This document shows positions 1 through 64,000 of a DNA stretch of 64,000 nucleotides, piece by piece. The translations under genes were made by a program, and so were the position numbers. Origin of the DNA: an uncultured archaeon (lineage in GTDB: Archaea > Thermoproteota > Nitrososphaeria > Nitrososphaerales > Gagatemarchaeaceae); NCBI GenBank assembly GCA_963817525.1, contig CAWFOU010000007.1:768001-832000 (forward strand). Reading direction: 5' to 3'. Positions within the stretch are counted from its first letter, which is position 1; every line of letters starts with the position of its first letter. The notes beneath the pieces were generated by a model. That model worked only from the letters and a program-made list of their open reading frames with translations. It made no database searches and was not told where the DNA came from.

Positions 1-1282
1 CGGCCTTGACGGAAGCCAGCCGCTTGCCCTTCCTCTCCCTCTCCTCGGAGTAGTCCTTCGAAAGGGCCTTCGCCCTCTCCGCGCCCGCGAGGAGCTCGTC
101 GTACTCCCTCCTGCTCTCGAGCAGGCCGTCCGTGTCGCGCAGCTCCTTGGTCAGCCGTTCTAGGTGCGCCGAGTTCCTCTTCTCTTCCGCCGTGAGGCCC
201 TCGACCTTCCCGCTGAGGACCGCGGCGTCCGCCTCGCTGTCGCAGACGGGGCACCTCCCCAGCCTGGCCACCGACTCGTACTGGCCTATCTTCGTGCCGA
301 TCTCGGCCTCCGAAGCCTTGTGCCTCGCTATCTCCTCGCGGACGGCCTCTAAGGCCGCCTTGAGCTCCCTCACCGTCTTCTCGGTGGGAGGGGGGCCCGC
401 CTCCGTGGTGGAGCCCAGCTCCTCCCTCTTCCTCTCAGCCCTCTCGACCTCCGCGGCCAGCTCGTCGACCTCCCGCCTCAGGCTCCTGACCTCCCGCATC
501 CGCGACTCGCGCTCCTTGGAGGTGCTCGCGAGCTGCACCTCCACCTCGTGAAGGCTCTGCCTCTTCTCCTCGAGCCTCACGAGGGCCTTTGTCTGCTCCT
601 CCTCCTCGCGGTCGAGCCCCGCGAGCTCCTCGTCTCCCCTGCTCGCCCTGGCGTCCAGCTCCTGTGCCTCCTTCCTGAGAGCGGGGATATCCCTCGCCGC
701 GCCCTCGAACTGCGAGCGCTTGTCGTGGACCTTTCGAGAGAGCTCCTTTGCGTTCTCCATCGCCAGCTTGTATTCCTCGACGCCGAACGCCCTGCGCAGT
801 ATAGAGAGCCTGTCGGTAGGCCTGAGGCCCAGGATGAACTTCATCTCCTCCTGCGGCGAATAGATGGCGTACTGGTAGATGAGGCTCCTCGCCTTGGGCT
901 CCGTTGACTCGCGGAACCCGAGGATGGCGAGGATGCGCTCCTTCATCTCCGTGGGCGGATAGTCCTCCTCGCCGTCGGGCCCCCTGAGTTTCCCCTCGAC
1001 CTGCTGAATGGACCCGCCCTTCTTCGCTAGGACCCTCCGCACCCAGAACTCCTTCCCTCCAGCCTCGAACTCGAGCTCCACGCTCCCCTTGCTCTCGCCC
1101 ACCCGGAGCAGCGACGATGCCCTCGCGCTCCCCAGGCCGAAGAGGGCGAACTCCACCGCCATCAGGATGGTGGACTTGCCCGACCCGATGTCCCCCGAGA
1201 ACAGAGTCCTCCCCCGAGGGAAATCGAGGTCGGCGCTCTTGTAGCTCCTGATGCACTCCATCCTCAGGCGCCTGATTATCAC
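1..1282 (-). CDS. rad50: Rad50/SMC-family ATPase (5' part; runs off window start)
   Basis: Manual translation from GTG at 1282 (overlaps mre11 stop): MIIRRLRMECIRSY...SGDIGSGKST Walker A, coiled coil, CPVC zinc hook at 242-253. Confidence 0.93.
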   Translation of the reverse strand, partial: MIIRRLRMECIRSYKSADLDFPRGRTLFSGDIGSGKSTILMAVEFALFGLGSARASSLLRVGESKGSVELEFEAGGKEFWVRRVLAKKGGSIQQVEGKLRGPDGEEDYPPTEMKERILAILGFRESTEPKARSLIYQYAIYSPQEEMKFILGLRPTDRLSILRRAFGVEEYKLAMENAKELSRKVHDKRSQFEGAARDIPALRKEAQELDARASRGDEELAGLDREEEEQTKALVRLEEKRQSLHEVEVQLASTSKERESRMREVRSLRREVDELAAEVERAERKREELGSTTEAGPPPTEKTVRELKAALEAVREEIARHKASEAEIGTKIGQYESVARLGRCPVCDSEADAAVLSGKVEGLTAEEKRNSAHLERLTKELRDTDGLLESRREYDELLAGAERAKALSKDYSEERERKGKRLASVKA

Positions 1283-2550
1283 TCGACCGCCTCCTCCAGC
1301 AGCTCCTTTGCGAGCAAGGCTTGCGCGCCCGCGTCCATGACCCTCTTGGAGTAGTCCCTCTTCGACTCCATAGTCTTCTGCCCCTGCCTGAGCAGCCTCA
1401 GGAGCTCCGCCGCGCGCTCTAGCCCGCCCTCGCCCGTGAGCTCCCTCGTCGTGAGCTTGAGGCCCCCGATGTTCTCCTTGAAGAGGCTCCTCTCGATCGC
1501 CGTCGGGTCCTCCCCGACCACCTTCACCTGGGCCTGCTCCTTTGAGGTCAGGCCGTGCCTGTTGACGTAGACGTAGAGGGCGCCCCTCCCTTCCATCCCC
1601 CTCTTTGCCGCCTGGGCGTCCACCTCGGTGGTCTTCCCGCCCGCGAGCTCTCCCACCACCCTCACCGCGACCACCTTCCCCCCGACGTCGAGTCTAGAGG
1701 CCTTCTCCAGGAGGAGCTTGTTCGCCTCCATCGAGTTCATCCCCGCCGCGTCGAACTCCAGGTAGGCGCCGGTTATGCTCTTCACTGGGACGAACCTGAT
1801 CCCCCTGAACCTATCGTCAAAGTCGACCACGTAGAACCCCCTCCTCTCTCCCCTCGCCGTCATCTCGAGGTCCTTCCCGCCGTATCCCGTGAATAGCGGC
1901 CCAGGGAAGACGACCCTCGGGTAACCGGGGAGGTGGTACTCGCCCCTCTGGTGGATGTGCCCGCCCGCGTAGTAGTCGAACCCCTTGGGTAGGCTCTCGA
2001 TGTCGAGGGTCTCCATCTCGCTGAGGTAGTCCGGCTTGAACTGGGTTATCCCGCTGTGGAAGGCGAAGACCTTGAACCCGGGCTCCTTCTCGAGAGAGTC
2101 CCTGTCGAGGATGTCGTATTGCTTGCTCTCCAGCCCGACCTTCCTCGCCGAGATCCCTGTGAGCTTCGCGCCCGTCTCGGGGTCGACGAACATCTTGAGC
2201 CTGAGCCGCCCGTCCTCCATCGAGGCCCGCATGACGTTGGTGAGGAGGCCCGCGGTGTGGAGGACGTCGATCACCGACGTGCCCGTGGGGGTGTAGTCGT
2301 GGCTCCCGTAGATTGCGTAGACCGGAATCCTCGCCTCCCTGAGCTCCCTCATCTTCCTGACCGCGTCGTTGACTATGCCCAGGTCGGGGACGCCCGTGTC
2401 GAAGAGGTCGCCTGAGATCAAGACGAAGTCCACCGCCTCGTCGATGCACATGTCCACAGCCTCCGCGAAGCACTTGCGCTCGAGGTCCCTGAGCGCCGGC
2501 TCCCTGTGCGCCCCGAGGTGGACGTCTGACATGTGGGCGAACTTGCTCAA
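1279..2550 (-). CDS. mre11: Mre11/SbcD DNA repair nuclease
   Basis: DVHLG, GDLFD, GSHD, GGHIH phosphoesterase motifs; adjacent to rad50. Confidence 0.95.
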   Translation of the reverse strand: MSKFAHMSDVHLGAHREPALRDLERKCFAEAVDMCIDEAVDFVLISGDLFDTGVPDLGIVNDAVRKMRELREARIPVYAIYGSHDYTPTGTSVIDVLHTAGLLTNVMRASMEDGRLRLKMFVDPETGAKLTGISARKVGLESKQYDILDRDSLEKEPGFKVFAFHSGITQFKPDYLSEMETLDIESLPKGFDYYAGGHIHQRGEYHLPGYPRVVFPGPLFTGYGGKDLEMTARGERRGFYVVDFDDRFRGIRFVPVKSITGAYLEFDAAGMNSMEANKLLLEKASRLDVGGKVVAVRVVGELAGGKTTEVDAQAAKRGMEGRGALYVYVNRHGLTSKEQAQVKVVGEDPTAIERSLFKENIGGLKLTTRELTGEGGLERAAELLRLLRQGQKTMESKRDYSKRVMDAGAQALLAKELLEEAVE

Positions 2551-2664
2551 GGGGAACTCCAGCGGCCACCGGCGCCGACGCTACTTAATTCTGTCACGCA
2601 CCGGAGACCGCACGCTCGGGAGATAGACGCTTGAACCACTCGCCTTTTATCTCGCACCGGCAGC

Positions 2665-3438
2665 ATGGCCCCAATGGCCAGAGGAGGATTGGCCACCGCT
2701 GCCATAGTGGGCATCGTAGTGGTCGTGCTAGTAGGCGCGGGGGTCTTCGGCTACATGTTTCTTGCGCCCTCGAGCCACAACTCTAGCACCACTACCCAGA
2801 GCACTTCGACGACCACCTCCGCGACCATCACCACCACCTCGACAACGGAGGGCAACGTGGTGATCAGCAACGCCGCGGTCTCTAACAGCAGCCTCCTGGT
2901 GACGATTCAGAACACGGGGGCGCAGCCCGTCTCAATAAGCTCCCTGCTCGTAACGCCGGGGAGCGGATGCTCCTCCACGTCCTTCTTCGGGTCCACGACC
3001 GCGTCAAGCACTTCGGCGAGCACCTCTAGCGCCTCGCAGACGAACCAGACCCGCACTGGGTTCGCGCTGCCGGCCTGCATGGAGGGTGCCGTCGTGTTCA
3101 CGGTGCAAAGCAACAGCACCCTGAAGCCGATAGCGCTAGGGCAATTCAACTTCACCCACGCCTTCAACTCCACGAAGTTCTCCCGGACGTTCTCGCGTAA
3201 TGCCTCTAGGACCTTCTCCGCCAACTCCTCGCGGACCATCTCCGGGAACTTCACCAGGGGTGGTTTCCCCGGATTTGCAGGCAACGTCACGGGGGGCGGG
3301 GTCCAGCTGGCGGCGGGCCAGTCAGTGACCTTGACTTATGTCGGGCAGATGGGGTCGGGCGTGACCGAAGGGAGCCAGTACACCATCATGGTGACAGGTC
3401 AAGGGGCGGACGCGCAGATCACCCTGAAAGCCACCTAG
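2665..3438 (+). CDS. Membrane-anchored/secreted Ser/Thr-rich protein with pilin-like N-terminus
   Basis: Basic N-terminus, hydrophobic helix, S/T linker, short SRTFS repeats. Confidence 0.75.
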   Translation: MAPMARGGLATAAIVGIVVVVLVGAGVFGYMFLAPSSHNSSTTTQSTSTTTSATITTTSTTEGNVVISNAAVSNSSLLVTIQNTGAQPVSISSLLVTPGSGCSSTSFFGSTTASSTSASTSSASQTNQTRTGFALPACMEGAVVFTVQSNSTLKPIALGQFNFTHAFNSTKFSRTFSRNASRTFSANSSRTISGNFTRGGFPGFAGNVTGGGVQLAAGQSVTLTYVGQMGSGVTEGSQYTIMVTGQGADAQITLKAT

Positions 3439-3508
3439 CCTCCCTGGGCCTAGATTTTGATTGACCGATGGAGGGGGGCTGTAGACCTCCCCTCCACCGA
3501 CTTCGACA

Positions 3509-3795
3509 CGTGTCGGCACGTAGTCCTCCTTTTGTTCTAGGCGGGATTCAGCTCAGCGGCCTACCTTGGTCTGGTGCAGGCGCGTCGTCGACCATGTTCG
3601 GCCTTGCTCTGCACGGGTCAGCCGTTTCATCCCGTTCCCGTCGACCTCGGGATCGCTCCTTCATCGCTCTTGACGGGACGGGTCTCGTTTCTGTTCTGTT
3701 GCCAGCCGTCTCCGACTACGTCTCTCGGCGTCGTGCATCCTGCAGTGAGGGAGGAACTTCCCCAGGAGATCCCCGTGGCCCACCCGCCGACTCGC
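3509..3795 (-). ncRNA. rnpB: RNase P RNA
   Basis: Minus strand has GGGGAAGTTCCTCCC, AACAGAAAC, GATGAAACGG and AGAACAAAAGGAGGACTAC conserved regions; ends pair (GTCGGC/GCCGAC). Confidence 0.92.
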
Positions 3796-3849
3796 ATCGC
3801 CTCTTGAACGAGCTCTCTTCGGAATTAAGCGTTTCTTTAGACTCGAGAT

Positions 3850-4383
3850 CTAGCCTCGGAAGGCAGTCCGCACCTCGGTGTTTTGCAGTTGTGGGAAGAA
3901 GCTCTTCTCGATTTCCTTGACCTCGTCCTCTGACTCCGCCCTCGCGTACTCCTCCAACGGGTCGTGGTTGAGCGTCTCAAAGGTGGGACCCCACTTGTAG
4001 ATGTTCAGGAACGACCTCGCATCCTCCTGCTCGCCGAGTATGAACAAGGTCGCCGCGACCGCCTCCACTGAGCTGAGGATGCCAAGCCTCGAGTAGTTGG
4101 TCGGGTTCGCCGCGAGGAGCGCGGGCAGCTGCCTGTGCTTCCCGCCTATCTTCCTGAAGAAGACCTCCTGGGCGAGGTTCCAGGAGCAGTCTATCGCCAA
4201 GATGGACTTGCAGCTCCGGTCAAGAGGGGTGAGGAGCTGGCCGGCGAAGGGGTTGAGGACGACGGTCGTGTTGGAGGCGTGGAACTTCCTGGTTACCTCA
4301 GTCGCCAGGCCCATGTGCGCCATCTTCTTGGCGGTGCACTTCGCAGGGTCGTCCTGCCCATAATCGATAACGAAGACGTTCAA
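3850..4383 (-). CDS. tsr3: rRNA aminocarboxypropyltransferase Tsr3 (DUF367)
   Basis: DDPAKCTA, IDCSW, LPALLAANPTNY, YKWGPTF motifs. Confidence 0.93.
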   Translation of the reverse strand: MNVFVIDYGQDDPAKCTAKKMAHMGLATEVTRKFHASNTTVVLNPFAGQLLTPLDRSCKSILAIDCSWNLAQEVFFRKIGGKHRQLPALLAANPTNYSRLGILSSVEAVAATLFILGEQEDARSFLNIYKWGPTFETLNHDPLEEYARAESEDEVKEIEKSFFPQLQNTEVRTAFRG

Positions 4384-4481
4384 GGTGCTAACACGAGTCC
4401 TTTGGTCAAAGAATCGACGCGAAGAGGGGCTAATATATCCTCGCGGACAGGACGCCCAGCGGAAGCCTAGATGGTGAGAGC

Positions 4482-5291
4482 GTGAGCGTCGGCAGGCCGA
4501 TCGACGTCAGAGACGTTCTCGTCAGGTCCGCGCAGATAATCCGCGCGCAGCCGCTCCTCCTCGTCCCCCAGTTGATCATCCTGGTTCCCACGGTCCTCGG
4601 CGACGCCCTGGGGGGGTCGGCGACCCTCGACGCACTCAGGCTGGTCGCGACGATACTCTCGTTCGTGTTCTTCGTGATAGCGAGCGGAGCGTACCCGCCC
4701 CTGGTCAAGACCGTCATTGAGGGAGGCCAGATATCCGTGACCGACGCCCTCGTAGGCGCGTCTCGCAAGTTCTGGACGCTCCTCCTCGCGAGCATCCTCG
4801 TCATCATCATCGTGGGGGTAGGCCTCATAGCCTTGGTAGTCCCCGGCGTGATTCTCTGGACGTGGTATGCCTACACCATCCCCAGCGTGATGCTGGATGG
4901 CAAGGGGGTGACCGGGGCAATGTCGGCGAGCAAAGCGTTCGGGGGCGACAAGAAGATGCGCACATTTCTCATTGGCCTCGCAGCCGTGGTCGTGATCCTA
5001 GTGATCCTCATCGTCGAAGCCGTATTCTCGCTGGCTTCTCCCTTTGTCGGGGACATCGTCTATGACATCCTGCTTGTGTTTCTCGGGGCGTGGCTCTCCG
5101 TGGTCTTGGCGTACACCTACCTCATCTACGGCCCGTCGCCAGTCGCCAACCAGTCTCAGCCCACAGGTTTTAGGCCGCCTCAGGTCCCGACTCAACCGGC
5201 GGTCGGGGCGTCAGGGAACTACTGCCAGTCTTGCGGCTCGCTCATCCCAGCGGGCTCGAAGAACTGCACCGCCTGCGGCAAGCCCATCTGA
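4482..5291 (+). CDS. Multi-pass membrane protein with C-terminal double zinc ribbon
   Basis: Several TM helices; CQSCG...CTACG tail. Confidence 0.8.
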   Translation: MSVGRPIDVRDVLVRSAQIIRAQPLLLVPQLIILVPTVLGDALGGSATLDALRLVATILSFVFFVIASGAYPPLVKTVIEGGQISVTDALVGASRKFWTLLLASILVIIIVGVGLIALVVPGVILWTWYAYTIPSVMLDGKGVTGAMSASKAFGGDKKMRTFLIGLAAVVVILVILIVEAVFSLASPFVGDIVYDILLVFLGAWLSVVLAYTYLIYGPSPVANQSQPTGFRPPQVPTQPAVGASGNYCQSCGSLIPAGSKNCTACGKPI

Positions 5292-5339
5292 GGTCGGCAC
5301 CCCGACAGCATGCTTTAACCCGGACCGCCCGCCCTCGCA

Positions 5340-5846
5340 ATGGCGATGCCAGCCCCCACCACCCAAGGGCCGCCGCCCCCGTCCGACCTGGTCAGGGGAG
5401 AGGGGCCCTACTGGAAGATGGCGGACGTGAAGGGCCTCATCGTGCGGCACCTCGTCACCGGATACCTGATCACCAACTACCGTTGCTTCATCTGGGACGT
5501 GGAGAGGAACGTCGTCACGGCCAACGTCCCGATAGATCTGGCCGACGTGACGGTCGAAGGGCGGAGGAAGGGGAGGAGGTCGAAGCGAGGAGGCAACTTC
5601 ATCGTGCCCCAGACGGTCAACTATTACCAGCCGACCATGGGCGAGCCGGTGGAGATAGGCGACCTCTACTTCCTGGTGAAGGGCGAGGCTGTGATGGTCT
5701 TCAAGGACGTCGCCGAGCCGCTCAACGTCAAAGCCCTGATAGACGCCCTGAAGGCGCACGCGAAGGCCCACATGAGGGCGCCCCGTGGCCTGGGAGTGGA
5801 CTCCCTCTGGAGCGAAAAAGGGCAGGCGTCTGGAGAGCGCACGTGA
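5340..5846 (+). CDS. Hypothetical protein
   Basis: Host-like codon usage, TTTAA box upstream. Confidence 0.7.
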   Translation: MAMPAPTTQGPPPPSDLVRGEGPYWKMADVKGLIVRHLVTGYLITNYRCFIWDVERNVVTANVPIDLADVTVEGRRKGRRSKRGGNFIVPQTVNYYQPTMGEPVEIGDLYFLVKGEAVMVFKDVAEPLNVKALIDALKAHAKAHMRAPRGLGVDSLWSEKGQASGERT

Positions 5847-5897
5847 GCCCGAAAAGAAAACATACGGGGTGACTGGAGTCCCATCGGTGAGCCCGCG

Positions 5898-6329
5898 TTG
5901 ATGAAGATCGAGCTTTCGTCAGAAGAGCTTGCCGAGGAGCTCCAGAAGCACCTCCAAGACAAGAGGTTCACGGGCGGGAGCTACGACCAGGCACGAAGGA
6001 CCATCGAGTTCTCCGACGACCTGAGCCCGGCACAATGGGCGAGCCTCAGAGGCACGGTCGAAAAGTGGGCGAGAGGGAAGAATCTAGGGATCGAGGAATC
6101 GCTCAAGATCCAGGCCCCCATCCCCGAGGAGCCGCAGGCCAAGGAGAGGGCGAGAGAGCAGCAGGCAGAGATGAAGAAGAGACTGGCAGGCCTGACGCTC
6201 CAGGAGGCGGAGGCGCGATTCAACTTCCTCCAGAGCAAGTCGTTCAGCGAGCTGACGGACGCCGAATACGAGGAGCGGCTCGCTTTGGCGGAGACGCTTT
6301 CGCAAAAATCCAAGGGCGCAAAGCGATGA
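5898..6329 (+). CDS. Hypothetical protein
   Basis: Charged helical protein, GGTGA SD upstream. Confidence 0.7.
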   Translation: MMKIELSSEELAEELQKHLQDKRFTGGSYDQARRTIEFSDDLSPAQWASLRGTVEKWARGKNLGIEESLKIQAPIPEEPQAKERAREQQAEMKKRLAGLTLQEAEARFNFLQSKSFSELTDAEYEERLALAETLSQKSKGAKR

Positions 6330-6370
6330 CCCTTCCCAAGCCAGCTTGGGTGAAATCGCAGGAATGTCGT

Positions 6371-6589
6371 TCACGCATATCTCGCGAAGTCATCTCTGTC
6401 TATCCTAGCGTCGTTTAGGATGGATAGCAGAGTCCCCTTGTCGAGTTCGGGATGAAGAGGGACTGTGATGAACGAGGCGTCATTGGTCAGCGTGACGTGG
6501 CTCCCCCTTTGACGAAGGACCCTGAAGCCGAAGTTCTTCGTCAGGATTTTGACCAACTTCTGACCTGAGACGACCGGCAGCCTAGCTAA
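6371..6589 (-). CDS. hicA: HicA-family toxin (mRNA interferase)
   Basis: RQRGSH...VPLHPELDKGTLLSIL; conserved RLPVVSG extends upstream of first canonical start (6556) to TTA at 6589. Confidence 0.88.
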   Translation of the reverse strand, partial: LARLPVVSGQKLVKILTKNFGFRVLRQRGSHVTLTNDASFITVPLHPELDKGTLLSILNDARIDRDDFARYA

Positions 6590-6801
6590 CTGGCCGAGAC
6601 CAACTGCCCTTCTTCTATCGCCACGTTGCCGTGTTCGATGGCGTAATCGGCCATCGCCTCCAAGTGCACCTGAATGGCCTCCCTCAGGTTCTTCTTCGCT
6701 TCTGCGCGCGTCTTGCCTTGAGTGGTGATCCCCAGCTCCGGGACCCGCGCCACAAAATACTTGCTCCCCTTGACTATCTTGACTGTGAACTTCATGGACA
6801 A
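6586..6801 (-). CDS. hicB: HicB-family antitoxin
   Basis: VPELGITTQGKTRAEAKKNLREAI motif; paired with hicA. Confidence 0.9.
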   Translation of the reverse strand: MSMKFTVKIVKGSKYFVARVPELGITTQGKTRAEAKKNLREAIQVHLEAMADYAIEHGNVAIEEGQLVSAS

Positions 6802-6858
6802 GGCTAGCGCAAATATGCTGGAATTCTATTTAAGCGAATCTGCATATCTCGGCAATGC

Positions 6859-7941
6859 TCACGGGTCGATGGTAAACGTCTGCGTCTGATTGTCCGAGAA
6901 AACCAAGGTCAGCGGAGTCGGTGGAGAGGTCGCGCTCACGAGGACGCATTTTTCAGGATAGAAGAACGCTGGATAGCCCAGTGTACCGTTGGGTGCGTAG
7001 TATCCCCAAGTATCCGACTGACTCATGCTGGGAGAGAAGAAGAAGAACTCGTTTGTGTAAGGTAAGCCGGTGAGCGTGGAGTTTCCCGTGTTGGTCAGCG
7101 CAAGTACAACCGTGTTGTCAAGCCCCGGATTCCGGTAGTATGCATCGAGCTTGAGAGGACCCGGGCCGGCCGAGCCGTTCGTGTAGCCCACGAACAAAGA
7201 ATTGGACGCGATGGTGGCGCAGTCGAGCGGGTTCTGGTTCTCGACCACCCGGAAGTGGAGGATTGTCGCCTGTCCCCACAGATCTAGGCCCTCGATCGTG
7301 TATATGCCCGGGGAGAAAGGTCGGAAGACGTCTCCCTTGTCGTAGGTCCAGTAGCCCCAATAGGTCATGTTTGCGGCTGCCGGGAACCCCCTGTCTGAGA
7401 GGTCGTTGCTCATCGGCGCAAAGGACCAGGAATTGGGGCGAAATCCGCACCCATTGACGACTTCTTCGTTAGGACTGATGAGGCCAAGAGATTCGCCTTG
7501 GGACGCGTTGCCGACATCATAGTTGCCCTGGAATATTGCGGCGCCAACGGGAAGCTGACTGCAGGTTTCGTAGGAAGATGAGGGTAAATTGCTGCCAGCA
7601 GGACGGGTGAGGTTGTTTTGCGTGGCCAACGTGTTGTTCAGCGAGAAATACAAAGAGACACCGTCGTTTTCGGACAACGTGCTCCGCGTGATGCTCATCG
7701 TCAACTCGAGGCCTAGGGACGAGTTGGAGTCGCTCGTGGTGAGAGTCGAGAGAATCGTCTGGAGGCTTGTAGTCGAGGTAGAAGCAACGGTGGAAGCGCT
7801 GGTGGCTTCGGTCGTCTTCGTAGTCTTCCCGGGGGAAGGCAGAATCACAACAGCTGCGATGACGAGCACCAGCGTCAAGGCTATGGTCGCGGCAACGATG
7901 ACCGCCCGGCGTGAAATTCTAGCTATCGATTTGGGCGTCAT
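6859..7941 (-). CDS. Secreted/membrane-anchored Cys-containing protein (PGxYT..D.WG family)
   Basis: N-terminal TM, S/T linker, GYW...FSPGIYTIEGLDLWGQ..LHF shared with 8078 and 10688 ORFs. Confidence 0.8.
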   Translation of the reverse strand: MTPKSIARISRRAVIVAATIALTLVLVIAAVVILPSPGKTTKTTEATSASTVASTSTTSLQTILSTLTTSDSNSSLGLELTMSITRSTLSENDGVSLYFSLNNTLATQNNLTRPAGSNLPSSSYETCSQLPVGAAIFQGNYDVGNASQGESLGLISPNEEVVNGCGFRPNSWSFAPMSNDLSDRGFPAAANMTYWGYWTYDKGDVFRPFSPGIYTIEGLDLWGQATILHFRVVENQNPLDCATIASNSLFVGYTNGSAGPGPLKLDAYYRNPGLDNTVVLALTNTGNSTLTGLPYTNEFFFFSPSMSQSDTWGYYAPNGTLGYPAFFYPEKCVLVSATSPPTPLTLVFSDNQTQTFTIDP

Positions 7942-8077
7942 GACCGTCTTACGCAGGAGACCGAGGCAAAATTTACGGGTTGTGGAAAAGAGTTCGTCGA
8001 CGGCAAGATCCCTTTGACAGATGAATGATTCAGAACCCTTAATGGCTGGCTTGACTAGAGAAATCTAGGGTTGGGGT

Positions 8078-9385
8078 TTGAAGGCGCCCGAGGACAGAAT
8101 TATCCTGACGAACAAGAGCCTCGCGGCGATGGGCACTGTGACCCTTCTTGTCATCGCGTCGGTAGCCCTCTACTCTAGCTATCACCCGGGTGCCAAGGCG
8201 AGCAGCACCTCCGAGACGTCTCCGACAGTCTCTATCCAGTCCTCAACCGCCTCGAGCGGCTCCACGTCAGCTAACCAATCCGCGTCCCAGACAGCCTCCG
8301 TCCAGTCTACGAACTCGACGAGTACCGCGCTCTCTTCCTCCCTCTCGACTGGATCGAGCATCAATGAGTCCTCGAGGGGTCTGGAACTCTCGGTCTCAAC
8401 GAACGCCACGATCCGAGAGGGCCAGAAGCTCACAATTGTCATGTCCCTACTCAACTCATTCCCCTCGCCTCTTATCGTCCCGGCATCAGACGGCTGGGGA
8501 GTCAATGGGTTCCCCGTTGCACTTTGGGGCTCATGCACAGGCCTTGAGCCATTGGAGTTCATGATTGTGAAAGGGAACTATACCGTTGCCGCCCTTCACG
8601 CGGCTTCTGTGAACGCCTCTGTTCAGGATGGAGGCTGCATGGAGGGGGGCTCGGTGTCCAACCTTGTCTTTCTGGGCGAAGGCAGCGATGCCAACGCGAC
8701 CGGAAAGTTTTGCGAGGCAAGTTGCTTCCCGGACAACAACCGCGTCAATCTGGACGCGAACTTCACTGTAAGCGGCTACTGGGCGTACCCCATCAACAGC
8801 TCAGAGGCCACCGACATCTTCACTCCTCCAACCCCGGAGTGCACGGACAGCGGAATACCCGACTGCATAAGTTTCCAATTTCCTGAGGTGGGACCCTTCG
8901 CCCAGCACGGGTTCATCCCTGGTTCGTACACGCTGGCTGCGGCTGACGAATGGGGGCAAACTGAGATCCTCCACTTTGCCGTCGCCATGGCAACCACAGA
9001 GGCCACTAGTTCCAACTCGTCAGGGGCACAGCCGCCCCTTGGTTGCGCCTTCGCCAGGACGGTGGACTTCGGCAACGTTCTTGAGGACATCTACATCTCG
9101 CCGGCGCCAACGCTGGGGAGCACCGTCTGCGTCTACGTCCACGCAGACACCAACCCGCCCGCGTTCCCTGCTCCGATCACCTTCGCCATAGCCAACTCCA
9201 CCGACTACATCTTCTTCACCGGTCAATGCGTGGCAATCCAGGGCGAACCTGGGTCTTGTTCGACCAGCTGGGACACGAGCCAGAACTACAAGGGGGCCTT
9301 TCCCGCCGGAGGCTCCTATCGGCTGCTCATTTCGTTCGGCGGACAGCTCATGGACACTGGGGTCACCTTCACGGTTTCTGCGTGA
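8078..9385 (+). CDS. Secreted/membrane-anchored Cys-containing protein (PGxYT..D.WG family)
   Basis: TM, S/T linker, GYW...FIPGSYTLAAADEWGQ..LHF. Confidence 0.8.
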   Translation: MKAPEDRIILTNKSLAAMGTVTLLVIASVALYSSYHPGAKASSTSETSPTVSIQSSTASSGSTSANQSASQTASVQSTNSTSTALSSSLSTGSSINESSRGLELSVSTNATIREGQKLTIVMSLLNSFPSPLIVPASDGWGVNGFPVALWGSCTGLEPLEFMIVKGNYTVAALHAASVNASVQDGGCMEGGSVSNLVFLGEGSDANATGKFCEASCFPDNNRVNLDANFTVSGYWAYPINSSEATDIFTPPTPECTDSGIPDCISFQFPEVGPFAQHGFIPGSYTLAAADEWGQTEILHFAVAMATTEATSSNSSGAQPPLGCAFARTVDFGNVLEDIYISPAPTLGSTVCVYVHADTNPPAFPAPITFAIANSTDYIFFTGQCVAIQGEPGSCSTSWDTSQNYKGAFPAGGSYRLLISFGGQLMDTGVTFTVSA

Positions 9386-9635
9386 GAGAATACCGGGCCA
9401 AGGAAGAGGGCCTGGCGGAGACGCCCTACGGCACGAAGCTTGCTCAGGCCGATGGGCTTCCCCTAAGAATATCTTACCAATCACTAGCAACTACATTCGT
9501 GTCAGTTTAGGCTATCAGTTCGCGCTCCTGCCGGCTGTGGCAGACTATGCGTTGTTGACCGGAGTCGCGGCCGCTCTCACAGGGATCACGCTGACAATAC
9601 TTCGAAGAAGACACGCCAAATGACTCGATGACCAG

Positions 9636-10349
9636 TCATCTCTGCCGATGGCGTCGCACTTCGGCTGACGTCACGCGACCCTCGCCCTCTACGAGCACGT
9701 ATCCCCTTCCTCTTCCCAGAATTCGCCGAATGGTCTCCCTGGCATACTTTGGGTGCATCCTACGGAGTTCGCTCAGGCAGCGCCCCTCTTCGAAATGCGC
9801 TCTTCTGATATTGTCGTAGTCCCTCCTGGATACCTTCGCTCTTGACTTTTCTATCGCTGCAACGATTTTTGCTCTTCTCTTATCTTTCATCAGAGCGTCG
9901 CCTTCCGGATAGGTGAACGGAACATGAATGACGACCTTCCTCTCACGCCTTTCCCTTCGACCTGCCTCAACCTCCTCTCCAAAAATCCCGAATAGGTCGT
10001 CACCTCGAACCCTTCCCTCGTAGCAGTCGATTCCGGCCTGTGCCTCAATGGCTTTCTTGAAAAGGAACGGACGCATTGCCTTCAAGCAAAACAACACACT
10101 CTCGAATCGGCTCACCGCAACCATGTAGGCTGTTCCCTTGGAGGTCTTCAGGACGTTACTCGTAATCACACCATGCTTCTCAAGGAACCCTCGGACCATC
10201 ATAATCTGATCTCCAGACTGGTCGACAAAGATTAGGCTCAGGCTGATTTTGTAAGGCTGATTGGAAGTGTCTGAAATGACTATCGTCCCGTCGCCATCGA
10301 AGTAGCCAGCTACCTGCCTCCAGGAGGTATATTCGGTCACTCTCCACAA
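9636..10349 (-). CDS. Free-standing single-motif LAGLIDADG homing endonuclease with C-terminal HTH-like extension
   Basis: QVAGYFDGDGTI motif, FVDQS, PFLFKK; lower GC than host. Confidence 0.85.
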   Translation of the reverse strand: MWRVTEYTSWRQVAGYFDGDGTIVISDTSNQPYKISLSLIFVDQSGDQIMMVRGFLEKHGVITSNVLKTSKGTAYMVAVSRFESVLFCLKAMRPFLFKKAIEAQAGIDCYEGRVRGDDLFGIFGEEVEAGRRERRERKVVIHVPFTYPEGDALMKDKRRAKIVAAIEKSRAKVSRRDYDNIRRAHFEEGRCLSELRRMHPKYARETIRRILGRGRGYVLVEGEGRVTSAEVRRHRQR

Positions 10350-10422
10350 AGGTGGAATTGTGATAAAAGGGCAACGGTTAATAGCGGATTCTCGGATACT
10401 TCGGGACAGGTGATATTTGGCA

Positions 10423-10657
10423 TTGCCAATGGCCTTTCGTCCTCATTAACGCAGATTTAGGTGCTGAAGAGGAGCTGCTGAAGTCGCTCAGAGGGTTAGA
10501 GTTCGTTCGTGACGTCTACGTTGTCTATGGCGTTTACGACATCATTGCCAGGGTCGAGGCCGACACCATGGAGAAGGTCAAGGAGACCATCACGTGGAAG
10601 ATCCGCAGGCTCGACCGCGTCAGGAGCACCCTGACGATGATCGTCGTCGAAGGCTAA
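10423..10657 (+). pseudogene. Lrp/AsnC ligand-binding-domain protein with one extra T at 10435-10437 (frameshift or read error)
   Basis: Removing one T gives MPMAFVLINADLGAEEELL...VYGVYDIIARVEADTMEKVKETITWKIRRLDRVRSTLTMIVVEG; AGGTGA SD upstream. Confidence 0.8.
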
Positions 10658-10687
10658 GTCTCCAACAAGGCGCGTCCTACTCGCCTC

Positions 10688-11737
10688 TCAGTCTTGGACT
10701 GTGAAGTGGGATAGCACAATGTCGCCCCACTCGTCTACCGCTGCCACGGTGTAGGTACCCGGAGGGAAGAGTAGGAATGTCTCCTGGGGATGGGCAGAGG
10801 CGGAGTCGGTGACCCAGTAGCCAAAGAGGGTCGCCGAAATGCTCGCGTTCACCTGCGTGGGGTTCGTCCCATACGCCGTTGCCTCGCTGCTCTGGGGTCC
10901 GAAGATGTAGTATGAGGCTGCATTTCCCCCGCAGATCGTTTTGCCCTGGCTCAGGGGCACGGGGGTGCCCTGGGTGAAGTTTCCCAGGCCGTAGTCGCCC
11001 TGGTAGACCACGAAGTCGACCCATCCGCCGGCGCAAACACCGTTGATGGTCCAGGGTGTGACCGCCCAATCCTCCCCTGTGGAGAGGTTGTTCGCACTGT
11101 CCAGCGTGTTGACATCGTAGGCCGTCACGGTGATCGTCTGGTTGGCGGTTGCCGTGAGGTTTAGGGTGAGGCTCAGATGGGTCTGTAGGTCGAGTCTCGA
11201 CACCGAAGCAGCAGGAACCTGGATGCTGGCGACCGCGGAAGAAGACTGCACCCCGGACGTGGAGGGTGGAGGCGCTGGTTCGCCAAGGATGAATGCGGTC
11301 GAGTTGAGGAGAACGCAGTAGGCTCCCACTTCGCCCGTGAACCCCAATTCGTAGGCGCAGTTGGCCCACGGTTGACTTTGGTTGTGGTAGGGAACCACGT
11401 TGATGCCGTAGGTCGGAAACGGGAAGACATCGCTCACCACGACTTTGCTGCACGATCCACCAGGCTCTGCGGGAAAGGAAGGTGGGCAGTTGAAAACGTA
11501 GGCTGGTTGTCCCCAGCAGGGCGCGTTGCCTCCATCGCAATTCCCAGACGCTGTGATGAAATCGAACCCGTAGACGGTCAAGAGAGAGCCTGTCGTGGTC
11601 ACAGTGTTGGTCGCGGTGGTTGTAGACGTGCTCGTCGATGTCAGCGTGGTCTTGGTGCCGGACTCATAGACGGTGGTCGATGCAAGGACTATCGTCAGCG
11701 CCACGAGGAGCCCAAACAGCGCGGATTTGACGTTCAA
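10688..11737 (-). CDS. Secreted Cys-containing modular protein (PGxYT..D.WG family)
   Basis: Signal/TM, T-rich linker, GYW...FPPGTYTVAAVDEWGD..SHF. Confidence 0.8.
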   Translation of the reverse strand: MNVKSALFGLLVALTIVLASTTVYESGTKTTLTSTSTSTTTATNTVTTTGSLLTVYGFDFITASGNCDGGNAPCWGQPAYVFNCPPSFPAEPGGSCSKVVVSDVFPFPTYGINVVPYHNQSQPWANCAYELGFTGEVGAYCVLLNSTAFILGEPAPPPSTSGVQSSSAVASIQVPAASVSRLDLQTHLSLTLNLTATANQTITVTAYDVNTLDSANNLSTGEDWAVTPWTINGVCAGGWVDFVVYQGDYGLGNFTQGTPVPLSQGKTICGGNAASYYIFGPQSSEATAYGTNPTQVNASISATLFGYWVTDSASAHPQETFLLFPPGTYTVAAVDEWGDIVLSHFTVQD

Positions 11738-11816
11738 CCTTAGAGGTGTTGAGTCGGCGGGAACCTCATGAAGCTTTGGATAGTTTGTTCAGGCCGCCCC
11801 CGCGGGAGCGCGAGGC

Positions 11817-11849
11817 AGCACTTTGACGATGTTCGTCGTCGAAGCCTAG
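11817..11849 (+). repeat. Degenerate direct repeat of Lrp gene 3' end (10625-10657)
   Basis: agcactttgacgatgttcgtcgtcgaagcctag vs agcaccctgacgatgatcgtcgtcgaaggctaa, 28/33 identical. Confidence 0.85.
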
Positions 11850-11900
11850 GAATATTTTGGTCAAAGAATTATATATAATAGGAATATCCATAGATAGACC

Positions 11901-12098
11901 ATGAAGCCTTCCTTCCTGGTGGTCGCAAGAAACGGTGGGATGCTAAACAAGTTCGAGCAGGACTCGATGCTAAAGTCGTCGAACCTCAAGGACTATCTCG
12001 AAGGCCTCGGCGACTACCAGGACGTCTCGATCTTCCAGTTATCCATGAACAGCGGGATCAGCAAGGATTGGGTGAAGCTGGCCGCGTTCGAGTCCTGA
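11901..12098 (+). CDS. Small hypothetical protein
   Basis: ATG start, TTATATATAA box ~25 nt upstream. Confidence 0.65.
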   Translation: MKPSFLVVARNGGMLNKFEQDSMLKSSNLKDYLEGLGDYQDVSIFQLSMNSGISKDWVKLAAFES

Positions 12099-12112
12099 GG
12101 CAGCACAAGGAC

Positions 12113-13228
12113 TTAGGAGTAAACCCTGGCGATGGCTCGAAGCTGGGCCCTCGACATCTTGACCGGAGGAGTTCCCAGAGACTGGACGAGGACCTGCTGA
12201 TGGCTTCCGGCGCTGCCCGCCTCGCTGACCCGCTCCCCGAAGGTCTCTCCGCGGGTCGCGAACATGCTAGCGAGGAAGGTCGTATACCCGTCTGGCTTCT
12301 GCCATTCTAGTTTCTTGCCGAGCTCCTGGAAGACCTCCCAGAGAAGCGAAGGCCTCGACAATGTCTGGGTCACAGGCGGGAGGGCTGCTTTTGTTTCGCC
12401 GCTCTGGTCTTTTTTGTAAGCCCCCACCGAGCGCACAAAGCCGCCTCGGGTCGCCTCGACCGTGAGCAAGTCGTAATCCATCGTCGAGAGTGACGAAGGC
12501 CATCCCTTCGCGTCGAGCCGCACGGCCTCGACCGAGATGCGCAGCGTGCTCTCGGCCTCCGCGGAGTCGACTGGGAGCAGATACGCCCCGAGCGGCGCCG
12601 AGATGCGGACCAGCTCGCCGAACCTCGCGACGAGCGACTCCTCGGCTCCTCCAATGGTGAGGGAGGCGGCCTCGAGAACCACGAAGAGAGACGGCCCGGT
12701 GTCCCCCAAGATGACCAGTAGCGTCTCGTCTACCCCGCCCAGTACCCTGCCTGCCTGCTTCGTCGCTAGCTTCACCTCCGCCAAGGCGAACCAGTGGAAG
12801 GGGTCGAGGCTGGGCCTGAGCAGGATCGAGTCTGGCACCGGCCGCAGGGCGCCGTGGCATCCCAGCCTGATCGCCGGCGTGCCCCAGAGGAGAAGGACGA
12901 GCCCGACCCCCCCGAAGACAAAGGGCGAGAGAGTCCCGCCCTCCGCTACCGCCACCGCCGCCAGGAAGAGGAAGACCAGCCCCAGCCCACGTCGCAACGG
13001 GTGGCCGACACGGCCTCTGAAGCTCACCGGGACGACGACCTGCGTCCCTTGTCGAGGGATGGTTGGAGCCGCCACCGCGGTCGGGGGGCTCCGCCGCCCG
13101 AGGCGCAGGAGGCGGACGATAAGGCCACCAAAGGCGTAGAGGAAGAGGAGAGCCGAAACAGGCCAGCCGCCGAGCGGGAGGAGCATCAGCCCGACAATGA
13201 CCGCGAGCCCCTTGAGCAGCAGTCCCAT
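12113..13228 (-). CDS. Membrane protein with N-terminal TM hairpins and soluble C-terminal domain
   Basis: Two hydrophobic hairpins; tightly spaced with upstream ATPase genes. Confidence 0.75.
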   Translation of the reverse strand: MGLLLKGLAVIVGLMLLPLGGWPVSALLFLYAFGGLIVRLLRLGRRSPPTAVAAPTIPRQGTQVVVPVSFRGRVGHPLRRGLGLVFLFLAAVAVAEGGTLSPFVFGGVGLVLLLWGTPAIRLGCHGALRPVPDSILLRPSLDPFHWFALAEVKLATKQAGRVLGGVDETLLVILGDTGPSLFVVLEAASLTIGGAEESLVARFGELVRISAPLGAYLLPVDSAEAESTLRISVEAVRLDAKGWPSSLSTMDYDLLTVEATRGGFVRSVGAYKKDQSGETKAALPPVTQTLSRPSLLWEVFQELGKKLEWQKPDGYTTFLASMFATRGETFGERVSEAGSAGSHQQVLVQSLGTPPVKMSRAQLRAIARVYS

Positions 13229-13230
13229 GG

Positions 13231-14313
13231 CTAGTGGAACCCCTCCCCGTCCACCCTCGAGTACCCGTACTTCGCGTACTCCCCCATCGCGGGGTGCCTC
13301 TGGACCCAGATGCGCCTGAGCTCCTTGTCATCGTCGTCCCTCTCCTCCGGGTTGATCTCGGCGGCGTCCTTGTTCCTCTTCGAGGCGCCCTTGGTCAGCT
13401 CGAAGCTGAACTTCGCCTCGTGCCCCAGCATCACCCCGCCGTATGGCCTCCTGTCCCACTCGTGCATTGGGTCGATGGAGACGTGGCTCACCACCACCAC
13501 GGCTATGCCGAACTCGACGCAGAGGCGCTGCGCATGGGATAGTATCATTGCCATCCCCGCACTCCTCGCGGGAAGGTCCTGCGTGTTCGGGAACGTCGAC
13601 TTGAATGGCGCGGAGATCGAGTCGTAGACGAGCAGCTTCACGTTAGTCTCTTTGATCACCTGCCTCAGGACGGACTCGTAGACCGGCGTCCGCTTCAGCC
13701 TTAGGGTGACACGCCCTCCCTCCGAGACCTCCTTATCCGCGACGACCCCGTGGAGGCTGAGGAGGTCGATGACGTCCGGCATCTGTATGACCATCGCCGA
13801 AGGCACCGTCACGTCGTCGAGCTGGAGCTGGAACTCGGGGCAGACCAGGTCGGCCATCGAGCCTATTTCGGATTCACTGTAGACTATGCCGAGCTGGTTG
13901 AGCGCGCTGCTCAGGGAGGTGATGACCTGGCTCCTGGTGGCGGGCTCCTTCTTCTTGTCGCCCCGTCCTGAGCCCGCCCTCTTTGGGACCTTCTCGAGCT
14001 TGAGGTTCTTGAGTTGGAAGTCCTGGCCGAGCTTCGCGCTCAGGCGGGGCACCCAGTAGGGGGCGAGGTAGCTGAAGTAGGACTGCTCGGTGTCGATCAG
14101 CAGGGCGCTGTGCCCGCTCGAGACCGCGGAGAGCGCGGCCTGGAGCGAGAGTATGCTCTTCCCGAGGGCCTTCTCGCCGAAGATCTGCGTGATGGTCCCT
14201 GTCGCCAGCCCGCCGTCCGTGAGGGTGTCGAGGACCTTGCAGTTGGTGGGGAGCCTCTCCAGAGCCCCCACCGGCCCCTGACCCGCCTTTTCCGACTCGG
14301 CCTCCTCCATCAC
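13231..14313 (-). CDS. RecA/RadB-like ATPase with internal insertion
   Basis: LDTLTDGGL..GTITQIFGEKALGKS, IDTE, LLVYDSIS, PYGG motifs. Confidence 0.85.
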   Translation of the reverse strand: MMEEAESEKAGQGPVGALERLPTNCKVLDTLTDGGLATGTITQIFGEKALGKSILSLQAALSAVSSGHSALLIDTEQSYFSYLAPYWVPRLSAKLGQDFQLKNLKLEKVPKRAGSGRGDKKKEPATRSQVITSLSSALNQLGIVYSESEIGSMADLVCPEFQLQLDDVTVPSAMVIQMPDVIDLLSLHGVVADKEVSEGGRVTLRLKRTPVYESVLRQVIKETNVKLLVYDSISAPFKSTFPNTQDLPARSAGMAMILSHAQRLCVEFGIAVVVVSHVSIDPMHEWDRRPYGGVMLGHEAKFSFELTKGASKRNKDAAEINPEERDDDDKELRRIWVQRHPAMGEYAKYGYSRVDGEGFH

Positions 14314-15557
14314 TTGCTCAACTCCAGGAGGCTCTTCCCCTTCTCCGTGAGCGCCAGGACGCTCATCGGTCGCCCGGACTTTAGGTCCTTCTGCACGACC
14401 TCCACGTAGCCCTCGCCCTGGAGCTTGTCCAGAGTCCTCTCGACCAGCCCCTGGTCGTATGCCTGGGAGAGGAACGCGACCACGGACTGCCTCGTCGGCG
14501 CCTCGTAGGAGTCGATGTCGAGCAGCATCTGCGAGATGAGGTCAGCCGTCTCGGCCTCGGGCTGGACGGGCTCCGTCCCCTTGGGCGGCCCGCTCTTGGG
14601 CTCGAACTCCCTCGGGATGAACGTGGTATCGTGACCGTATGGGTGGTTGCGGACCATGAACATGTTGGGGAGGAGGACTTCGTCCCGGCGCGCGCTCCCG
14701 TTCCAGACCGCGCTCGAGTGTATCCTGACGAAGCCGGTCTCCTCGAAGTGCTCGTCGAGGCCGTAGGCGGTCTCCGTCGCGAGGACCTTGGGGATGGGCG
14801 AGGCGACGAACGACGCCAGGAGCCTCTCCGTCCTCCTGAAGACAGGCCTGACCCTGAAGAGCCTCCCTGCCTGCGGGATGATCACCACGTCCGGGCGGCC
14901 TGCGGCTCCCGCCTCGAGGGTCGCGAGGAGCTTCGCGAGGACGAGGGCAGCCGCCGTCTCTACGGCCTCCGGCTGGCCTGCCCCGGCGAAGCTCAGGACG
15001 GCGCTCCTATGCAGCAGCGCGCCCATCGCCCCCGCGTCTCCGACCATGTTGAGGGAGGAGAGCGAGGCGAGCCTCGAGATGAGCCTGTCCGCCGGGCGCC
15101 CCCTGAACTTGTCGTTCTTCTCGACCATGAGGTCGGCCACCGCTGCCGGGCTGGCGACGCCGCGCTCCGAGGCGATGATCTGCATCGCGGAGTTGATTAT
15201 CCCCTCCTGCTCGAAGGAGAGGTCCAGCGCGCACGAGTAGGCGGAGGCGGCGAGCTGCCCGTGGACGCTCGCTGAGGTGCCATCCTCGTCGATCCGGAGG
15301 GCGTCGTAGAGGAAGTGCGGGAGCTCGTACGAGTCGATGTATCCAGAGAGCTTCCCCGAGACCACGCCGCCGATGTCGAGGACGAGCGTCCTGAGCCCCG
15401 CCTCGTTGCAGGCGTAGGCGACTAGCGCGGCGAGGTCCGCCGCCCCCTGCCCCAGGATTGTGATCCCTCTCCGGATGTCTTCCTGGTTGAGCTCGAACCT
15501 GCCCGCTGTGCTCCTGTACCCAAGCCTTACCGACCTTCCGCTTGACTCAGAAATCAT
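14310..15557 (-). CDS. Degenerate HerA/FtsK-like protein with C-terminal winged helix
   Basis: HerA-like start (VRLG...RRGITILG) without GKS/T; wHTH-like tail (LDKLQGEGYVE...LTEKGK). Confidence 0.6.
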   Translation of the reverse strand: MISESSGRSVRLGYRSTAGRFELNQEDIRRGITILGQGAADLAALVAYACNEAGLRTLVLDIGGVVSGKLSGYIDSYELPHFLYDALRIDEDGTSASVHGQLAASAYSCALDLSFEQEGIINSAMQIIASERGVASPAAVADLMVEKNDKFRGRPADRLISRLASLSSLNMVGDAGAMGALLHRSAVLSFAGAGQPEAVETAAALVLAKLLATLEAGAAGRPDVVIIPQAGRLFRVRPVFRRTERLLASFVASPIPKVLATETAYGLDEHFEETGFVRIHSSAVWNGSARRDEVLLPNMFMVRNHPYGHDTTFIPREFEPKSGPPKGTEPVQPEAETADLISQMLLDIDSYEAPTRQSVVAFLSQAYDQGLVERTLDKLQGEGYVEVVQKDLKSGRPMSVLALTEKGKSLLELSK

Positions 15558-15595
15558 GCGGAGAAAGGACGGAGCGGGCTTATAGAGAATTCCTC

Positions 15596-15617
15596 ACCTA
15601 AGATACTTATCTTAGGT
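15596..15617. promoter_or_regulatory. Perfect inverted repeat between divergent genes, candidate operator
   Basis: ACCTAAGATA-ct-TATCTTAGGT. Confidence 0.65.
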
Positions 15618-15624
15618 AAGTCCC

Positions 15625-15918
15625 GTGTTTTCCTTAATTACTCTCGACCCCTCTTCCCGATGGTTGAAGAGGAGGCCGAACGTCCTCATCTACATGGAGA
15701 TCCTCGATCTGCTCTTGGACGGGCCTAGGGGTCCCACGAGGCTCGCGCAAGCCATGGGACTCAACTTCAACAAGTTCCTGGAGTTCGCGACCTTCCTGAA
15801 GGCGAGGGAGCTCATCAGGAGCGTGGACCAGGAAGGACACGAGCTATATTTCATCACTCAGAAAGGCTCCGAGCTCAACAACGACTGGAAGAGGGTCTGG
15901 AACAGGCTCGCCCCCTGA
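15625..15918 (+). CDS. Winged-helix transcriptional regulator (archaeal)
   Basis: RR..LIYMEILD..PTRLAQAMGLNF...YFITQKG. Confidence 0.85.
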   Translation: MFSLITLDPSSRWLKRRPNVLIYMEILDLLLDGPRGPTRLAQAMGLNFNKFLEFATFLKARELIRSVDQEGHELYFITQKGSELNNDWKRVWNRLAP

Positions 15919-15933
15919 GGCAACTTATCATAG

Positions 15934-16350
15934 GTGAGGAAGGGTTTTATGTCAAAAGCGGACTTCGGGCCTCTCGTGGCCGAAGAGCAAGCCGATCACG
16001 CCAAGGTCGCTGTTCTCGACGCCCACGAGGAGTTCGTCCAGCACATCGAGAGCGGGCAGGCCCGGATACGCGTCCTGTCGCTTGTTACTATCGTGGTCGC
16101 CTTCATTCTGCTCGCGTCCTACTTCGACCAGGTCCTCACCCCCTTCACGACCGGGACGAAGGTCGTGACGGTGAACCTCCTCGATCCGACCCTCCTGGCG
16201 CTCGAGCTTATCCTAATCGCCGTGACCTTCGCGTGGCTCTACGTCGGGGTGGTGAACTATCTCTTCGCGTCGCGCCTCGGCAGGCAGATCAAGGAGGCCC
16301 GCGCAAAGGAGAAGGAGATCGAGGGCAGGCTAGGTCAGCCGGGGGCTTGA
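15934..16350 (+). CDS. Two-TM membrane protein
   Basis: Two hydrophobic helices; start may be downstream. Confidence 0.7.
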   Translation: MRKGFMSKADFGPLVAEEQADHAKVAVLDAHEEFVQHIESGQARIRVLSLVTIVVAFILLASYFDQVLTPFTTGTKVVTVNLLDPTLLALELILIAVTFAWLYVGVVNYLFASRLGRQIKEARAKEKEIEGRLGQPGA

Positions 16351-16417
16351 CCACCCCCAACCTGGCGACACTTCGGCCCGCATAGCCTTATCTCATCGCC
16401 GGCCCCGCTGAAACAGC

Positions 16418-17398
16418 ATGGCGCAAGACGAGGCTCCCCTCTCTTGGCAGACGGTCAGGTCCGGTGGCCGCCTGTCGCTAGTCTTGGTCTTCCTGCTCTC
16501 GATAGTGTTCGGGCTCCTCGGGACGGTCCCGTTCCTGGCCTTCGCCCTCGTCTACGGGGCTAACACCGCCGAAAGCATAGTCCAGGCAGACATGTCGGAC
16601 ATCCTGTGGCTGCTGAGGTCCTGGGAGCTCGGGTTCTTCCTGGTCTTCTACCAGCTCGGAAACCGTTTCGACCTCCGACGCCAATACCCGTACCTGGCGG
16701 CCCTGTCCATGGCCGGGGTCCTCATAGGGTCCATCCCCGAACTCGTCTCGATACAGGCCGTCCCCGGCACCTCGTCCGCCACTTTCAGCTTCGCGTTCCA
16801 GGGCGTCGGTCTCGGGGGGACTGTGGCAGTTCTCGTCGGGTACCTCGACAACGCCTTCCAAGACTTCGCCTTTCCGTTCGCCGGCCTCGCGCTGGCCTTT
16901 GTCATCGGGCAGGCACGCTTCAGAGTCCCCTCTGGGAGCCGCCTCCTCGAGGGGCGAGCCCTGGCTCTAGGGTTCGCGATCACCACGATCGCTTTCCTTG
17001 CATCAGGGATCACCTTCGTGCTCGGGTCGCGCTTGTCGAGCCTGTCCGCGTTCGTGGTATCCACTCCGTACGACTCCTACGCGTATGATTTCTTCTACCC
17101 GCTTGTCTTCTTCGTCGTCTTCTACTTCGTCGGCAAGAGGCTGCTTGACTCCAAGGGCGGAATGGTCACGTTCGCAATCTGCGTCTTCGCTGCCGGTGTC
17201 CTCGGATTCCTTGTCGGCCAGCCGCTCGCCTATTATCTCAGGACCTTCGCCTCTACAGGCCAGCCCTCCGCTCCGTTCGCCTTCGACGCTTCATTCTTGG
17301 AGACCGCGCTGGTGCGAGGCGGCTACGTGCTGACCTTGGGACTGGCGGGCGCGTGCTTGGGGTTCGTCAGGAGCATGAAGCGCCAAGCATCATGGTGA
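16418..17398 (+). CDS. Multi-pass membrane protein with internal duplication
   Basis: ~8 TM; FFLVFYQLG / FFVVFYFVG repeated halves. Confidence 0.75.
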   Translation: MAQDEAPLSWQTVRSGGRLSLVLVFLLSIVFGLLGTVPFLAFALVYGANTAESIVQADMSDILWLLRSWELGFFLVFYQLGNRFDLRRQYPYLAALSMAGVLIGSIPELVSIQAVPGTSSATFSFAFQGVGLGGTVAVLVGYLDNAFQDFAFPFAGLALAFVIGQARFRVPSGSRLLEGRALALGFAITTIAFLASGITFVLGSRLSSLSAFVVSTPYDSYAYDFFYPLVFFVVFYFVGKRLLDSKGGMVTFAICVFAAGVLGFLVGQPLAYYLRTFASTGQPSAPFAFDASFLETALVRGGYVLTLGLAGACLGFVRSMKRQASW

Positions 17399-17474
17399 CT
17401 GCCATGTCGCAATTGTCCGGGGAGCTCGCCGGATCCCCGGTCCCGCCTCAGGCTTTTATGCACCCGTCCTTCCG

Positions 17475-17867
17475 GTGAGTGAAATGGAAGCGAGGCTCAT
17501 CTATACGGGGATAAGGGTAAAGGACATGGAGAAGTCCATCGAGTTTTACACGAAGGTCCTCGGGATGAAGGTCACGGGACGGACCAAGATAGAGGCGACC
17601 AAGGGGGAGACGGTGGGACTCGTGACCGAGGAGGGCGGGCACCTCTTGGAGCTCAACTACTACGGGAAGGGGAGCGACTATGACACGAAGTACGGCGTCG
17701 GGGAAGCGTTGGACCACCTGGCCTTCCAGGTAGACGACCTGAAGAAGGCACTAGCCGAGGCGGCCAAGGCGGGCTACCCGGTGGTGCTCGACATGAAGAC
17801 GAAGACGAGTCGATGGACTTACATCAGAGACCCGAACGGGATCTACATCGAGCTTTTCGGAAAATAA
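17475..17867 (+). CDS. VOC-family glyoxalase/lactoylglutathione lyase-like
   Basis: IRVKDMEKSIEFYTKVLGM, LELNY, HLAFQV, DPNGIYIEL. Confidence 0.88.
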   Translation: MSEMEARLIYTGIRVKDMEKSIEFYTKVLGMKVTGRTKIEATKGETVGLVTEEGGHLLELNYYGKGSDYDTKYGVGEALDHLAFQVDDLKKALAEAAKAGYPVVLDMKTKTSRWTYIRDPNGIYIELFGK

Positions 17868-17874
17868 TGAGACT

Positions 17875-19227
17875 ATGAGCTTCCTCCTAGGCATCGACGA
17901 CACGGATTCCAGGTTCGGGCACTGCACGACCCACCTAGGTTATCTGATGACGTCCGAGTTGGCGAGCCTTGGGTGCACCTTCCCGGCCTACCCGCGTCTG
18001 GTCAGGCTCAACCCGAACGTCCCCTTCAAGACGAGAGGGAACGCGGCGGTCTGCATCGAGTTCGAAGCCGGCTCTGAGAGCCTGCGCGACGAGGCCTTCC
18101 GCGCCGCGGAGCGCCTGATGGAGGAGGAGGCCGACGTGGAGAACGGCGCGAACGCCGCTCTGGTGATGGCGCCGAGGGACGACCCGGATCGCCTGGATTT
18201 CTTCAGGCAGGTGTACCTGAGGGCTGTCAGCGGGATCGTGAACTACAGGGGAGTGATTCGTGCCATATCGGAGATGGGAATCCCCCACAGACTGCTGGGG
18301 AACGGGATGGGGGTCGTTGGGGCGGTCGCGAGCATGGGGTTCTCCTGCGACCTGGACGACCACACATACGAGCTCATCGCCTACAGGAGACCCGAGCGCT
18401 GCGGGACGCGCAGGGCGCTCGAGAAGGGGTCTGTCGTCGAGATGGAGGCCGATACCTTCCCGCACACTTTCAATAGCTACGACCACGAGTCGGGGCGGGT
18501 GCTCGTCGCCCCCACAGGCCCCGACCCCGTCCTCGCGGGGGTGAGGGGGGACTCTCCCAAGACGGTGCTCGAGGCGTTCAGGAAGATCCGCATCGGCGAG
18601 GAGCCCCTGGGGCACATGGTCTACGCGACCAACCAGTGCACCGACGCGCACCTGACGGGCAGGCTCGCGACGCCCCTAAAGGCGTACTCGGCCGGCTGGC
18701 TCGAGGGAGAGGTAGCCTCGGTCCGGCCATCCCAGGGCGGCCACCTCGTTCTCGAGCTGCGGGGCCAGGATTCCTCGACGTCTTCGTGCATGGTTTACGA
18801 GCCCTCTGGGGACCTCCGGCGGGCCGCCCGCCTCCTGAGGCCCGGCGACTCGGTCAGGGTCTCGGGCGGGGTGAGGAGGGCCACTTCCAAGAACCCCGCG
18901 GTCGTCAACGTCGAGAAGATTGACGTCCTCTCGACCTCTACCCAATCTATTAAGGCGAGCCTACGGTGCGCCGCCTGCGGCTCAGGGATGAAGTCAGAGG
19001 GCAAAGGGAAGGGATACCAGTGCAGGAAGTGCGGCCACAAGAGCGGAGCCGCCGGAGCGGACAGGGCGCCCAAGCCGGCCCCGTCGGGAATCCGCCCGGG
19101 CACCTATCTTCCCTCCCCGCGCGCGCAGAGGCACCTGACCAAGCAGCTGATACGCTACGGGAACGAGTCCGTGGGCGACCAGGCCGTCGTCGAGGGGTGG
19201 GTGACGCTGGGGGGACGCCCTTCATGA
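17875..19227 (+). CDS. tiaS: tRNA(Ile2) 2-agmatinylcytidine synthetase
   Basis: GIDDTDS..GHCTT, LVRLNPNVPFKTRGN, TNQCTDAH, zinc ribbon, RHLTK. Confidence 0.95.
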   Translation: MSFLLGIDDTDSRFGHCTTHLGYLMTSELASLGCTFPAYPRLVRLNPNVPFKTRGNAAVCIEFEAGSESLRDEAFRAAERLMEEEADVENGANAALVMAPRDDPDRLDFFRQVYLRAVSGIVNYRGVIRAISEMGIPHRLLGNGMGVVGAVASMGFSCDLDDHTYELIAYRRPERCGTRRALEKGSVVEMEADTFPHTFNSYDHESGRVLVAPTGPDPVLAGVRGDSPKTVLEAFRKIRIGEEPLGHMVYATNQCTDAHLTGRLATPLKAYSAGWLEGEVASVRPSQGGHLVLELRGQDSSTSSCMVYEPSGDLRRAARLLRPGDSVRVSGGVRRATSKNPAVVNVEKIDVLSTSTQSIKASLRCAACGSGMKSEGKGKGYQCRKCGHKSGAAGADRAPKPAPSGIRPGTYLPSPRAQRHLTKQLIRYGNESVGDQAVVEGWVTLGGRPS

Positions 19228-20750
19228 CATTCCACAGCATACTCTTCGAGGGGTCGGAGGACGAGACCCGGGGGCCGGGGACAGACCCCGACTACTTCGT
19301 CGACCTGAACCTCAATCAGATAGTGGACGCCATCATAGCGGGAAAGGAGGACTACGGCCTGCGCCCGTTCTTCCTCGCCCCGCTGAAGAGCGTAGACGCT
19401 ATCAAGTACCGCCACGAGGTGTTGCAGGACCTCGAGACCCCAGGCCTGCACGACGCGGCGGAGGCCTTCGCAAAGTCGATGGCCGCGATGCGGCGATTCA
19501 GGGGCATCTCCGACAGGGTCCTCAACAGGCAGGTCAAGCAAGGCTGGTTCCTGAACTCGGTGGAGGCGTACTGCGAGGGGGTGGAGCGCCTGGCGCGAGA
19601 CCTGGCCGCCCTGGGTCCAAAGTCTCGCGGCCTGTCGTCCTTCCAAGAGTACCTGAAGAAGTACGCCGAGTCGGCCGATTTCACTTCCCTTGTCGCCGAG
19701 ACCACGAAGATGAGGGCCGACCTTTCGGCTTCCAAGTACGCCGTGCTAATCAGAGGCAACCAGCTCTCCGTCCGCAAGTACGAGGGGGAGGAGCAGTACA
19801 GCGCCGCAGTGGAGAAGATCTTCGCGAAGTTCAAGCAGGGGGCGACTAAGGACTACCGCGTCCAGATCCCCGAGTTCTTGGACGTCAACCACATAGAGGA
19901 GGCGGCGCTCGAGTTCGTCGCCAAGATATACCCAGAGGTCTTCCTGAGCCTCGAGAGCTACTGCGCGAAGCACGCCGGGCACCTCGACAAGACCATCGCC
20001 ACCTTCGACCGCCAAGTCCAGTTCTACCTCTCGAGCCTAGACGTCGTGGCCAAGCTCAGGGAGACGGGGCTGCGCTTCTGCTACCCCGAGGTCTCCGAGA
20101 GCAAGGAGATCTCCAGCAGCGAGGGGTTCGACCTGGCGCTCGCCATCAAGCTCACGCGCGAAAAGGCGCCCGTCGTCACCAACGACTTTTACCTGAAGGG
20201 GAAGGAGCGGATATTCGTGGTGAACGGCCCCAACCAGGGCGGAAAGACGACCTTCGCCAGGGCCTTCGCGCAGACGCACTACCTGGCCAGCCTCGGCTGC
20301 CTCGTCCCCGGGAGGGAGGCGCAGCTCTTCTTGTTCGACAGGATTTTCACGCACTTTGAGCGCGAGGAGGACATCAACGACCTCAGGAGCAAGCTCGAGG
20401 ACGACCTGGTCAGGATCCATGCCATCCTGGACGCGTGCACGCCAAGGAGCATCATCGTCGTGAACGAGCTCTTCAGCTCAAGTGCCCTCCCCGACGCCGT
20501 CTTCCTTGGGAAGAAGGTCCTCGAGAGGGTGATAAAGCTGGACTCGCTCTGCATCTACGTCACATTCCTCGACGAGCTGTCCACCCTCGAGAAGACCGTG
20601 AGCCTCCTCAGCACGGTGAGGCCCGACAACCCCGAGGTCTGCACCTTTAAGATCGAGAGGCGGCCCGCCGACGGCCTCGCCTACGCCCAGTCGATTGCAA
20701 GGAAGTACAGGCTCTCGTACGAGAGCGTGAGGGAGCGGATAAAGCCATGA
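19224..20750 (+). CDS. MutS-related ATPase (MutS4-like), first of pair
   Basis: ATG at 19224 (MTFHSIL); GPNQGGKTT, FTHFERE, SKLEDDL, NELFSS. Confidence 0.88.
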   Translation: MTFHSILFEGSEDETRGPGTDPDYFVDLNLNQIVDAIIAGKEDYGLRPFFLAPLKSVDAIKYRHEVLQDLETPGLHDAAEAFAKSMAAMRRFRGISDRVLNRQVKQGWFLNSVEAYCEGVERLARDLAALGPKSRGLSSFQEYLKKYAESADFTSLVAETTKMRADLSASKYAVLIRGNQLSVRKYEGEEQYSAAVEKIFAKFKQGATKDYRVQIPEFLDVNHIEEAALEFVAKIYPEVFLSLESYCAKHAGHLDKTIATFDRQVQFYLSSLDVVAKLRETGLRFCYPEVSESKEISSSEGFDLALAIKLTREKAPVVTNDFYLKGKERIFVVNGPNQGGKTTFARAFAQTHYLASLGCLVPGREAQLFLFDRIFTHFEREEDINDLRSKLEDDLVRIHAILDACTPRSIIVVNELFSSSALPDAVFLGKKVLERVIKLDSLCIYVTFLDELSTLEKTVSLLSTVRPDNPEVCTFKIERRPADGLAYAQSIARKYRLSYESVRERIKP

Positions 20751-22285
20751 AGGTCTCCCTCATGCACAGGGACCGCAACTTCGACATGGCGCGGAAGCTC
20801 CCGCCCGGCGAGGTGGCGCTCACTCAAGACCTGGAGCTCAACGTCGTCCTGAACGCCATGGCGCGCGACGACAAGTTCCTCCACGAGGTCGCGAGGAGGG
20901 TCCTCCTTTCCAGCCTGGTCGACGTCGACGAGATACTCTACCGTCAGAGCGCGCTCAAGGACTGCATGAAGAACGCCGCCGAAGTCAGGGACCTCTACAG
21001 CGTCGCGGTGGAGACGACCACCGGCGAGAAGGGGATCTGGGGCTGGTACAACCCCTACAAGTCGACCGACCAGATCATGGGCAGGTCGGTGAAGGTCCTT
21101 TTGCTCTGCGTCGAGAAGCTCAAAGAGCTGAGGACCATCATCGACAAGAACGCAGGCAAGTTCGAGTCGGAAGGCTTCAGGGCGCTCTTCGCCATGCTCA
21201 AGGAGGAGCTCTCCGACCAATACCTCGCGAACGTCCAGAGGCTCCTCGAAGGCCTCGAGTCGGCAGACGGGACCCTGATCAGGGCCGAGCTGGGGGAGGG
21301 CAACAGAGGCGTCAACTACGCGCTTTGCAGGCAGCCGGAGAAGAAGCAGGGCAGGATGGGCAGGGTCTTCGGCACGGGCGAGCCCCGGTCGCTCACCTAC
21401 AGCGTCGACCCTCAGGACGACACCGGGACCGAGATGCTCTCGAAGCTCCGCGACAGGGGGATAAACGACGTCGCGAACACGCTCGCGCAGTCCTCAGACC
21501 ACGTCCTCGGGTTCTTCACCTCGCTGCGGACCGAGCTCGCCTTCTACGTCGGCTGCCTGAACCTGTACGACACGCTCGCCCAGAAGGGCGAGGCCACCTG
21601 CTTCCCCGTGCCCCTCGCGCGGGGAGGACGCTCGCAGGCCTTCGAGGGGCTGTACGACGCCTCCCTCGCGCTGAAGCTGGGGCAGAAGGTCGTGCCGAAC
21701 GACGCGGACGCCAAGGGGAAGGACCTGGTGATTATCACCGGCGCGAACAGGGGCGGCAAGTCGACCTTCCTGCGGAGCGTGGGCCTGGCGCTGCTGATGA
21801 TGCAGTCGGGCTCCTTCGTGGCGGCCAAGTCATTCTCCTCCGACGTGTGCACCGGCCTCTTCACCCACTTCAAGCGGGAGGAGGACGTGACCATGAGGAG
21901 CGGCAAGCTCGACGAGGAGCTGAAGAGGATGAGCGAGATAGTGGACCACCTGTCGCCGGACTGCGCCGTGCTCTTCAACGAGTCGTTCGCCGCGACGAAC
22001 GAGAGGGAGGGCTCGGAGATCTCGAGACAGATAGTCACCGCCCTGCTGGAGAGGCGGGTCAAGGTCCTCTTCGTCACCCACCAGTACGACTTTGCTGAGA
22101 GCTTCTACCAGAAGAATATGCCCAACGCCCTCTTCCTGCGGGCCGAGAGGAAGCAGGGAGGGGAGCGCACCTTCAAGGTGGTCCCAGGGGAGCCGCTGGA
22201 GACCAGCTACGGCGAGGACCTCTACGACCGCATATTCCTGGGGGCCGCCCCCAGCCCCGCCCCGGCGCCTCGTGTGACGACCTGA
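20747..22285 (+). CDS. MutS-related ATPase (MutS4-like), second of pair
   Basis: GANRGGKST, SGKLDEEL, NESFAATNEREG, FVTH; ATGA overlap with partner. Confidence 0.88.
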   Translation: MKVSLMHRDRNFDMARKLPPGEVALTQDLELNVVLNAMARDDKFLHEVARRVLLSSLVDVDEILYRQSALKDCMKNAAEVRDLYSVAVETTTGEKGIWGWYNPYKSTDQIMGRSVKVLLLCVEKLKELRTIIDKNAGKFESEGFRALFAMLKEELSDQYLANVQRLLEGLESADGTLIRAELGEGNRGVNYALCRQPEKKQGRMGRVFGTGEPRSLTYSVDPQDDTGTEMLSKLRDRGINDVANTLAQSSDHVLGFFTSLRTELAFYVGCLNLYDTLAQKGEATCFPVPLARGGRSQAFEGLYDASLALKLGQKVVPNDADAKGKDLVIITGANRGGKSTFLRSVGLALLMMQSGSFVAAKSFSSDVCTGLFTHFKREEDVTMRSGKLDEELKRMSEIVDHLSPDCAVLFNESFAATNEREGSEISRQIVTALLERRVKVLFVTHQYDFAESFYQKNMPNALFLRAERKQGGERTFKVVPGEPLETSYGEDLYDRIFLGAAPSPAPAPRVTT

Positions 22286-22354
22286 CCGCCCGAAATTCCC
22301 GCGACAACGTTAAGAGCGCGCGCGACTCCCACCCGGACGAGGAAAACGCCTCAG

Positions 22355-23056
22355 TTGTCAGATAGCCCGGGCCTGGGGAGGAGATGCGTCGCCGAGGTCC
22401 TCGGGACCTTCCTGTTCGTCTTCGTCGGGGCGGGCTCCGCCGTGGCCTCTCAGTATCTTGGCATCACTGATCCCGGGTCTGCGCTCCTGGTCGCCGCCTT
22501 CGCGAACGGGCTGGGTCTCGCGATTGGTATCTCGGTCACGATGGGCGTCTCTGGCGGTGCCCTCAATCCCGCGGTAACGATTGGCCTCCTGCTGGGTAGG
22601 AAGATGTCGGCCAGAGACGTGGTCCCATATATCATCGCGGAGCTCATCGGGGCCACCCTGGCGGGAGTCCTCCTGATGGCCTCGGCCCCCACTTCCGTCG
22701 GAGCGGCCGCCCACTGGGGAGCCCCGACCCTGTCCAGCGCCATCACGGTCGCCCAGGGGACCCTGCTCGAGCTCGTGATGACTTTCCTGCTGGTCCTGGC
22801 TGTCTACGGGACGATTGTCGACCCGCGCGCGCCGAAGATTGGAGGATTCGGGGTGGGCCTGATCGTGGTGGCGGACGTCCTGGTCGGCGGCCCCTTCACC
22901 GGCGCCGCGATGAACCCCGCGAGGGCGATGGGCCCGATGATAGCGAGCCTTTCCTTCCCGAGCTACTGGTACATCTACTGGATAGGGCCGATAATCGGAG
23001 CGGCGATCGCTGGGCTGGTCTACAGCAGGATCATAGAGAATCGGCACCAGAGCTGA
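22355..23056 (+). CDS. MIP-family aquaporin
   Basis: SGGALNPAV and AMNPAR NPA motifs. Confidence 0.95.
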   Translation: MSDSPGLGRRCVAEVLGTFLFVFVGAGSAVASQYLGITDPGSALLVAAFANGLGLAIGISVTMGVSGGALNPAVTIGLLLGRKMSARDVVPYIIAELIGATLAGVLLMASAPTSVGAAAHWGAPTLSSAITVAQGTLLELVMTFLLVLAVYGTIVDPRAPKIGGFGVGLIVVADVLVGGPFTGAAMNPARAMGPMIASLSFPSYWYIYWIGPIIGAAIAGLVYSRIIENRHQS

Positions 23057-23112
23057 CGATTATCAGGCCGACCTTCGAAAAGCTTAAGATTGAATCCGCC
23101 CCCCACAGCGGT

Positions 23113-23168
23113 CGGCGGTGGGGCTCGCCATAACCGCTCGCATTAGATTGTGAGCCAATAGCTCCTAC
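23113..23168 (+). ncRNA. Fluoride riboswitch (crcB motif)
   Basis: GGCGGTGGGGCTCGCCATAACCGCTC...GAGCCAATAGCTCCTAC; GGGGCT/AGCTCC pseudoknot; directly upstream of crcB. Confidence 0.9.
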
Positions 23169-23202
23169 AAGAACAACAAGAGCGAGCGGTGATGGGAACA
23201 AG

Positions 23203-23583
23203 ATGAGGCTGGACCTCCTGTACTTGTTAGCCGGGGCGGTTCTCGGCGTCCTGATTCGTTACTACGTCACGGGGGGCAACCTCTTCGTCGGAAGCCTTCC
23301 TGTCTCCGTCCTGATCGTCAACATCATCGGGAGCCTCATCCTTGGTGCGAGCGCCGCCGCGATCACCGGGCTGGGGCTGAGCCAGGACTACACACTCTTC
23401 ATAGGGATAGGGTTCTGCGGGACGCTCACGACGATGTCGACGTTTGCGTTCGAGAGCATGAACCTGGTTGGCGTGGGCGAGTTCGCCACCGCCGGGGCCT
23501 ACATCTTCCTGAACGTGGGATGCTCCTTCGGAGCCATCCTTTTAGGAAGGGCGATTGTGAATCTACTGATAGGCCTTGGCTAG
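23203..23583 (+). CDS. crcB: Fluoride channel FluC/CrcB
   Basis: GAVLGVLIRY, VNIIGS, GFCGTLTTMSTF. Confidence 0.95.
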   Translation: MRLDLLYLLAGAVLGVLIRYYVTGGNLFVGSLPVSVLIVNIIGSLILGASAAAITGLGLSQDYTLFIGIGFCGTLTTMSTFAFESMNLVGVGEFATAGAYIFLNVGCSFGAILLGRAIVNLLIGLG

Positions 23584-23920
23584 CGATAAGGACGAGGTGC
23601 CCCTCCCTCCCTCTAGGAAGATGGTGAGGCTTACCGTGATAGTCAAGGCGAAGGACTCGTTCAAGGGCAAGCCGGCGGTCGATGTCATCATCTCGCTCCT
23701 GCAGAAGGCGGGGATTTCGGGCGCGACCGTGACGCACGCGGCGAGGGGGTACGGGGCGCGGGGGGTTGCGAGGGCCGACGTCCTGGGGCTGTCCGTCAAC
23801 CTGCCGACGATAATCGAGACGGTCGCCGACAAGTCGGCGATTGACAAGGTCATCCCGGACGTTCACGAGATGATTGGGAGGAACGGACTGATAACGACGG
23901 AAGAAGTGAACGTCTACTAG
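23576..23920 (+). CDS. DUF190 (PII-like) protein
   Basis: GISGATV..AARGYG...LSVNLP..IE; usual crcB neighbour. Confidence 0.88.
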   Translation: MASDKDEVPLPPSRKMVRLTVIVKAKDSFKGKPAVDVIISLLQKAGISGATVTHAARGYGARGVARADVLGLSVNLPTIIETVADKSAIDKVIPDVHEMIGRNGLITTEEVNVY

Positions 23921-24120
23921 AAACCGTCACATTAGCGGCGAGGGAGCCTAAATAGCCAACCCAACAATTCTGTCGTGGACCCGCCCGATTTCACGCGGCT
24001 TAGCTCGGAAACGGCAGAGGTAGTCGGAGCGTCGACCATGACAAAGGCCCCCTCCTCGTCGACTGCGTTCTGCTTTCCGATGGCGTAAATAGCTTCGTCT
24101 CTCGCAGTTGTGTCTCTCAG

Positions 24121-24537
24121 CTAGTTTTCGGGCTCGTCAATTCGTTCGACCGTACCATCGAAGCCTATTGAGACTGAAGAGCGCGGGAGCTTGCCAACGC
24201 CTTTGTCCACGAGCCACCTCGAGTACTTGCTGGAGTGGTGCATGCTGCGAACGTGGCGCCTGAAAGTCTCAATCGACCTGGCCGAATGGCCGCACGTGCA
24301 AATGTTGAAACCATCGGGCATCTCGAGCGTCAACACTCCCATCATGATGCTGCAGGGAAGACATCTGACCTTGACTCCCTTTGAGTGAGACGGGGAATAT
24401 ATTATCATGCCCACGTCGAGGATCCTCTGGCAGGACCAGCATCTCATCACGCCGCCGTGTCGATGGATCATAGCGGAGGAGATGCGATAGCAGTGAGCTT
24501 CCTTAGGAATGCTCGCTGTGAAGAGAACCTCCTTCAT
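24121..24537 (-). CDS. Cys/His-rich putative zinc-finger protein
   Basis: CWSC, CLPC, CTCG...HVRSMH; lower GC. Confidence 0.6.
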   Translation of the reverse strand: MKEVLFTASIPKEAHCYRISSAMIHRHGGVMRCWSCQRILDVGMIIYSPSHSKGVKVRCLPCSIMMGVLTLEMPDGFNICTCGHSARSIETFRRHVRSMHHSSKYSRWLVDKGVGKLPRSSVSIGFDGTVERIDEPEN

Positions 24538-24768
24538 TCAGAACATCACACGAGATTTTCCACCGGTCGGCTCTGTTAGGACGTTGCCGGCGCCTGATCC
24601 ATCGAACTCTACCACGAGGGAACATCAGAAGATTTGCATTAGAAACCTCTGGTGCAAGCATCTATCAGCGTGTTCGCAGGATAGACTCTGCCCCGCTCTC
24701 TGCCCTCGGACACATCTCCTAACTATCGCCACCTGAACCAGTTTACGGGTGCCTCGCTCTAGCAAGAT

Positions 24769-24786
24769 TGGTAGCGAGGGGTGGAT
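24769..24786 (-). repeat. Orphan intronless 3' end of tRNA-iMet including CCA
   Basis: Minus strand ATCCACCCCTCGCTACCA equals the spliced 3' end of the tRNA at 25275-25395 plus CCA. Confidence 0.9.
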
Positions 24787-25309
24787 AAATATCATATCCA
24801 CTTATTTTGCAGTTGGGCACCAGAGAAGCTTGGTTCGCGGGCCTGATAGACGGGGAGGGTTGTTTCACTATCGGAATCTCGCACCAACACAAGAGAGCCC
24901 TAAAATTCAGCCTGATTTTTTCGATTTCAATGAAGAGTGGAGATTGGCAAAACGGCGCACAAGAATTGCTCAGGTTCCATGATATTCCCTTTCACACCCG
25001 GTGCCGGAAGAATCAATTCGAAATAACCGTGAGCGGCCATAAATCTGTGAAGAAATTAATTGCCGTTACCAAACGGTATCTGGTAGTGAAGAAACCAGTT
25101 GCCGAAGTCCTGGCCAGCTTTCCCGTCGCCCCTGCCAGGAATAGGTTCACCGGAGTCGATAAGCGTTATCTCCGAATTGTCTGTGAGAAAGTAGACCAGG
25201 TGAGATTCTTGAACAAGGGAAAAAACAGGAAGCACAAGTGGGATGGCAGACGAATCTGGATGTTTTATGATTAATAGCGAGGGGTGGAGTTTCAGAGGGA
25301 TATCCCTCC
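24787..25309 (+). mobile_element. Putative homing cassette: LAGLIDADG gene plus replacement intron-bearing tRNA-iMet 3' end
   Basis: AT-rich nuclease gene between two copies of the tRNA 3' end. Confidence 0.7.
24807..25274 (+). CDS. Free-standing single-motif LAGLIDADG homing endonuclease
   Basis: WFAGLIDGEGCF, YLVVKK; start may be TTG 24813; stop abuts tRNA 3' end. Confidence 0.92.
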   Translation: MQLGTREAWFAGLIDGEGCFTIGISHQHKRALKFSLIFSISMKSGDWQNGAQELLRFHDIPFHTRCRKNQFEITVSGHKSVKKLIAVTKRYLVVKKPVAEVLASFPVAPARNRFTGVDKRYLRIVCEKVDQVRFLNKGKNRKHKWDGRRIWMFYD

Positions 25310-25395
25310 TTTGAACCACCGCTCTGCGGGTTATGAGCCCGCCGGGATAACCTTGCCCCTTCGGTCGGGAGAAGGTCTGGCTTCCCCACCTCGCT
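25275..25395 (-). tRNA. tRNA-iMet(CAT) with two non-canonical BHB introns (D-loop 25352-25376; T-loop 59/60 25289-25309)
   Basis: Spliced AGCGAGGTGGGGAAGCCAGGTTATCCCGGCGGGCTCATAACCCGCAGAGCGGTGGTTCAAATCCACCCCTCGCTA; A1-U72 and GGG/CCC anticodon stem; T-loop BHB TTCA/TGAA with AAG and ACT bulges. Confidence 0.93.
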
Positions 25396-25467
25396 GAAAG
25401 AGGCGACGATTTCTGACCCTTATATCCTTCTCGCAGTCTTGGCGTTGTCAGGCTCGCGCGCTTCCGC

Positions 25468-26004
25468 TCACGGCTTGAGTATCATCGCTTCCGCGTCCCC
25501 GCCTACCGCCGCGTCGACGTCCTGCTTGAGCCGCCTGAGCCTCTGGACGTCGTGCCCCTTCTTGACGAAGCGCTTGACCTCCTCCTCGAAGGGCCTCGCC
25601 CTGTCCCCGTCGAGCATCTTGTCCGCGAAGCAGACGAGCTTCTGCTCGAGGGTCCTCGGGATGTAGTCCCCCGGCGGGAACCCCAGGGTCACCGCCTCCT
25701 CCGGCGAGATCCCCGCGCCTACGTGCCGCCTCACAATCTCCACGACGACCGGGTCGACGCCCTCCTTCTCCAATATCGCCGCGCCCACGTATCCGTGGCC
25801 CACGAGCTGGGTCCGGCTCCGCCCGATGTCGTGCAGCAGGGCTCCCGCGACCGCGGCCTCCCCGTTAACCAGGTTCCCGCGCTCGGCGGCCTTGTCAGAA
25901 AGCAGCCTCGAAATCCTGGCGCAGGCCTGGCAGTGGCCCACGACCCTTTCGTTGCTCCCGTACTTTTTGTGCAGCGCCAACGCCTGCCGCGCGTTGGGGA
26001 TCAT
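25468..26004 (-). CDS. HD-domain protein (TIGR00295-like)
   Basis: GH...ALLHDIGR...HG..RRHVGAG..CFADK. Confidence 0.9.
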   Translation of the reverse strand: MIPNARQALALHKKYGSNERVVGHCQACARISRLLSDKAAERGNLVNGEAAVAGALLHDIGRSRTQLVGHGYVGAAILEKEGVDPVVVEIVRRHVGAGISPEEAVTLGFPPGDYIPRTLEQKLVCFADKMLDGDRARPFEEEVKRFVKKGHDVQRLRRLKQDVDAAVGGDAEAMILKP

Positions 26005-26034
26005 TCGCTCACTTTCTTGGGAGGGGCAGGGCGG

Positions 26035-26550
26035 TCACTTTGCTATCGTGATGTCTTCTTCCAGCTGGTTGATCTTCCATTTCAGGGCCTCCTTCAGCTC
26101 CGTGTTGTCTATCCTGTTGAGGGGCCTCTGGCAGGTGGGGCACTTGAAGAAGGTCTCCATCGCCTCCTCGAAGGTGCGGGTGACGCAGGTGGGAGTCCCG
26201 CAGAAGTAGAACTCCCTGGTCTCCTCGTGCTCCAGGCGCTGCTTCAGCCTGTTGAGTATCTTCTTCTTCTGGGTCTGGATGAACCCGTCCGTCTGGTCGC
26301 GCTGGGCCTTCCACCTGTAGACGAACCAGCCCCTCTTGGGGTCCCTGACCCTGACGCCGGAGATTAGGCTCCTCCCGAAGAGGTCGTAGAGGGCCTTCCT
26401 CACGGTCTTTATCTTGAGCCCGGTCGCGGAGGCAATCTCCTCGTCCGTGGCGTTCTCGTTGTTGAGCAGAGCCCTGGCTACCCTCACATAGTCGGGGCCC
26501 CCAATTAGGCCCGCGACCTTCACGAAAGTGTCCTCGTACTCTATTTTCAC
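26035..26550 (-). CDS. tfe: Transcription factor E
   Basis: ATDEEIA...VRKALYDL, GWFVYRW, FKCPTC. Confidence 0.95.
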   Translation of the reverse strand: MKIEYEDTFVKVAGLIGGPDYVRVARALLNNENATDEEIASATGLKIKTVRKALYDLFGRSLISGVRVRDPKRGWFVYRWKAQRDQTDGFIQTQKKKILNRLKQRLEHEETREFYFCGTPTCVTRTFEEAMETFFKCPTCQRPLNRIDNTELKEALKWKINQLEEDITIAK

Positions 26551-27077
26551 GTTTTCTGTTCTACCCGTTTTCCTTTAGCAGAAGGGATTATCCTTAGCTT
26601 ATAATCGCCGAACACCTTCTTAAGCTCTTCCCCCTTTTGCAGGTCGTGGATGGTGATCGCGAGGGCCGCCACCTCCGAGTGGGGCTGCGAGGTCACCGCG
26701 ACGTTGTAGTCCGCCGTCCTGTAGACCTCCCCGGGCACCTTGGGCCCCCCGACTGCGATGAGGAGGCTGTCGCGCTTCCTCAGCTCGCCAATCTCGTCCT
26801 GGAGCGGCGACCCGTACATGGTCAGGTGGACTATCACCCTCCCCTCGGCCTTGGCCTCCTGGAAGACAGGCTTCCACTTCGCCTCGACCAGGGAAAAGTC
26901 CCCGCCCCAGGTCCGGTTGACCTCCGCCACGGTTTCCTGGAGCTCCTTCTCGACCTCCTCGAGGTAGATGGACTCCGCCCCCAGCGCCCTGGAGACCAGG
27001 CAGAGGTGGGTGAGGGTGCGGTAGTCGCGGACGTATCGGTGCCCGACCCTGACGACCCTGACGCTCTTCAGGCCCAA
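26547..27077 (-). CDS. trm56: tRNA (cytidine(56)-2'-O)-methyltransferase
   Basis: GHRYVRD.R..TH, VHLTMYG, QPHSEVAAL. Confidence 0.95.
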   Translation of the reverse strand: MGLKSVRVVRVGHRYVRDYRTLTHLCLVSRALGAESIYLEEVEKELQETVAEVNRTWGGDFSLVEAKWKPVFQEAKAEGRVIVHLTMYGSPLQDEIGELRKRDSLLIAVGGPKVPGEVYRTADYNVAVTSQPHSEVAALAITIHDLQKGEELKKVFGDYKLRIIPSAKGKRVEQKT

Positions 27078-27078
27078 C

Positions 27079-28176
27079 CTAGAGGGGCACCTTGCGCTCC
27101 AGCCCCTCCTCCTCGGCCACCTCGCTGAGCTTCAGGTCGGCGAGCCTCAGGAGGTTCTCCACCCCCTGCCCCGTCTTCGAGGAGACCTCCACGACGTCGA
27201 CCGGCCCCAGCTCCCTCTTCCTCTCCTCTATCAGCTCCGCTGGCGCGAGGTCGCACTTGTTGAGGACGAATATCGCCTTGGAGGGCTTCACCATCAGCTC
27301 CGTCAGGGCCTGGGCGGAGCTCTCGTAGCTCCGGATGAACTTCTCTTCGGACTGGCTGACGTCAAGGAGGAGGAAGACGGTGCTCGCGTACGAAATCTCC
27401 TCCAGCGTGGACTTGAACGACTCGACGAGGTACGCGGGGAGGTTGCTGATGAACCCGACCGTGTCCGTGAGGAGGGTCTTCCTGTCCCCGACCATCACCG
27501 CCCTCGTCGTGGGCGCGAGCGTGGTGAAGACCCCCGCGTCGACGCTCTTCGACTCGCCAGTGAGCAGGTTGAAGAGGCTGGTCTTCCCCGCCGCGGTGTA
27601 GCCCGCGAGGGCGATGGTCGGGAAGGCCAGCTTCCTCCGGTGCTCGCGGAAGATCTCCCTGCGCTTGGCCACGCCCTCGACCTTCTTCTTGAGCGTTGAG
27701 ATGCGGCTCTTCATCATCCTGGTGTACACGTCGGCCTCGTACTTGCCCAGGCCGAAGAACCCCGGCTGCTCGCGCTGCCTGGCCATGTTGACGCTCTCCC
27801 TCGCCCTGGGGAGCTCGTACTCGAGCTCCGCGAGCTGGACCTGCAGCTTGGCCTCCGCGGTGGAGGCCCTCATCGCGAATATCTCCAGGATGACCTTCTC
27901 CCTGTCCTTCACCTCCACCTTGCAGAGCTTGGCCAGCGCGTAGGCCTGCGAGGCCCTGAGGGCGGAGTCGAAGATGACCAGGTCGGCACCCTTCTCCTTC
28001 ACCTCCCCCGCCACCTCCTCGGCCTTGCCGCTTCCCACCCCGTACTTGGCGTGGTGGAGGAACCCCTGGGTCACGACGCCGACCGGCTCGTAGCCCGCGG
28101 CCTTGGCGAGGGCCTCCGCCTCCTCTATGGTGTCCCTATCGGGACGCGATACCAGCAGCGCCTTGTGGGTGCTCAG
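27079..28176 (-). CDS. hflX: GTPase HflX
   Basis: EAKLQVQLA, GYTAAGKTSLFN, DTVGF, NKCD; conserved N-terminus extends to a CTG at 28176 overlapping the mbf1 stop. Confidence 0.93.
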   Translation of the reverse strand: MSTHKALLVSRPDRDTIEEAEALAKAAGYEPVGVVTQGFLHHAKYGVGSGKAEEVAGEVKEKGADLVIFDSALRASQAYALAKLCKVEVKDREKVILEIFAMRASTAEAKLQVQLAELEYELPRARESVNMARQREQPGFFGLGKYEADVYTRMMKSRISTLKKKVEGVAKRREIFREHRRKLAFPTIALAGYTAAGKTSLFNLLTGESKSVDAGVFTTLAPTTRAVMVGDRKTLLTDTVGFISNLPAYLVESFKSTLEEISYASTVFLLLDVSQSEEKFIRSYESSAQALTELMVKPSKAIFVLNKCDLAPAELIEERKRELGPVDVVEVSSKTGQGVENLLRLADLKLSEVAEEEGLERKVPL

Positions 28177-28631
28177 ATTCCAGTCGGCCTGCCGCCCTCG
28201 AGCTCGGAGAGGGAGACTATCAGATTGATCTTTAGCTCGTGCATCAGCTTCCTGGTGAGCGTGGCGTCGGGCTTCAGCTTCTTCGACTCGACCATCTTGA
28301 TGACCGAGGGCTTCTCGTTTAGGAGCTTCCCGAGCTGCTCTTGGGAGAGGCCCAGCTTCTCCCTGGCCAACCTGATCATCAGGTGGTAGTCCGGGTCGAC
28401 GTCGTAATCCGACTCGACTGCGACCGCGACCGGCGCAGGCCTCGGCGCGCTGCTCCTCAGCCCCTTGAACACGGTCCTGGCTGGCATCGGCGCAGGCTTG
28501 AAGGGCGCCGGACCCACCTGCTTACCGAGCTTGGCGCAGTTGTTGCACACGACCATCACGGCCCCGTCTATCTCGACCCTGTTCGGAGAGGCGCGAAGAG
28601 GGGAACCGCACACCTCGCACGCGGCTTTCAT
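28173..28631 (-). CDS. mbf1: Archaeal multiprotein bridging factor 1
   Basis: CEVCG...IDGA.MVVC..C zinc ribbon plus HTH (AREKLGLSQEQLG). Confidence 0.93.
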   Translation of the reverse strand: MKAACEVCGSPLRASPNRVEIDGAVMVVCNNCAKLGKQVGPAPFKPAPMPARTVFKGLRSSAPRPAPVAVAVESDYDVDPDYHLMIRLAREKLGLSQEQLGKLLNEKPSVIKMVESKKLKPDATLTRKLMHELKINLIVSLSELEGGRPTGI

Positions 28632-28718
28632 CTTGGCGTGTGCCCCCAGGCTCGCCTTAAAAGGTTCGCGCGAGGTCGCAGATTTTTAGGTGGGCTCCGC
28701 GGCACGGGCCTCCTCCAC

Positions 28719-29198
28719 ATGAGGCTACTCGACGGCGGGAAGCAGTTCTCCATCATGCTCGACTATGAGTTCGGCGTCGGGACGAGCCGGGCGCTCCCAA
28801 AGTCCGACCTGGAGTTCGTCTACTCGAAGCGCTCCGACAGGCTCAAGCAGGTCATGCACGACGGCAAGCTCTTCGCGACGATCAGGCCAAGCGGCGTCAT
28901 AGCCCCGACCTACTACGGGGCCACGGTCCTGATAAAGTCCAAGGCCTACGCGCAGAACTCCGTGGTCGTGGACCAGGCCGCCGTGGAGTTCGTGAGCGAG
29001 GGTAAGTCGGTCTTCTGCAAGTTCGTGAAGGGCGTGGGGAGGCACGTCCTCCCCTCGGGGGAGGTCGCCATCCTCGACCCCAAGGGCAGGGTGATAGCCG
29101 TCGGGAGGGCGAGGGTCCACGGGGACTATATGCGCCAGTTCAAGCACGGCGTGGCCGTCAAGACTAGGGGGAGCGCAAGGTCGTCATCCGAGGCCTGA
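28719..29198 (+). CDS. PUA-domain protein (archaeosine TGT C-terminal-like)
   Basis: LDYEFG, EGKSVFCKFV, AVGRA, GVAVKTR. Confidence 0.85.
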   Translation: MRLLDGGKQFSIMLDYEFGVGTSRALPKSDLEFVYSKRSDRLKQVMHDGKLFATIRPSGVIAPTYYGATVLIKSKAYAQNSVVVDQAAVEFVSEGKSVFCKFVKGVGRHVLPSGEVAILDPKGRVIAVGRARVHGDYMRQFKHGVAVKTRGSARSSSEA

Positions 29199-29261
29199 GC
29201 CCACCGCGCGAACGATGACTTTAAGGCTGGACTAACCTACAGCCGAGGTCAGGCGAGCAGG

Positions 29262-29600
29262 ATGGGAATGAAGATTAACGACAGGAACGCGCGCCGAATG
29301 ATGGAGCGCATGGGGATCAACCAGAAAGAGGTCCCTGACGTCGAGGAGGTAATCATCCGGACCCGCACCAAGGACATGGTCATCGCGGGCGCCTCCGTCT
29401 CCGAGGTCAACTTTCAGGGCAACCGCGTCTTCCAGGTGGCGGGAGAGGTTGAGGAGGTCGCCAGGGAGGTCAAGAAGTACTCCGACGACGACATCGTCCT
29501 GGTCCAGCAGCAGGCGAACGTCTCGCGGGAAAAAGCGCTCGCCGCGCTGGAACAGTCCGACGGCGAGGTGGCGAAGGCCATCATGCTCCTCACGTCCTAA
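29262..29600 (+). CDS. nac: Nascent polypeptide-associated complex protein
   Basis: MMERMGI...VEEVII, UBA tail DDIVLVQQQANVS. Confidence 0.93.
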   Translation: MGMKINDRNARRMMERMGINQKEVPDVEEVIIRTRTKDMVIAGASVSEVNFQGNRVFQVAGEVEEVAREVKKYSDDDIVLVQQQANVSREKALAALEQSDGEVAKAIMLLTS

Positions 29601-29607
29601 GCAGCCG

Positions 29608-29916
29608 CTAGTCGCCGGTGTATCCTTCTGGCGCGTCGTACTTGCGCTCGGTCTTTTGGATCTCCGACCACTCGTGCCCGCAGTGCTTGCACTTGTAGGT
29701 GTACTGGAACTCGTCGATGTCCACGATGACCGGAGCGTCTTCGGTCAATGTGACCGGCATCGCCGGCCTGGCATAGAGGCTGGGGGCCGAGAGGTGCCCT
29801 TCGGGCTCGGTCTCGGAGAGGCTCTCCGAGTCCACCTCCTTCTTGCTGACGAGCTGGATCTGAAACCTCCGGCCGCAGGACGGGCAGTGGCGGAAGAAGG
29901 TCCTCGCGCCTGACAT
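29608..29916 (-). CDS. Zinc-ribbon protein
   Basis: CPSCG...YKCKHCGHEW. Confidence 0.75.
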   Translation of the reverse strand: MSGARTFFRHCPSCGRRFQIQLVSKKEVDSESLSETEPEGHLSAPSLYARPAMPVTLTEDAPVIVDIDEFQYTYKCKHCGHEWSEIQKTERKYDAPEGYTGD

Positions 29917-30063
29917 GCCTTCTGGAAAAATCCCTCGCCATTACTTATGCCTTGGGACCTCCGCTTCTCGCGGGCCCGGCGCCCGGAATTTGCGTCGAGG
30001 CTTACAATTTTGCAGATATGCATAAATACGGTTTGCCGAAGCAGCGGAAGCACAGAGACTCAA

Positions 30064-30288
30064 ATGGTAGCAGTCGATCCAGAACTTGCAATCGCGGCGG
30101 CTATTGTGATGGCCGGAGGTCTTATCGGGACTGGGCTCGCGCAGCAGGGGATTGGCGCTGCGGGCATGGGAATCATAGCGGAGAAGCCGGAGAAGTTCGG
30201 ACAGGTGCTGTTCTTCTTCGTGATCCCAGAGACCCTGTGGATCATCGGCTTCGTGCTTGGCATAATCCTACTCCTTAACATCCTGTAG
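30064..30288 (+). CDS. atpK: V/A-type ATP synthase proteolipid subunit K (c)
   Basis: GLAQQGIGAAG..AEKPE..IPETL; ATG at 30064. Confidence 0.93.
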   Translation: MVAVDPELAIAAAIVMAGGLIGTGLAQQGIGAAGMGIIAEKPEKFGQVLFFFVIPETLWIIGFVLGIILLLNIL

Positions 30289-30296
30289 AGACCGGT

Positions 30297-30863
30297 GTGA
30301 CCGAAGTGGCCGCAGAAGCCTTGCTCGGCGAGGTGGAGGAGAAGCGGAAGAAGACCATAGAGATGCTCGAGGCTGAGTACTCGGCGAAGAAGGACGAGGT
30401 CGCCAAGAAGGCCACAGAGCAAAGGTCCTACATCGTCGACTCCAGCAAGAAGCAGGCGGACTCCGTCTCGCAGAGGGAGAGGATCAGGATAGCCGGCGCC
30501 GCCAAGCTCAAGGCCAAGAAGATGGTCTTCGACGCCACGGAGAGGATGCTCGAGGCCAACGTGGAGGCCCTGAGGCAGGTCCTCGCGGACTTTGCTGACA
30601 CCGAGGACTACCAGGAGATGCTCCCCAAGATTGTCGCCTATGCCTCCAAGAGGCTCGGCGGGTCCATCAGCGTCAGGAGTAGGCAGGCCGACGCGGCCGT
30701 GCTCAAGAAGCTCGGCGTCAAGGTCGACTCCTCCGACCTGGCCAGCATGGGCGGGTTCAAGGCGACCAACCACGACGACACGCTGGAGCTCGACCTCACC
30801 TTCGAGGAGCTGCTTCGCAGCCGCGAAGACGAGGCGCGCGCCTCGATCCTAGGGAAGGAGTAG
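30297..30863 (+). CDS. atpE: V/A-type ATP synthase subunit E
   Basis: Coiled N-terminus, MGGF...DLTFE; operon context. Confidence 0.9.
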   Translation: MTEVAAEALLGEVEEKRKKTIEMLEAEYSAKKDEVAKKATEQRSYIVDSSKKQADSVSQRERIRIAGAAKLKAKKMVFDATERMLEANVEALRQVLADFADTEDYQEMLPKIVAYASKRLGGSISVRSRQADAAVLKKLGVKVDSSDLASMGGFKATNHDDTLELDLTFEELLRSREDEARASILGKE

Positions 30864-30870
30864 TTGTAGC

Positions 30871-31938
30871 GTGCAGTCCTCCTACGCCGCGAGCTTCGGT
30901 GTCCTCAAGGTCATGTCGCTCAGCTTCCTGAGCAAGAACCAGCTCTTCGAGCTCGCGAAGGCGAAGGACGCGGCGGACATCGCCCAGCGCCTTGAGTCGA
31001 CCTGGTACGGGCCGGACATCGAGGCGGCCGAGTCCGCGTACAAGCCCCCGGAGTCGATAGAGATCGCCGTCAACCGACACCTCGTGAGCGTCAACAAGGC
31101 GGCCCTGCAGGCCGCGCCGGTCTTCGGGAAGAACGCCCTCCGGGCCTATCTCTCAAAGTGGGACATCGAGAACATCGAGCTCATAATCGCCGCAAAGAGC
31201 CTGGGGAGGACCCTCGAGCAGACCGAGACCTTCCTCGTCTCGTCCAGGAACGTGCCGGTCGGCCTCTCCTTCAACACCATCCCGCTCAGCGAGCTCCACG
31301 TCCTCCTCCAGCAGCCCGACGTCGAGACGGTGATCAACTACCTGGTCAAGTTCGGCTACGGCGCGGTCCTCCTCCAGCAGCTTGGGGAGTTCAGGAAGTC
31401 AGGTGACCTCGGCGTCTTCACGGTCGCCCTCCAGACGTTGTACTACTCGCGCCTTTTCCAGGAGCTCAGGTTCCTCCAGGGGGACGAGGGGGTCCTGCGC
31501 GATTACTTCCGGACGGAGATCACGAAGAGGAACCTCCTCAACCTGCTGAAGGCCAAGGAGTCGAACCTCAGCAGGGAGACCTTCGCCAAGCACCTTATCG
31601 ACGGTGGGCTGATCAACCAGGCCGGGATTCTCGACGCCTACACCTCGCCCGAGATGGGAGACGTCGCGAAGAAGCTCGAGCCCTGGTTCGACCTCAGCGA
31701 GCCCCTGGAGAAGTACAAGCAGAGCCACGACCTCACCGAGTTCGAGGTGAGCATGGACAGGCTCGTGGTCGCCAAGTACCTCCCCAAGTTCCACAGCCTC
31801 GCGATATCCCTAACAGCGGTCTTCGCCTTCGTCCTTCAGGCGGAGTTCGAGAGGCAGAACATCAGGCGGATAACCTACGCCAGGCAGTATGGGATGACCG
31901 AAGAATACATAAAGTCAATAATTCTTGCGGGTAATTGA
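30871..31938 (+). CDS. atpC: V/A-type ATP synthase subunit C
   Basis: WDIENI, EFERQNIRRI; operon context. Confidence 0.9.
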   Translation: MQSSYAASFGVLKVMSLSFLSKNQLFELAKAKDAADIAQRLESTWYGPDIEAAESAYKPPESIEIAVNRHLVSVNKAALQAAPVFGKNALRAYLSKWDIENIELIIAAKSLGRTLEQTETFLVSSRNVPVGLSFNTIPLSELHVLLQQPDVETVINYLVKFGYGAVLLQQLGEFRKSGDLGVFTVALQTLYYSRLFQELRFLQGDEGVLRDYFRTEITKRNLLNLLKAKESNLSRETFAKHLIDGGLINQAGILDAYTSPEMGDVAKKLEPWFDLSEPLEKYKQSHDLTEFEVSMDRLVVAKYLPKFHSLAISLTAVFAFVLQAEFERQNIRRITYARQYGMTEEYIKSIILAGN

Positions 31939-32285
31939 ACTTGAGTGGAAAACTAACCGCGCACAGCGGCAAGATAGCAGTGGTCGGGGATCGCGAGCTG
32001 GTGCTCGGGTACCGCCTGCTGGGCGTGGAGGACGCCTTCATCGCGCGGAGGGAGGACTCGCAGAAGGTGCTGATGGACTTGTTCAACTCGAACGAATACG
32101 GCCTCATAGTGGCCGGGAACGAGGTCAGGAAGGGCCTCTCGGTGTCTGCCAGGGACAAGCTCGAGGCGTCGATAGTGCCCCTCGTCGTCTTCATGCCTCC
32201 CCTCGACTCGGCCGCCCCGGCTGAGGAGTCGCTCTCCAGGCTGGCGAGGCGCGTCCTCGGCGTAGACCTCAAGGTGAGCGCATGA
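31935..32285 (+). CDS. atpF: V/A-type ATP synthase subunit F
   Basis: KIAVVGDRELVLGYRLLG. Confidence 0.92.
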   Translation: MNLSGKLTAHSGKIAVVGDRELVLGYRLLGVEDAFIARREDSQKVLMDLFNSNEYGLIVAGNEVRKGLSVSARDKLEASIVPLVVFMPPLDSAAPAEESLSRLARRVLGVDLKVSA

Positions 32286-34051
32286 TGAAAGAAGGGAGAA
32301 TCATCAGGGTAACCGGGCCTGTCGTGACCTCGGAGGGGCTCGAGGGCGCCAGGATGTTCGACGTCGTCAGGGTCGGCGACCTTGGCCTAGTGGGCGAGGT
32401 CATCAAGCTCGAGGGCGAGACCGCGACCCTGCAGATCTACGAGGACACGACCGGCGTGAGGCCGGGGGAGAAGGTCATCAACACCGGCCAGGCCCTCTCC
32501 GTGGAGCTGGGCCCGGGCCTCCTGACGTCGATCTACGACGGAATCCAGAGGCCGCTCAACATCCTCAGGGAGCAGAGCGGCGACTTCATCAGCAGGGGTC
32601 TCGTCATCCCCGCACTGGACGAGAGGAAGAAATGGGACTTTGTCCCCACGAAGAAGAAGGGAGACAAGGTCGCGCCGGGCGAGATAATCGGGACCGTCCA
32701 GGAGACTCAGTTGGTCTCCCACAAGATAATGCTCCCCCCCGGAGTGAGCGGCGAGCTCAAGGAGATCAAGGAGGGCCAGTTCACGATCAGAGAAGTCGTC
32801 GCGAAGGTGAAGACCTCCGGCGGGGACGTCGACGTCTACCTCGCGCACAAGTGGAGGGTCAGGACGCCGAGGCCGATTTCGCGCAAGCTCGCGCCCGACT
32901 CGCCCCTCCTCACAGGCCAGAGGGTCATGGACACCTTCTTCCCTGTGGCAAAGGGAGGGACGGCGGCGATGCCGGGGCCTTTCGGCTCTGGCAAGACGGT
33001 GGCGCAGCAGCAGCTCGCAAAGTGGAGCGACAGCCAAATCATCGTCTACGTCGGGTGCGGTGAGAGGGGCAACGAGATGACGGAGGTCCTCGCCACCTTC
33101 CCCGAGCTTGAGGACCCCAGGTCGAAGAGGCCACTCATGGAGAGGACGATACTAGTCGCGAACACCTCTAACATGCCCGTCGCGGCCAGGGAGGCGAGCA
33201 TCTACACTGGCATCACGATAGCGGAGTACTACAGGGACATGGGGTACGACGTCGCGCTCATGGCCGACAGCACCTCAAGGTGGGCCGAGGCCCTCAGGGA
33301 GATCTCTGGCAGGCTCGAGGAGATGCCCGGTGAGGAGGGCTATCCCGCGTACCTCGGCAGCAGGCTGGCGGAGTTCTACGAGCGCGCGGGGAAGGTCGTC
33401 GCGCTCTCCCCCGAGGAGAGGGTCGGCTCTGTCACTGTCGTCGGCGCGGTCTCGCCGCCGGGCGGAGACTTCTCAGAGCCGGTGTCGCAGAACACGCTCA
33501 GGGTTACCAGGGTCTTCTGGGCGCTGGACGCGAGCCTGGCGGCGAGGAGGCACTTCCCGTCGATCAACTGGCTCACGAGCTACTCGCTCTACATCGACGC
33601 GCTGCGTGGCTGGTACCAGGCGAACGTCGCCCAGGAGTGGCCCGACATGCGGAGGGAGGCCCTCGGCATCCTCCAGAAGGAAGCCGAGCTCCAGGACATC
33701 GTCCAGCTGGTGGGCTACGACGCCCTCCCAGAGTCCGAGAAGGGAGTGATGGACGTCGCGAAGAGCATCAGGGAGGACTACCTTCAGCAGAGCGCGTACG
33801 ACGCCGTCGACACCTACACCTCCGTCCGCAAGCAGTACCTGATGCTGAACACGATACTCACCTTCGGGAGGAAGGAGGCGGAGGCGATAAAGTCGGGGGC
33901 CCAGGCGACGGAGATCGCTGCGCTCCCCGTCAAGACGAAGATAGGACGCATAAAGTGGACGCCTGAGGACCAGACCGAGGCCCTGATCAAGGAGATCGGG
34001 GGCGACATGGACCAGCAGTTCGGCGCCCTAATCCAGGAGGTACAGGTCTGA
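32282..34051 (+). CDS. atpA: V/A-type ATP synthase subunit A
   Basis: [24 protein letters not shown]. Confidence 0.98.
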
Positions 34052-35439
34052 TGCAAGAGCCCGTCTCCTACAAGACCGTCTCGCAGGTAGCCGGCCCCCT
34101 CATATTCGTGGAGAAGGTCGGGAACGCCGCCTACGGGGAGATGGTTGAGGTCACAAACGCCCTGGGGGAGAGGGTCCGCGGGCAGGTCCTCGACACGAGC
34201 TCGGGCCTCGCGGTCGTGCAGGTCTTCGGCTCGACCCTCGGGCTGAGCACCACCGGAACTTCGGTTCGCTTCCTGGGGGAGACTGCGAGGATCTCCGTGT
34301 CCGACGAGATGCTCGGGAGGGTCTTCAACGGCCTTGGGAACCCGCGCGACAGCGGCCCTGGAATAGTCTCGAAGACCAAGGTGGAGATAGTCGGCTCTGC
34401 AATGAACCCCTACAGCAGGGAGGAGCCCTCCGAGTTCATCCAAACTGGCATCTCGACCATCGACGGCATGAACACCCTGGTCAGGGGCCAGAAGCTCCCG
34501 CTCTTCTCCGGGTCGGGGCTTCCCCACAACCTCCTCGCAGCCCAGATTGCGAGGCAGGCCAAGGTCCTCAACTCTTCGGAGAACTTCTCGGTCGTCTTCG
34601 CCGCGATGGGCATCACCAGCGAGGAGGCCAACTTCTTCATGCGTCAGTTCGAGGAGACCGGAGCCCTCGAGAGGACCGTCCTCTTCCTGAACCTCTCCTC
34701 CGACCCCTCGATGGAGAGGATCCTCACCCCCAGGCTAGCGCTCACGACAGCGGAGTACCTCGCCTACGAAAGGGAGAGCCACGTCCTCGTCATACTCACC
34801 GACATGACCAACTACTGCGAGGCCCTGAGAGAGATCTCCGCGGCGCGCAGCGAGGTCCCAGGGAGAAGGGGATATCCCGGCTACACCTACACCGACCTCG
34901 CGACCATCTACGAGAGGGCGGGGAAGATCAAGGGAAGGAAGGGCTCTATCACGCAGATTCCGATCCTCACCATGCCCGCGGACGACAAGACCCACCCCAT
35001 CCCCGACCTCACGGGCTACATCACCGAGGGGCAGATCTACGTCAGCAGGGACCTCGACAGGTCGGGCGTCTACCCGCCTATCGACGTCCTCGAGAGCCTC
35101 TCCAGGCTGATGAACCAGGGCATCGGACCTAAGAGGACTAGGGAGGATCACAGGGGACTGGCGGACCAGCTCTACGCGTCGTACGCGCAGGGCAAGGACG
35201 TCCGCGCCCTGTCCGCCATCGTCGGCGAGGAGGCGCTGAGCGACGCCGACAGGAAGTTCCTCAAGGTGGCCGAGAGGTTCGAGAGCATGTTCGTCAAGCA
35301 GGGCGTCAACGAGGACCGTAGCATCGAGGAGACCCTCGACATAGGGTGGCAGGTCATAGAGCCGCTCTCCGACAGCGAGATCAAGAGGATCAAGCCCGAG
35401 CTCATCCAGAAATACAGGAGAAGAACCGCGCCGCAATAG
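34051..35439 (+). CDS. atpB: V/A-type ATP synthase subunit B
   Basis: [39 protein letters not shown]. Confidence 0.98.
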
Positions 35440-35458
35440 ACGGGGACCTCGAAGAGAA

Positions 35459-36118
35459 TTGCCAGCAGCGATAAACGTCAAGCCCACACGGATGGAGTAC
35501 CTCAAGACCATCCGCAGGATCGCCCTGTCCCGAAAGGGGCTCAAGCTGCTGAAGCTGAAGAGGTCCGCGCTCATCTTCGAGTTCTTCAAGATGAGCAAGA
35601 CCGTCGCTGACCTGAGGAGCGGGCTCCAGGCGAAGCTCATCAAGGGCTACGAGGGCATTCACGCCACCGAGATGTTCGTGGGGCCTCTGCGGCTCGAGTA
35701 TGAGTCGATGCGCATCCCCCGGATCCACGAGCTTTCCCTCAGGACCAAGAACGTGATGGGAGTGAAGATACCAGAGATCACCGAGAGTTCGGGGGGCTCC
35801 GGGAGCACTGGGCAGGAGTACCTGCTGGAGATCCCCGCGGCGGTCAACCAGGCGATAAAGGCGTTCCAGGAGGTCCACCAGATGGTCCTCGACGTGGCCG
35901 AGAAGGAGACCGCGCTGCGGAAGCTCCTCTTCGAGATAGAGAAGACCAAGCGCAGGTCCAACGCCATAGAGAACGTGCTAATCCCGAGGCTCCAGGCGAA
36001 CGCGAGGTACATCAAGTTCAGGTTCGACGAGATGGAGAGGGAGAGCTTCACCAAGCTCAAGACCGTCAAGAAGAAGATAGCGGAGCGCGAAGAGGAAGAG
36101 GCGAAGAAGAATGAGTGA
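35459..36118 (+). CDS. atpD: V/A-type ATP synthase subunit D
   Basis: KPTRME, LLKLKR, KTKRRSNAIE. Confidence 0.95.
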   Translation: MPAAINVKPTRMEYLKTIRRIALSRKGLKLLKLKRSALIFEFFKMSKTVADLRSGLQAKLIKGYEGIHATEMFVGPLRLEYESMRIPRIHELSLRTKNVMGVKIPEITESSGGSGSTGQEYLLEIPAAVNQAIKAFQEVHQMVLDVAEKETALRKLLFEIEKTKRRSNAIENVLIPRLQANARYIKFRFDEMERESFTKLKTVKKKIAEREEEEAKKNE

Positions 36119-36305
36119 AAAGTCCGAGAAGAAGCCGCTGGGCATCCCTCCCTTCTACTGGGCCAAGCCCCCCGCCAGGGTGAAGCCTGCGAACGGCTTC
36201 GTCAACAAGCAGCAGAAGCAGTTCTACTGGGTGCTGACGGCCTTCAACCTCGCCAAGATAGCCGCCGCGGCGGCGGTCGCGCTCCTGATAATCGGGATGA
36301 TTTGA
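36111..36305 (+). CDS. Small single-TM protein inside ATP synthase operon
   Basis: Overlaps atpD stop; C-terminal hydrophobic helix. Confidence 0.65.
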   Translation: MSEKSEKKPLGIPPFYWAKPPARVKPANGFVNKQQKQFYWVLTAFNLAKIAAAAAVALLIIGMI

Positions 36306-36309
36306 GAGA

Positions 36310-36642
36310 TTGTCGACCAACTACACCGAGACTCTGAAGAGGATCAAGGACGCGGAGGAGGCGAGCAACAGGGAGGTAGCCGAGAAGAAGAAGGACCTCG
36401 AGGCCGAGCTCCTCACCCTCGAGCAGGCGGCGGACAAGTCGATCGAGGCGGCGAGGAAGGACGCCGAGCTCTACGTGGAGAGGGCCGCCGAGACCGCGAG
36501 GGAGGCCGCCCAGCGAGAGGCCGACGCCCTCCTGTCCACGGCGCAGAAGAACGCCCAGGAGCTCTCCTCGAAGAGGCTGGGCAAGAAGGAGTTAGGCAAG
36601 ATAGCGGACGGCATAGTCTTCTCAGAGTTCAAGGGTGAATAG
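36310..36642 (+). CDS. atpH: V/A-type ATP synthase subunit H (G)
   Basis: LKRIKDAEE, Ala/Glu coiled coil; precedes subunit I. Confidence 0.82.
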   Translation: MSTNYTETLKRIKDAEEASNREVAEKKKDLEAELLTLEQAADKSIEAARKDAELYVERAAETAREAAQREADALLSTAQKNAQELSSKRLGKKELGKIADGIVFSEFKGE

Positions 36643-36645
36643 CGG

Positions 36646-38718
36646 TTGCTGAAGCCTGCAGCGATGCAGAGGGTAGCGGCGGTGGGGCTGCGCGAAGACA
36701 GGCAGCGCGTGGTATCGCTCCTCTACGACCTCGGCGTCGTGCAGATAGAGCCCCTGTCCAAGAGCGTCGCCGCCGTCCTGCACGCGGAGACGGACAACGA
36801 GGCTTCCAAGGACGTCTCCGAGGAGCTGCTGAGGGTGAGGGCGCTGATGTCCGCGCTCCCTCCCACCAACGCGGTGGACAGAAGGGGCTTCTCCTCCCTC
36901 TCCGAGCTCATCGACGCCTCCAAGGCTATCGGCATAGACAAGGAGGTGGCGGCGCTGAGGCAGAGCCAGGAGAGGCTGAGCTCCCAGATAGACGACCTGA
37001 AGAACAGGGCGGCCCTCGTCCGCAACCTGGACTTTTTCGGTGGAGACCTCAGCGTCCTCGACCTGGAGAGCGCCACGGCCTTCTTCGGGATCCTCTCCCC
37101 CGAGGCCTATGAGCGGCTGAAGAAGGGGATCGCGACCATCCAGGACGTGATGGTCCAGCCCTACGGTACCGACCCCGTCCGCCTGGTGGTCATCGTCCCC
37201 AGGTCGCAGCTCGAGAAGTTCGGCGCGGTCATCCAAGCGGCGGATGCCAAGCTGGAGCGCATCCCGCCGATGAAGGGCACCGCCATGGAGGTCCTCGAGA
37301 GCCTCGAGAAGGAGAGGGCGGACAAGGAGTCGGAGCTGAGCCAGGCGAACGACGGCCTCCTCCGGATCTCGGAGAAGTACTACGGGGCGCTCTCGTCCGT
37401 GGAGGAGCAGCTCTCCATAGAGGCGAGGAAGGTCGAGATAATCAACAACTTCGGGTTCACGGAGAGCAGCTTCGTCCTAGAGGGCTGGGCCCCGAAGAAG
37501 AGCGTCCAGGGCCTGAAGGACGCGCTCGCGCGTCACAGCAGCTCCACCATCCTCTTCGAGATCGGCAGCGAGTCCAAGCCACCCACGCTCATGGAGACCC
37601 CGAAGAGGCTCAGGTTCTTCGAGTCCTTCGTGAGGTTCTATTCGATGCCCCAGTCCAACGAGTTCGACCCCACGATAATCTTCGCGTTCACGTTCCCCCT
37701 CTTCTTCGGGCTGATGCTAGGAGACGTGGGCTACGGCGTGGTCATCCTCCTGATAGCGATCTGGATAATCAGGCGGGTCGAGTCTGGCATGCAGGGAAAG
37801 ACCCTCGTCCCCGCGGCGCTGCGGCGCTTCGCGAAGAACATCTTCCAGCCAGCCCAGTTCCGCAAGCTCGCCATGGCGATGGTGCCCGGTTCGATACTCG
37901 GGATAGTCTTCGGGTTCGTCTTCAACGCCTACTTCGGCTTCCACCTCAACCAGTACCTCTTCAGGGACCTCAACTCGGCGCTCAGCCTCCATCTGCCGCA
38001 GAGCCTGCTCACCAATGGGGCCATCCTCGACCCGATATCCTCAAGGGGCCTCAAGACCCTCCTCCTCCTGAGCGGCTACATCGGGCTCTTCGAGGTCTCG
38101 CTGGGCCTGGTCATGGGCATGGTCAACAAGTACTGGGAGGGCGAGACGAGGCACATCTTCGGCAAGCTAGGCTGGCTCTTCGTCGCGTGGGGGATCGTCC
38201 TCATCGGCCTGACCGTGCTCCACCACGGGACCGTGAGCCCGGAGGCCAACCCGCTCGCCGGGGTCTACATCGCCCTCGCGGTAGCCGGGATAGGGCTGAT
38301 AGGCTACGGGGAGGGCGGGCAGGCGCTCATCGAGCTCCCCTCGATAGTCAGCCACATCCTCTCATACACCAGGCTCGTCGGCATACTCCTCGCCTCCGTC
38401 GCCCTCGCGCTCGTGGTCGACACGCTGTTCCTCGCCGACGTCGCCGCGGGGCCCGCACTCGCGATAGTGGGCGTCCTGATACTCGTCGTCGGGCAGCTCT
38501 TCAACCTGGTACTCGCGCTCTTCGAGCCGGGCATCCAGGGGGCGAGGCTCATCTACGTCGAGTTCTTCTCCAAGTTCTATCATGGGCAGGGCAGGCCCTT
38601 CACTCCCTTCAGGGGGAAGAGGACGCACACGCTCAGCGAGATGGAGCTGATGGAGAAGGAGGCCGAGGCCGCGCCTCAGCGGGCCGCCGCGCCCGTCCCA
38701 GTCGTCCAGAACGCCTAA
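36646..38718 (+). CDS. atpI: V/A-type ATP synthase subunit I (a)
   Basis: DPT..FGLMLGDVGYG, SYTRL, RLIYVEFFSKFY. Confidence 0.96.
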   Translation: MLKPAAMQRVAAVGLREDRQRVVSLLYDLGVVQIEPLSKSVAAVLHAETDNEASKDVSEELLRVRALMSALPPTNAVDRRGFSSLSELIDASKAIGIDKEVAALRQSQERLSSQIDDLKNRAALVRNLDFFGGDLSVLDLESATAFFGILSPEAYERLKKGIATIQDVMVQPYGTDPVRLVVIVPRSQLEKFGAVIQAADAKLERIPPMKGTAMEVLESLEKERADKESELSQANDGLLRISEKYYGALSSVEEQLSIEARKVEIINNFGFTESSFVLEGWAPKKSVQGLKDALARHSSSTILFEIGSESKPPTLMETPKRLRFFESFVRFYSMPQSNEFDPTIIFAFTFPLFFGLMLGDVGYGVVILLIAIWIIRRVESGMQGKTLVPAALRRFAKNIFQPAQFRKLAMAMVPGSILGIVFGFVFNAYFGFHLNQYLFRDLNSALSLHLPQSLLTNGAILDPISSRGLKTLLLLSGYIGLFEVSLGLVMGMVNKYWEGETRHIFGKLGWLFVAWGIVLIGLTVLHHGTVSPEANPLAGVYIALAVAGIGLIGYGEGGQALIELPSIVSHILSYTRLVGILLASVALALVVDTLFLADVAAGPALAIVGVLILVVGQLFNLVLALFEPGIQGARLIYVEFFSKFYHGQGRPFTPFRGKRTHTLSEMELMEKEAEAAPQRAAAPVPVVQNA

Positions 38719-38724
38719 CGCCCG

Positions 38725-38982
38725 TTAGCCCTTCATCGCCTTCTCTTGGATGATGTCTATCTGCTTCTGCCTTATCTCTGTGTAGAGGTTGCACCAGTCG
38801 CGCCCGGAGACCAGCAGCTCGAAGGCCTTGAGCTTGGGGTGGACGCACATCCCCCGCTCCAAGATGTCGGCGTTGAGCGGGTCGTTCGGTGAGAACCAGA
38901 CGCACGCGAGGCAGTTCTCGTACTGCCAAGTCAGCCGCTTCAGGCTCTTCTGGGGTTCGGGCTCGTCCTTTCCGCTGCTCAT
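38725..38982 (-). CDS. Small Cys-rich hypothetical protein
   Basis: CLAC...GMC...WC; host codon usage. Confidence 0.7.
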   Translation of the reverse strand: MSSGKDEPEPQKSLKRLTWQYENCLACVWFSPNDPLNADILERGMCVHPKLKAFELLVSGRDWCNLYTEIRQKQIDIIQEKAMKG

Positions 38983-39008
38983 GCCTTCATCAGGGTGGGC
39001 GAGATTAC

Positions 39009-39437
39009 TTAAGCGTGAGTCCGCTGCCCCGTTAGCTCGGTCTCGCCGCCGGAGGAGAGCCTCTCGAGCGCGTGGACGGTCCCGCTCCTAAAGTGTCCCG
39101 CGGTCCTCCCCGACCCGATCTTGAGGAGCCCGTGGAACTCGATGTCCCACCTCGCCTCCAGCCTGTTGCCCGCGACCCTCACGGTCTGGGTCCCCGTGAA
39201 CGGGCCCGAGAGAAACCTATGGAAGAGCGTCTTGCTCGCGGGGTCGGCGGATATCTCAACCCTCCCCGACCCGCCGAAGGCGAACCTGGCGTCAGCGACG
39301 ACCTTGCCGCCCTGCCTATTCAGGACCTTGAGGGCCTTGGTCCCGTGCCAGTACTCCGGGATCCTCTCCACGTCGGACAGCCTTCCCCACACCGCCTCGG
39401 GGTCGCCCGGAAAGTCCAGGCTCGCCTCTATGAGCAC
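39009..39437 (-). CDS. SRPBCC-family protein
   Basis: PEAVWGRLSDVERIPEYW...GPFTG. Confidence 0.8.
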   Translation of the reverse strand: MLIEASLDFPGDPEAVWGRLSDVERIPEYWHGTKALKVLNRQGGKVVADARFAFGGSGRVEISADPASKTLFHRFLSGPFTGTQTVRVAGNRLEARWDIEFHGLLKIGSGRTAGHFRSGTVHALERLSSGGETELTGQRTHA

Positions 39438-39503
39438 GAAGGACAGCCAGAATGTCTTCGCCTATAACGGTTATTAGAGCCATGACCTCCCCGAATTCTC
39501 GGA

Positions 39504-39971
39504 ATGGTGCTCGTCCCCGTCCGCTACACGTTCAGCCAGAAGTTCTCGGTGCCCGTGGACGAGGCGTTCGCCTGGTCGATAGACTACGACCCGAACGACT
39601 TTTCCCTGATGGGCCAGGAGGGCAAGAGGAAGATCAACAAGCTCTCGGAGGACACTTTCATCCTCGAGGACGCCAGGCGGACCCCCGAGGGCATCGTCGA
39701 GAAGACGCGCCTCATCAGGGTCAACCACGACAAGCGCTCCTTCACCAACACTCACATCTCGGGCCCTACTCTCCACTCCCAGTTCTGGTACGAGTTCTTC
39801 CCCGAGGGCAAGCGGACGTCTAGGCTCGAGTTCACAGGGCTCCTGCTACTCCCGAGCGACAAGAAGCTGAGCACGAAGGAGGTGGCCGCCATCGCGGCCG
39901 CCGAGAAGAAGGGGGACTCGGCGATCTGGAGGCGCCTGGCGAAGGCCATGGAAGCCGAGCTGGGGAGGTAG
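39504..39971 (+). CDS. Hypothetical protein, tandem paralog 1 (SRPBCC-like)
   Basis: FSQKFSVP..EAF.W..DY.P.D..LMG shared with next ORF. Confidence 0.75.
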   Translation: MVLVPVRYTFSQKFSVPVDEAFAWSIDYDPNDFSLMGQEGKRKINKLSEDTFILEDARRTPEGIVEKTRLIRVNHDKRSFTNTHISGPTLHSQFWYEFFPEGKRTSRLEFTGLLLLPSDKKLSTKEVAAIAAAEKKGDSAIWRRLAKAMEAELGR

Positions 39972-39976
39972 TCACG

Positions 39977-40453
39977 GTGGCCGTCGTCACAATGAGGTAC
40001 GAGTTCTCCCAGCGCTTCCGCGTCCCCGCCGCCGAGGCCTTCAAGTGGCTGACGGACTACAGCCCGCGCGACCACGCGCTGATGGGTCACAAGGGCACGA
40101 GGAAGGTCACGCGGATCTCCGACGACACCATGATCCTGGACGACACGGTCTACCCCGGCGGCAGGGCTGTCCACAAGAAGAAGCTCATCAAGACCGACCA
40201 AAGGAAGCTGTGCTACTACAACGTCCACCTGACAGGCTCGACCAAGAACTCCATCTACACCTACAGGATAGTGCACGAGGGCGCGGGCGAGTCAAGGCTG
40301 GACTATACCGGGTACGAGATCTTCTACCCGAGGAAGGCCCCCACTGAGATGCAGCTCGCCGCCCAGGCGGCTGACGAGGAGGTCAACTGGACGAGGGAGT
40401 GGGGCCTCCTAGCCGAGGCGATGGAGAGCGACTTGCGCTCGAAGCGCGGCTAG
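39977..40453 (+). CDS. Hypothetical protein, tandem paralog 2 (SRPBCC-like)
   Basis: FSQRFRVP..EAF.W..DY.P.D..LMG...LAEAME. Confidence 0.75.
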   Translation: MAVVTMRYEFSQRFRVPAAEAFKWLTDYSPRDHALMGHKGTRKVTRISDDTMILDDTVYPGGRAVHKKKLIKTDQRKLCYYNVHLTGSTKNSIYTYRIVHEGAGESRLDYTGYEIFYPRKAPTEMQLAAQAADEEVNWTREWGLLAEAMESDLRSKRG

Positions 40454-40459
40454 CCCCGG

Positions 40460-40491
40460 TCACTCACACTTGTCATAGCCGCAATTCGTGC
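40460..40491 (-). repeat. Orphan copy of nrdJ 3' end
   Basis: Encodes TNCGYDKCE*; 24/32 identical to 41026-41057 (TNCGYSKCE*). Confidence 0.88.
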
Positions 40492-41091
40492 TGGATGGGC
40501 CGATAAATACGGCGAAGCTCTGCTATAACGTTGGCTTCTCTGAGACTCTGCAACAGGTGCAAGCGGGAATTACCGATTTGTGAATTCTATACTCAGCCAT
40601 CTGGAATCCGTCGCATCTGCAAAGAATGCGATAATGAATACTCGAGAAACTATCACAAAACACACCCCGAATACGATAAGCGATATGAGAAGGAATACGC
40701 GAGGAGGAACCCGAAGAGAAGATGGGCAACGGCTTGCTTGTCAGGCCATCGTAGAAATGGATACATCACCGAAATCACATCTAAGGAACTCTACCAGATT
40801 GCCTGCAAAACGGAACTTTGCTTCATCTGTGGATGTCAGATAGACTGGCAGCTGGGTAACAAGGGTCACATGCACAACAAGAGTCCAACCCTAGACAGGC
40901 TGGACAACGGAGATACGATTAGGAGCGGTAACGTCCTAATCATGTGCTACCAATGCAACGCGACGAAGCGCGACAGAACCTTGAAGGAGTTCCTAGACTA
41001 TTGCAGGGTCGTTACTGCAAATTTGCTACTCACACTTAGAATACCCGCAATTGGTACATTTATAGCAACCGCTTTCGAAGATTATTGCATT
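40492..41091 (+). mobile_element. Putative homing cassette: HNH-like gene plus recoded nrdJ 3' end
   Basis: AT-rich block between two copies of the nrdJ terminus. Confidence 0.65.
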
Positions 41092-41202
41092 CTCGTTGCA
41101 GTCGGGGCAAGTGCCTCCGCGCATCAGGGGTACGGACGACTCCTTGTTGACCTTGCCCGAGGTGAGGACCTCGAGCGCCTTGGCCACCGCGTCAGGGATT
41201 GA
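40531..41202 (+). CDS. Free-standing HNH/EndoVII-like endonuclease
   Basis: CNRC...CKEC zinc ribbon; CFIC...SPTLDRLDN...NV..MCYQCNATK; tail overlaps nrdJ antisense. Confidence 0.82.
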   Translation: MASLRLCNRCKRELPICEFYTQPSGIRRICKECDNEYSRNYHKTHPEYDKRYEKEYARRNPKRRWATACLSGHRRNGYITEITSKELYQIACKTELCFICGCQIDWQLGNKGHMHNKSPTLDRLDNGDTIRSGNVLIMCYQCNATKRDRTLKEFLDYCRVVTANLLLTLRIPAIGTFIATAFEDYCILVAVGASASAHQGYGRLLVDLARGEDLERLGHRVRD

Positions 41203-43317
41203 GAGCAGCTGGACCCCCTCCTCCCAGGAGACGTACTTGCCGCGGATGCCCTTTAGCATCTTCACGACGCTCTGGATGTCCCCGCCGTGCTGGAGGTAGA
41301 GGCTGATGAGCCTGCCTATAGCCTCGGCGTCGGCTTTCTCGTCGCCCCCTAGCTTGCCCAGGGTCACGAAGACCTCCTTCAGGGTGCCCGCCTCGTCCGA
41401 GTTGGCGGTGACGTAGAGCCCTCCCTGGGGCAGCTTGAGCTTCAGCGTCCGCCCGGTCATCACCTTGGGCCTCTCGAAGGCCGTGGGCGCCTCCTGCTTC
41501 GGCTCGGCCCTAGCGGCCGCCGCGCCCGCCTCCTTCTTCTTGTCGACGTTGGCCGTCTCGAGGATGCCCTCCCTGCTCCCCTCCCTGTAGACCGTGATGC
41601 CCTTGCACCCGAGCTTCCACGCCTGGAAGTAGATCTTGGCGACCTCCTCCGTGGAGGTGTCCTGGGCGAGGTTCACCGTGCTGGAGATGGCGGTGTCGAT
41701 GTGCTTCTGGATCGCGGCCTGCATCTTCACCCTCATCTCGGGCTTGATCTGGTGGGCCGTCACGAAGTACGAGGGCAGGGAGTTCTCGTCGGTGATGCGG
41801 AATACGCGCATGTACTCCTTCACGAGCGGGTGCCAGACCTTGAACTCGCCCTCGCTCAGCGACTTGCTCCTCCTCGTGTAGTATAGCGCGAAGACCGGCT
41901 CGACCCCGCTGGACGACCCCACGAAGATGGAGCCAGACCCGACCGGGGGCACCGTCGTGAGCGCAGAGTTCCTGATCCCCTGCGCCCTGATCTTGTCCTT
42001 GACCTTCGAGTCGAGCCTCTTGATGAAGGGCTGCGCCAGGTGCTTGTCAGCGTCGAAGGCGGGCGCCGGGCCCTTCTCCGTCGCGAGGTCGGTGGAGTAG
42101 TCGTAGATGATGTTCGTGATCCTGCTGAAGAGGCTGTCGACGAAGTCGACCGTCGCCTCGTCGTCGTACTTCATCCCCAGCTTGATCAGCATGTCCCCTA
42201 GCCCCGTCGTCCCGACGCCCACCCTCCTGGACCACAGGGAGGCCTTCTTCTGCTGGGGGAGCGGGTGCTTGTCGGCGTTGTAGTCGAGGACGTTGTCGAG
42301 GAACCTCGTGGCGTGCTGAGCAGCCATGGTGAGGCCGCTCCAGTCTATGCTGGCGCGGTCGGTGAACGCGTCCTTCACGAACGAGCTCAGGTTTATCGAG
42401 CCCAGGCAGCAGCAGCCGTAGTTCTCCAAGGTCTGCTCGCTGCACGGGTTGACGCCCTCCACCGCCATGCCGTTGTACTCGGTCGTCGAGTCCCTCTTGA
42501 TGGTGTCCCAGAAGATCAGGCCGGGCTCGTCGCTCTGCCAGGCCGCCTTTACGAGCTGATTCCAAACGTCCCTGGCGCGGACAGTCTTCTCGAACTTCAC
42601 CTTCTCGTTCTGGAACCTGAGGGTGAAGTCGGAGTCCTTCTCCACCGCGTTCATGAACTCGTCGGTGATCTTGACGGAGATGTTCGCATAGTTGACCTTC
42701 TTCAGGTCCTTCTTGACGTTGATGAAGTCGAAGATGTCGGGGTGGTCTACGCGCAGCGTGATCATCAGGGCGCCCCTCCTGCCCGCCTGCCCTATCGTCC
42801 CCGTCGTGGTCGATAGGAGCTCCATGAACGAGACCGAGCCGGAGCTGAAGATCGCCGAGTTGTTGACGGGCGTGCCGCGCGGCCTCAGCAGGGAGATGTC
42901 CGTGCCGACTCCGCCGCCGAAGCTGTAGGTCCTCGCCGCCTCCTTGCACCAGTCGAAGATGCCCTCTATCGAGTCTTCCCTGATCTTGAAGAAGTAGCAG
43001 TTGAGGAGCGTAGACCGCCTGGGCTGGCCTGCGCCGAACATTATCCTTCCGCCGGGTACAAATTTGAAATCGTCAAGTAGCCAATAGAACTTCTCCGTCC
43101 ATTCGTTCCTCTTCTCGTCGTTTACCTCAACCGAGGCGAGCTCGCGCGCCACCCTCCGCCAGAGCTGCTTCGGGGTCGTCTCGACCTGCTTGCCTGACTC
43201 GTCCCTCAGCGCGTACTTTTCGTAGAAGACCCGCGACCTGAGCTCGTCGCCGCCGAAAGCCTCGAGCGTCTCCTTTGGTAGGACGACCTCGGGCGCCTTC
43301 TGGAGCTGCTGCTCCAT
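41026..43317 (-). CDS. nrdJ: Class II (B12-dependent) ribonucleotide reductase
   Basis: FVPGGRI, LLNCY, RRGA, NPCSEQ, CCLGSINL, GVEP, KGITVYR, C-terminal CxxC..CxxCGYSKC; SD-supported ATG 43317 (ORF open to 43428). Confidence 0.96.
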   Translation of the reverse strand: MEQQLQKAPEVVLPKETLEAFGGDELRSRVFYEKYALRDESGKQVETTPKQLWRRVARELASVEVNDEKRNEWTEKFYWLLDDFKFVPGGRIMFGAGQPRRSTLLNCYFFKIREDSIEGIFDWCKEAARTYSFGGGVGTDISLLRPRGTPVNNSAIFSSGSVSFMELLSTTTGTIGQAGRRGALMITLRVDHPDIFDFINVKKDLKKVNYANISVKITDEFMNAVEKDSDFTLRFQNEKVKFEKTVRARDVWNQLVKAAWQSDEPGLIFWDTIKRDSTTEYNGMAVEGVNPCSEQTLENYGCCCLGSINLSSFVKDAFTDRASIDWSGLTMAAQHATRFLDNVLDYNADKHPLPQQKKASLWSRRVGVGTTGLGDMLIKLGMKYDDEATVDFVDSLFSRITNIIYDYSTDLATEKGPAPAFDADKHLAQPFIKRLDSKVKDKIRAQGIRNSALTTVPPVGSGSIFVGSSSGVEPVFALYYTRRSKSLSEGEFKVWHPLVKEYMRVFRITDENSLPSYFVTAHQIKPEMRVKMQAAIQKHIDTAISSTVNLAQDTSTEEVAKIYFQAWKLGCKGITVYREGSREGILETANVDKKKEAGAAAARAEPKQEAPTAFERPKVMTGRTLKLKLPQGGLYVTANSDEAGTLKEVFVTLGKLGGDEKADAEAIGRLISLYLQHGGDIQSVVKMLKGIRGKYVSWEEGVQLLSIPDAVAKALEVLTSGKVNKESSVPLMRGGTCPDCNENAIIFESGCYKCTNCGYSKCE

Positions 43318-43627
43318 CACCTCTCCTTCTTTTTTAGATTCAACCTCAGTTGTCAAATGTGAAATCGCGCACTCTCTCCAATCCTGACCTTTATCTGGTT
43401 CTTGGTGGACGATTCCTTCACCAGACATACCCTTAAATGTTATTTCGAGCGTGTGTTTCTCAAGAAAGCTACCGTTACCCGCGGCTTACGCTCATCATTT
43501 CATCGGTGAAGGAAAGATACTGGCATGCCCGAGTGAAAACTGGGGCCGGAGCCTTGGCGGGCTCACGTCAAACTCTGGCGGCGCTGGGGTCCTGGGAGTG
43601 ATCCGGGCGGTCCAAGAATCCCGATCG

Positions 43628-43655
43628 CATCCTGTCAACTCTAGTTGACAGGATG
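43628..43655. promoter_or_regulatory. Perfect 13-bp inverted repeat upstream of nrdJ
   Basis: CATCCTGTCAACT-ct-AGTTGACAGGATG. Confidence 0.65.
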
Positions 43656-43674
43656 TCAAACTGTTTTTGCTAAA

Positions 43675-45762
43675 TTATTCCGCTGTCGAATATTGCGCGG
43701 TGGCGGTCGACCTGCACTTGGTGCACCTCTCGGTCTTCGCGGGCAATTTTGACCCGCAGTTGCGGCAGAACGACACTATCTTCTCGATCCCGAAGAACTC
43801 GAGCTTGGCAGTCGCGCCCATCGTGAGGTTGTATATCCCGCGCATGTCGAGCGACGTCGCGTCGAGGTAGACCGACAGCCCTGCCGCGGCGCCCTGGCTG
43901 AGCTTCGAGATGTAGCCCATCGTCTCGGCGTTGTTGAGGTCCTCCATCGTCAGCCTGGCTGCCTGCGAGTATCCCCTCTTCTCCAGGCTCTGGAGGTTCG
44001 CCCTGCCATACCTCTCCGAGTCGAGTGCGGCCAGCCTCCCCGCCCCCTCCGCCTCGATGAGCGCTATCCCCAGGCGCTCGCTTTTCCCCGACCTCTCGGC
44101 TGCGGACTGCGCGGCGGTCCCCAGTACCTTCGCGGCGAGCTCCGCCCTGGCGCCGGGGGCTGCGTCCTTGCTCAGGCCGAAGAGGGCCTCGTCGAGCCCC
44201 ACCAGGTTCATCACTAGCGGCATCTCGTCGGAGCTCACGTTGTCCGACCCGAAGCTCAGCGCGGGCAGCAGCCCCTTGTTCATCACCCTCTCCAGGAGGC
44301 GCCTTCGCGTGATCAGCGCGTCCGACGCGACTCCCATGAGCATGGATAGCTTCGCCCTGAAGTACGTCTCGTCCTGGTTCGACTCGTAGGAGAGCCTCGG
44401 GAGGTTGATGCTCAGGTTGTGCAGGACGCTGACGTTGTCGGCCTGGTGGTCCGCCGGGAGGATGTCGAGGTTGATGCCCAGGGAGCTCCTCTTCTGCCCT
44501 GAGGGGAAGAACGCGACCTTCCCGCCGTGAAACGCTATCGCCGCCGCGTCCTTGAGGTAGGAGCTGTCTTCCGACTTGTTCGGTTTCGCCAACAGGAGGC
44601 GGACCTCCGGCCTCGGGACCTGCTCGACGTAGTCCCTGTATGCGTCGAGGGTCGCGGCGAGGGTCTTCTCCATGAGCTCCCGCCCCGCGTCGTCCTTGGC
44701 GTAGATGTCCAGCTGCAGGGTCACCGAAGGCCTCTGGGTGGGCTGGAGCACCGAGGAGACCTGGTCGAAGAACTTGACGAGCGCGTCTGCCACGTCGCGC
44801 TTCGTCCTCGACCTGGTGAACTGCGCGAGGTACTGGAGGAAGTTCCTGTAGACAATCTCCTGGTTCGCCTCCTTCTTGATGAGGGGGGTGATGTTTGAGA
44901 TGACGTTGATGGCCTCCTCCAGGTTCCCGGGGCTCTGGAGCATCGGGACGCCGGGAAGCCTCCCCTTAGGGTTGAACCCCGACGCGCGGACTGAGAGGAG
45001 GTCGAGGAATATCGTGTCGGGGAGGAGCGCCCACGTCCCCGCCTCCGAGATGTGGATGTCCCCGTTGAGGTGGGCGTCAGAGACGTCCCTGGGGAGCTGC
45101 TCGAGGAGGAGGTACTCGGAGAAGACGGACTTGCCCGTCTGGTGCAGCAGGGACTCCGCGTCCCCGCCGTCGCCCCCCGCCTTGGCGAGGAGCTGGGTGA
45201 CGTCGAACACGGGGAGGCCGAGTCGCGTGAGCTTGTGCCTGTACTCCTCGAGGTTCTGCTCGACGAGGAGCGAGTTGACCATCTCCCTGATGAGGGGGGC
45301 GGTCAGGTACTGGGTCTGGAACTTGTAGAGGCGGGACTCCGTCTCGCTGGTGATCTTCTGGGCGAGCTCGACGGGCATCCCCGCCTCCTTGACCAGCGAC
45401 TGGAGGATCTTGTCCGCGTTGAACTCCTCCATGGCCTGGCGGGTAGTCCTGACGTAGAGCTTCCCGCTCTCGATGAGCGACTGCTCCTCTATCTGCCGCG
45501 TGAGGTTGAGGACGAGCCTCCCGAGGTTGGTGACCGTGTACTTGCGCTCCTGCCTGTTGAGCTGGATGAGGAGCTGGCGGACGAGCTTCCTCAGGTGGTA
45601 GGCGAACTTGCCCGACTCCTTCTTCGACTTGAATCCGGCGAGCGACTTTAGCGCGCTGTAGGTGAGAGGGCCCTTGACGTTGAGTATCTTTAGGATCTCC
45701 AGCCTCTGCGGAGAGGCGATGACGCTGTAAATTGTCCTGACACGGCGAGGAGCGGCTTGCAT
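43675..45762 (-). CDS. wHTH-ATP cone-NrdD-like protein lacking glycyl-radical motif
   Basis: ArsR-like N-terminus (RLEILKIL...FAYHLRKL), ATP cone, TRLGLP, AHLNGDIH, SINLPR, CRNC/CTKC, no RxxGY. Confidence 0.85.
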   Translation of the reverse strand: MQAAPRRVRTIYSVIASPQRLEILKILNVKGPLTYSALKSLAGFKSKKESGKFAYHLRKLVRQLLIQLNRQERKYTVTNLGRLVLNLTRQIEEQSLIESGKLYVRTTRQAMEEFNADKILQSLVKEAGMPVELAQKITSETESRLYKFQTQYLTAPLIREMVNSLLVEQNLEEYRHKLTRLGLPVFDVTQLLAKAGGDGGDAESLLHQTGKSVFSEYLLLEQLPRDVSDAHLNGDIHISEAGTWALLPDTIFLDLLSVRASGFNPKGRLPGVPMLQSPGNLEEAINVISNITPLIKKEANQEIVYRNFLQYLAQFTRSRTKRDVADALVKFFDQVSSVLQPTQRPSVTLQLDIYAKDDAGRELMEKTLAATLDAYRDYVEQVPRPEVRLLLAKPNKSEDSSYLKDAAAIAFHGGKVAFFPSGQKRSSLGINLDILPADHQADNVSVLHNLSINLPRLSYESNQDETYFRAKLSMLMGVASDALITRRRLLERVMNKGLLPALSFGSDNVSSDEMPLVMNLVGLDEALFGLSKDAAPGARAELAAKVLGTAAQSAAERSGKSERLGIALIEAEGAGRLAALDSERYGRANLQSLEKRGYSQAARLTMEDLNNAETMGYISKLSQGAAAGLSVYLDATSLDMRGIYNLTMGATAKLEFFGIEKIVSFCRNCGSKLPAKTERCTKCRSTATAQYSTAE

Positions 45763-46013
45763 GTCTTCACACGCATGGAGTCTAAACTATATAATGATGA
45801 CATCACCGAGAGTCAAATAAAATCCACTCCCTCTGATGGAATGGCCGACGATATCGTAAGATTGGGCATAGTGTAGATTTCGCCCGCAGCACACGATGCT
45901 TACTTGACGAGTTCTTCCTCAGCTTGCTAAATGACCGAAGATTCTCAACCAGCTCCCAGAACTCATCGTAGCTCCTGCCTCTACGATAGACCTGCAAGAG
46001 CTGCTTGACAAGA

Positions 46014-46154
46014 TCACTTTCGATTTCTGCTAGTTCTTCGGCCAGAGCGTTTCTTTCCTCCCGACTTACCAATAATCGCTTCCACCGCTTTCTCCGCTAG
46101 CTTCCGTCGCTCCTCTTTGGACAAGCTGGAAATCTTCTCCTCGTCGCTTAGCAT
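46014..46154 (-). CDS. Small basic hypothetical protein (46 aa)
   Basis: MLSDEEKISSLSKEERRKLAEK...; GAAGGAGG SD and TTAAATA box upstream. Confidence 0.4.
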   Translation of the reverse strand: MLSDEEKISSLSKEERRKLAEKAVEAIIGKSGGKKRSGRRTSRNRK

Positions 46155-46218
46155 TCTTCAAGCTCCTCCTTCCCGCCTATTACTCGTGCTCGATATTTAA
46201 ACGGCATCGGCGTGAATT

Positions 46219-46371
46219 TGGTGGGGTCGCCCGGATTTGAACCGGGGGTCTCAAGCGCGCTCGGACTAAGCAAAAGCGATTTTGCCGTAGTCTCCCAAGG
46301 CTTGAAGCCTAGACCAGACTAGCCCCGCGACTCGAGCAGCAGCCCGATTATGCGGCCTAGCCGACGACCCC
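46219..46371 (-). tRNA. tRNA-Pro(TGG) with canonical intron (46258-46293) and non-canonical 15/16 intron (46319-46356)
   Basis: Spliced GGGGTCGTCGGCTAGTCTGGTCTAGGCTTCAAGCCTTGGGCGCTTGAGACCCCCGGTTCAAATCCGGGCGACCCCACCA; both introns form BHB motifs. Confidence 0.93.
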
Positions 46372-46416
46372 CGGCGTCCGCATGGATGGTTTTTATTAAA
46401 ACGATTCTAATCTATC

Positions 46417-46959
46417 GTGCGGGCTGTTTCAATACGCAGTTCCAGAATCGCAATAATGGCCTATCTAATCGGATTATTTGATGGCGAAGGCTGCCTGACA
46501 ATAAACGTCGAGAAAGACAAGAGGAAAGGAGCTATTTCAGAAGTCGGAGCATGGAGAATAATCCCATGCGTCCAATTCACCAATTCGGATAACGCCCTCG
46601 TCTTGGCGATTGACAGAATGCTCAAGACTCTTGGTCAGCATCCCACTATCCAAAGATATCCAAATGGGTCGGCTCACGTTAGACTCTGGCGTGCAAGTGA
46701 AATCGAGGCATTTTGTAGAGAAGCCATGATGTTTTCGAATGGCGCCAAATCGGCGCAGCTCTCCATATTCATCAACAAACTAATCCCCATTTTCGAATCT
46801 CGTCCTCTCATGGGCAAGAGAGGAGGAAGGATTTGGACCACGACGCTGTTTCTCCAAGCAATGACTCTGATAGATGAGATTAATCAATTCAAGAGAAGTC
46901 GAAGGACGGCTCGTCGTTACAGCCGGGCATACTTCGCAGCGCTCTGGAATTTGCAGTAG
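46417..46959 (+). CDS. Free-standing single-motif LAGLIDADG homing endonuclease
   Basis: AYLIGLFDGEGCL, VQFTNSD; AT-rich. Confidence 0.92.
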   Translation: MRAVSIRSSRIAIMAYLIGLFDGEGCLTINVEKDKRKGAISEVGAWRIIPCVQFTNSDNALVLAIDRMLKTLGQHPTIQRYPNGSAHVRLWRASEIEAFCREAMMFSNGAKSAQLSIFINKLIPIFESRPLMGKRGGRIWTTTLFLQAMTLIDEINQFKRSRRTARRYSRAYFAALWNLQ

Positions 46960-46964
46960 CCTCG

Positions 46965-46981
46965 GACTAGCCGACGACCCC
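46965..46981 (-). repeat. Orphan duplicate of tRNA-Pro 5' end
   Basis: Minus strand GGGGTCGTCGGCTAGTC equals first 17 nt of spliced tRNA-Pro. Confidence 0.9.
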
Positions 46982-47009
46982 TACGCCCCCCTCTCCGCCC
47001 ATTCGTTAG

Positions 47010-47591
47010 TTATGCATTCCTCTTTGAGACGAAGGGACTCCCCTCGACGAAGAAGCGCCACGGCAGCTCCTTCGCCTTGCTTATCCCTATCCTGGCCGAC
47101 GCCTTGACGGGCACGACCCCCTCCTTATCGACGACGTAGATCCTCTTGGAGGTCACCAGGTCCTCACCGTTGAAGCCCCCGTCGATCTCGAGGGCCTGCG
47201 TGAGGTTTCCCGGCCCGTTGGCGAGTCTCTGGAGCTCGGACACGCCTCGGTTTCTCATCATCTTCTCGACCCCCTCCATCGGCTCCAAGGCCCGGATCAA
47301 GATCCCCCCGGGCTCCCCAGGCTTCTCGGCGGTGAAGTTCAGGCACCAGTGGTTCCCGTAGGAGAAGAACATGTAGACGTGCCCGGCCTCCCCGAACATG
47401 ACGGCGCTCCTCTTGGTCGCCCTCCGATACGAGTGGCTCGCCGGGTCGTCGGTGCCCCGATAGGCCTCCGCCTCCACGATCCTCCCCGAGAGCACGCTCC
47501 TCCCCACCCTTCTCACGAGCACGCACCCCAGGAGCTCCCGCGCGACGTCGAGAGTGTATCGAGAGTAGAAGCTACGGCCGAGGCGGTCCAC
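47010..47591 (-). CDS. mpg: 3-methyladenine DNA glycosylase (AAG/MPG family)
   Basis: GRIVEAEAY..DPASH, YGNHWCLN, LIRALEP, GPGNL, RIGI. Confidence 0.95.
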   Translation of the reverse strand: MDRLGRSFYSRYTLDVARELLGCVLVRRVGRSVLSGRIVEAEAYRGTDDPASHSYRRATKRSAVMFGEAGHVYMFFSYGNHWCLNFTAEKPGEPGGILIRALEPMEGVEKMMRNRGVSELQRLANGPGNLTQALEIDGGFNGEDLVTSKRIYVVDKEGVVPVKASARIGISKAKELPWRFFVEGSPFVSKRNA

Positions 47592-47616
47592 ATGGCCCCC
47601 CGAGCTCGCCTGCTTA

Positions 47617-48192
47617 TCAGGCCTGCTTGTTGCTCAGGGGGTTGAGCCTCCAGACAAAGCGCATGGACACGGCGTACGTCACAGGGTAGGAGAGGATCGC
47701 TCCCACGATGCTCCCGAAGATCGGCGACAGGGCAATCGCCGCGAGCAGGACGAGCTGGACCAACACGATTATGATATTCCCCAGCAGCTTGGCGAGCTGG
47801 TACTTGACCCACCTCATCGACCAGCTGGCGGTGGTCCTCGAGTCGAGCTTCGTGACCGTGACCCTCTCGTTCACCAGGAAGGCCACCGTGGAGCCCGCGC
47901 CGAGGGCGAGCGCGTCGAGCCCCAAGATCGTAGGGGAGTCCGAGATGCCTGGCACCCCGATGGCGTGGTAGAGGACGAAGACCCCGAGGATAAGTATCCC
48001 CTCGGCGAAAATGAACCCGAGCCCGGTCGCGATCGCGAACTTGATTATCCTGAGGACGGCGAACCTCTCGACGAACCCGGGACGGGAGCCCTCCGTGTTC
48101 AATGCGCCCCCTGAAGACTCGCCGGGAATAAGGGTTGGGTATGCAGGATTCTCCTCCTTTTTCGAGGTCAAGAGGAGATACCTGGATTCCAT
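47617..48192 (-). CDS. GtrA-like membrane protein
   Basis: IIKFAIATGLG...FLVNERVT...RFVW; start uncertain. Confidence 0.7.
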   Translation of the reverse strand: MESRYLLLTSKKEENPAYPTLIPGESSGGALNTEGSRPGFVERFAVLRIIKFAIATGLGFIFAEGILILGVFVLYHAIGVPGISDSPTILGLDALALGAGSTVAFLVNERVTVTKLDSRTTASWSMRWVKYQLAKLLGNIIIVLVQLVLLAAIALSPIFGSIVGAILSYPVTYAVSMRFVWRLNPLSNKQA

Positions 48193-48235
48193 AAACTCTT
48201 TACGCCTCCGGAGCCTCGCGCGGGCACGTGAGAGC

Positions 48236-48844
48236 GTGAAGGGCCTGGCGGCAGTCGTCATAGTGTTCTTCGTCGCCGTCGCCGGGGCGTCCGCCTATGG
48301 CATAGCCAGCTCCGTCGCCTACACGCCTCCCTCCGCGACCCCCCCGGCGACGAACCCGGGGGCGGCCGCTGCCGAGGGCCAAAACAGCAGCGGCGCGAGC
48401 CCGTCGTGCACGGAAAAGTTGGCGAAGACCGTCAATAGCCAAGGTTACGAGCTACAGACGTTCCTCCCCTCCACGTCGGCCAAGAAGGGCGACGTCGTGT
48501 GCATCAACGTCGTCCTCCTCAACATCTACGGGAGGAACCTGACCCTCGGGTCCCATTCGGGGTACGTCACGTCCTACAACATAACCGAGAGCGACGGCGC
48601 GGTGGTCTACCAAAAGTCCTGCACCACGACGCCGCCGGTGGTCTCCTCCGGAAATGCCTCCAACTCGGGAAGCCCGATAGGCTCCTGGAGCTGCGCCGGC
48701 TATTGGTCTACGGGCATGGCCTACGACGGGATGGTCCCGAGCGCCGGGACCTACGACGTCGTGGTGACCGCCTTCGTGCCGGAGATGGTGGGGCTGGCGC
48801 AGTGGGAGGTCGGCTCCACTACCACCATCACGCTCTCCGGCTGA
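48236..48844 (+). CDS. Secreted protein
   Basis: Signal/TM then Cys-containing beta domain (W.T...VPSAGTY). Confidence 0.7.
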   Translation: MKGLAAVVIVFFVAVAGASAYGIASSVAYTPPSATPPATNPGAAAAEGQNSSGASPSCTEKLAKTVNSQGYELQTFLPSTSAKKGDVVCINVVLLNIYGRNLTLGSHSGYVTSYNITESDGAVVYQKSCTTTPPVVSSGNASNSGSPIGSWSCAGYWSTGMAYDGMVPSAGTYDVVVTAFVPEMVGLAQWEVGSTTTITLSG

Positions 48845-48882
48845 GGCTCGAGCGCGCCGATCCTCGCCCGTCGGCTTGTTTA

Positions 48883-49542
48883 TTGCCGACCCCGCTCCAA
48901 GAGCGGCGAAGGACTGAGACCACGGCCTTCGCGAGCAGAGCGCTGACAGCGGTCCTGGTTGTCGTCATCTTGGCCATTGCCGGCGCGTTTGGGATATACT
49001 ACGCCAGCACGTCAGCCACCCTCTCCGCCCAGGGGCAGTCGATTTCCGCCCTCGAATCGACCGCCAGCTCTCTCGCGTCCCACCCCGTCACCTCGACCGC
49101 CACCAGCGTCTCTACGCAGACAGAAACGACCACCTCCGTCTCGACCACCCGGACTGTGATCGGGATCACAACCACCCAATTCCCGGGCCTGCCTTGGCCC
49201 AGCGCCATTTTCCTGACCTCTTCGGATGGGGGCTGCAACGGGATCTGTCTCACCACCAGCTTGAGCGGAGCGATCGTCTTCATCTGCCCTAACCCAATCA
49301 CGACGGCTACGCAAAGTTGCCCGGTCACCTTTTACAGCACCTTAGGCGAGGAAAACATGTCTATTGTCGTCACGTACCCCGAGTACAACCAGACCAACGA
49401 GATGCCCGTCGACAACTGCGAGTACGACGCCCATTGGCTTCCGAGCGGGACGCTTGTGGCCGCAGGCCAGGGCTACGATTTCTGCCTCCAGGTCGGGTCG
49501 AACGCGCTTGTGGTCGCGCAGCAGGCCCCTGGCCCAGTCTAA
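48883..49542 (+). CDS. Membrane-anchored Cys-rich secreted protein
   Basis: TM, T-rich linker, Cys domain similar to N-half of 10688-11737; start uncertain. Confidence 0.7.
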   Translation: MPTPLQERRRTETTAFASRALTAVLVVVILAIAGAFGIYYASTSATLSAQGQSISALESTASSLASHPVTSTATSVSTQTETTTSVSTTRTVIGITTTQFPGLPWPSAIFLTSSDGGCNGICLTTSLSGAIVFICPNPITTATQSCPVTFYSTLGEENMSIVVTYPEYNQTNEMPVDNCEYDAHWLPSGTLVAAGQGYDFCLQVGSNALVVAQQAPGPV

Positions 49543-49574
49543 TTATCCAAGACTGGCGCAGTTTATGGAAAAGA

Positions 49575-49714
49575 TGGTGGGGACGGCCGGACTTGAACCG
49601 ACGGATCACAGGTATCGCCGCTCCGATGGGAAATCATCCACGCAAGCGTGTCATCAAACTTTTTGTCGTTTGACCACTGGAGCCTGTTGCCATGCCTGTC
49701 TAGGCTACGTCCCC
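49575..49714 (-). tRNA. tRNA-Trp(CCA) with 63-nt canonical intron (49614-49676)
   Basis: GGGGACGTAGCCTAGACAGGCATGGCAACAGGCTCCAG|ACCTGTGATCCGTCGGTTCAAGTCCGGCCGTCCCCACCA. Confidence 0.93.
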
Positions 49715-49800
49715 CCATCGAGACCGCCGAGACAGGGCGGGGATTAAAAGCTCAACGCAGGCGTTACGAAGAATCTTCCGAAGGGCCCCTGATTTGATTG

Positions 49801-50298
49801 TCAGGAAGTCGCCGCAACCATGCATATCAGGATGGCTATCAGCAGCACCAGCCCTATCCCGGCCGATATCTTCAGCCTCATCGCGAGCCTCTGCAGACCG
49901 GGCGGCGGAGCTGTCTGATTCTTCACGAACTCTTTGGTGATACCGATGATCTTTCTTCCAGTGGGATACGCCACCCCGAAGAAGACCGCCCAAGTCACGA
50001 GCGAGAGGAAGGCTCCCGCCGAGATGAACATCCCGTACGTCGTGGTGGGGGCGAGCGCGCTCATGCCCCCGGGGGCTGAGAACACGGTGAGCAACCCCAG
50101 TATGGGCGTCAAGCCGACGAAGATCATCATGTATCGGAGTATCCTTGGCAGCATCTTGATCACGACCTCCCCGCTGGTCGCCGGGGTGAAGTCGCCGATC
50201 GTGGGCCCCACGACCACTGCGAAGAGCAGGACCCCACCGAACCAGCTCGCTCCGCTGAAAATGTGGAGGAAAAGCAGCGCTGTGTTTAGTGTGACCAC
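49801..50298 (-). CDS. Four-TM membrane protein (CopD/DUF4149-like)
   Basis: LFLHIFSGASWFGG motif, hydrophobic helices. Confidence 0.75.
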   Translation of the reverse strand: MVTLNTALLFLHIFSGASWFGGVLLFAVVVGPTIGDFTPATSGEVVIKMLPRILRYMMIFVGLTPILGLLTVFSAPGGMSALAPTTTYGMFISAGAFLSLVTWAVFFGVAYPTGRKIIGITKEFVKNQTAPPPGLQRLAMRLKISAGIGLVLLIAILICMVAATS

Positions 50299-50348
50299 GA
50301 GGACCTTCCGCCTTCTGAACTTATGAACCTATTCGGCTATCCGTCGCC

Positions 50349-50501
50349 TCAGACCAGCCTTGAGCCGCAGTTGGGACACGACTCTCCAAACTTGGCGCTG
50401 CAGCTCGGACAATAGTGCAAGCCGCAGCCCGTGCAGGTCCTGAAGCCAACCCCGAGCTTGTGGCAGCCCGCGCATCCCGCGGGGAAGCTGACCATCCCCA
50501 T
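50349..50501 (-). CDS. 50-aa four-CxxC zinc-finger protein
   Basis: Manual translation MGMVSFPAGCAGCHKLGVGFRTCTGCGLHYCPSCSAKFGESCPNCGSRLV. Confidence 0.75.
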   Translation of the reverse strand: MGMVSFPAGCAGCHKLGVGFRTCTGCGLHYCPSCSAKFGESCPNCGSRLV

Positions 50502-50548
50502 GGCCGGTGGCTGTAGCCCGCAGATGAAAACGCTTTCCGTCCGTCGCC

Positions 50549-51118
50549 TTAGTGGACTTCGGCCGAGAGCATGTCGATCTTCGTGACTATCCCATCAACC
50601 TTGTCGCCCGTCGCGACCAGGACCGCGGGTACGAACTTGAAGAGGGAGAACAGCGCCTCGATCGGCGTGTCCGTGCTCACTATCGGGAAGGGCGGCTGCA
50701 TCACGCTCGAGATGGGCTTGGAGAGGATGGTCCGCGGGTCGTCCAGCCCGCTGAGGAGGGCCACTATCTGGTTCTCGGTTATCGAGCCCGCCAGCTTGTT
50801 GCCGGAGTAGACAGGGATCTGCGAGATGTTGCTCTTCCTCATCAGGTTGATGCTCTCGGATATCGACACCGACGATTGGACGGAGACGACCGGGGACGAC
50901 ATTACGTCCGAGGCCTTCTTCCCCTCCATCCTGATGTGGGACCTGAGGGCCTCCGAGATGGACTTCATCGTGCTGAACGAAGGGTCTACGAGGCCTGACT
51001 CGAGCTTGGCGATGAGCGACTGGCTCACGCCCGCTGCCTTTGCGAGCTCTGATTGCGTGATCCCGAGCTGGACTCTAATCTTCTTGAGCTGCTTGGGGTC
51101 TATTGTGGAGACGGACAC
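50549..51118 (-). CDS. XRE-HTH plus CBS-pair regulator
   Basis: GITQSELAKAAGVSQSLIAKLE; two CBS repeats. Confidence 0.93.
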   Translation of the reverse strand: MSVSTIDPKQLKKIRVQLGITQSELAKAAGVSQSLIAKLESGLVDPSFSTMKSISEALRSHIRMEGKKASDVMSSPVVSVQSSVSISESINLMRKSNISQIPVYSGNKLAGSITENQIVALLSGLDDPRTILSKPISSVMQPPFPIVSTDTPIEALFSLFKFVPAVLVATGDKVDGIVTKIDMLSAEVH

Positions 51119-51164
51119 AAGGAACCCGTCTTGACATTCATATATGAATTTTTTGACGCCCCGT

Positions 51165-51440
51165 TTATGAGAGGTTTACGGGCTTCCCAGCCGTCAGCGT
51201 CTCCTTGGGAAGACGGTCCTTCCATTTGCTGAGGAACTCCATGTCCTCCCTCCTGCTGCGTAGCTCGTCGGGGAGCATCACCGGGATTTCGTCGATGATC
51301 GGGTAGAACCTGCCGCAGGCCTCGCAGAGAAGCGCCCCGTCCACCACGACGTCGGGCACCTTCGCGGAGAACTCGAGGAGCTGGAGCGGATAGTGCTTGT
51401 CGATCGGGCAAGCAAGGATGTCGAGGAGCTTTCGTCGCAT
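51165..51440 (-). CDS. trm112: Trm112-family methyltransferase activator
   Basis: LLDILACPIDK..LC..CGRFYPIIDEIPVMLPD. Confidence 0.92.
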   Translation of the reverse strand: MRRKLLDILACPIDKHYPLQLLEFSAKVPDVVVDGALLCEACGRFYPIIDEIPVMLPDELRSRREDMEFLSKWKDRLPKETLTAGKPVNLS

Positions 51441-51487
51441 TCGTTTTCCCCGGCCTCTCGGTTTGATATAACGCTTGCCGAGCGCCG

Positions 51488-52165
51488 CTAGCGCTTGTCT
51501 CCGGTGACGAGCGCGACGGCGAACCCGTCGTACCCCTTGCCGCTCACCGTCTGTATCACGGTCGCGCTGACCCGCGGGTCCTTGTGGATGAGCTCGACGA
51601 GGCGGCGCACTCCGACCACGTTGGGGTCTCGGCTCTTGGCGTCGACCACCTCGCCCTCGCGCACGACGTTGTCCACGACGATGAGGCTGCCGGGGCGCGA
51701 GAGCCTGAGGGCCCACTCGAAGTAGTCGGGATTGCTGGGCTTATCGGCATCTATGAACGTCAGGTCGAACGGGCCCTCGCGGGACGCGGCGAGCTTGGGG
51801 AAGGTCTCAAGCGCCGGTCCAAGGCGGACCTCGACAGTGTCGGAGAGCCCGGCCCGTTTGATGTTTGCGCGGGCGACCTTCGCCGCGTTGGGGTCGACCT
51901 CCAGCGAGAGCAGGCGGCCTCCAGCAGGCAGTGCGCTCGCCATCCAGATGGCGCTGTACCCGCCCAGTGTCCCTATCTCGAGGATCTTGCGCGCCCCCTG
52001 CACGCGGGCGAGGAGCCATAGCAACCTCCCCTGGCTGGGGGTGACGTTGATCGGGGGCAGGCCCGCCGAGGAGCTCGCCTTGAGCGCGGCGTCCATCGCG
52101 GGGTCCGCGGGTATGAGCAGCCCGTCAAAATACCGCTCGACCTCGGTCCACAGTTTCGTTGCCAT
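51488..52165 (-). CDS. Class I SAM O-methyltransferase
   Basis: ILEIGTLGGYS, FIDADK, DNVVR; ATG at 52165. Confidence 0.93.
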   Translation of the reverse strand: MATKLWTEVERYFDGLLIPADPAMDAALKASSSAGLPPINVTPSQGRLLWLLARVQGARKILEIGTLGGYSAIWMASALPAGGRLLSLEVDPNAAKVARANIKRAGLSDTVEVRLGPALETFPKLAASREGPFDLTFIDADKPSNPDYFEWALRLSRPGSLIVVDNVVREGEVVDAKSRDPNVVGVRRLVELIHKDPRVSATVIQTVSGKGYDGFAVALVTGDKR

Positions 52166-52209
52166 GCCCCGGAGGGCGCCTCCACGACATATATGGTTGG
52201 CCGTCCCGG

Positions 52210-53898
52210 CTAGCGGCTTGTCCGGCCCCAGTAGTGGCGCACCAAGGCCGCAGCCGCCAGCAGGACCATGATTATCCCGGTGAACATCACGGAGGCGGCG
52301 GCGACCGCTCCGAACACCGACGTGTCCGAGTTGTAGTATTGCAGCAGGAGGGTCGTGAACGTGGGCGTGGCCGCGGTAGCCAGGATCACGACGCCGCCCA
52401 GCTCGCGCATCGAGTCGATGAGCGTGTAGACGAAGCTGTTGAAGAGGCCCTCCTTGATCAGGGGCATGAGGATTCTCGTGAACGTCCTGGTGAACCTCGA
52501 CCCCGCGACCTGGGACGCGTCCTCCAGGTCGTTGGAGATCTGCACCATGTTCGACGAGACTATACGCGTCGAGAACGGGAGGCGTATGAAGACCAGGGCT
52601 ATCACGAGGGGCCATATGGTCCCGTAGAGCACGCTCAGGCCCGGGATGAGGAGGAACGTCCAGAAGAGGGCCACCCCGTAGACCACCCCTGGGAAGGCGA
52701 GGGGCACCGCCGAGATGAAATCCGCGAACCTCGCACCCCTCGTCCTGCTCTTGAGGGCCATGTAGGAGAGCAGGGCGCCGATCATCGTCGCCAGCGCCGC
52801 GGCTATGAGGCCGAACGACAGCGTCGTCCGCAGAGAGTCAAAGAGAAAAGGTATCTTGAGGGCGACGAGGTAGAAGGCAGGGAAGTTGACCTGGACGCTG
52901 TTGAGGTTGGAGGCGAATATCTTCGCGCTCGAGATGAAGACCAGGCCCCCGAACGGGAGGATGAACTCGAAGAACAGGATGGCGAAGCAGACCAGGGCGG
53001 CCAAGTACCTGTAGGAGCCTAGCCTCTGGAGCCGAGCCGTCGCTGACCGGCCAGTCACGACCTGGAACTTGAAGGACTGCCGGGTGGACAGGATGTAGGC
53101 GCTCACGCAGACGATGGTGATTGCCGCGTAGAGGACGCTGACGTCCCCCGCGCTCCCGTAAGCGGGAGGGATCCTCTGCTCCGCGTAGAAATAGACCTCG
53201 GTGGCGAGGAAGCGGAGGCCTCCAGGCTCCCCGAGGACGAAGGGGAACTCGAAGGCCCCGACCCCCCCGATTATCGCGAGGATGAAGGCCGACAGGACGG
53301 CGGGCCTTACGAGCGGGACGGTCACCCTCCCGAAGGTGCTGAGCACGCCCCTGCCGGATACCCTCGAGGCCTCCTCGAGCGACGAGTCGAACGACTTCAT
53401 CGCCGCCAGCGTGATGAGGTAGACTATCGGGACGTTCGTGAACGACTGGACGAATATCAGTCCGGCCATCGTCTCTATGTTGATCACCGGCGCGCCGGGG
53501 CCGAAAGCCAGCTTCAGCAGGGAGTTGATTACCCCCGAGTTGGGGTTCAGCATGAAGTCCCACGAAAAGGCCTTGAACAGCAGGGGGACGCTCAGGCCCA
53601 GGATGGGGAGAAGCTCGAGGACGCGCTTCCCGGGGACGTCGGTCCTGGCGACCAGCCAGGCGTAGGTCGTCGCGAATATGGTGGTGAAGATGGCGCTGAC
53701 TATGCTGAACTCGAGCGTGTTCTCAATCTCGTTGAGGGTGCTCGGGAGGGTGATGTAGCGCCAGAACGTGAAGGTTGACGTGCCCAGTAGAGGGAAGAAC
53801 GAGATCCCGACGACGAGGGCGAAGACGGGGATGACGAGGAGGATGAACACGACCAGGGATATGGCGAGCAGGGTCCTGGTCCCGTACACCCGGTCCAC
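52210..53898 (-). CDS. ABC transporter permease, Fe3+/thiamine (FbpB-like)
   Basis: Two EAA-type loops (SLEEASRVSG, DLEDASQVAG). Confidence 0.9.
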   Translation of the reverse strand: MDRVYGTRTLLAISLVVFILLVIPVFALVVGISFFPLLGTSTFTFWRYITLPSTLNEIENTLEFSIVSAIFTTIFATTYAWLVARTDVPGKRVLELLPILGLSVPLLFKAFSWDFMLNPNSGVINSLLKLAFGPGAPVINIETMAGLIFVQSFTNVPIVYLITLAAMKSFDSSLEEASRVSGRGVLSTFGRVTVPLVRPAVLSAFILAIIGGVGAFEFPFVLGEPGGLRFLATEVYFYAEQRIPPAYGSAGDVSVLYAAITIVCVSAYILSTRQSFKFQVVTGRSATARLQRLGSYRYLAALVCFAILFFEFILPFGGLVFISSAKIFASNLNSVQVNFPAFYLVALKIPFLFDSLRTTLSFGLIAAALATMIGALLSYMALKSRTRGARFADFISAVPLAFPGVVYGVALFWTFLLIPGLSVLYGTIWPLVIALVFIRLPFSTRIVSSNMVQISNDLEDASQVAGSRFTRTFTRILMPLIKEGLFNSFVYTLIDSMRELGGVVILATAATPTFTTLLLQYYNSDTSVFGAVAAASVMFTGIIMVLLAAAALVRHYWGRTSR

Positions 53899-53953
53899 CC
53901 GCTTCTACGCAGAGCGGCGGGTCCGTCGCCCATCAGGATAATGGGGCACGGAG

Positions 53954-55216
53954 TTAGTAGCCCAAGAAGATGTTCTCAAAGGTGTCGCTCCAGGACCCGG
54001 GGTTCCGGAAGAGTGTGGTGTTTGAATATGTCGAAAACGCGTCGACGAGCTTGTAGTCAGCCGGGAGGTATTGGAGGAGCGGCGCGCCGACCGCAGTCTG
54101 GTATGGGAGGTGGTTGGTCTCGTAGGTGGCCTGCTGTCCTTGCGGGGAGATCAACCAGGACTCGACGAGCTTCGCCATCGCGGGATGCGGCGCGTTGGTC
54201 GTTATCGCCACCACTCCCGGGGCATACACTAGGGGCTCGATGTCGACCAGCTTGAGAGGCGCGTTCGGGTCGCCCTTGAGCGCGGTCACGTAGCTGTCCA
54301 GCGTGTCGACCCCTATCGCCGCCTGCCCGTTGAGGACGTCCGACTCGGCCGTCCCCGCAGTGCCTGGGAGGTCGGGGTGGTTCTTTGAGATGCCCTGCAT
54401 GAGGCTCGTCCACTGGCCTGATGTGTTGCCCATCGTCTCGTAGAGGTAGTAGAACTCCGACCCCGTAATGTCTAGCGCCGCCGGATTTTGGAATGACAGC
54501 TTGTTGTTGTAGATGGGGTTGTCCAGGGCCGCCCAGCTGGTGGGGACCTCGTTGGCCGGCACGAGGGTCGGGTTGTAGATCATGAAGACGATTGCGAGGT
54601 CCGTGGTGACCCAGGCCGGGCCCACGGCGTCGGCCGTGTAGTTCATGAACTGCACCTCCGGGCTCGTGTAGTTCATGAGCGCGCCGCCCTGGTAGTCAGG
54701 GATCAGCGTGGCGAGGGCGCCCGTCACGAGGTCAGCGTAGACGTTGTGGGTCTGGTAGTTGGAAAGGATGTCCGTGGTCTCGTCCGAGGCCGAGAGGCTC
54801 GTATAGGTGACCTTGCCTGCGGCCCAAGGATACTGCTGGTCGAACAGAGGCCCATAGTACTCCGCCCAGTTGCCCGCGTCCTGCGTGGTGTAGATGGTGA
54901 GGCAATTCGCCTGCCCCGAGCACTCCGCCTGCGCCGCCGCAGCTAGGCTCGCCATCACGGCGGTCTGGTTCGCACCAGAAGAGGAACTGGAGGCCGCCGA
55001 GGAGCTGGATGAGCTGGACAGGGCGCTCGAGAAGATGCTGGAGGTCGCCGCGCTGCTACTGGTCAAGCTCGAAAAGGCCGAGCTGCTCGTGGAGGTGCTC
55101 GAGGCAGACGAGCTTGTGCCCGACAGGAAGTACCCGCCGACCCCGGCGATGGCAAAGGCGATGACGATAACCACCGCTGCGACGGCCGTCGAGATCCCTG
55201 TCCTCGAAGGGCGCAC
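53954..55216 (-). CDS. ABC substrate-binding protein, Fe3+/thiamine (FbpA/AfuA-like)
   Basis: YNPTLV..PTSW..L, APHPAMAKL...LISPQGQ; pilin-like signal and Ser linker. Confidence 0.88.
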   Translation of the reverse strand: MRPSRTGISTAVAAVVIVIAFAIAGVGGYFLSGTSSSASSTSTSSSAFSSLTSSSAATSSIFSSALSSSSSSSAASSSSSGANQTAVMASLAAAAQAECSGQANCLTIYTTQDAGNWAEYYGPLFDQQYPWAAGKVTYTSLSASDETTDILSNYQTHNVYADLVTGALATLIPDYQGGALMNYTSPEVQFMNYTADAVGPAWVTTDLAIVFMIYNPTLVPANEVPTSWAALDNPIYNNKLSFQNPAALDITGSEFYYLYETMGNTSGQWTSLMQGISKNHPDLPGTAGTAESDVLNGQAAIGVDTLDSYVTALKGDPNAPLKLVDIEPLVYAPGVVAITTNAPHPAMAKLVESWLISPQGQQATYETNHLPYQTAVGAPLLQYLPADYKLVDAFSTYSNTTLFRNPGSWSDTFENIFLGY

Positions 55217-55302
55217 GGCTCAAGACCCCCCGCGACGAGGATTCATGCCGGCCAAACCGCGCTCGAAGATACTTAACTCTTGGGCTGGAATCTGTCCCCA
55301 CC

Positions 55303-56247
55303 TCAACCCGTGACGTTTACCGTTCCTTTCATTCCCGAGTAGATGTTGCAGATGTACGTGAACGTGCCGGGGGTGTTGAACGTATAGCTGAACACGCTGC
55401 AGGCGTCCGGCCCAAACGAGTCGATCACGCAAGGGTTGAGCACCGGGGACGTCACGCTGATGTTGTTGAAGACCACGTTATACTGCCCGTCCGCCGCGTC
55501 GGTGGAGGTGTCTATCCAATAGACCGTCGAGCCCGCCGTGACGTTGAGGTCGCCCGGGAAGAACGTGTTGAGGTTGACCGTGACCAAGTATTTGACCACC
55601 TGGACGTTGAACGAGTAGCTCGATGAAAATGTCCCAGACGACGAGTCGATCGTGAAGGCGTAGAGGCCGGGCGTGACGCTGGATGCCGCGTTTATCACCA
55701 GCTCCAAGCTCGTCGGGAAGCCGACCTCGACTTCGGTGTAGATCGTGCTGGTCGTCAGGTTGCTCCCAAAGAAGTGAAGGTCAAAGCCGCTGGGTGCCGT
55801 GGCGTTCACGGCGACCAACTCGTCGCCGGCTCCCACGTTCAGGCCCGCACCAGCGCCTTCGGCGGTGCTGGGGAGCGGCGTGATGATGAAGTTAGGGTAG
55901 ATGATCGTGTAATTCGCCGTCATCAATATCGTCCCCGGACCGCTGGAGACGGTGAAGTTGAAGAACGGGGGCGCCGCCGGAGGTGGGGTCTGGGTCGTGT
56001 TAAGGCTGGCAGAGCTCGACGCGACGGAGGACGTCGATGTGGCGCTCGAGGACGCAGTGACGCTCGACTGCGAGGTCGTGCTGGTCGCGGAGGTACTGGG
56101 CGTGGTCGTGCTGGTCACGCTAGTGGTCGTTGACTTGGACCCCTTTGGGACGGAGAACCCAACAACACCTCCTATGACTATGACGACAATGACGATGACC
56201 GCGAACGCCGTCGTGCTCAGACCCGGACGGCCGTTCCTGGGGGACAC
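55303..56247 (-). CDS. Membrane-anchored protein with C-terminal cupredoxin-like domain
   Basis: FFPGDLNVTAGSTVYW...FSYTFNTPGTFTYICNIYSGMKGTVNV; GTG 56247 with GGAGG SD. Confidence 0.8.
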   Translation of the reverse strand: MSPRNGRPGLSTTAFAVIVIVVIVIGGVVGFSVPKGSKSTTTSVTSTTTPSTSATSTTSQSSVTASSSATSTSSVASSSASLNTTQTPPPAAPPFFNFTVSSGPGTILMTANYTIIYPNFIITPLPSTAEGAGAGLNVGAGDELVAVNATAPSGFDLHFFGSNLTTSTIYTEVEVGFPTSLELVINAASSVTPGLYAFTIDSSSGTFSSSYSFNVQVVKYLVTVNLNTFFPGDLNVTAGSTVYWIDTSTDAADGQYNVVFNNISVTSPVLNPCVIDSFGPDACSVFSYTFNTPGTFTYICNIYSGMKGTVNVTG

Positions 56248-56401
56248 GATTCTTCCTCCACGTCTGGCCGCACTGTCTCTCTTAACCGTTCCGAGTGCGC
56301 GCCGGGAGCTCGGGTAGAGCATCCACCACCCCCTTGCAAAGCTAGGGAAGGCGTGGCGACTCACTGGGAAAGGGTTAAATTGCCTTGCGCGTGAGCGAGT
56401 C

Positions 56402-56520
56402 TCAGCCGGCCATAGCGTGTGGGTCCGACCTGGACTCGTCCGATCCCAGAAGTCAAACCACATGTCGTCACTGTGTTAGTGAGGTGCGAGAGCTCTCGTG
56501 AAGCAGTGATGTCGGCACCC
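56402..56520 (+). rRNA. rrf: 5S rRNA (stand-alone)
   Basis: GCCGGCCATAGC...GGACTCGTCCGATCCCAGAAGTCAAACC...GCGAGAGC...GTCGGC; TTAAAT box at ~56375; ends approximate. Confidence 0.9.
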
Positions 56521-56739
56521 ATTCATCCACCACCTACCCTGTTTTCCTCGAATATTCTTTTCTTGTATTCCCGGAGCCCTAGAGACCATCCAGGCATAGA
56601 ATCCTATACCGTAAGCGTATTTGAGCACACATGAGCCTAAGTGCAGGCGCCTATTTCTCTCCAAAACGCTTTGATTCCCGTCGAAGTCGAATTCGGTAAA
56701 ATGTTTAAGTCCAGGCCCTAGGGGCGTGTTGTTTACCCA

Positions 56740-57858
56740 ATGCCTGTACTGGCGAACATGACCCTCCAATTCGGGAGCGACGTGACCGGCCTCATCAACG
56801 TAGTGTGGCTGCTGTCGTTCTTCGTCTTCATAGTGTACGGGCAGCGGATCCAGGTTTACATAGTTGGAAACGACATTTCCAGAGCGCTCAACCGTCTGAA
56901 GCTCATGAAGGACAAGTCGAGGAAGGAGGCGGTCGACTACTTTGTGGGAACAGGAAAGACCAGCGCGGACCCGGCGACTAAGATCGACGAGTTCCTCGAG
57001 TACGTCACGATAATGCCGGTCGACCTCGACCCGCAGGGGATCGTCGGCAAGATAGAGCACATCACCGAGACCCGGGACGACAGGGTCAGGGGCGAGGTGA
57101 AGAAGATGCTCCCGAACGCCGAGCCCATCAAGGTCTCGGTGGCCGAGAACATTCTGGAGATCGCGAGCTCCCTGAACATGATCCACAAGATAGTCAGGCA
57201 CTACTATCTGCTTGGGAAGAAGACCAACTCCTACATCCTCCTCGTGCAGCTGCAGATGATAATGCCCCAGGTCCTGATGGAGGCCGACGCGCTCATCAAC
57301 GCGGTGGACACATTCAAGCTCGGGCAGCCCGTCGGCGACGGCATTGGGCCGATAATCGCGTCCAAGTACATGGTGAACCTTCCCAAGCAGACGGTCGCGA
57401 AGGACACGGTGATGTCCGTCACGGAGTACAAGGGGCGGACCCTCTACGTCCTAAAGGCGGAAGGCCCGATGGGATACGTGGGCGAACCCGGCCTCGCGAT
57501 CCAGAAGGTGATCGAGGAGATGAACATCCCTCTCAACGCCATCATCATGGTCGACGCCGCGCTGAAGCTCGAGGGCGAGAAGACGGGCGACGTGGCGGAA
57601 GGAATCGGCGCGGCCATCGGCGGGATCGGGACCGACAAGTTCCGCATCGAGGAGGTCTCGTCCAAGCACAAGGTGCCGGTCTACGCCATCCTGGTGAAGC
57701 AGAGCATCCTGGAGGCGATCACGGTCATGAGGAAGGACATCACCGACGCCAGCGACAGGGTGCACACCCTCATCGGGAACCTCATCGAGGAGCAGACGAA
57801 GGAAGGGGACAAGGTCCTCCTCGCTGGCATCGGCAACTCACTGGGGGTCGGGCAGTAG
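56740..57858 (+). CDS. DUF1512 family protein
   Basis: PVDLDPQG, PVGDGIGP, VDAALKLEGE, GIGNSLGVGQ. Confidence 0.88.
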   Translation: MPVLANMTLQFGSDVTGLINVVWLLSFFVFIVYGQRIQVYIVGNDISRALNRLKLMKDKSRKEAVDYFVGTGKTSADPATKIDEFLEYVTIMPVDLDPQGIVGKIEHITETRDDRVRGEVKKMLPNAEPIKVSVAENILEIASSLNMIHKIVRHYYLLGKKTNSYILLVQLQMIMPQVLMEADALINAVDTFKLGQPVGDGIGPIIASKYMVNLPKQTVAKDTVMSVTEYKGRTLYVLKAEGPMGYVGEPGLAIQKVIEEMNIPLNAIIMVDAALKLEGEKTGDVAEGIGAAIGGIGTDKFRIEEVSSKHKVPVYAILVKQSILEAITVMRKDITDASDRVHTLIGNLIEEQTKEGDKVLLAGIGNSLGVGQ

Positions 57859-57859
57859 G

Positions 57860-58081
57860 ATGAGCACCGCGCCCGCGCCGCAGCCCCAGCAGCAGCAGAA
57901 CCAGGCCAAGGCCAAGTTCACGGTCTACACCATCGAGGAGTGCCCCGCGTGCGGCCAGAAGACCAAGCGCGCGTTCCAGGTGGGCGACTACATCACGAAG
58001 GACGGCGCGGTCTGCAGCAAGTGCGGAAACGTGACCAAGATCACCCTGATCTACGCCGAGCCCGTGGTCAAGGCTAAGTAA
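57860..58081 (+). CDS. Small zinc-ribbon protein
   Basis: CPACG..RAFQVGDY..CSKCG. Confidence 0.8.
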   Translation: MSTAPAPQPQQQQNQAKAKFTVYTIEECPACGQKTKRAFQVGDYITKDGAVCSKCGNVTKITLIYAEPVVKAK

Positions 58082-58973
58082 GAATAACCAGCGAGTTCCC
58101 TTCCAGCTTCATCGTGTGCTCGAACTGCGCCACTGGAGCGTTCGACGCCTCGACGAGCGTCGGGTAGCCGCGCACTATCCTCCGACTCTCCAGCTCCGCC
58201 AGCAGCTTCGGTAGCCTCTCGCGCCCGAACTCCTTCGTGAACCACCTCGGGGTGAAAGGCAGGCTCTTCCTCGCGCCCCAGATGTGGTCGACGAGCCGGT
58301 CCAGCTCCCCTACCCCCGTCCTCTTCCGCATGATGAGAGAGTAGATCGTGACCCTCGTGTCCTTGGGGTCGTCCATCACGTACCCGGCGGCGGTGCCCAG
58401 CGTGAGGAAGGGCTCGATGGCGAAGACGTCGTCCTTCCTCAGGACGGGCTGGTTGGGCGCGTAGACGTTGGGGATGCTCTTCCCCGCGTGGACGGTGTAC
58501 TGCTCCAGCGTGTGCCCGCTCAGGTTGCTGATCGTCTTGAACCCCTCCTTGCGCGCGGCCGCCTCTATCGCCTTCCCGATCTCTCCCGTCCTAGGGTCCT
58601 TTTTGACCACGGCGATGGCCGCCTCCAGCGCCCTCTTCGTCGTCTCGAGGAGGAGCTGGTACTCGTTGTTCTCCGTGACCGTCACGGCGGTGTCGGCGAT
58701 GTAGCCGTCGAAGTGCACCCCGTAGTCTATCTTCACCACGTCCCCGCTTCCTATCCGGGTCAGGTCGCCCTCCTGGGGTGCGAAGTGCGCTGTGACGCCG
58801 TTGATGCCGATCCCCGTGGGGAAGGCGGGCTGGCCTCCCCTCCTGGCTATCTCGTCCTCGATGCTGGTCGCTATCTCCAGGCACGTCTGGGGGACCGAGA
58901 CGTTCTGGAGTATCCACTCGCGCATCTCCCTCGCGAGCCTCCCCGCCTTCACGTACTGCTCAGGAACGCCCAT
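58074..58973 (-). CDS. map: Methionine aminopeptidase type II
   Basis: AFPT...AHF, DYGVHFDGYIAD, GH, AIEPF, QFEHT. Confidence 0.95.
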   Translation of the reverse strand: MGVPEQYVKAGRLAREMREWILQNVSVPQTCLEIATSIEDEIARRGGQPAFPTGIGINGVTAHFAPQEGDLTRIGSGDVVKIDYGVHFDGYIADTAVTVTENNEYQLLLETTKRALEAAIAVVKKDPRTGEIGKAIEAAARKEGFKTISNLSGHTLEQYTVHAGKSIPNVYAPNQPVLRKDDVFAIEPFLTLGTAAGYVMDDPKDTRVTIYSLIMRKRTGVGELDRLVDHIWGARKSLPFTPRWFTKEFGRERLPKLLAELESRRIVRGYPTLVEASNAPVAQFEHTMKLEGNSLVILT

Positions 58974-59034
58974 GGGCCCTACACCTAGCCCCGACCGGAG
59001 CGATTATTATCTCCGACCCGCCCCGACCCGTGAC

Positions 59035-59541
59035 GTGGCGACCCCCTACCCAAAGTTCCCGAAGGTCGCGACAGGCGGGACCTTCGACCAGCTCCACGCG
59101 GGGCACAGGCGCCTCCTCGAGAAGGCGTTCGAGGTCGGGGACGAGGTCGTCATAGGCCTGACCTCCGACGAGTTCGCGAAGAAGGAGGGCAAGTCCCCGA
59201 AGCACCCCTACGCGACGAGGAGGGCCGACCTCGAAGCGTTCCTCAAGGCGAGGTTCCCCGGCAGGCGCTACACCATCGCGAAGCTCGACGACTACTTCGG
59301 GCCGGGGATTGCCAGCAAGGACGTCGTCGCCCTGGTCGCCAGCCCCGAGACGGGGAAGAAGGTCGACCTCGCCAACAAGACGAGGGCCCAGCGGGGCTTC
59401 CCCCCGCTCCAGCTCGCGATAGTGGACTGGGTCCTGGCCGAGGACGGGAGGCCTATCTCCTCCACCAGGATCAAGAAGGGCGAGATAGACATGGAAGGGA
59501 GGCTCATCGAGCGCAAGAGGCCAGGCGGCAGGTCGAGATGA
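59035..59541 (+). CDS. coaD: Phosphopantetheine adenylyltransferase
   Basis: GGTFDQLHAGH, GLTSD, SPET, ISSTRI; GTG at 59035. Confidence 0.92.
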   Translation: MATPYPKFPKVATGGTFDQLHAGHRRLLEKAFEVGDEVVIGLTSDEFAKKEGKSPKHPYATRRADLEAFLKARFPGRRYTIAKLDDYFGPGIASKDVVALVASPETGKKVDLANKTRAQRGFPPLQLAIVDWVLAEDGRPISSTRIKKGEIDMEGRLIERKRPGGRSR

Positions 59542-59604
59542 CGACCAAAGGCCCATCCAGGGGACAGAGGAATTAATAATCCGACCCGGCGAGTCGAGCC
59601 CAGC

Positions 59605-60735
59605 TTGGAGAAAGACAGGCTCGACCCCTGGGGCGAGACCTTCATCGGGAACTACGAGCGCCTCCACAAGGAGTTCGGGATCGAGCGGATGGACTCCATC
59701 CTGCCTAGGTTCAAGAAGCCGAGCCTCCACATCCGGCGGGGCATCGACTTTGGGCATCGGGACCTCGGGAGGGTCCTCGACGCCGTGGACAACAACAAGG
59801 ACTTCGCGGTGATGAGCGGAATCAAGCCCACGGGGAACTTCCACCTGGGCACGAAGATGACCGCGGACGACATGGTCTACTTCCAGTCCCTCTCGAAGAA
59901 GGCGACAGTCTTCTACTGCATCGCCGACGTCGAGGCCTATAACGACAACGGGCTCTCCTTCGCCGAGAGCTCGAAGATAGCCGTCCAGAACGTGGCGGAC
60001 ATCCTCGCGCTGGGGCTCGACCCTGAAAGGGCCGTCGTCTACAAGCAGAGCGAGGAGGTCAGGGTGATGAGGCTCTCCGCCATCTTCGGGAGCAGCGTCA
60101 CCAACAACATGCTCAGGGCGATCTACGGGGAGAGGCAGATAGGCCTCTACATCTCGGCGCTCATCCAGGTCGGGGACATACTCATGCCGCAGCTGAAGGA
60201 GTTCGGCGGGCCCAAGCCCGTGCTCGTCCCCGTAGGGGCGGACCAGGACCCGCACCTCAGGCTCGCCCGGGACATCGCGAACGCCTACCACCAGGACTTT
60301 GGGTTCATCCCGCCCTCGTCGATATATCACAAGCTCCTCAAGAGCCTGGACGGGAGCACCAAGATGTCGAAGAGGAGCGCCGCGTCGTCCTTCACTCTCG
60401 ATGAGCTGCCCGCCTCCGCCGCGAAGAAGGTGATGTCGGGCTTCACCGGAGGGAGGGCGAGCGTAGAGGAGCAGAGGAAGCTCGGCGGGGAGGCCGACAA
60501 GTGCCCCATCTACGACCTCTACCTCTTCCACTTTGCCATGGAGGACGAGTACGCGAAGAGGGTCTACGACGAGTGCTACAAGGGCGTGAGGATGTGTGGC
60601 GAGTGCAAGCAGGAGCTCGCGACGATCGTCAAGCGCTATCTGGAAGAGCATCGCCGCAAGCGCGACTCCCTGATGAAGGACGCCGAGGAGCTTTTGAAGA
60701 GCAGCAAGAAGAGGCTGGCCGCCCTAGCGAGCTAG
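59605..60735 (+). CDS. trpS: Tryptophan-tRNA ligase
   Basis: PTGNFHLG, GADQDPH, KMSK, CGECK. Confidence 0.96.
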   Translation: MEKDRLDPWGETFIGNYERLHKEFGIERMDSILPRFKKPSLHIRRGIDFGHRDLGRVLDAVDNNKDFAVMSGIKPTGNFHLGTKMTADDMVYFQSLSKKATVFYCIADVEAYNDNGLSFAESSKIAVQNVADILALGLDPERAVVYKQSEEVRVMRLSAIFGSSVTNNMLRAIYGERQIGLYISALIQVGDILMPQLKEFGGPKPVLVPVGADQDPHLRLARDIANAYHQDFGFIPPSSIYHKLLKSLDGSTKMSKRSAASSFTLDELPASAAKKVMSGFTGGRASVEEQRKLGGEADKCPIYDLYLFHFAMEDEYAKRVYDECYKGVRMCGECKQELATIVKRYLEEHRRKRDSLMKDAEELLKSSKKRLAALAS

Positions 60736-60740
60736 TTCAC

Positions 60741-62240
60741 ATGGAGAAGACCCCGCTTCACCCGATCGAGCGCAAGGTCCTCGCCTCCCTCACGGACGGC
60801 CCCAAGGTCTTCGACGCGCTCGTCTCCTCCTCTGGCCTGCTCGCGGACCAGGTGAGGCGCTCCATCTCCTGGCTCTCCTCGAAGGGCCTGGTCACCACGA
60901 CGGATGTCTCGAGCGTGGAGCTCAAGCTGGTCACTTCCCCGCCCGAGCTCGTCTTCCTGGAGAGCCTGCGCGAAGGCGGCGGCGAGTCGTCGGTCGCGCG
61001 ACTCAGGAACGTACTCGGCGAGGACCGCGGCTTCTCCGCCGCGATGGGGCGGGCCGTCTCGGCGGGCTGGGTCGAGGTGAAGGACGGGATGATGGGGCAG
61101 ACTGTGATCCTAAAGGACAAAGAGGCGGGGAGGGACCTCGAGCGCTTGGCCTCGCTCCTCAAGAAGGCCGTGGACGAGGCGAGCGTCAAGGAGGCGCAGA
61201 GGGCCACCGTCGCGGACCTCGTCAAGAGGGGGCTCGTCGAGAGGAAGGAGTCCAAGACTGTGAGCGTCACGATTACCCCCGATGGGGTCGAGGCGCTGAG
61301 ATCGGCCGATGACCAGGGCTTCGAGAGGCTCACCCCTGAGATACTCTCGTCCCTCAGGGCGACCGGGATCGACGTGAAGCTGAGGCCCATCGACGTGAGC
61401 GCAGAGGCCCCCACCTTCCACCCAGGGAGGAGGCACCCAGTCAAGGAGCTCATCGCCGAAGTGAGGGAGGTCTACGTCTCTATGGGGTTCCAGGAGATAA
61501 CCGGGGAGTCGGTCCAGTCCGCGTTCTGGAACTTCGACGCGCTCTTCACGCCGCAGAACCACCCCGCGCGCGAGCTGCAGGACACCTTCTACGTGAAGGG
61601 CATGAGCGACCAGAAGATCTCTAGGACGGGGGTCGTGGCGGACGTCGCGGCCGCGCACGAGGCGGGGTGGCAGACGGGGAGCAAGGGCTGGCGATACAAG
61701 TGGAACGTGGAGGAGGCGCGACGTCTAGTCCTCAGGACCCACAATACCGCGGTCACCGTCCAGGCTACGCGGGATTCGGGCGGCGCCGAGACCAGGGTCT
61801 TCAGCGTGGCGAGGGTCTACCGGAACGAGAGCCTCGACTACAAGCACCTCGCGGAGCTCCACCAGATGGAGGGGATAGTCATCGGCGAGGGCCTGAACCT
61901 CCGCCACCTCATGGGCATCCTCACCAAGTTCTACGGGAAGCTGGGGATGAGCGGCGTCAAGCTCTGGCCCTCCTACTTCCCGTACACGGAGCCCTCCATG
62001 CAGGTGATGGTGTACTACGACAAGGTGGGCAAGTGGCTGGAGATGGGCGGCTCGGGGATCTTCAGGCCCGAGGTGACGTGGCCTCTGGGCGTCAAGAAGC
62101 CCGTTATAGCGTGGGGCTGCGGCCTCGAGCGCCTCCTTATGCTGAGGCTCGGCATGGAAGACATCAGGGAGCTCTACAACAACGACCTAGGCTGGCTGAG
62201 GGAGAGAAAAGAGATTGCCGGTACTCAAGATATTCTTTAG
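60741..62240 (+). CDS. pheS: Phenylalanine-tRNA ligase alpha
   Basis: WNFDALF.PQNHPARELQDTF, YRNE, YFPYTEPS. Confidence 0.97.
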   Translation: MEKTPLHPIERKVLASLTDGPKVFDALVSSSGLLADQVRRSISWLSSKGLVTTTDVSSVELKLVTSPPELVFLESLREGGGESSVARLRNVLGEDRGFSAAMGRAVSAGWVEVKDGMMGQTVILKDKEAGRDLERLASLLKKAVDEASVKEAQRATVADLVKRGLVERKESKTVSVTITPDGVEALRSADDQGFERLTPEILSSLRATGIDVKLRPIDVSAEAPTFHPGRRHPVKELIAEVREVYVSMGFQEITGESVQSAFWNFDALFTPQNHPARELQDTFYVKGMSDQKISRTGVVADVAAAHEAGWQTGSKGWRYKWNVEEARRLVLRTHNTAVTVQATRDSGGAETRVFSVARVYRNESLDYKHLAELHQMEGIVIGEGLNLRHLMGILTKFYGKLGMSGVKLWPSYFPYTEPSMQVMVYYDKVGKWLEMGGSGIFRPEVTWPLGVKKPVIAWGCGLERLLMLRLGMEDIRELYNNDLGWLRERKEIAGTQDIL

Positions 62241-63852
62241 ACGGTTCGAGCGGCTTACGGGGCTCTCGAAGGACAAGATCCTCGACAGGCTCCCCTACCT
62301 GGGCCTGGACATCGAGGGCACGGAGGAGGACTCCGTCAGGGTGGAGTACAACCCCAACAGGCCGGACTTTTCCACCGACTATGGAATCGCGAGGGCGATG
62401 AGGGGGCTCGTCGGGAAGGAGGTGGGGTTGGAGCCCTACCGCGCCCACGCGGGGAAGGGGAAGGTGCTCGCGGACAAGAGCCTGGCCAAGGTGAGGCCGT
62501 TCATCGCCTGCGCGGTGGCTAGGAAGCTCAAGCTCGACGAGGAGACCATCAGGCAGCTCATCTCCATGCAGGAGGACCTCCACAACGGGCTGGGGAGGAA
62601 GAGGAGGACGGTCGCCATCGGGCTCCACGACCTCGCCGCCGTGACGTTCCCCGTCTACTACGCCGCGAAGGACTCCGCGTTCGCGTTCACTCCCCTAGGC
62701 TCGGACGAGCAGATGACCGTCGCGGACATCCTCCAGAAGACGGAGACGGGGCAGGCCTACGGGCACGTACTCGCGGACACCTCGGCGTACCCCTTGCTAT
62801 ACGACTCGAAGGGGGTCGTCCTCTCGTTCCCCCCGATAATCAACGGCACCGAGACCAAGGTGGAGACCACGACGCGCGACCTCTTCGTCGACATCACCTC
62901 GACCGACGCAAGGCTCGGGGACGAGGCGCTCGCCATAGTCTGCTCGGCCCTCGCGGACGCCGGCGGAGAGCTCGAGACTGTGACGGTGAGCTACGGGAAG
63001 AAGAAGGTCGTCACGCCCTCCCTCGCGCCCTCGAAGATGAAGTTCGACCCGGAGCTTACCGAGGCGCTGACTGGCCTCCCCCTCACCAGGAAGGAGATGA
63101 AGGACTCGCTGAGGAGGAGCAGGCTCGACCTCGACGCCAAGGGCTTCGCCGTCATCCCGAGCTACAGGGTGGACATCCTCCACCAGGTGGACCTCGCGGA
63201 GGAGGTGGTCATCGGCTACGGGCTGGACAAGATGACGGCCTCATACCCGCCGAGCGCCGACGCGGGGCAGGCCGCCCCAAGCATCGAGTTCCTCGAGGCC
63301 CTGTCCCTGACGATGGCCGAGTCGGGCTTCGACGAGACGATGGGCTTCGACCTCGTGGACGCCCCCACGCTCTACGCCAACTTCGGGAGGGTCGCGGACG
63401 CCAAGCTCGAGGTGGACAACCCGCGGACCGCGGAGCACAGCCTCCTGCGCGACTCCCTCCTCCCCTCGCTAACCTCGGTCCTGGGGCGCAACACCAAGAA
63501 CGAGTACCCGCAGCGGGTCTTCGAGGCGGGGAAGGTCTTCGCGAGGGGCGAGTCGGGCGTCGTCGAGGGCTTCTCGATCGCTGCGCTCTCCGCGCACACG
63601 TCCTCCTCCTTCACCGAGGCGAAGAGCTACCTCGAGGCGCTGGTCAAGAAGCACTTTGGGCAGGAGGCTGACACGCGCCCCGGGTCGCACTGGGCCTTCG
63701 CGGAGGGGAGGTGTGCAGAGGCGCTCATCAAGGGGGTCTCGCTAGGCTATCTGGGAGAGGTGAAGCCGAGCGCCCTTGCGGCCTTCGGGGTCGACGTCCC
63801 CGTCTGCGGGTTCGAGCTCGACCTCTCGAAGAGAAGCAAGCCTCGGGCATAG
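62215..63852 (+). CDS. pheT: Phenylalanine-tRNA ligase beta
   Basis: NRPD, QEDLH, IGLHD, SFPPIIN, RVDILH..DLAEE. Confidence 0.96.
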   Translation: MPVLKIFFRRFERLTGLSKDKILDRLPYLGLDIEGTEEDSVRVEYNPNRPDFSTDYGIARAMRGLVGKEVGLEPYRAHAGKGKVLADKSLAKVRPFIACAVARKLKLDEETIRQLISMQEDLHNGLGRKRRTVAIGLHDLAAVTFPVYYAAKDSAFAFTPLGSDEQMTVADILQKTETGQAYGHVLADTSAYPLLYDSKGVVLSFPPIINGTETKVETTTRDLFVDITSTDARLGDEALAIVCSALADAGGELETVTVSYGKKKVVTPSLAPSKMKFDPELTEALTGLPLTRKEMKDSLRRSRLDLDAKGFAVIPSYRVDILHQVDLAEEVVIGYGLDKMTASYPPSADAGQAAPSIEFLEALSLTMAESGFDETMGFDLVDAPTLYANFGRVADAKLEVDNPRTAEHSLLRDSLLPSLTSVLGRNTKNEYPQRVFEAGKVFARGESGVVEGFSIAALSAHTSSSFTEAKSYLEALVKKHFGQEADTRPGSHWAFAEGRCAEALIKGVSLGYLGEVKPSALAAFGVDVPVCGFELDLSKRSKPRA

Positions 63853-63951
63853 GATATAAGGGGCCGCGGGCGTCCCGCGATCGGCTTCCGTCCTACTGCA
63901 CGCAACAAACGGCCACCCGCGAAGGCGACCAAAAGTTGCTATCATGAACGG

Positions 63952-64000
63952 ATGGTTTACCCAGTCGTGCTACAGACGGAAGCCATTTTAGAGACGAAGG
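63952..64000 (+). CDS. Possible start of a CDS truncated by window end
   Basis: MVYPVVLQTEAILETK; too short to assign. Confidence 0.3.
   Translation, partial: MVYPVVLQTEAILETK

What the first reader, a model, noticed from the sequence alone, without database searches (positions are those of the whole stretch)
9636..46981. Recurring 'gene-end replacement' homing cassettes: four free-standing endonucleases, each antisense to a conserved host gene with a modified end
Seen: three LAGLIDADG genes and one HNH-like gene are AT-rich, lie outside any intein or group I intron, and are on the strand opposite the adjacent host gene (Lrp, tRNA-iMet, nrdJ, tRNA-Pro). In three, an orphan copy of the host end sits beyond the nuclease. 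The functional end next to the nuclease has a BHB intron (tRNAs) or A/T-rich synonymous codons (proteins). Established: phage free-standing homing endonucleases spread by cutting alleles lacking immunity, and introns can supply that immunity (collaborative homing). Inference: one chromosomal archaeal strategy in which the cassette supplies an uncuttable gene end, which could explain how non-canonical tRNA introns spread.
Basis: partly seen in the sequence, partly recalled or inferred. Interest (0 to 1): 0.93.

Follow-up and report, generated by a model that had tools for sequence, protein, structure and literature searches.

The report
Nuclease cassettes that replace gene ends
In a soil thaumarchaeon, small selfish nuclease genes sit at the ends of two tRNA genes and two protein genes, each bringing a substitute copy of the gene end and leaving the original end as a stub, a layout known from fungal mitochondria but apparently not from archaea or tRNA genes.

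Summary
Four AT-poor-GC free-standing nuclease genes lie antisense to a stand-alone Lrp/AsnC ligand-domain gene, tRNA-iMet, nrdJ and tRNA-Pro: three LAGLIDADG and one endonuclease-VII/HNH-like. Three are flanked by a 14-28 nt copy of the host gene end, and a weaker fourth copy exists for Lrp.

Comparison with about 45 related genomes shows real gene-end replacement. The stub beyond the nuclease matches the native allele of relatives. The end in use is foreign or altered: it carries an intron at the junction, AT-rich codons, or a 1-nt insertion.

The iMet nuclease type occurs in 8 genomes, always with a T-loop intron and a stub. Genome-wide, 9 of 11 free-standing LAGLIDADG genes abut tRNA genes.

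Introns at the same sites are far commoner than nucleases (T-loop intron in 18 of 25 alleles, nuclease in 4; D-arm intron in 16 of 28, nuclease in 2). No cleavage or RNA data exist.

The closest known systems are fungal mitochondrial mobile-ORF gene hybrids and phage collaborative homing. This is a new variant of a known kind.

The parts
9612..9652 (+). Possible orphan of the Lrp-like gene's native leader and first four codons. It overlaps the 3' end of N1.
   Evidence: An 11-nt match to the conserved start region (TGCCGATGGCG), plus leader similarity to the nuclease-free relatives G006 and G020. Weak: found only in this genome.
9636..10349 (-). N1, a free-standing single-motif LAGLIDADG-type nuclease gene (237 aa) with a basic C-terminal extension, divergent from the Lrp-like gene.
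   Evidence: VAGYFDGDG motif. I-CreI match at E 0.02. Paralogs pass PF14528. Homologs of 52-61% identity lie at the same place in 6-7 other genomes. GC 0.52.
10350..10435 (+). Upstream region, start codons and extra T of the Lrp-like gene, inferred to be cassette-borne. The start codons are TTG at 10423 and ATG at 10429. The extra T at 10435 puts them out of frame with the body.
   Evidence: The upstream motif gcaaYggttaWtac is shared by 14 of 29 family loci and differs from the TATA region of G006, G018 and G020. No in-frame start exists.
10436..10657 (+). Body of the stand-alone Lrp/AsnC ligand-binding-domain gene (73 codons plus stop).
   Evidence: PF01037 at E 9.9e-12. Protein 100% identical in G006 and G018.
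24766..24786 (-). Orphan 3' end of tRNA-iMet (T-stem 3' strand, acceptor 3' strand, CCA and flank). It abuts the TATA-like box of N2.
   Evidence: Direct repeat. Identical at 21 of 21 nt to the native 3' end and flank of G020.
24807..25274 (+). N2, a free-standing single-motif LAGLIDADG nuclease gene (155 aa), convergent with tRNA-iMet.
   Evidence: PF00961 at E 1.7e-7. A profile of 4 homologs hits solved LAGLIDADG enzymes, including full-length I-CreI-type chains. Same architecture in 8 genomes.
25275..25395 (-). Resident tRNA-iMet(CAU) gene with two non-canonical introns: D-loop 25352-25376 and T-loop 25289-25309. Its discriminator base abuts the N2 stop codon.
   Evidence: Partial Rfam tRNA match at 25294-25359. 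ARAGORN calls tRNA-Met(cat) only after the two introns are removed. The fold gives a cloverleaf plus intron hairpins.
40460..40489 (-). Orphan of the last 9 codons and stop of nrdJ.
   Evidence: 28-nt repeat at 82%, read by eye. An equivalent orphan with GC-rich codons lies at the same offset in G020. None was found in the 25 other loci examined.
40531..41202 (+). N3, a free-standing endonuclease-VII/HNH-type nuclease gene. Homology with relatives ends near 41025; the frame stays open antisense to the nrdJ tail.
   Evidence: phrog_1035 at E 3.9e-25, residues 4-162. Homologs of 65-76% identity lie at the same place in G020, G018, G006 and G053.
41026..43428 (-). nrdJ-type ribonucleotide reductase gene. 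Its last 20 or so codons (41026 to about 41100) are AT-richer.
   Evidence: Pfam RNR domains. GC3 is 0.93, then 0.80, then 0.45 towards the stop.
46219..46371 (-). Resident tRNA-Pro(UGG) gene with a D-arm intron (46319-46356) and a canonical intron (46258-46293). CCA is encoded.
   Evidence: Partial Rfam match at 46230-46325. ARAGORN calls tRNA-Pro(tgg) only after the introns are removed. Orthologs lie at the same syntenic place in 28 family loci.
46372..46416 (.). AT-rich spacer between tRNA-Pro and N4. Its role as a shared divergent promoter region is inferred.
   Evidence: Sequence read. No experiment.
46417..46959 (+). N4, a free-standing single-motif LAGLIDADG nuclease gene (180 aa), divergent from tRNA-Pro.
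   Evidence: PF14528 at E 1.8e-7. No close homolog in 40 relatives. Only 3 homologs (55-63% identity) among 5.8 billion proteins.
46963..46981 (-). Orphan 5' end of tRNA-Pro (first 15-17 nt), still preceded by the native upstream region next to the glycosylase gene.
   Evidence: 19-nt repeat at 95%. Its first 17 nt match the intron-free allele of G006.

Best explanation
These are free-standing homing-endonuclease cassettes that stay harmless by a route other than splicing. Each cassette is inserted inside the end of a conserved host gene and carries its own substitute copy of that end, so the gene stays whole. The host's original end is pushed beyond the nuclease gene and remains as a non-functional stub.

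The substitute end differs from the native sequence exactly where the stub breaks off:
- tRNA-iMet: a short protein-spliced intron in the T-loop.
- tRNA-Pro: a short intron in the D-arm.
- nrdJ: AT-rich synonymous codons.
- The Lrp-like gene: a new upstream region plus one extra T.

Inferred mechanism, in steps:
1. The nuclease cuts the unmodified allele at that point.
2. The break is repaired from a cassette-bearing allele, using the gene body on one side and the short conserved gene end (the stub) on the other.
3. Nuclease, substitute end and protective change are copied together.
4. Neither copy in the carrier recreates the target.

Later recombination between the resident end and the stub would delete the nuclease and leave the intron behind.

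What is shown: the architecture, its recurrence, the native character of the stubs, the foreign character of the resident ends, and the patchy distribution. What is inferred: cleavage specificity, immunity, the repair route, and any role in spreading introns.
For: ARCHITECTURE IN THE WINDOW.
- All four window loci show the layout.
- Stubs are present at 3 loci, and weakly at a 4th.
- The chance rate of an exact flanking repeat of 14 nt or more is 31 of 3000.

STUBS ARE NATIVE, RESIDENT ENDS ARE FOREIGN.
- The iMet stub equals the G020 native end at 21 of 21 nt.
- In G054, L135 and L136 the resident T-stem strand is CCTCC but the stub has CCACC, as in G054's congeners.
- In G018 and G045 a second nuclease type (PF14528) has displaced an older 3' part. 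That part still carries the T-loop intron and is now the stub. The cassette supplies a new T-arm.
- The nrdJ stubs in G000 and G020 have native-type codons.

CO-OCCURRENCE.
- The N2 type with T-loop intron and stub is present in 8 of 8 genomes.
- N3 occurs in 5 of 28 nrdJ loci. These have GC3 of 0.45-0.65 in the last 20 codons and show four of the five largest drops relative to upstream codons.

MOBILITY.
- N2 is 56-59% identical to homologs whether the neighbouring HD gene is 82% or 56-57% identical.
- N4 is absent from 40 relatives.
- N1 is absent from the three closest relatives but present, at 52-61% identity, in 6-7 genomes of other genera. One copy is frameshifted, one is a 30-aa remnant, and six loci keep the cassette-type upstream motif with no nuclease.

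GENERALITY.
- 9 of 11 free-standing LAGLIDADG open frames in this genome lie within 150 nt of a tRNA gene. The maximum in 20000 permutations was 3.
- Further stubs lie at a tRNA-Val locus (36 nt, L005) and perhaps a tRNA-Gln locus (10 nt, L007).
- At tRNA-Pro, G018 and G010 show stubs with a different nuclease-like ORF.

SPLICING MACHINERY AND PRECEDENT.
- Two splicing-endonuclease genes are present. This fits the broad-specificity heteromeric enzyme that the review PMC4090602 ascribes to Thaumarchaeota (passages).
- The same layout (inserted foreign end, endonuclease ORF, native end) is documented in fungal mitochondria (PMC3630166, passages).
Against: - No cleavage, expression or splicing data. 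No RNA run holds the locus.
- Introns at the same sites are much commoner than nucleases: T-loop intron in 18 of 25 iMet alleles with N2 in 4; D-arm intron in 16 of 28 tRNA-Pro alleles with a nuclease in 2. The introns may simply be older than the nucleases and unrelated to them.
- The nearly identical tRNA-iMet and introns of G000 and G006 (95% over 152 nt) fit vertical descent of that cassette rather than recent homing.
- The four main N3 carriers are one clade, so the codon signal rests on about two independent events. G048 (0.55), which lacks N3, also has a low-GC3 tail.
- The low GC3 could instead reflect the antisense N3 reading frame that overlaps the nrdJ tail.
- Several nuclease-adjacent tRNA genes here have no stub (L001, L002, L004, L006, L008). 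Three of the adjacent genes have no intron: the L005 tRNA and both L006 tRNAs.
- The intron junctions do not show a textbook bulge-helix-bulge in minimum-energy folds.
- No nuclease-free allele of the same strain was seen in four soil runs.
Confidence: 0.6

Rival explanations
1. Introns first, nucleases as later lodgers. The non-canonical introns are old, vertically inherited features of this tRNA-intron-rich lineage. The nuclease genes landed beside or inside gene ends by illegitimate recombination that happened to duplicate a few bases. The coincidence with intron sites reflects only where insertion is tolerated. Neither introns nor recoding have anything to do with immunity or spread.
For: - Introns at the same sites occur in 14 genomes each with no nuclease.
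- Intron gain and loss is rampant at sites with no nuclease at all, such as the anticodon stem, the canonical site and the T-stem.
- Three nuclease-adjacent tRNA genes here lack introns (L005 and both in L006).
- The tRNA and introns of G000 and G006 are 95% identical, while the nucleases are only 56% identical.
Against: - It does not explain why the nuclease is never found without the change (N2 8 of 8, N3 5 of 5).
- It does not explain why stub boundaries sit within 0-2 nt of the intron site in 8 genomes.
- It does not explain why whole T-arms are replaced with compensatory changes (G018, G045, G054).
- It does not explain why G054 carries an intron variant unlike its congeners together with the nuclease.
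Confidence: 0.2
2. The nuclease genes lie inside very large protein-spliced introns. The distal 'orphan' is the true exon, and the proximal gene end is a redundant duplicate inside the intron.
For: - For tRNA-Pro and tRNA-iMet in this genome, either copy would give the same mature tRNA.
- The Pro stub keeps the native upstream region and 3 of 4 bases of the helix next to the splice site.
- For the Lrp-like gene, joining the stub's ATG GCG to the body would restore the frame.
Against: - In G054, L135 and L136 the stub's T-stem strand cannot pair with the resident 5' strand.
- In G018 the stub has no partner strand.
- The resident ends are perfectly complementary and conserved in all carriers.
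- The nrdJ stub lies after the stop codon and beyond an antisense gene.
- G046 and G050 have the frame problem but no stub.
Confidence: 0.07
3. The nuclease genes are inactive relics or domesticated DNA-binding proteins, for example regulators of the neighbouring genes. On this view the arrangement is a frozen accident, no longer mobile.
For: - N1 and its paralog carry C-terminal extensions; the paralog's matches helix-turn-helix models.
- N3 divergence (66-76%) is close to that of neighbouring proteins (68-82%), as expected for vertical inheritance.
- One N1 homolog is frameshifted and one is reduced to 30 aa.
Against: - The acidic residue at the catalytic motif position is kept in N1, N2 and N4.
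- ORFs are intact in 8 of 8 N2 carriers.
- Distribution across genera is patchy, with N4 unique to this genome.
- Different nuclease families overwrite one another at the same tRNA.
Confidence: 0.08
4. Artefact: a mis-assembly of a metagenome bin, or attachment-site duplications left by integrase-driven elements.
For: The genome is a 15-contig bin with 8.75% estimated contamination.
Against: - Contigs from four public runs bridge the junctions at 99% identity or more.
- The same architecture recurs in independent assemblies of other species.
- The 500-610 nt inserts hold only the nuclease gene and no integrase.
Confidence: 0.02

Closest known systems
Fungal mitochondrial mobile-ORF gene hybrids: atp6 of Allomyces macrogynus (Paquin et al. 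1994, seen only as cited) and atp6, atp9, cox2 and nad3 of Glomus sp. (Beaudet et al. 2013, PMC3630166; passages read)
   Same: An endonuclease ORF is inserted near a gene end together with a foreign copy of that end. The native end persists downstream as a duplicate. The native copy resembles close relatives more than the inserted copy does.
   Different: Here the setting is an archaeal chromosome. Both 5' and 3' ends are replaced, and tRNA genes as well as protein genes are hit. The nuclease is on the opposite strand rather than in phase with the host gene. The duplicates are only 14-36 nt. In the tRNAs the junction is masked by a protein-spliced intron.
Collaborative homing of the free-standing endonuclease F-CphI with the ORF-less psbA intron of cyanophage S-PM2. 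The mechanism is recalled; PMC6083498 was seen in a search listing and abstract only.
   Same: A free-standing nuclease gene sits beside a gene whose intron interrupts the presumed target. N3 matches an endonuclease-VII-type family, the catalytic type reported for F-CphI.
   Different: The introns here are not self-splicing group I introns; they are removed by the cellular splicing endonuclease. A duplicated gene end is present. Cleavage has not been tested.
Free-standing Seg and Mob endonucleases of phage T4: SegB in the tRNA gene region, and MobE beside nrd genes. PMC2790892 and PMC13096335 were seen in a search listing and abstracts only; details are recalled.
   Same: Intron-less homing with co-conversion of flanking markers. 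tRNA genes and ribonucleotide reductase genes are the targets.
   Different: T4 immunity rests on sequence polymorphism without duplicated gene ends. The T4 enzymes are GIY-YIG or HNH types in a phage, not LAGLIDADG in a cellular chromosome.
Large-scale tRNA intron gain in Thermoproteales (Fujishima et al. 2010, seen only as summarised in the review PMC4090602; passages read)
   Same: A lineage with many non-canonical and multiple tRNA introns, rapid turnover, and a broad-specificity splicing endonuclease.
   Different: The review states that the mechanism of that intron transposition is unknown and mentions no nuclease ('homing' occurs 0 times in it). Here nuclease cassettes sit at the intron sites of some tRNA genes.

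Membership tests
LAGLIDADG homing endonuclease (single-motif, I-CreI-like) | LAGLIDADG motif with an acidic residue at its catalytic position | tested here: met
   N1 VAGYFDGDG, N2 FAGLIDGEG, N4 LIGLFDGEG.
LAGLIDADG homing endonuclease (single-motif, I-CreI-like) | Profile match to the family | tested here: met
   N2 matches PF00961 at E 1.7e-7 and N4 matches PF14528 at E 1.8e-7. The N2 profile hits solved LAGLIDADG enzymes down to E 2.3e-10. N1 is only inconclusive: no Pfam hit, I-CreI at E 0.02, though its paralogs pass PF14528.
LAGLIDADG homing endonuclease (single-motif, I-CreI-like) | Site-specific cleavage of the allele that lacks the element | not testable with these tools
   Needs purified protein and target DNA.
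LAGLIDADG homing endonuclease (single-motif, I-CreI-like) | Patchy, host-incongruent distribution with degenerate copies (homing cycle) | tested here: met
   N4 is absent from 40 relatives. N2 identity is 56-59% regardless of host distance. For N1 there are intact, frameshifted, remnant and nuclease-free cassette states.
Endonuclease VII / HNH (His-Me finger) free-standing homing endonuclease | Profile match to the nuclease family | tested here: met
   phrog_1035 'endonuclease VII' at E 3.9e-25 plus 8 PHROGs labelled HNH endonuclease. No Pfam or NCBIfam nuclease hit and no hit to a solved structure.
Endonuclease VII / HNH (His-Me finger) free-standing homing endonuclease | Catalytic His-Me finger residues in place | not tested
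   No residue-level alignment to a characterised enzyme was made.
Mobile-ORF gene hybrid (fungal mitochondrial type) | Endonuclease ORF inserted at a gene end together with a second copy of that end | tested here: met
   iMet, nrdJ and Pro. Lrp weakly. Also L005 in this genome.
Mobile-ORF gene hybrid (fungal mitochondrial type) | The displaced copy resembles close relatives; the copy in use is divergent | tested here: met
   The iMet stub matches G020 at 21 of 21 nt. G054, L135 and L136 show a T-stem mismatch between stub and resident. The nrdJ stubs keep native-type codons.
Mobile-ORF gene hybrid (fungal mitochondrial type) | Endonuclease ORF on the same strand as the host gene, often in phase with it | tested here: not met
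   All four window nucleases are antisense. Same-strand cases exist in relatives at tRNA-Pro.
Collaborative homing (free-standing nuclease plus ORF-less intron) | Intron interrupts the gene at the presumed cleavage site beside a free-standing nuclease gene | tested here: met
   The stub boundary, used as a proxy for the break point, lies within 0-2 nt of the intron site for N2 (8 of 8 genomes) and N4.
Collaborative homing (free-standing nuclease plus ORF-less intron) | Nuclease cuts the intron-free allele and spares the intron-bearing allele | not testable with these tools
   Biochemistry is needed.
Collaborative homing (free-standing nuclease plus ORF-less intron) | Intron is a self-splicing group I intron | tested here: not met
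   The introns are 21-38 nt. Rfam finds no group I intron.
Archaeal protein-spliced (bulge-helix-bulge) tRNA intron | Removing the insert restores a standard cloverleaf | tested here: met
   ARAGORN finds tRNA-Met(cat) and tRNA-Pro(tgg) only after removal. Intron-free orthologs exist in relatives.
Archaeal protein-spliced (bulge-helix-bulge) tRNA intron | Two 3-nt bulges separated by a 4-bp helix at the splice sites | tested here: inconclusive
   Minimum-energy folds give intron hairpins flanked by internal loops, not a textbook motif. Relaxed motifs are accepted by heteromeric enzymes according to PMC4090602.
Archaeal protein-spliced (bulge-helix-bulge) tRNA intron | Splicing endonuclease of the broad-specificity type encoded in the genome | tested here: met
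   Two separate PF01974 genes (E 1.7e-26 and 8.5e-22). The subunit arrangement itself is inferred.

The most novel reading that the evidence does not exclude
Homing-endonuclease cassettes act as a ratchet that creates non-canonical tRNA introns in archaea.
1. A homodimeric LAGLIDADG enzyme targets the near-palindromic DNA of a tRNA arm.
2. The cassette survives only if its substitute gene end carries a short protein-spliced intron, or a compensated stem, at the cut site.
3. Homing uses the tRNA body and the 14-17 nt stub as universal homology arms, so it works across species whatever the flanks.
4. Repair from the resident copy alone, or later recombination between the resident end and the stub, leaves the intron without the nuclease.

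This would explain why introns outnumber nucleases. It would also supply the missing mechanism for tRNA intron 'transposition'. The Lrp-like gene's extra T would be the same trick paid for by +1 ribosomal frameshifting.
Probability: 0.3. Interest if true: 0.9.

Novelty: new variant of a known kind. Interest (0 to 1): 0.78.

Why it matters
How archaeal tRNA genes acquire introns at non-canonical positions is an open question. The review PMC4090602 (passages) says the mechanism is unknown. The main functional idea it reports is protection against integrating viruses.

This lineage offers a concrete, testable system. It has defined nucleases, defined presumed targets (intron-free alleles exist in sister species), and a natural series of states at the same tRNA genes:
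- naive allele
- intron only
- intron plus nuclease plus stub
- allele overwritten by a second nuclease

It also shows a way for a homing endonuclease gene to be harmless other than by riding in an intron or an intein or sitting between genes. That way is replacement of the gene end, so far documented in fungal mitochondria. Here it operates in a cellular chromosome and on RNA genes.

The enzymes would be new LAGLIDADG specificities for conserved tRNA sequences.

Tried and rejected
- ARAGORN on the window found no tRNA, and Rfam at gathering scores found neither tRNA. Both tRNAs were recovered only with relaxed Rfam scans and by hand.
- Pfam and NCBIfam gave nothing for N1 and N3. PDB sequence search gave only weak I-CreI matches for N1 and nothing useful for N3.
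The genomic context of the three N4 homologs therefore could not be seen.
- Two metagenome scans for N4 relatives found no locus.
- No RNA holder is listed for the locus, so expression and splicing are untested.
- Laying four soil runs showed no nuclease-free joint of the same strain. The one 'joint' (46258 to 46965 with 38 other letters, run X2) is the tRNA-Pro of another organism, because its flank differs.
- A hand search for a textbook bulge-helix-bulge at the T-loop intron failed. The minimum-energy folds are not decisive.
- L009, first counted as free-standing, is an intein inside a 623-aa frame and was dropped. L010 and L011 (open frames of 410 and 403 aa) and L012 were not analysed further and are not in the count of 11.
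- L003 was not searched for a stub.
- The 10-11 nt repeat at L007 is no more than chance would give (312 of 3000 random intervals have 11 nt or more). Only its position at the tRNA 5' end speaks for it.
- Rows dropped before counts:
  - tRNA-Pro: 2 of 30 family loci gave no full gene (L021 and L038). In the genus scan my motifs found nothing in L142 and L143.
  - iMet: 4 of 29 loci lacked the 5' motif (L051, L052, L056, L073).
  - nrdJ: 2 of 30 loci were truncated (L101, L102). L089 had too little downstream DNA for the stub search.
- Integrase, transposon and mis-assembly readings were considered and set aside (see rivals).
- Supplementary files of papers were not consulted.

Full report
WHAT THE WINDOW IS. 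The window is bases 768001-832000 of a 1.28-Mb contig in a 2.82-Mb, 15-contig archaeal genome bin of about 61% GC. It holds an archaeal RNase P RNA. Relatives of one of its nuclease genes are found only in Nitrososphaerales/Thaumarchaeota metagenome genomes, among them 'Candidatus Gagatemarchaeum stordalenia'. The organism is therefore a soil or peat thaumarchaeon of that group. DNA runs that hold the stretch are soil, bog and peat metagenomes (only the four best were laid).

THE OBSERVATION.
- N2 (24807-25274, +) and N4 (46417-46959, +) pass Pfam LAGLIDADG models.
- N1 (9636-10349, -) has the motif VAGYFDGDG and a weak I-CreI match (E 0.02). It has two paralogs in the genome that pass PF14528.
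- N3 (40531 onward, +) matches the phage family phrog_1035 'endonuclease VII' at E 3.9e-25. Homology with its relatives ends at about residue 165, exactly where the nrdJ stop codon lies. The frame then merely stays open antisense to nrdJ.
- The four open frames have 47-52% GC. None is part of a longer frame, and Rfam finds no group I intron.

The hosts lie on the opposite strand. They are a 73-codon stand-alone Lrp/AsnC ligand-domain gene (PF01037), tRNA-iMet, nrdJ and tRNA-Pro.

ARAGORN and Rfam's gathering thresholds miss the two tRNA genes, because each has two introns. Relaxed Rfam scans find their cores. After removal of 25352-25376 and 25289-25309, ARAGORN calls tRNA-Met(cat). After removal of 46319-46356 and 46258-46293, it calls tRNA-Pro(tgg). 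Without removal it finds nothing.

Direct repeats that copy the host gene end flank three nucleases:
- iMet: 20 nt at 90%, with a 14-nt exact core.
- nrdJ: 28 nt at 82%.
- Pro: 19 nt at 95%.

Exact flanking repeats of 14 nt or more occur at 31 of 3000 random intervals. Contigs from four public runs of one soil study bridge all junctions of the N3 and N4 loci at 99% identity or more. They may include the source sample.

COMPARISON AT tRNA-iMet. The neighbouring HD-domain gene located the locus in 27 of 30 family genomes. The tRNA 5' motif was found in 25 of 29 loci. Introns occur at four sites: the D-loop, the canonical site, the T-stem and the T-loop.

- The T-loop intron is in 18 of 25 alleles. 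N2-type nucleases are in 4 of these (G000, G006, G048, G054), each antisense and each followed by a stub of the tRNA 3' end.
- A scan of 185,579 species genomes found 6 N2-type loci. All 6 have the T-loop intron and a stub about 503-510 nt from the resident end, preceded by a TATTTA box. Allowing for duplicates, this makes 8 genomes, and the pattern holds in 8 of 8.
- The stub and flank in this genome are identical, at 21 of 21 nt, to the native intron-free 3' end of relative G020.
- In G054, L135 and L136 the resident T-stem strand is CCTCC while the stub has CCACC. G054's congeners G024 and G049 have CCACC and a different intron variant. The resident end therefore came in with the nuclease, and the stub is native.
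- In G018 and G045 a different LAGLIDADG protein of about 225 aa (PF14528) sits between a complete tRNA-iMet with a new T-arm and a stub. That stub is the older 3' part, T-loop intron included. In G018 its intron is letter for letter that of this genome's resident copy.
- The locus is thus overwritten repeatedly.
- N2 is 56-59% identical to its homologs whether the HD neighbour is 82% identical (G006) or 56-57% identical (G054, G048).

COMPARISON AT tRNA-Pro. The 3-methyladenine glycosylase gene located the locus in 28 of 30 family genomes. I extracted 28 alleles.

- A D-arm intron after position 15 is present in 16 and absent in 12. Other introns come and go at the anticodon stem and the canonical site.
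- N4 has no close homolog in 40 relatives and only three homologs (55-63% identity) among 5.8 billion proteins.
- The stub's first 17 nt match the intron-free allele, as in G006. The resident copy has the intron after nt 15.
- Two other genomes of the genus (G018, G010) carry a stub of the 5' 33-45 nt. Next comes an ORF of 259-273 aa with two LAGLIDADG-like motifs on the same strand as the tRNA, and then a complete tRNA-Pro. These ORFs have no Pfam hit.

COMPARISON AT nrdJ. N3 homologs (65-76% identity) lie antisense at the nrdJ stop in 5 of 28 loci examined: G000, G006, G018 and G020, which are one clade, plus G053, where the copy is split.

- GC3 of the last 20 codons in these five is 0.45, 0.65, 0.60, 0.50 and 0.65, against 0.82-0.98 further upstream. 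Most nuclease-free genomes have 0.70-0.95. The exceptions are G048 at 0.55 and two genomes that are low throughout.
- A stub of the gene end is found in G000 and G020 only, out of 27 loci searched, and at the same offset. In G020 it has GC-rich native-type codons.
- The signal is real but rests on about two independent events. It could also reflect the antisense reading frame.

COMPARISON AT THE Lrp-LIKE GENE. The protein is 100% identical in G006 and G018. It normally starts MPMAF.

- Fourteen of 29 loci share a distinctive upstream motif. Eight of these have an N1 homolog divergent from the gene: six intact including this one, one frameshifted, and one a 30-aa remnant. Six keep the motif with no nuclease.
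- The three closest relatives have neither the motif nor the nuclease. Their leader resembles 9612-9652 here, which lies beyond N1. This is a weak fourth stub.
- Instead, four genomes of four genera (G000, G023, G046, G050), all cassette carriers, have one extra T between codons 4 and 5. No in-frame start remains.
- The site reads TTT CGT in the zero frame. Both are rare codons here: TTT 3.7 per thousand against TTC 34.6, and CGT 3.0, the rarest Arg codon. One base on, it reads TTC GTC.
- This looks like a +1 frameshift site and possibly an immunity indel. That is inference.

GENOME-WIDE VIEW. Pfam scans of the genome find many LAGLIDADG domains (31 matches), most of them inside long frames, that is, inteins.

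- Of 11 free-standing open frames, 9 lie within 150 nt of a tRNA gene. No more than 3 did so in 20000 random placements.
- The other two abut the Lrp-like gene and the 3' end of a ferredoxin-like gene.
- A 36-nt stub (33 of 36) of an intron-free tRNA-Val gene lies beyond an N1 paralog (L005). A 10-nt stub of a tRNA-Gln gene sits where that gene has an intron (L007), but a repeat that short is not beyond chance.
- Five adjacent tRNA loci showed no stub.
- Two splicing-endonuclease genes are present.

HOW IT MOST LIKELY WORKS.

Shown: a nuclease gene plus a substitute gene end sits inside the end of a conserved gene. The native end is displaced. The substitute differs from the native sequence at the break point. 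The arrangement recurs, is patchy, decays, and is overwritten.

Inferred:
1. The nuclease cuts the unmodified allele at the point where the stub breaks off.
2. Repair copies the cassette, using the gene body and the short conserved end as homology.
3. The intron, the recoding, or the indel keeps both copies in the carrier from being cut.

Single-motif LAGLIDADG enzymes act as homodimers on near-palindromic sites (general knowledge of the family). tRNA arms are such sites, which may explain the strong tRNA association. Recombination between the resident end and the stub would remove the nuclease cleanly and leave the intron. This would fit introns being commoner than nucleases, but so does the simpler view that the introns are older.

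WHAT IS KNOWN.
- The same layout (inserted foreign C-terminus, endonuclease ORF, native C-terminus) is described for fungal mitochondrial genes. There the native copy likewise resembles relatives (PMC3630166, passages; it cites Paquin 1994).
- Free-standing nucleases that rely on a neighbouring intron for immunity are known from cyanophage. Free-standing nucleases at tRNA and nrd genes are known from T4. For these I saw listings and abstracts; the details are recalled.
- Three full-text searches found no paper linking free-standing nucleases to archaeal tRNA genes or tRNA introns. A fourth search found the fungal precedent.
- The review PMC4090602 calls the mechanism of tRNA intron transposition unknown, and the word 'homing' does not occur in it.
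- Supplementary files were not seen.

VERDICT. The gene-end replacement reading is well supported. Immunity and intron spread are plausible but untested, and the simple co-occurrence prediction fails in one direction. This is a new variant of a known kind, of high interest to people who work on homing endonucleases and archaeal tRNA introns.

Noticed in passing
window 10423-10440; also L112 (G023), L114 (G046), L123 (G050): The highly conserved Lrp/AsnC ligand-domain gene has one extra T after codon 4 in four genomes of four genera, all carrying the N1-type cassette. No in-frame start codon remains. The zero frame reads the rare codons TTT CGT, and one base on it reads the common TTC GTC. This is a candidate +1 ribosomal frameshift site.
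   Followed up: partly
whole genome G000: Nine of 11 free-standing LAGLIDADG open frames abut tRNA genes. The genome also holds many LAGLIDADG domains inside long frames (inteins); PF14528 gave 31 matches in all.
   Followed up: partly
L048 (G018) 196-885 and L053 (G045) 613-1278: A second LAGLIDADG family (PF14528) at tRNA-iMet has displaced an older, intron-bearing 3' part and supplies a new T-arm with compensatory stem changes.
   Followed up: partly
L019 (G018) 628-1404 and L151 (G010) 2391-3209: ORFs of 259-273 aa with two LAGLIDADG-like motifs but no Pfam hit lie on the same strand as tRNA-Pro. Each sits between a 33-45 nt 5' stub and a complete gene.
   Followed up: partly
whole genome G000; window 49578-49714: Rfam finds only 33 tRNA matches in the genome, 27 of them over the cut-off. 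That genome scan did not list the 137-nt intron-bearing tRNA at window 49578-49714, which the window scan had found. Many tRNA genes are evidently disrupted by multiple introns.
   Followed up: no
window 24000-24800: The low-GC island around N2 extends about 700 nt further. It holds a Cys-rich 138-aa ORF (24121-24537, minus strand) with no family match. This may be another mobile gene.
   Followed up: no
window 45780-46210: A low-GC stretch (0.52-0.53) lies between the nrdD-like gene and tRNA-Pro. It holds short ORFs (for example 45803-46072, minus strand) of no clear family.
   Followed up: no
window 46982-47020: The native upstream region of tRNA-Pro, conserved with G018, is still in place before the stub. 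The stub may therefore be transcribed into antisense RNA across N4. This is inference only.
   Followed up: no
L003 (G000:C1:1098000-1101500) 1009-2009: A free-standing LAGLIDADG open frame lies convergent with the 3' end of a 151-aa 4Fe-4S ferredoxin-like gene. It was not searched for a stub.
   Followed up: no
window 23105-23174, 3508-3795, 56402-56520: A fluoride riboswitch, an archaeal RNase P RNA and a 5S rRNA gene. These are ordinary features.
   Followed up: no

What the first reader, a model, noticed from the sequence alone, without database searches (positions are those of the whole stretch)
24769..25395. tRNA-iMet: LAGLIDADG gene between an intron-bearing 3' end and an orphan intronless 3' end
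Seen: the functional gene has a 21-nt perfect BHB intron at 59/60, lacks encoded CCA, and ends directly at the nuclease stop codon. About 490 nt further on, ATCCACCCCTCGCTACCA matches the spliced end, crossing the junction by 1 nt. Established: single-motif LAGLIDADGs are homodimers recognising pseudo-palindromes. Inference: the T-arm GGTGG-TTCAAAT-CCACC is the target and the intron is the immunity element delivered by the cassette.
Basis: partly seen in the sequence, partly recalled or inferred. Interest (0 to 1): 0.9.

Follow-up and report, generated by a model that had tools for sequence, protein, structure and literature searches.

The report
Homing nuclease cassette inside initiator tRNA
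A small selfish nuclease gene is wedged into a soil archaeon's only initiator-tRNA gene and brings a spare copy of the tRNA's tail so that the gene still works; relatives show that such cassettes come, go and reshuffle the introns of tRNA genes.

Summary

It is not an att scar. The same layout (59/60 intron, nuclease, TATTTA, orphan) recurs in 8 of 97 genomes of the family (Gagatemarchaeum-like Thaumarchaeota) and in 24 of 24 assessable metagenome loci. The nuclease was never seen beside an intronless T-loop, although 37 of 77 family alleles are intronless.

A second nuclease family at the same gene, and nuclease plus orphan pairs at tRNA-Pro (same window) and tRNA-Val, show a general class: homing-endonuclease cassettes that carry a replacement tRNA piece.

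Against strict co-delivery: 32 of 40 intron-bearing alleles lack this nuclease, and G000 and G006 share the intron while their nucleases are 53% identical. The one-base "junction crossing" is uninformative.

Verdict: partly supported; a new variant of known homing strategies, relevant to how archaeal tRNA introns arise.

The parts
25275..25395 (-). tRNA-iMet(CAT) gene, 121 nt, two introns, no encoded CCA. It is the only copy in the genome.
   Evidence: Read directly. Cloverleaf in the minimum-energy fold. Rfam tRNA partial match of 18.9 bits. The anticodon-arm pattern occurs once in G000. The 3'-part pattern occurs once.
25352..25376 (-). D-loop intron, about 25 nt (boundary ambiguous by 1 nt).
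   Evidence: Absent from the otherwise identical D-arm of G012, G001 and G010. Present with changes in G006.
25289..25309 (-). T-loop intron at 59/60, 21 nt, readable as a canonical 3-4-3 bulge-helix-bulge.
   Evidence: The identical 21-mer is in G012, G017 and G022, and in the orphans of G018 and G020. Of 40 distinct 59/60 introns, 34 keep TTCA/TGAA plus an inner helix that co-varies.
25275..25288 (-). 3' exon in use (nt 60-73): left copy of the 14-nt direct repeat.
24807..25274 (+). Free-standing single-motif LAGLIDADG homing-endonuclease gene ('HEG-1', 155 aa, motif GLIDGEG). It is convergent with the tRNA, and its stop TAA abuts A73.
   Evidence: Pfam PF00961, E 1.7e-7. A profile of 3 members hits solved LAGLIDADG nucleases, best I-AabMI at 1.2e-8. 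Homologues at the same place in 7 other genomes. dN 0.19-0.42 with saturated dS.
24786..24791 (+). TAAATA, a TATA-like box about 16-22 nt before the candidate TTG starts. On the minus strand it is the conserved TATTTA cassette end.
   Evidence: Conserved next to the orphan in all 8 genome loci and most metagenome loci. The promoter role is inferred.
24769..24785 (-). Orphan 3' end: nt 60-73 plus CCA. Right copy of the direct repeat, read as the displaced resident exon.
   Evidence: With its trailer it is identical over 21 nt to the working, intronless, CCA-encoding allele of G020.
24121..24537 (-). 138-aa ORF of unknown function. It is part of about 0.85 kb that, together with the cassette, is absent between tRNA-iMet and the DUF190 gene in G012.
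   Evidence: Only weak zinc-ribbon hints. No homologue in the loci held or elsewhere in G000.
46219..46371 (-). Second case in the same window: tRNA-Pro(TGG), which ARAGORN miscalls as Ala-TGC. It has a D-loop intron (about 46319-46356) and a canonical intron, and it encodes CCA.
   Evidence: The intron-free form in G006 shows the anticodon loop CTTGGGC.
46417..46959 (+). 180-aa LAGLIDADG gene between the orphan 5' end and the rebuilt tRNA-Pro gene.
   Evidence: Pfam LAGLIDADG_3 1.8e-7 and LAGLIDADG_1 1.4e-5. Found in G000 only, 1 of 97 family genomes.
46965..46981 (-). Orphan 5' end of tRNA-Pro (17 nt, of which 15 are an exact repeat of 46357-46371), still behind the native upstream flank.
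   Evidence: The flank matches the one in front of the uninterrupted tRNA-Pro of G006, G022, G020 and G008.

Best explanation
This is a compact mobile cassette of about 510 bp built around a free-standing LAGLIDADG homing endonuclease that lives inside the single tRNA-iMet gene.

The cassette sits at position 59/60 to 60/61. It supplies a replacement 3' exon (nt 60-73), so the essential tRNA stays whole. It pushes the resident 3' exon downstream, where it survives as the orphan.

Shown:
- the architecture and its conserved boundaries;
- its patchy spread in one archaeal family;
- purifying selection on the nuclease;
- exchange of the nuclease independently of the flanking genes.

Inferred:
- The enzyme cuts the uninterrupted T-loop/T-stem DNA of intronless alleles.
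- Repair from a cassette-bearing allele copies the cassette in.
- The short 59/60 intron, which the host splicing endonuclease removes from the RNA, keeps the rebuilt gene from being cut. This is the archaeal counterpart of 'collaborative homing' between a free-standing nuclease and an intron.
- Loss of the nuclease by recombination between the two 14-nt repeats would leave an intron-bearing, nuclease-free gene. That fits the many such alleles seen.

My odds: about 0.8 that it is a mobile nuclease cassette with a displaced exon, and about 0.5 that the intronless T-arm is the target and the intron is the protection. The confidence given is for the whole statement.
For: 1. Anatomy in the window.

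2. The same layout (59/60 intron, 3' exon, antisense nuclease, TATTTA, orphan) is in G001, G005 (nuclease broken), G006, G106, G179, G188 and G322. In a 401-genome survey of the order the nuclease is at iMet in 8 of 97 genomes of family f1, and was found in 0 of 304 genomes of 19 other families.

3. Co-occurrence. My count of the rows, plus G005, gives 40 working alleles with a 59/60 intron and 37 without. HEG-1 is in 8 of 40 against 0 of 37, about 0.004 by a hypergeometric reckoning that ignores kinship. In metagenome contigs I examined 37 of 75 loci: all 24 assessable loci with 51% identity or more abut an intron-bearing 3' end, and none abuts an intronless one.

4. Logic of self-immunity. 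In cassette genomes both copies of nt 60-73 are cut off from the T-loop at exactly 59/60 or 60/61, one by the intron and one by the cassette end. A site spanning that junction is the only nearby sequence that is absent from carriers and present in non-carriers. This is inference.

5. Mobility.
- G000-G006: nuclease identity 53%, HD neighbour 82%.
- G001-G188: nuclease identity 70%, HD neighbour 62%.
- Nuclease dS is saturated, while flank dS is 0.45-0.53 for G000-G006.
- Between G001 and G188 an island of about 72% DNA identity ends at the orphan, inside unrelated flanks.

6. The orphan often differs from the working exon in the T-stem (CCACC against CCTCC) in G322, G106, G179 and many contigs. 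The two copies therefore come from different alleles.

7. The orphan plus trailer in G000 is identical over 21 nt to the working intronless CCA-type allele of G020.

8. Replicates of the principle.
- HEG-2 (222-230 aa) follows iMet in G018, G227 and G196. In G227 and G196 the working copy has a T-stem intron that the orphan lacks, and the orphan has the 59/60 intron that the working copy lacks.
- tRNA-Pro in this window has a nuclease plus orphan 5' end, with a D-loop intron at the junction.
- tRNA-Val on contig C1 has a comparable pair.
- Of 7 non-intein LAGLIDADG matches in G000, 4 lie within 110 nt of a tRNA gene.

9. Collaborative homing is a documented mechanism in phages (passage read in PMC6083498).
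Against: - No cleavage data exist.
- 32 of 40 intron-bearing alleles have no HEG-1. In 15 of 15 such loci examined there is no orphan either, so the intron may simply be older than the cassette.
- Intron and nuclease histories are uncoupled. G000 and G006 have near-identical introns but nucleases 53% identical, and DNA identity falls at the tRNA 3' end, not at the intron. G188 and G322 have nucleases 72% identical but unrelated introns of 20 and 30 nt. At least some nuclease exchanges therefore left the intron in place.
- 59/60 introns also occur in other families of the order where HEG-1 was not found: G031, G034 and G027.
- G012, which carries the same intron as G000, is not nuclease-free. 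It has a different LAGLIDADG-like ORF upstream of the tRNA, which muddies 'nuclease-free' comparisons.
- Synonymous saturation in 6 of 7 nuclease pairs means no recent transfer is documented.
- In G018 a T-stem intron in the displaced copy did not prevent replacement by HEG-2.
- Public contigs laid on the locus showed no empty-site allele, apart from one loose end in one low-depth contig.
Confidence: 0.5

Rival explanations
1. The intron is an older, independent resident. A mobile nuclease cassette (3' exon plus nuclease, or nuclease plus orphan) landed on, or was exchanged between, alleles that already carried the 59/60 intron. The true target or transfer route lies elsewhere, for example ordinary recombination through the conserved tRNA and the 13-14-nt repeat. 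The intron plays no protective part.
For: - Intron-bearing, HEG-1-free alleles outnumber carriers by 32 to 8.
- The intron tracks the host clade: the identical 21-mer is in G000, G012, G017 and G022, which are the closest relatives by the HD neighbour.
- The nuclease does not track the host.
- The G000/G006 identity break lies at the tRNA 3' end.
- tRNA-Pro relatives G022, G020, G017 and G008 have a homologous D-loop intron with the native flank and no nuclease.
Against: - It does not explain why the cassette boundary coincides to the base with the intron site in all 8 genome loci and all 24 metagenome loci, nor why no carrier has an intronless T-loop when 37 of 77 alleles are intronless.
- A target that includes the intron/exon junction would survive in the carrier's own working gene and be cut.
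- The HEG-2 loci show directly that cassette-borne segments do change intron content.
Confidence: 0.3
2. It is a relic or a domesticated gene. The cassette invaded long ago and the nuclease no longer homes. It persists by vertical descent or for some host function, and the orphan is a fossil.
For: - Synonymous sites are saturated between all but one pair of nucleases, so no recent transfer is documented.
- One copy is broken (G005).
- Remnants occur in G018 and G345.
- No empty-site polymorphism was seen in the public contigs.
Against: - Strong purifying selection: dN 0.19-0.42 with saturated dS, and dN/dS 0.08 in the one computable pair.
- Patchy presence: 8 of 97 genomes, across 4 genera.
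- Nuclease divergence disagrees with host divergence in both directions.
- The catalytic motif GLIDGEG is intact in all 8 aligned members.
Confidence: 0.12
3. It is an ordinary att scar. A virus or plasmid integrated by an integrase into the 3' end of the tRNA gene and then decayed, leaving a direct repeat and a passenger nuclease gene.
For: Direct repeats of a tRNA end around foreign DNA are the hallmark of archaeal integrative elements. A comparable tRNA-Thr fragment plus recombinase element was described in Caldiarchaeum (PMC3293823; abstract and discussion read).
Against: - The 486 nt between the repeats are filled by the nuclease gene alone, and no integrase is there.
- The repeat is only 13-14 nt.
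- The same minimal unit with the same ends recurs in 4 genera and in dozens of metagenome contigs.
- Other tRNAs carry other LAGLIDADG genes with orphans on the 5' or the 3' side.
Confidence: 0.05
4. The orphan is the real 3' exon. The nuclease gene lies, antisense, in a roughly 520-nt BHB intron at 59/60, and the nearer 3' end is a decoy or an alternative exon.
For: Archaeal rRNA introns spliced at BHB motifs can hold LAGLIDADG genes (recalled, not from a call). The orphan in G000 carries CCA.
Against: - The bases before the orphan (…GATATTTA) cannot form the TGAA+2 partner of TTCA that 34 of 40 real 59/60 introns keep.
- Orphans decay in relatives: first base changed in G006 and G005, indels in L128 and L141.
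- Orphans often mismatch the working T-stem.
- In relatives the orphan has no CCA.
Confidence: 0.02

Closest known systems
Collaborative homing of a free-standing homing endonuclease and an ORF-less intron (F-CphI with the psbA group I intron in cyanophage S-PM2; T4 mobE with the I-TevIII intron)
   Same: A free-standing nuclease gene lies next to the gene it is thought to target. An intron in the carrier's copy sits at the presumed recognition site. Nuclease and intron co-occur. (Passage read in PMC6083498. PMC2790892 seen only in a search listing and its abstract.)
   Different: - The intron here is an archaeal protein-spliced BHB intron of about 20 nt in a tRNA, not a self-splicing group I intron in a phage protein gene.
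- The nuclease is LAGLIDADG.
- The cassette is inside the target gene and needs a duplicated exon.
- Cleavage and immunity are untested here.
Homing-endonuclease genes in organelle genes that carry a replacement gene end and leave the displaced end as a pseudogene (fungal mitochondrial atp6 and rps3 cases)
   Same: The nuclease gene is inserted in an essential gene. The insert restores the interrupted end, and the original end remains downstream as an orphan.
   Different: - Those are protein-coding genes, fused in frame. Here the gene is a tRNA, the nuclease is on the opposite strand, and a short intron is part of the rebuilt end.
- The organelle examples are recalled from memory. My search listed mitochondrial genome papers but I read none of them. 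PDB entries named 'Ribosomal protein 3/homing endonuclease-like fusion' appeared among the sequence matches.
tRNA-Thr(GGU) locus of Caldiarchaeum subterraneum (Sugahara et al. 2012, PMC3293823)
   Same: An archaeal tRNA gene with an extra non-canonical intron, an orphan tRNA fragment 1.8 kb away and foreign DNA between them. The authors propose that a mobile element delivered the intron, and that introns protect against further invasion (abstract and discussion read).
   Different: - Their element encodes a putative recombinase, and their model is site-specific integration at attB/attP.
- Here the only gene is a LAGLIDADG nuclease, the repeat is 13-17 nt, and the pattern recurs at several tRNAs and in many genomes.
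LAGLIDADG genes inside archaeal rRNA introns (BHB introns of Thermoproteales; group I introns of Thaumarchaeota, PMC6125680)
   Same: The same nuclease family in archaea, targeting conserved stable-RNA genes. Relatives of this genome have LAGLIDADG ORFs inside 23S rRNA, with weak group I intron matches below the gathering score (L029, L030).
   Different: There the nuclease is encoded within the intron and on the same strand. Here it is outside the tRNA, on the other strand, and the intron is only about 20 nt. (PMC6125680 seen in search listings and its abstract only.)

Membership tests
LAGLIDADG homing endonucleases (single-motif, I-CreI-like) | LAGLIDADG motif with the acidic residue at its eighth position | tested here: met
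   GLIDGEG at residues 12-18, invariant in 8 of 8 aligned members. That this position is the catalytic one is recalled knowledge.
LAGLIDADG homing endonucleases (single-motif, I-CreI-like) | Profile match to the family and to solved members | tested here: met
   Pfam PF00961, 32.5 bits against a cut-off of 23.1. A profile of 3 members hits I-AabMI at 1.2e-8, I-HjeMI at 1e-7 and I-CreI at 0.05-0.5 over residues 8-143.
LAGLIDADG homing endonucleases (single-motif, I-CreI-like) | One motif per chain of about 150-170 aa, implying a homodimer | tested here: inconclusive
   155 aa with one motif. Dimerisation was not modelled or measured.
LAGLIDADG homing endonucleases (single-motif, I-CreI-like) | Site-specific double-strand cleavage of an allele that lacks the element | not testable with these tools
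   Needs an enzyme assay.
Archaeal BHB (bulge-helix-bulge) tRNA intron | Two 3-nt bulges on opposite strands, separated by a 4-bp helix, with the splice sites in the bulges | tested here: met
   Read directly for 25289-25309: TTCA/TGAA, with bulges AAG and ACT. Of 40 distinct 59/60 introns, 34 keep it, with co-varying inner helices. RNAfold does not close the 4-bp helix by itself.
Archaeal BHB (bulge-helix-bulge) tRNA intron | Removal restores a standard tRNA | tested here: met
   Natural intronless alleles in relatives read GTTCAAATCCACCCCTCGCTA across the site.
Archaeal BHB (bulge-helix-bulge) tRNA intron | Spliced in vivo | not tested
   No RNA data were laid. The one RNA run offered held only 5% of the sampled words.
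Archaeal initiator tRNA | CAT anticodon, A1:U72 pair, three G:C pairs closing the anticodon stem | tested here: met
   AGCGAGG…CCTCGCT and GCGGG-CTCATAA-CCCGC. The list of identity features is recalled knowledge.
Collaborative homing (free-standing nuclease plus protective intron) | Nuclease gene next to the target gene, with the intron at the presumed site in carriers | tested here: met
   8 of 8 genome loci and 24 of 24 metagenome loci.
Collaborative homing (free-standing nuclease plus protective intron) | The nuclease cuts the intronless allele, and the intron blocks cutting | not testable with these tools
   Needs an assay.
Collaborative homing (free-standing nuclease plus protective intron) | Intron and nuclease are co-inherited on transfer | tested here: not met
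   Same intron with very different nucleases in G000 and G006. Similar nucleases with different introns in G188 and G322.
Integrase-mediated integrative element (att scar) | Integrase gene, or its halves, between or beside the repeats | tested here: not met
   Only the LAGLIDADG ORF lies between the repeats. The neighbours are HD, TFE, DUF190 and CrcB genes and an unassigned 138-aa ORF.

The most novel reading that the evidence does not exclude
In this family of soil and peat Thaumarchaeota, several families of free-standing LAGLIDADG nucleases home into tRNA genes by carrying a replacement piece of the tRNA.

Short BHB introns are installed, swapped or removed as the immunity marks of successive invasions. 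Stacked orphans record a rock-paper-scissors cycle between a nuclease tied to the 59/60 intron and another that replaces intron-bearing T-arms.

When the nuclease is lost by recombination between the repeats, only the intron is left. This would be a concrete DNA-level route for the gain and turnover of non-canonical archaeal tRNA introns. A 2026 preprint on Asgard tRNA introns still calls their route of arrival open (abstract and section 2.5 read).
Probability: 0.4. Interest if true: 0.9.

Novelty: new variant of a known kind. Interest (0 to 1): 0.8.

Why it matters
How archaeal tRNA genes acquire introns at odd positions is unresolved. Proposals include intron transposition, integration of elements with intron-bearing att sites, and introns as protection against invaders. 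A 2026 census of Asgard tRNA introns tested several routes and left the question open.

This locus and its relatives give that question physical footprints:
- nuclease genes wedged into tRNA genes;
- displaced tRNA pieces that differ from the working copy in intron content;
- nested orphans that order the events in time.

It is directly testable with one small enzyme and short DNA substrates.

It also matters for annotation. Standard tRNA finders miss or misname these genes: iMet is not called at all, and Pro is called Ala.

These nucleases are also a natural source of LAGLIDADG enzymes aimed at highly conserved 20-bp sites.

Tried and rejected
- **ARAGORN with default settings** found no tRNA in the window. 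With introns allowed it found 41 genes genome-wide, but several had implausible introns of 300-1700 nt that I did not trust, and it misnamed tRNA-Pro.
- **My first relatives pattern** had too narrow a gap and matched nothing, not even G000. I replaced it.
- **Public runs.** The four best holders are low-depth contig sets that carry the same nuclease-bearing allele in pieces, with no joint across the cassette. One contig in X2 has 64 unlike letters immediately 3' of the tRNA end (place 25272). I treat that only as a faint hint of another allele. No habitat or expression claim is made from the small-share rows.
- **G322.** It has an intronless and a cassette-bearing iMet on two contigs, and I hoped for an empty-site/filled-site pair. 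The upstream DNA is only 74% identical, and contig C49 resembles another genus (82% to G179). These are therefore two organisms in one bin.
- **The 138-aa ORF** beyond the orphan has no homologue in the loci held or elsewhere in G000, so its origin stays unknown.
- **The tRNA-Pro nuclease** was found in no other family genome, so that case cannot be replicated across genomes. Its orphan crosses the intron site by only 2 bases.
- **dN/dS** could be computed for only 1 of 7 nuclease pairs, because dS is saturated.
- **The upstream LAGLIDADG-like ORF ('HEG-3')** of G012 and others has the motif but no Pfam match at E 0.1. No orphan 5' end was seen. I left it as a lead.
- **Steps not run:** a structure prediction, a fold search, and a dimer prediction for the nuclease. 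A pass would hardly change my odds.
- **Of 75 metagenome loci** I examined the best 37. The 38 weaker ones (36% identity or less, or short matches) were not examined.
- **Literature.** I made eight searches. The six aimed at this arrangement turned up no paper describing free-standing LAGLIDADG genes with orphan tRNA pieces in archaea; two searches looked for the phage and organelle parallels. The main genomic paper on the family holds neither 'intron', 'homing' nor 'LAGLIDADG'. Subscription journals and supplementary files were not searchable, so absence from print is not proven.
Full report
**What is there**

The window is G000:C7:768001-832000, from a 2.8-Mb, 61% G+C archaeal bin (95% complete, 8.75% contamination). 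Related genome records carry titles such as Nitrososphaerales archaeon, Thaumarchaeota archaeon and Candidatus Gagatemarchaeum stordalenia.

On the minus strand, from 25395 down to 25275, lies a tRNA with acceptor AGCGAGG/CCTCGCT, anticodon loop CTCATAA and discriminator A. It is interrupted twice.
- About 25 nt sit in the D-loop (25376..25352). Relatives G012, G001 and G010 lack this insert in an otherwise identical D-arm.
- 21 nt sit between A59 and T60 (25309..25289).

The second insert reads as a textbook bulge-helix-bulge: T-stem GGTGG/CCACC, a 4-bp helix TTCA/TGAA, bulges AAG and ACT with the junctions after their second base, and an inner hairpin GAGGG-ATAT-CCCTC. RNAfold returns the cloverleaf and the hairpin (-56.1 kcal/mol, z -3.25) but does not close the A/U-rich 4-bp helix.

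ARAGORN does not call the gene, and Rfam's tRNA model reaches only 18.9 bits. The anticodon-arm motif and the 3'-part pattern each occur once in the genome, so this is the only initiator tRNA gene.

A73 (25275) is followed at once by TTA. That is the stop codon of a 155-aa ORF on the other strand (24807-25274), which matches Pfam LAGLIDADG_1 and solved LAGLIDADG nucleases.

Upstream of that ORF, TAAATA (24786-24791) touches a second copy of TCCACCCCTCGCTA (24772-24785), followed by CCA. The 14-mer occurs exactly twice in the window. With up to one mismatch the search found 3 matches, against 0.05 expected from shuffles.

**It is a conserved cassette, not a scar**

The 486 nt between the repeats hold only the nuclease gene. 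The same arrangement is present in G001, G006 and G005 of the same genus; in G005 the nuclease is split by a stop or frameshift. It is also present in G188, G322, G106 and G179 of three other genera.

In each of these, a 59/60 intron is followed by nt 60-73, then the antisense nuclease within 0-6 nt, then TATTTA, then an orphan of nt 60/61-73 with a native-looking trailer.

A profile search of 401 genomes of the order found the nuclease ('HEG-1') at iMet in 8 of 97 genomes of the family. It found none in 304 genomes of 19 other families. One further weak hit, in G224, lies in a 396-aa frame far from that genome's iMet.

In metagenome contigs, 75 loci encode relatives and I examined the best 37.
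- 24 of 24 assessable loci with 51% identity or more abut an iMet 3' exon preceded by a 59/60 intron.
- 22 show the TATTTA-orphan by pattern, and 5 more show a decayed one by eye.
- Some contigs duplicate each other or the genomes above, so these are not independent counts.

**Is the intron tied to the nuclease?**

A pattern census of the family gave 80 matches in 75 of 97 genomes. By my count of its rows, 37 read straight through the T-loop and 43 carry an insert of 18-30 nt at 59/60. Four of the 43 are downstream orphans.

Adding G005 (31-nt intron), working alleles are 40 with the intron and 37 without. HEG-1 is in 8 of 40 and 0 of 37.

The intron is therefore neither fixed nor rare. It alternates with intronless alleles even among the nearest relatives ranked by the neighbouring HD gene.

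Of 40 distinct 59/60 introns, 34 keep TTCA/TGAA plus two bases while their inner helices co-vary. They are constrained as splicing substrates.

In carriers, both copies of nt 60-73 are separated from the T-loop at exactly this point. A recognition site spanning 59/60 is therefore the only nearby sequence that non-carriers have and carriers lack. It matches 'collaborative homing' as described for a cyanophage nuclease and intron (passage read).

**Evidence against simple co-delivery**

Thirty-two of 40 intron-bearing alleles have no HEG-1. The 15 such loci I examined have no orphan either. That fits loss by recombination between the repeats, but it fits equally an intron that was there first.

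More telling is the comparison of G000 with G006.
- They are close: the TFE neighbour is 98% identical and the HD neighbour 82%, with dS 0.45-0.53.
- They share the intron with one difference.
- Their nucleases are 53% identical, with dN 0.42 and saturated dS.
- A sliding comparison shows 86-100% identity through the whole tRNA, including both introns. It drops to about 56% exactly at the tRNA 3' end, and to unrelated sequence after the orphan.

Conversely, G188 and G322 have nucleases 72% identical but unrelated introns.

So nuclease alleles are old, kept by selection, and have been exchanged without the intron at least sometimes.

In favour of an intronless recipient in this very genome: the orphan with its trailer is identical over 21 nt to the working allele of G020. 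That allele encodes CCA and reads straight through the T-loop. CCA-encoding iMet ends were otherwise not seen among the 30 family loci whose trailers I printed.

**A wider phenomenon**

A second nuclease family ('HEG-2', 222-230 aa, Pfam LAGLIDADG_3 7e-11) follows iMet in G018, G227 and G196. A 63-aa remnant follows it in G345. In these loci the orphan is a longer 3' part of the tRNA.
- In G227 and G196 the orphan has the 59/60 intron and no T-stem intron, while the working copy has a T-stem intron and no 59/60 intron.
- In G018 the working copy has neither intron and an altered T-stem (GAAGG/CCTTC). Its orphan has both introns and is followed by a remnant resembling the G006-type HEG-1.
- Three metagenome contigs show the full stack: HEG-2-like ORF, orphan, intact HEG-1, orphan.

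These loci show directly that cassette-borne tRNA segments change intron content, and that invasions are nested.

In the same window a 180-aa LAGLIDADG gene (46417-46959) lies between a 17-nt orphan 5' end (46981..46965), still behind the native upstream flank, and a rebuilt tRNA gene (46371..46219).
- The rebuilt gene has its own A/T-rich upstream box and a D-loop intron starting where the repeat ends.
- The intron-free G006 allele shows that it is tRNA-Pro(TGG), not the Ala(TGC) that ARAGORN reported.
- This nuclease is in G000 only, 1 of 97 genomes.
- G006 shows the empty, intronless site. G022, G020, G017 and G008 have a homologous D-loop intron without any nuclease. The same ambiguity over polarity therefore applies here.

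On contig C1 a 263-aa LAGLIDADG ORF separates tRNA-Val(CAC) from an orphan covering nt 1-43 of a different Val allele. That orphan has another acceptor stem and its own upstream box. The working gene there has no intron.

Of 7 non-intein LAGLIDADG matches in G000, 4 lie within 110 nt of a tRNA gene. Further pairs occur in relatives at tRNA-Ala(GGC) and tRNA-Val. Distant HEG-1 homologues flank other tRNAs in metagenome contigs (L157, L160).

**Comparison with what is known**

The nuclease meets the sequence criteria of the LAGLIDADG family. Dimerisation and cleavage are untested.

- The strategy of restoring an interrupted gene with a carried copy of its end is known from organelle genes (recalled from memory).
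- The use of an intron to shield a free-standing nuclease's own genome is known from phages.
- An orphan tRNA fragment with a newly gained intron next to foreign DNA was described in Caldiarchaeum, and was explained there by an integrase and att sites.

What is new is the combination:
- LAGLIDADG cassettes inside archaeal tRNA genes;
- protein-spliced mini-introns at the junctions;
- several nuclease families and several tRNAs;
- stacked orphans.

Six literature searches aimed at this arrangement and a term search of the family's main genome paper found no description of it. Two further searches looked for the phage and organelle parallels. Subscription journals and supplements could not be searched.

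**Verdict**

- Observation: confirmed.
- Interpretation: partly supported.
- I put about 0.8 on a mobile nuclease cassette with a displaced exon.
- I put about 0.5 on the intronless T-arm as target with the intron as shield.
- I put about 0.3 on the intron of this particular genome having arrived with its present nuclease.
- Novelty: a new variant of known homing strategies.
- Interest: 0.8. It gives a long-standing question a small, testable system.

Noticed in passing
window 46219-46981: A second nuclease cassette: tRNA-Pro(TGG), miscalled Ala(TGC) by ARAGORN, with a 180-aa LAGLIDADG gene and a 17-nt orphan 5' end behind the native flank. The D-loop intron starts where the repeat ends.
   Followed up: yes
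G000 contig C1:676465-677369 (outside the window): tRNA-Val(CAC) with a 263-aa LAGLIDADG ORF upstream. Beyond that ORF lies an orphan of nt 1-43 from a different Val allele (other acceptor stem, position 37 changed). The working gene has no intron.
   Followed up: partly
G000 contig C7:1045105-1045917 (outside the window): A 170-aa LAGLIDADG ORF between an intronless tRNA (Ala-TGC by ARAGORN, 74 bits in Rfam) and tRNA-Ile(GAT). No repeat of 11 nt or more was found around it.
   Followed up: partly
window 9639-10442, minus strand: A 268-aa ORF with motif VAGYFDGDG and only weak LAGLIDADG matches (E about 0.03). No tRNA was detected nearby at E of 1 or less.
   Followed up: partly
L093 (G012) 965-1396, and the same place in G230, G251, G024, G021 and G002: An ORF of 144-212 aa with motif LVGLIDGEG sits between the HD gene and the 5' end of tRNA-iMet, on the same strand. 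It has no Pfam match and no orphan was seen. It may be a third nuclease family at this gene.
   Followed up: partly
L079 (G020), about 1.3 kb between the working iMet and its orphan: The working copy is intronless in the T-loop and encodes CCA. The orphan has T-stem and T-loop introns. The DNA between them holds 294-aa and 154-aa ORFs without a LAGLIDADG motif, so it is another kind of replacement element.
   Followed up: no
L029 (G021) and L030 (G012): LAGLIDADG ORFs (E about 1e-25) inside 23S rRNA genes, overlapping weak group I intron matches (26-32 bits, below the gathering score).
   Followed up: no
L157 and L160 (metagenome contigs): Distant HEG-1 homologues (34-38% identity) lie next to other tRNA genes. 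In L157 the nuclease gene is flanked by a repeat of that tRNA's 3' end, one copy with CCA.
   Followed up: partly
L048 (G009) and L037 (G016): tRNA-Ala(GGC) followed on the same strand by a LAGLIDADG ORF of 108-127 aa. L048 has an 11-nt repeat of the tRNA 3' end at the far side. The G016 tRNA has an insert at the T-loop/T-stem border.
   Followed up: partly
window 23105-23174, 3508-3795, 56402-56520, 49578-49714: Rfam matches above the gathering score: a fluoride riboswitch in front of crcB and DUF190, archaeal RNase P RNA, 5S rRNA, and one intron-bearing tRNA.
   Followed up: no
G322 contigs C49 and C59: This bin holds two different iMet loci whose upstream DNA is 74% identical. C49 resembles another genus (82% to G179). 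The bin therefore mixes two organisms.
   Followed up: yes
window 25272, run X2: One low-depth public contig continues 3' of the tRNA end with 64 letters unlike the nuclease gene. It may be another allele or a related strain.
   Followed up: no

Follow-up and report, generated by a model that had tools for sequence, protein, structure and literature searches.

The window analysed here, a 64,000-nucleotide stretch of DNA from an uncultured archaeon, lies on a contig of more than 830 kb and includes V-ATPase and SRPBCC genes among the neighbours of the locus under study. The setting is an archaeal chromosome and not that of a phage, where the original prediction had sought its precedent. On the minus strand the window carries nrdJ (41026 to 43428), encoding a class II (B12-dependent) ribonucleotide reductase (RNR) with matches in Pfam (Ribonuc_red_lgC, 5.8e-108; Ribonuc_red_lgN; TSCPD) and NCBIfam (NrdJ_Z, 2.5e-163; PRK08665, 5.8e-183). 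The protein combines the RNR barrel with a six-cysteine array, the two features of a class II RNR with a cysteine-rich C-terminal domain. Its C-terminus is a zinc-finger tail, CPDC(x12)CYKCTNCGYSKCE followed by the stop codon, and a functional role has been described for the C-terminal cysteine array of NrdJ (PMC5704485). The last residues, TNCGYSKCE and stop, are encoded at 41026-41055 of the minus strand. According to the codon listing 12 of the final 21 nrdJ codons end in A or T, as had been stated before, and the GC3 of the last 25 codons is 0.52 versus 0.95 in the 300 codons upstream.

A second copy of this gene end is found 566 bp away. It is an orphan tail on the minus strand (40460 to 40489, stop codon at 40460-62) that reads TNCGYDKCE and stop. 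Both tails are present as first described, save that the end coordinates given then overshoot by 2 nt. As 28-30-nt copies they are 82% identical (23 of 30 nt match). No other 30-mer with at least 20 of 30 matches to the tail occurs on either strand of the whole 64-kb window, and in its six reading frames the peptide pattern NCG[YF].KC[ED] plus stop is confined to the two tail sites. The orphan sits 6 nt from the stop of a convergent SRPBCC-family gene on the plus strand (39977 to 40453; weak Pfam match to Polyketide_cyc2), which is a fixed landmark for the original nrdJ 3' end. In four relatives (L003, L004, L005 and L028) orthologues of this gene lie 3' of the inserted DNA; in L019, an empty syntenic locus, the orthologue follows nrdJ directly, the nrdJ stop being about 20 nt from it, and this is the original arrangement. 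The orphan is the mark of a former nrdJ end. Orphan tails are kept in 8 of 13 occupied loci, namely the window, L003, L021, L028, L039, L040, L041 and L004; with 8 independent cases it is improbable that they have no kinship with the nrdJ end. A separate 24-nt direct repeat (40990-41013 and 41074-41097, 75% identity) is at about chance level for 1 kb.

Between the two tails an open reading frame (ORF) of 47% G+C for a putative nuclease runs along the plus strand (40531-41202), and from about 40450 to 41150 the G+C content falls from about 0.64 to 0.41-0.53. The gene body (40531 to 41025, residues 1-165) begins with a TTG start codon. The cassette 5' region (40490 to 40530, plus strand) carries a TATA-like box, GATAAATA, at 40502-40509, 21 nt ahead of the start codon; in the alignment with 6 relatives it is kept as TTAAATA or CTAAATA at the same position. 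Judged by its sequence the box is a putative promoter, and its distance from the start codon suggests a leaderless mRNA.

In the window the ORF overlaps nrdJ antisense by 177 nt, close to the 175 nt noted earlier. The overlap is real in the sequence; it is not the native state, since a 1-nt insertion on the plus strand just outside the nrdJ stop (41017 to 41026), revealed by DNA alignment and frame comparison with six relatives, shifts the nuclease frame. In these six relatives the frame comparison places the nuclease stop 37 nt inside nrdJ, which is the native overlap; in L037 and L040 the stop lies at -16. The last 12 native codons of the relatives are the reverse complement of the nrdJ tail. 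In the window the ancestral C-terminal frame, YSHLEYPQLVHL followed by TAG (41027 to 41065, plus strand), is still readable, now out of frame. It matches the C-terminal FHSHFEYPQLVHL plus stop of L021, L005, L003, L028, L013 and L009, and the ancestral stop is built from the conserved Cys-Tyr codons of nrdJ. The frameshift exchanges 12 disordered last residues (pLDDT as low as 46-60 in the model for 41027 to 41065) for a read-through of 59 residues (41026 to 41202, plus strand) that is codon-for-codon antisense to nrdJ. This extension is a by-product: no homologue of it was found, and it is not conserved in the relatives. For annotation this means that the 223-codon ORF is a frameshift product of a true nuclease of about 177 residues. 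The insertion may be an early step of decay, or it may be neutral.

As the window belongs to a metagenome-assembled genome with 8.75% contamination and the insert shows an abrupt fall in G+C content, an artefact of assembly or binning was considered. We give it next to no credence: the same architecture is seen in 12 other genomes, and contigs from 4 of 4 public runs span both junctions and show 0 differences from the window there and at the frameshift site, all four runs coming from one study that is possibly the source of the assembly. No junction lacking the nuclease gene was seen in the run contigs, which at a depth of only 2-5 carries little weight. A transposon or integrase-type element, with the tail copies as target-site duplication or att sites, is a very improbable alternative. 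Direct repeats of 28-37 nt do bracket the insert; these have diverged and are not identical, the 566-bp insert encodes the nuclease alone, no transposase or integrase family was matched, no terminal inverted repeats were found in the insert, and there is one copy per genome, always at nrdJ.

The putative nuclease had been called HNH-like, which is correct in a broad sense. In Pfam nothing exceeded the cut-off (best HNH_5, E 2.5) and NCBIfam gave no match, while PHROG 1035, 'endonuclease VII', matched residues 4-162 at 3.9e-25, and other PHROG families named endonuclease VII or HNH matched as well. The predicted structure (pLDDT 82.9) finds the restriction enzyme PacI (3ldy) as its best PDB match (Foldseek probability 0.99, E 6e-3; Z 7.1, rmsd 6.8, 109 residues aligned), and the top matches comprise PacI, Gme HNH, Hpy99I, McrA, Cas9 HNH and T4 EndoVII. 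The motif CxxC...SPTLDRLDN...N...CxxCNATK is modelled as strands at 119-123 and 135-139 followed by a helix, a beta-beta-alpha-metal core with a CxxC...CxxC zinc site as in His-Me finger nucleases. C97xxC100 and C139xxC142 are invariant in an alignment of 7 sequences; in one of 34 sequences this holds for C97 and C142, with C100 and C139 kept in at least 90%. The structural and metal-binding asparagines of the His-Me finger superfamily are likewise present: N134 is invariant among the 7 sequences and Asn in 115 of 132 family representatives, and N143 is invariant in both alignments and Asn in 129 of 132.

The canonical catalytic His, which acts as general base where the first strand ends, is absent. 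Its position is taken by Arg123 of the motif LDR and is Arg in 126 of 132 aligned family representatives. PacI, 'group 20' of the His-Me finger classification (PMC5714182, PMC3384342), also departs from the canon in that an omega-loop Tyr is described as replacing the catalytic His (PMC5714182). As in the PacI structures 3ldy and 3m7k, the putative nuclease has an N-terminal CxxC...CxxC zinc ribbon and, after it, a beta-beta-alpha-metal core with (V/L)DRxD...N...CxxCNxxK, the hallmark of the PacI-like group. Unlike PacI it has no omega-loop Tyr: the profile alignment pairs EGYSPQN of PacI with DVIRSDN, so that the Tyr column holds Ile130, invariant among the 7 sequences and I, L or V in 131 family representatives plus L021. 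In a profile search of the PDB both zinc ribbon and core are collinear with PacI, a likeness that is weak in sequence (E 0.08) and middling in structure (the Z score of 7.1). PacI, moreover, is described as a restriction enzyme with an 8-bp palindromic site and not as an enzyme of a mobile element. By its model, the protein is best taken as a PacI-like beta-beta-alpha-metal fold, HNH-like only in the wide sense. Since the family lacks both the canonical His and the Tyr of PacI, nuclease activity is spoken of here as presumed. The protein is a tractable member of a very large, uncharacterised PacI-like family (5456 representatives at E<=0.001) without either known general-base residue.

The distribution of the gene was followed in 26 family-level nrdJ loci, the window and 25 loci of related soil Thaumarchaeota. 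The nuclease gene is found at exactly the same site, antisense to the nrdJ 3' end, in 13 of them, and the other 13 are empty. Seven of the occupied loci are intact, the window has its C-terminal frameshift, three have internal frameshifts and two retain remnants. In a scan of 185,579 species genomes all 12 archaeal matches adjoin nrdJ. Within the host family the gene is present in 12 of 97 genomes and 3 of 10 genera, at one locus each, and the genome of the window has a single copy. In metagenomic data 46 homologues were found. The nrdJ tree requires at least 6 gains or losses; the nrdJ protein tree leaves out L019 because of frameshifts, L001, which duplicates the window, and L029, a distant paralogue. 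Two close pairs, L015/L016 and L013/L011, differ in occupancy although their flanks are about 94% identical. Presence or absence at a fixed site, co-conversion of flanking sequence and states of decay and loss, the marks of a free-standing homing endonuclease gene, are thus all found at this locus. Other features were seen in single loci or are spread over both states. The nrdJ of L041 has a probable intein. ARAGORN found no tRNA gene 3' of the L014 nrdJ despite a tRNA-like look. Six of 13 empty alleles have a GTGCAC palindrome at the cassette boundary, compared with two of 13 occupied ones, a difference that is not significant.

What was replaced along with the insertion is seen best in the three nearest pairs of occupied and empty loci. 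In the last 40 nt of nrdJ these differ by 10, 11 and 19 mismatches of 40, compared with 84, 37 and 186 of 1460 in upstream nrdJ (Fisher p 1e-4, 1.3e-8 and 1.6e-7). Because the mismatches pile up in the last 40 nt or so, the imported piece is about 37-40 nt, or some 12 codons. The claim that the cassette had replaced the cysteine-rich tail therefore holds as to replacement, the resident end being left as the orphan, and fails as to the extent of 21 codons. The replacement tail, comprising the stop and the last 12 or so codons, is placed by this clustering of mismatches at 41026 to 41062 of the minus strand, a segment whose reverse complement forms the native 3' end of the nuclease gene. Further A/T-ending codons (AAT GCA ATA .. 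GAA .. GGT in the codon listing) lie just 5' of it, at 41063 to 41091 of the minus strand, and may be a co-conversion tract or drift; an excess of A/T-ending codons past -40 is absent in the three nearest pairs, and the pattern at 41063 to 41091 is partly common to L021.

The original prediction would have been in difficulty if nuclease-free relatives shared the A/T-rich tail. Mostly they do not: the median difference in GC3 between the last 12 codons and upstream nrdJ is -0.33 in the 13 occupied and +0.01 in the 13 empty loci (Mann-Whitney p 8e-5, the loci not being phylogenetically independent, and the upstream GC3 of 0.51 in L019 being a frame artefact). All 13 occupied loci have TCN as the Ser codon, versus 5 of 13 empty loci, and TGT as the last Cys codon is found in 12 of 13 versus 2 of 13. 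The tail might nevertheless have been altered in place after the insertion, being neither an imported nor an 'immune' allele; antisense coding for the nuclease, selection for less identity between the repeats, or relaxed codon bias at the gene end could each be the cause. The tail is indeed dual-coding in all intact relatives, some empty alleles have the TCN Ser codons or ATA Ile codons, and L014 and L010 are empty yet have a lower tail GC3. In the window AAT, TAT and TGT are common to orphan and functional tail, and only 7 of 30 nt differ between the two, so that the orphan is not the clean G/C-ending old allele that had been assumed, and the contrast of old versus recoded is blurred. We nonetheless regard a change in place as unlikely. 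The C-terminal peptide of the nuclease is poorly constrained (the -16 end in two loci, the frameshift in the window, the low pLDDT), the switch of Ser codon family from AGY to TCN needs 2-3 changes and is found in every occupied locus, and the boundary at about -40 is sharp, falling where the orphan starts and where the nuclease ORF ends.

Whether the gene still moves is a further question. Its dN/dS is about 0.04-0.13 (13 of 28 pairs had computable dS), which shows purifying selection. Its GC3 is 0.53-0.61 versus 0.87-0.96 for nrdJ in all 8 loci compared. The dN of the nuclease gene (0.26-0.31) is like that of the SRPBCC neighbour (0.25-0.29; 3 of 10 pairs), and its dS is at least 1.3 or saturated, compared with 0.33-0.41 for nrdJ. 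The use of dS as a clock, and hence as evidence of re-invasion, was dropped, because the GC3 of nrdJ and the neighbour (0.74-0.96) depresses their dS and the dN of the neighbour is equally high. In the tree of the HNH-like protein, monophyly by host clade was not rejected (AU p 0.26), and the two copies from clade B group together (support 94/93); the six occupied close relatives make up a single clade in the nrdJ DNA tree (support 96). These trees fit one or a few old invasions, with vertical descent and loss thereafter, as well as they fit ongoing homing. L019 had been a candidate for secondary loss by way of the repeats and was discarded as such, since it lies outside the occupied clade. 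Among the viral contigs scanned no close homologue was found, and the three matches (31-37% identical) do not stand beside a close nrdJ; no low-GC donor pool is thereby identified, and no viral reservoir can be claimed. Two bacterial matches of the genome scan (L043 and L045, 35% identity) have surroundings like those of phages or plasmids, with no nrdJ, and are uninformative on the element.

These results bear on an alternative in which the gene is an old resident that entered once or a few times in the distant past with local duplication of the nrdJ end, and was then inherited vertically, with no homing today and the gene either kept for a role in the host or slowly decaying. The compatible tree, the single clade of occupied close relatives, the dN like that of the neighbouring gene, the lack of a viral or low-GC donor and the missing catalytic His all agree with it. 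It is harder to reconcile with other observations. A dN/dS of about 0.1 across species is hard to square with mere decay, whereas a function that the host needs is made less likely by the 6 of 13 copies that are broken, truncated or frameshifted. Occupancy differs within very close pairs, at least 6 changes of state are needed on the nrdJ tree, and the atypical GC3 has not been ameliorated in any of the 8 hosts. On balance we hold such a long-settled gene to be an improbable explanation.

Among the relatives we observe insertion polymorphism at a fixed site, duplication of the tail, its localised replacement and all stages of decay. The reading that we favour, and think probable, is that a free-standing 566-bp nuclease cassette was inserted about 37 nt before the stop of the chromosomal nrdJ of a soil thaumarchaeon and replaced the tail; homing and escape from cutting are the part of it that we infer. 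The cassette consists of the TATA-like box, the antisense nuclease gene of about 177 codons and a substitute for the last 12 or so nrdJ codons plus stop. With the end of the six-cysteine tail provided by the cassette, NrdJ stays whole, and the resident tail is stranded 566 bp downstream as a dead orphan. Near the -37 junction the nuclease would cut or nick nrdJ alleles that are empty, and an occupied allele would be the template for repair, with the nrdJ body as one homology arm and the orphan plus downstream flank as the other. Occupied alleles would escape cutting through the split site and perhaps also through the synonymous differences in the new tail; as the insertion by itself splits the presumed target, recoding is not required for immunity. 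Recombination between the two diverged tail copies could excise the cassette cleanly.

Phages and organelles are well-known hosts of free-standing homing endonucleases. By analogy, the closest known counterpart of the locus is the mobile-ORF (mORF) 'gene hybrid' of fungal mitochondria, described for atp6 of Allomyces macrogynus and for atp6, atp9, cox2 and nad3 of Glomus sp. (PMC3630166). In the hybrids described there a conserved gene has an endonuclease ORF inserted close to its 3' end, the insert brings a replacement C-terminus, divergent and largely synonymous, that is in frame with the host gene, and the native C-terminus persists downstream as an untranslated duplicate that is closer to near relatives than the inserted copy. 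The order that defines such hybrids in that source is found here, with the functional tail at 41026-41062, the ORF at 40531-41025 and the orphan at 40460-40489. The differences are equally clear. The mORF hybrids described reside in organelle genomes and have LAGLIDADG or GIY-YIG enzymes on the host strand, often in phase, whereas our locus is on an archaeal chromosome and has a PacI-like enzyme without His whose ORF is antisense, the last 12 codons being the reverse complement of the replacement tail and the replaced piece only about 37 nt.

The second comparison is with the intronless homing of T4-like phages, in which mobE lies between nrdA and nrdB and in Aeh1 splits nrdA (PMC2988022). These homing endonucleases, as described there, have in common with our locus a free-standing HNH-type gene beside or inside an RNR gene, a patchy distribution and co-conversion of flanking host sequence. 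The phage mob and seg genes of that account are intergenic or split the host gene into two polypeptides, none being described there with a replacement gene end and an orphan, and mixed infection offers phage genomes a route of transfer. Like the inteins and group I introns of RNR genes, the element would be selfish and exploit a conserved RNR sequence while the enzyme stays functional; unlike them it does without splicing, function being kept through duplication and replacement of the gene end. The nuclease ORF matched no intein domain, and Rfam gave no intron family at E up to 1 over 39800-41800. The literature searched contained no homing endonuclease of an archaeal chromosome that preserves its host gene by means of a spare gene end, and a genomics paper on the host archaeal family contained no endonuclease, homing or ribonucleotide term. 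The trick of end replacement has so far been described mainly in fungal mitochondria.

A wider joint reading, which we put forward tentatively and hold to be doubtful as a whole, is that of a self-contained 'gene-end replacement' homing element of archaeal chromosomes. The 3' end of the nuclease gene would be fused to the reverse complement of the host tail, so that 37 nt finish two proteins, a compact antisense dual coding, and the conserved Cys-Tyr codons of the host would give the nuclease its stop wherever the element lands. The orphan repeat would serve both as the downstream homology arm, allowing homing beside different neighbours, and as the site of scar-free excision. The synonymous differences in the new tail would both block cleavage and hinder excision, and a PacI-like family without His and Tyr would cut DNA by an undescribed arrangement of its active site. 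In one uncultured family of soil archaea the locus presents every stage of the homing cycle as a natural series, and such a series serves to mark gene flow between cells that so far cannot be cultivated. Were the joint reading true, the survival of intact copies under purifying selection would indicate that cells of uncultured soil Thaumarchaeota regularly exchange DNA.

The window lies on a contig that exceeds 830 kb, in an archaeal genome of 2.8 Mb, and carries nrdJ, encoding a class II ribonucleotide reductase, on the minus strand at 41026-43428 (Pfam RNR barrel, 5.8e-108; NCBIfam NrdJ_Z, 2.5e-163). The protein ends in CPDC(x12)CYKCTNCGYSKCE, followed by the stop codon. This end, with its six cysteines, corresponds to the cysteine-rich C-terminal domain, which in another NrdJ binds zinc and transfers electrons to the active site, as described in PMC5704485. 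The last nine codons and the stop recur 566 bp downstream as an orphan copy (TNCGYDKCE; 40460-40489, minus strand like nrdJ), and 6 nt separate this copy from the stop codon of a convergent gene of the SRPBCC family. This orphan tail is identical to the functional tail at 23 of 30 nt, and no 30-mer elsewhere in the window matches the tail at 20 or more positions. Between the two copies lies a nuclease ORF on the plus strand (40531-41202), which confirms the arrangement described in the original prediction. Across this region G+C drops from about 0.64 to 0.41-0.53. GC3 of nrdJ is 0.52 in the last 25 codons versus 0.95 upstream, and a codon listing bears out the earlier count of 12 A/T-ending codons among the last 21. 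As for the neighbouring genes, nrdJ is adjoined at 43675-45762 (minus strand) by a gene for a 695-residue protein with an N-terminal winged helix (DUF7347, HTH_20), an ATP-cone and an NrdD-like domain (PF13597, 1.4e-26), a fusion that is unusual for an anaerobic-RNR-like protein. Three consecutive SRPBCC-like paralogues occupy 39009-40453 (39009-39437, minus; 39504-39971 and 39977-40453, plus); the latter two share about 39% identity and form a tandem pair also found in relatives.

The comparison covered nrdJ loci (L numbers) of 40 related genomes, to which a scan across 185,579 species genomes added four more. The nuclease gene is found at the identical place and orientation in 13 of 26 family-level loci (occupied) and is absent from the other 13 (empty). 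The ORF is intact in seven (L003, L005, L009, L013, L021, L028, L037), carries a C-terminal frameshift in the window and internal frameshifts in L039, L040 and L041, and is reduced to remnants in L004 and L015. All 12 archaeal matches in the species scan adjoin nrdJ. A survey of the family found the gene in 12 of 97 genomes and 3 of 10 genera, always at one locus per genome, and the window's genome holds a single copy. On the nrdJ tree, at least six changes between the occupied and the empty state are required.

The orphan marks the former end of nrdJ. Orphan tails are present in 8 of the 13 occupied loci, and homology to an empty allele begins at -33 in L028 and at -37 in L041. L019, which is empty and shares the window's neighbour gene, has its nrdJ stop about 20 nt from the convergent gene, which is the arrangement behind the window's orphan. 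L005, L013, L009, L037 and L015 have no orphan; L013 and L009 also lack 190-230 nt of downstream flank, with junctions that differ between the two.

The extent of the replacement is seen in the three closest occupied/empty pairs, in which mismatches are concentrated in the final 40 nt of nrdJ: 10/40 versus 84/1460 upstream in L013/L011 (Fisher p 1e-4), 11/40 versus 37/1460 in L015/L016 (p 1.3e-8) and 19/40 versus 186/1460 in L041/L018 (p 1.6e-7). In the 60-nt bin just upstream of this stretch, mismatches are not elevated. All 13 occupied alleles encode the Ser of GYSKCE by TCN, 8 of 13 empty ones by AGY and four orphans (L021, L003, L028, L004) by AGC; TGT encodes the final Cys in 12 of the 13 occupied and 2 of the 13 empty alleles. 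For occupied alleles the median difference between GC3 of the last 12 codons and upstream GC3 is -0.33, for empty ones +0.01 (Mann-Whitney p 8e-5, for relatives that are not independent). Together, these shifts indicate that the tail arrived as a block of about 37-40 nt. The predicted opposition of an old G/C-ending tail and a recoded one is clearer in relatives than in the window, where it is blurred by AAT, TAT and TGT codons common to orphan and functional tail. A/T-ending codons reach to about -75 in the window and also in L021, a close relative; this could reflect a longer conversion tract or drift. A palindrome, GTGCAC, spans the cassette boundary (-35 to -30 of nrdJ) in six of the 13 empty alleles and two of the 13 occupied ones, a difference that is not significant, and the window reads ATGTAC at this place (41055-41060); GTGCAC is a candidate core of the nuclease recognition site. 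The empty allele L014 ends in a tail of the cassette type (TAT AAA ... TCA AAG TGT GAG TGA) with low GC3 (0.58), which may be the footprint of a lost cassette; the first 100 nt or so past its nrdJ stop look tRNA-like, and ARAGORN found no tRNA gene there.

The nuclease ORF itself runs into nrdJ. In six relatives it ends 37 nt inside nrdJ with FHSHFEYPQLVHL and a stop, in L037 and L040 at -16. In relatives the replacement tail, as its reverse complement and in a different frame, encodes the last residues of the nuclease, whose stop codon is made from the conserved Cys-Tyr codons of nrdJ. This C-terminal piece is modelled with low confidence (pLDDT 46-60). In the window a single additional nucleotide immediately outside the nrdJ stop moves the nuclease frame into the codon-aligned antisense frame of nrdJ (GC3 0.95), stop-free for 177 nt; the former frame is still legible at 41027-41065 as YSHLEYPQLVHL, then TAG. 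Contigs of all four public runs, from a single study that is possibly the source of the assembly, show no differences at the frameshift site and the orphan junction. A conserved TATA-like box 21 nt ahead of the nuclease start codon suggests a leaderless transcript converging on nrdJ.

Pfam and NCBIfam gave no significant family for the nuclease ORF. Residues 4-162 match PHROGs family 1035 'endonuclease VII' (3.9e-25) and several 'HNH endonuclease' families. A profile of seven orthologues matches PacI weakly (E 0.08) in two collinear parts, the N-terminal zinc ribbon and the DRxD...N...CxxCNxxK core. The AlphaFold model (34 sequences, mean pLDDT 82.9) has PacI as its best match among solved structures (Foldseek probability 0.99, E 6e-3; Z 7.1, rmsd 6.8 Å over 109 aligned residues), followed by other beta-beta-alpha-metal nucleases; as Z is middling, it is fold and motif combined that carry the assignment. 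The predicted label 'HNH-like' therefore holds for the fold. Arg stands in place of the canonical catalytic His (SPTLDRLDN) in 126 of 132 aligned representatives of the family, which numbers 5456 at E<=0.001. PacI likewise lacks this His and uses a loop Tyr instead, according to PMC5714182; the corresponding position here is Ile, Leu or Val. We infer the nuclease activity and chemistry of this PacI-like protein. Distant bacterial relatives with 35% identity (L043:2890-3414, L045:2494-3219) lie beside genes resembling those for primases and helicases, in phage- or plasmid-like contexts. The loop of the L045 protein retains a GY as in PacI, and the protein lacks the second CxxC.

A 566-bp cassette occupies one fixed position, some 37 nt ahead of the nrdJ stop, brings a replacement tail and strands the native one as an orphan. 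The original prediction was that it had replaced the tail with an immune allele; this is supported in part, in that the replacement of a block with orphaning of the native tail stands. We consider it rather likely that the enzyme would cut or nick empty nrdJ near the junction, that repair from an occupied allele would copy the cassette, and that the cassette, by dividing the site into two separate parts, would protect occupied alleles. The synonymous tail differences might add protection or lessen recombination between the repeats, a suggestion we make with more reserve.

The nuclease evolves under purifying selection (dN/dS about 0.04-0.13 in the 13 of 28 pairs with computable dS, the remainder being saturated), and its GC3 is 0.53-0.61 versus 0.87-0.96 for nrdJ in all eight hosts. 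This selection alongside frequent inactivation (6 of 13 copies damaged), and very close pairs that differ in occupied or empty state, speak for a selfish and at least recently mobile cassette. The trees are equally compatible with a few old invasions after which the cassette was inherited vertically, decayed and was lost: the host clades are not contradicted by the nuclease tree (AU p 0.26), the two clade-B copies cluster at 94/93, the window's six occupied close relatives form one nrdJ clade (support 96), and dN of the neighbour gene is similar to that of the nuclease (3 of 10 pairs computed). These data therefore do not establish homing as an ongoing process.

In architecture the cassette matches the mobile-ORF gene hybrids of fungal mitochondria, in which, according to PMC3630166, an inserted C-terminus and an endonuclease ORF precede the native C-terminus and the inserted copy is more divergent, with mostly synonymous differences. 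Unlike them, the cassette sits in an archaeal chromosome; its enzyme family and its strand differ as well, its tail is dual-coding and the piece that it replaces is small. Free-standing phage endonucleases at RNR genes share its lifestyle, and those described in PMC2988022 bring no replacement gene end. The openly searchable literature yielded no prokaryotic or archaeal description of such replacement, and a genomics paper on Gagatemarchaeaceae does not contain 'ribonucleotide', 'endonuclease', 'homing' or 'mobile'.

Further irregularities occur within nrdJ of relatives. The gene is read in two or more pieces, or with internal stops, in genomes G020 (L021; amino acids 6-247 with one TAA, then 246-800), G010 (L026; 39-349 and 352-800), G022 (L027) and G009 (L019), which may reflect gene breakage, additional inserts or errors of long-read assembly. 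L041 (5444-6469, minus strand) carries an in-frame insertion of about 1 kb between window-NrdJ residues 143 and 144, probably an intein (Pfam Intein_splicing 6.7e-6, under the curated cut-off). The cassette is a real and recurrent element that is probably selfish, and if the L041 insertion is an intein, nrdJ in this family would harbour two kinds of selfish insert.
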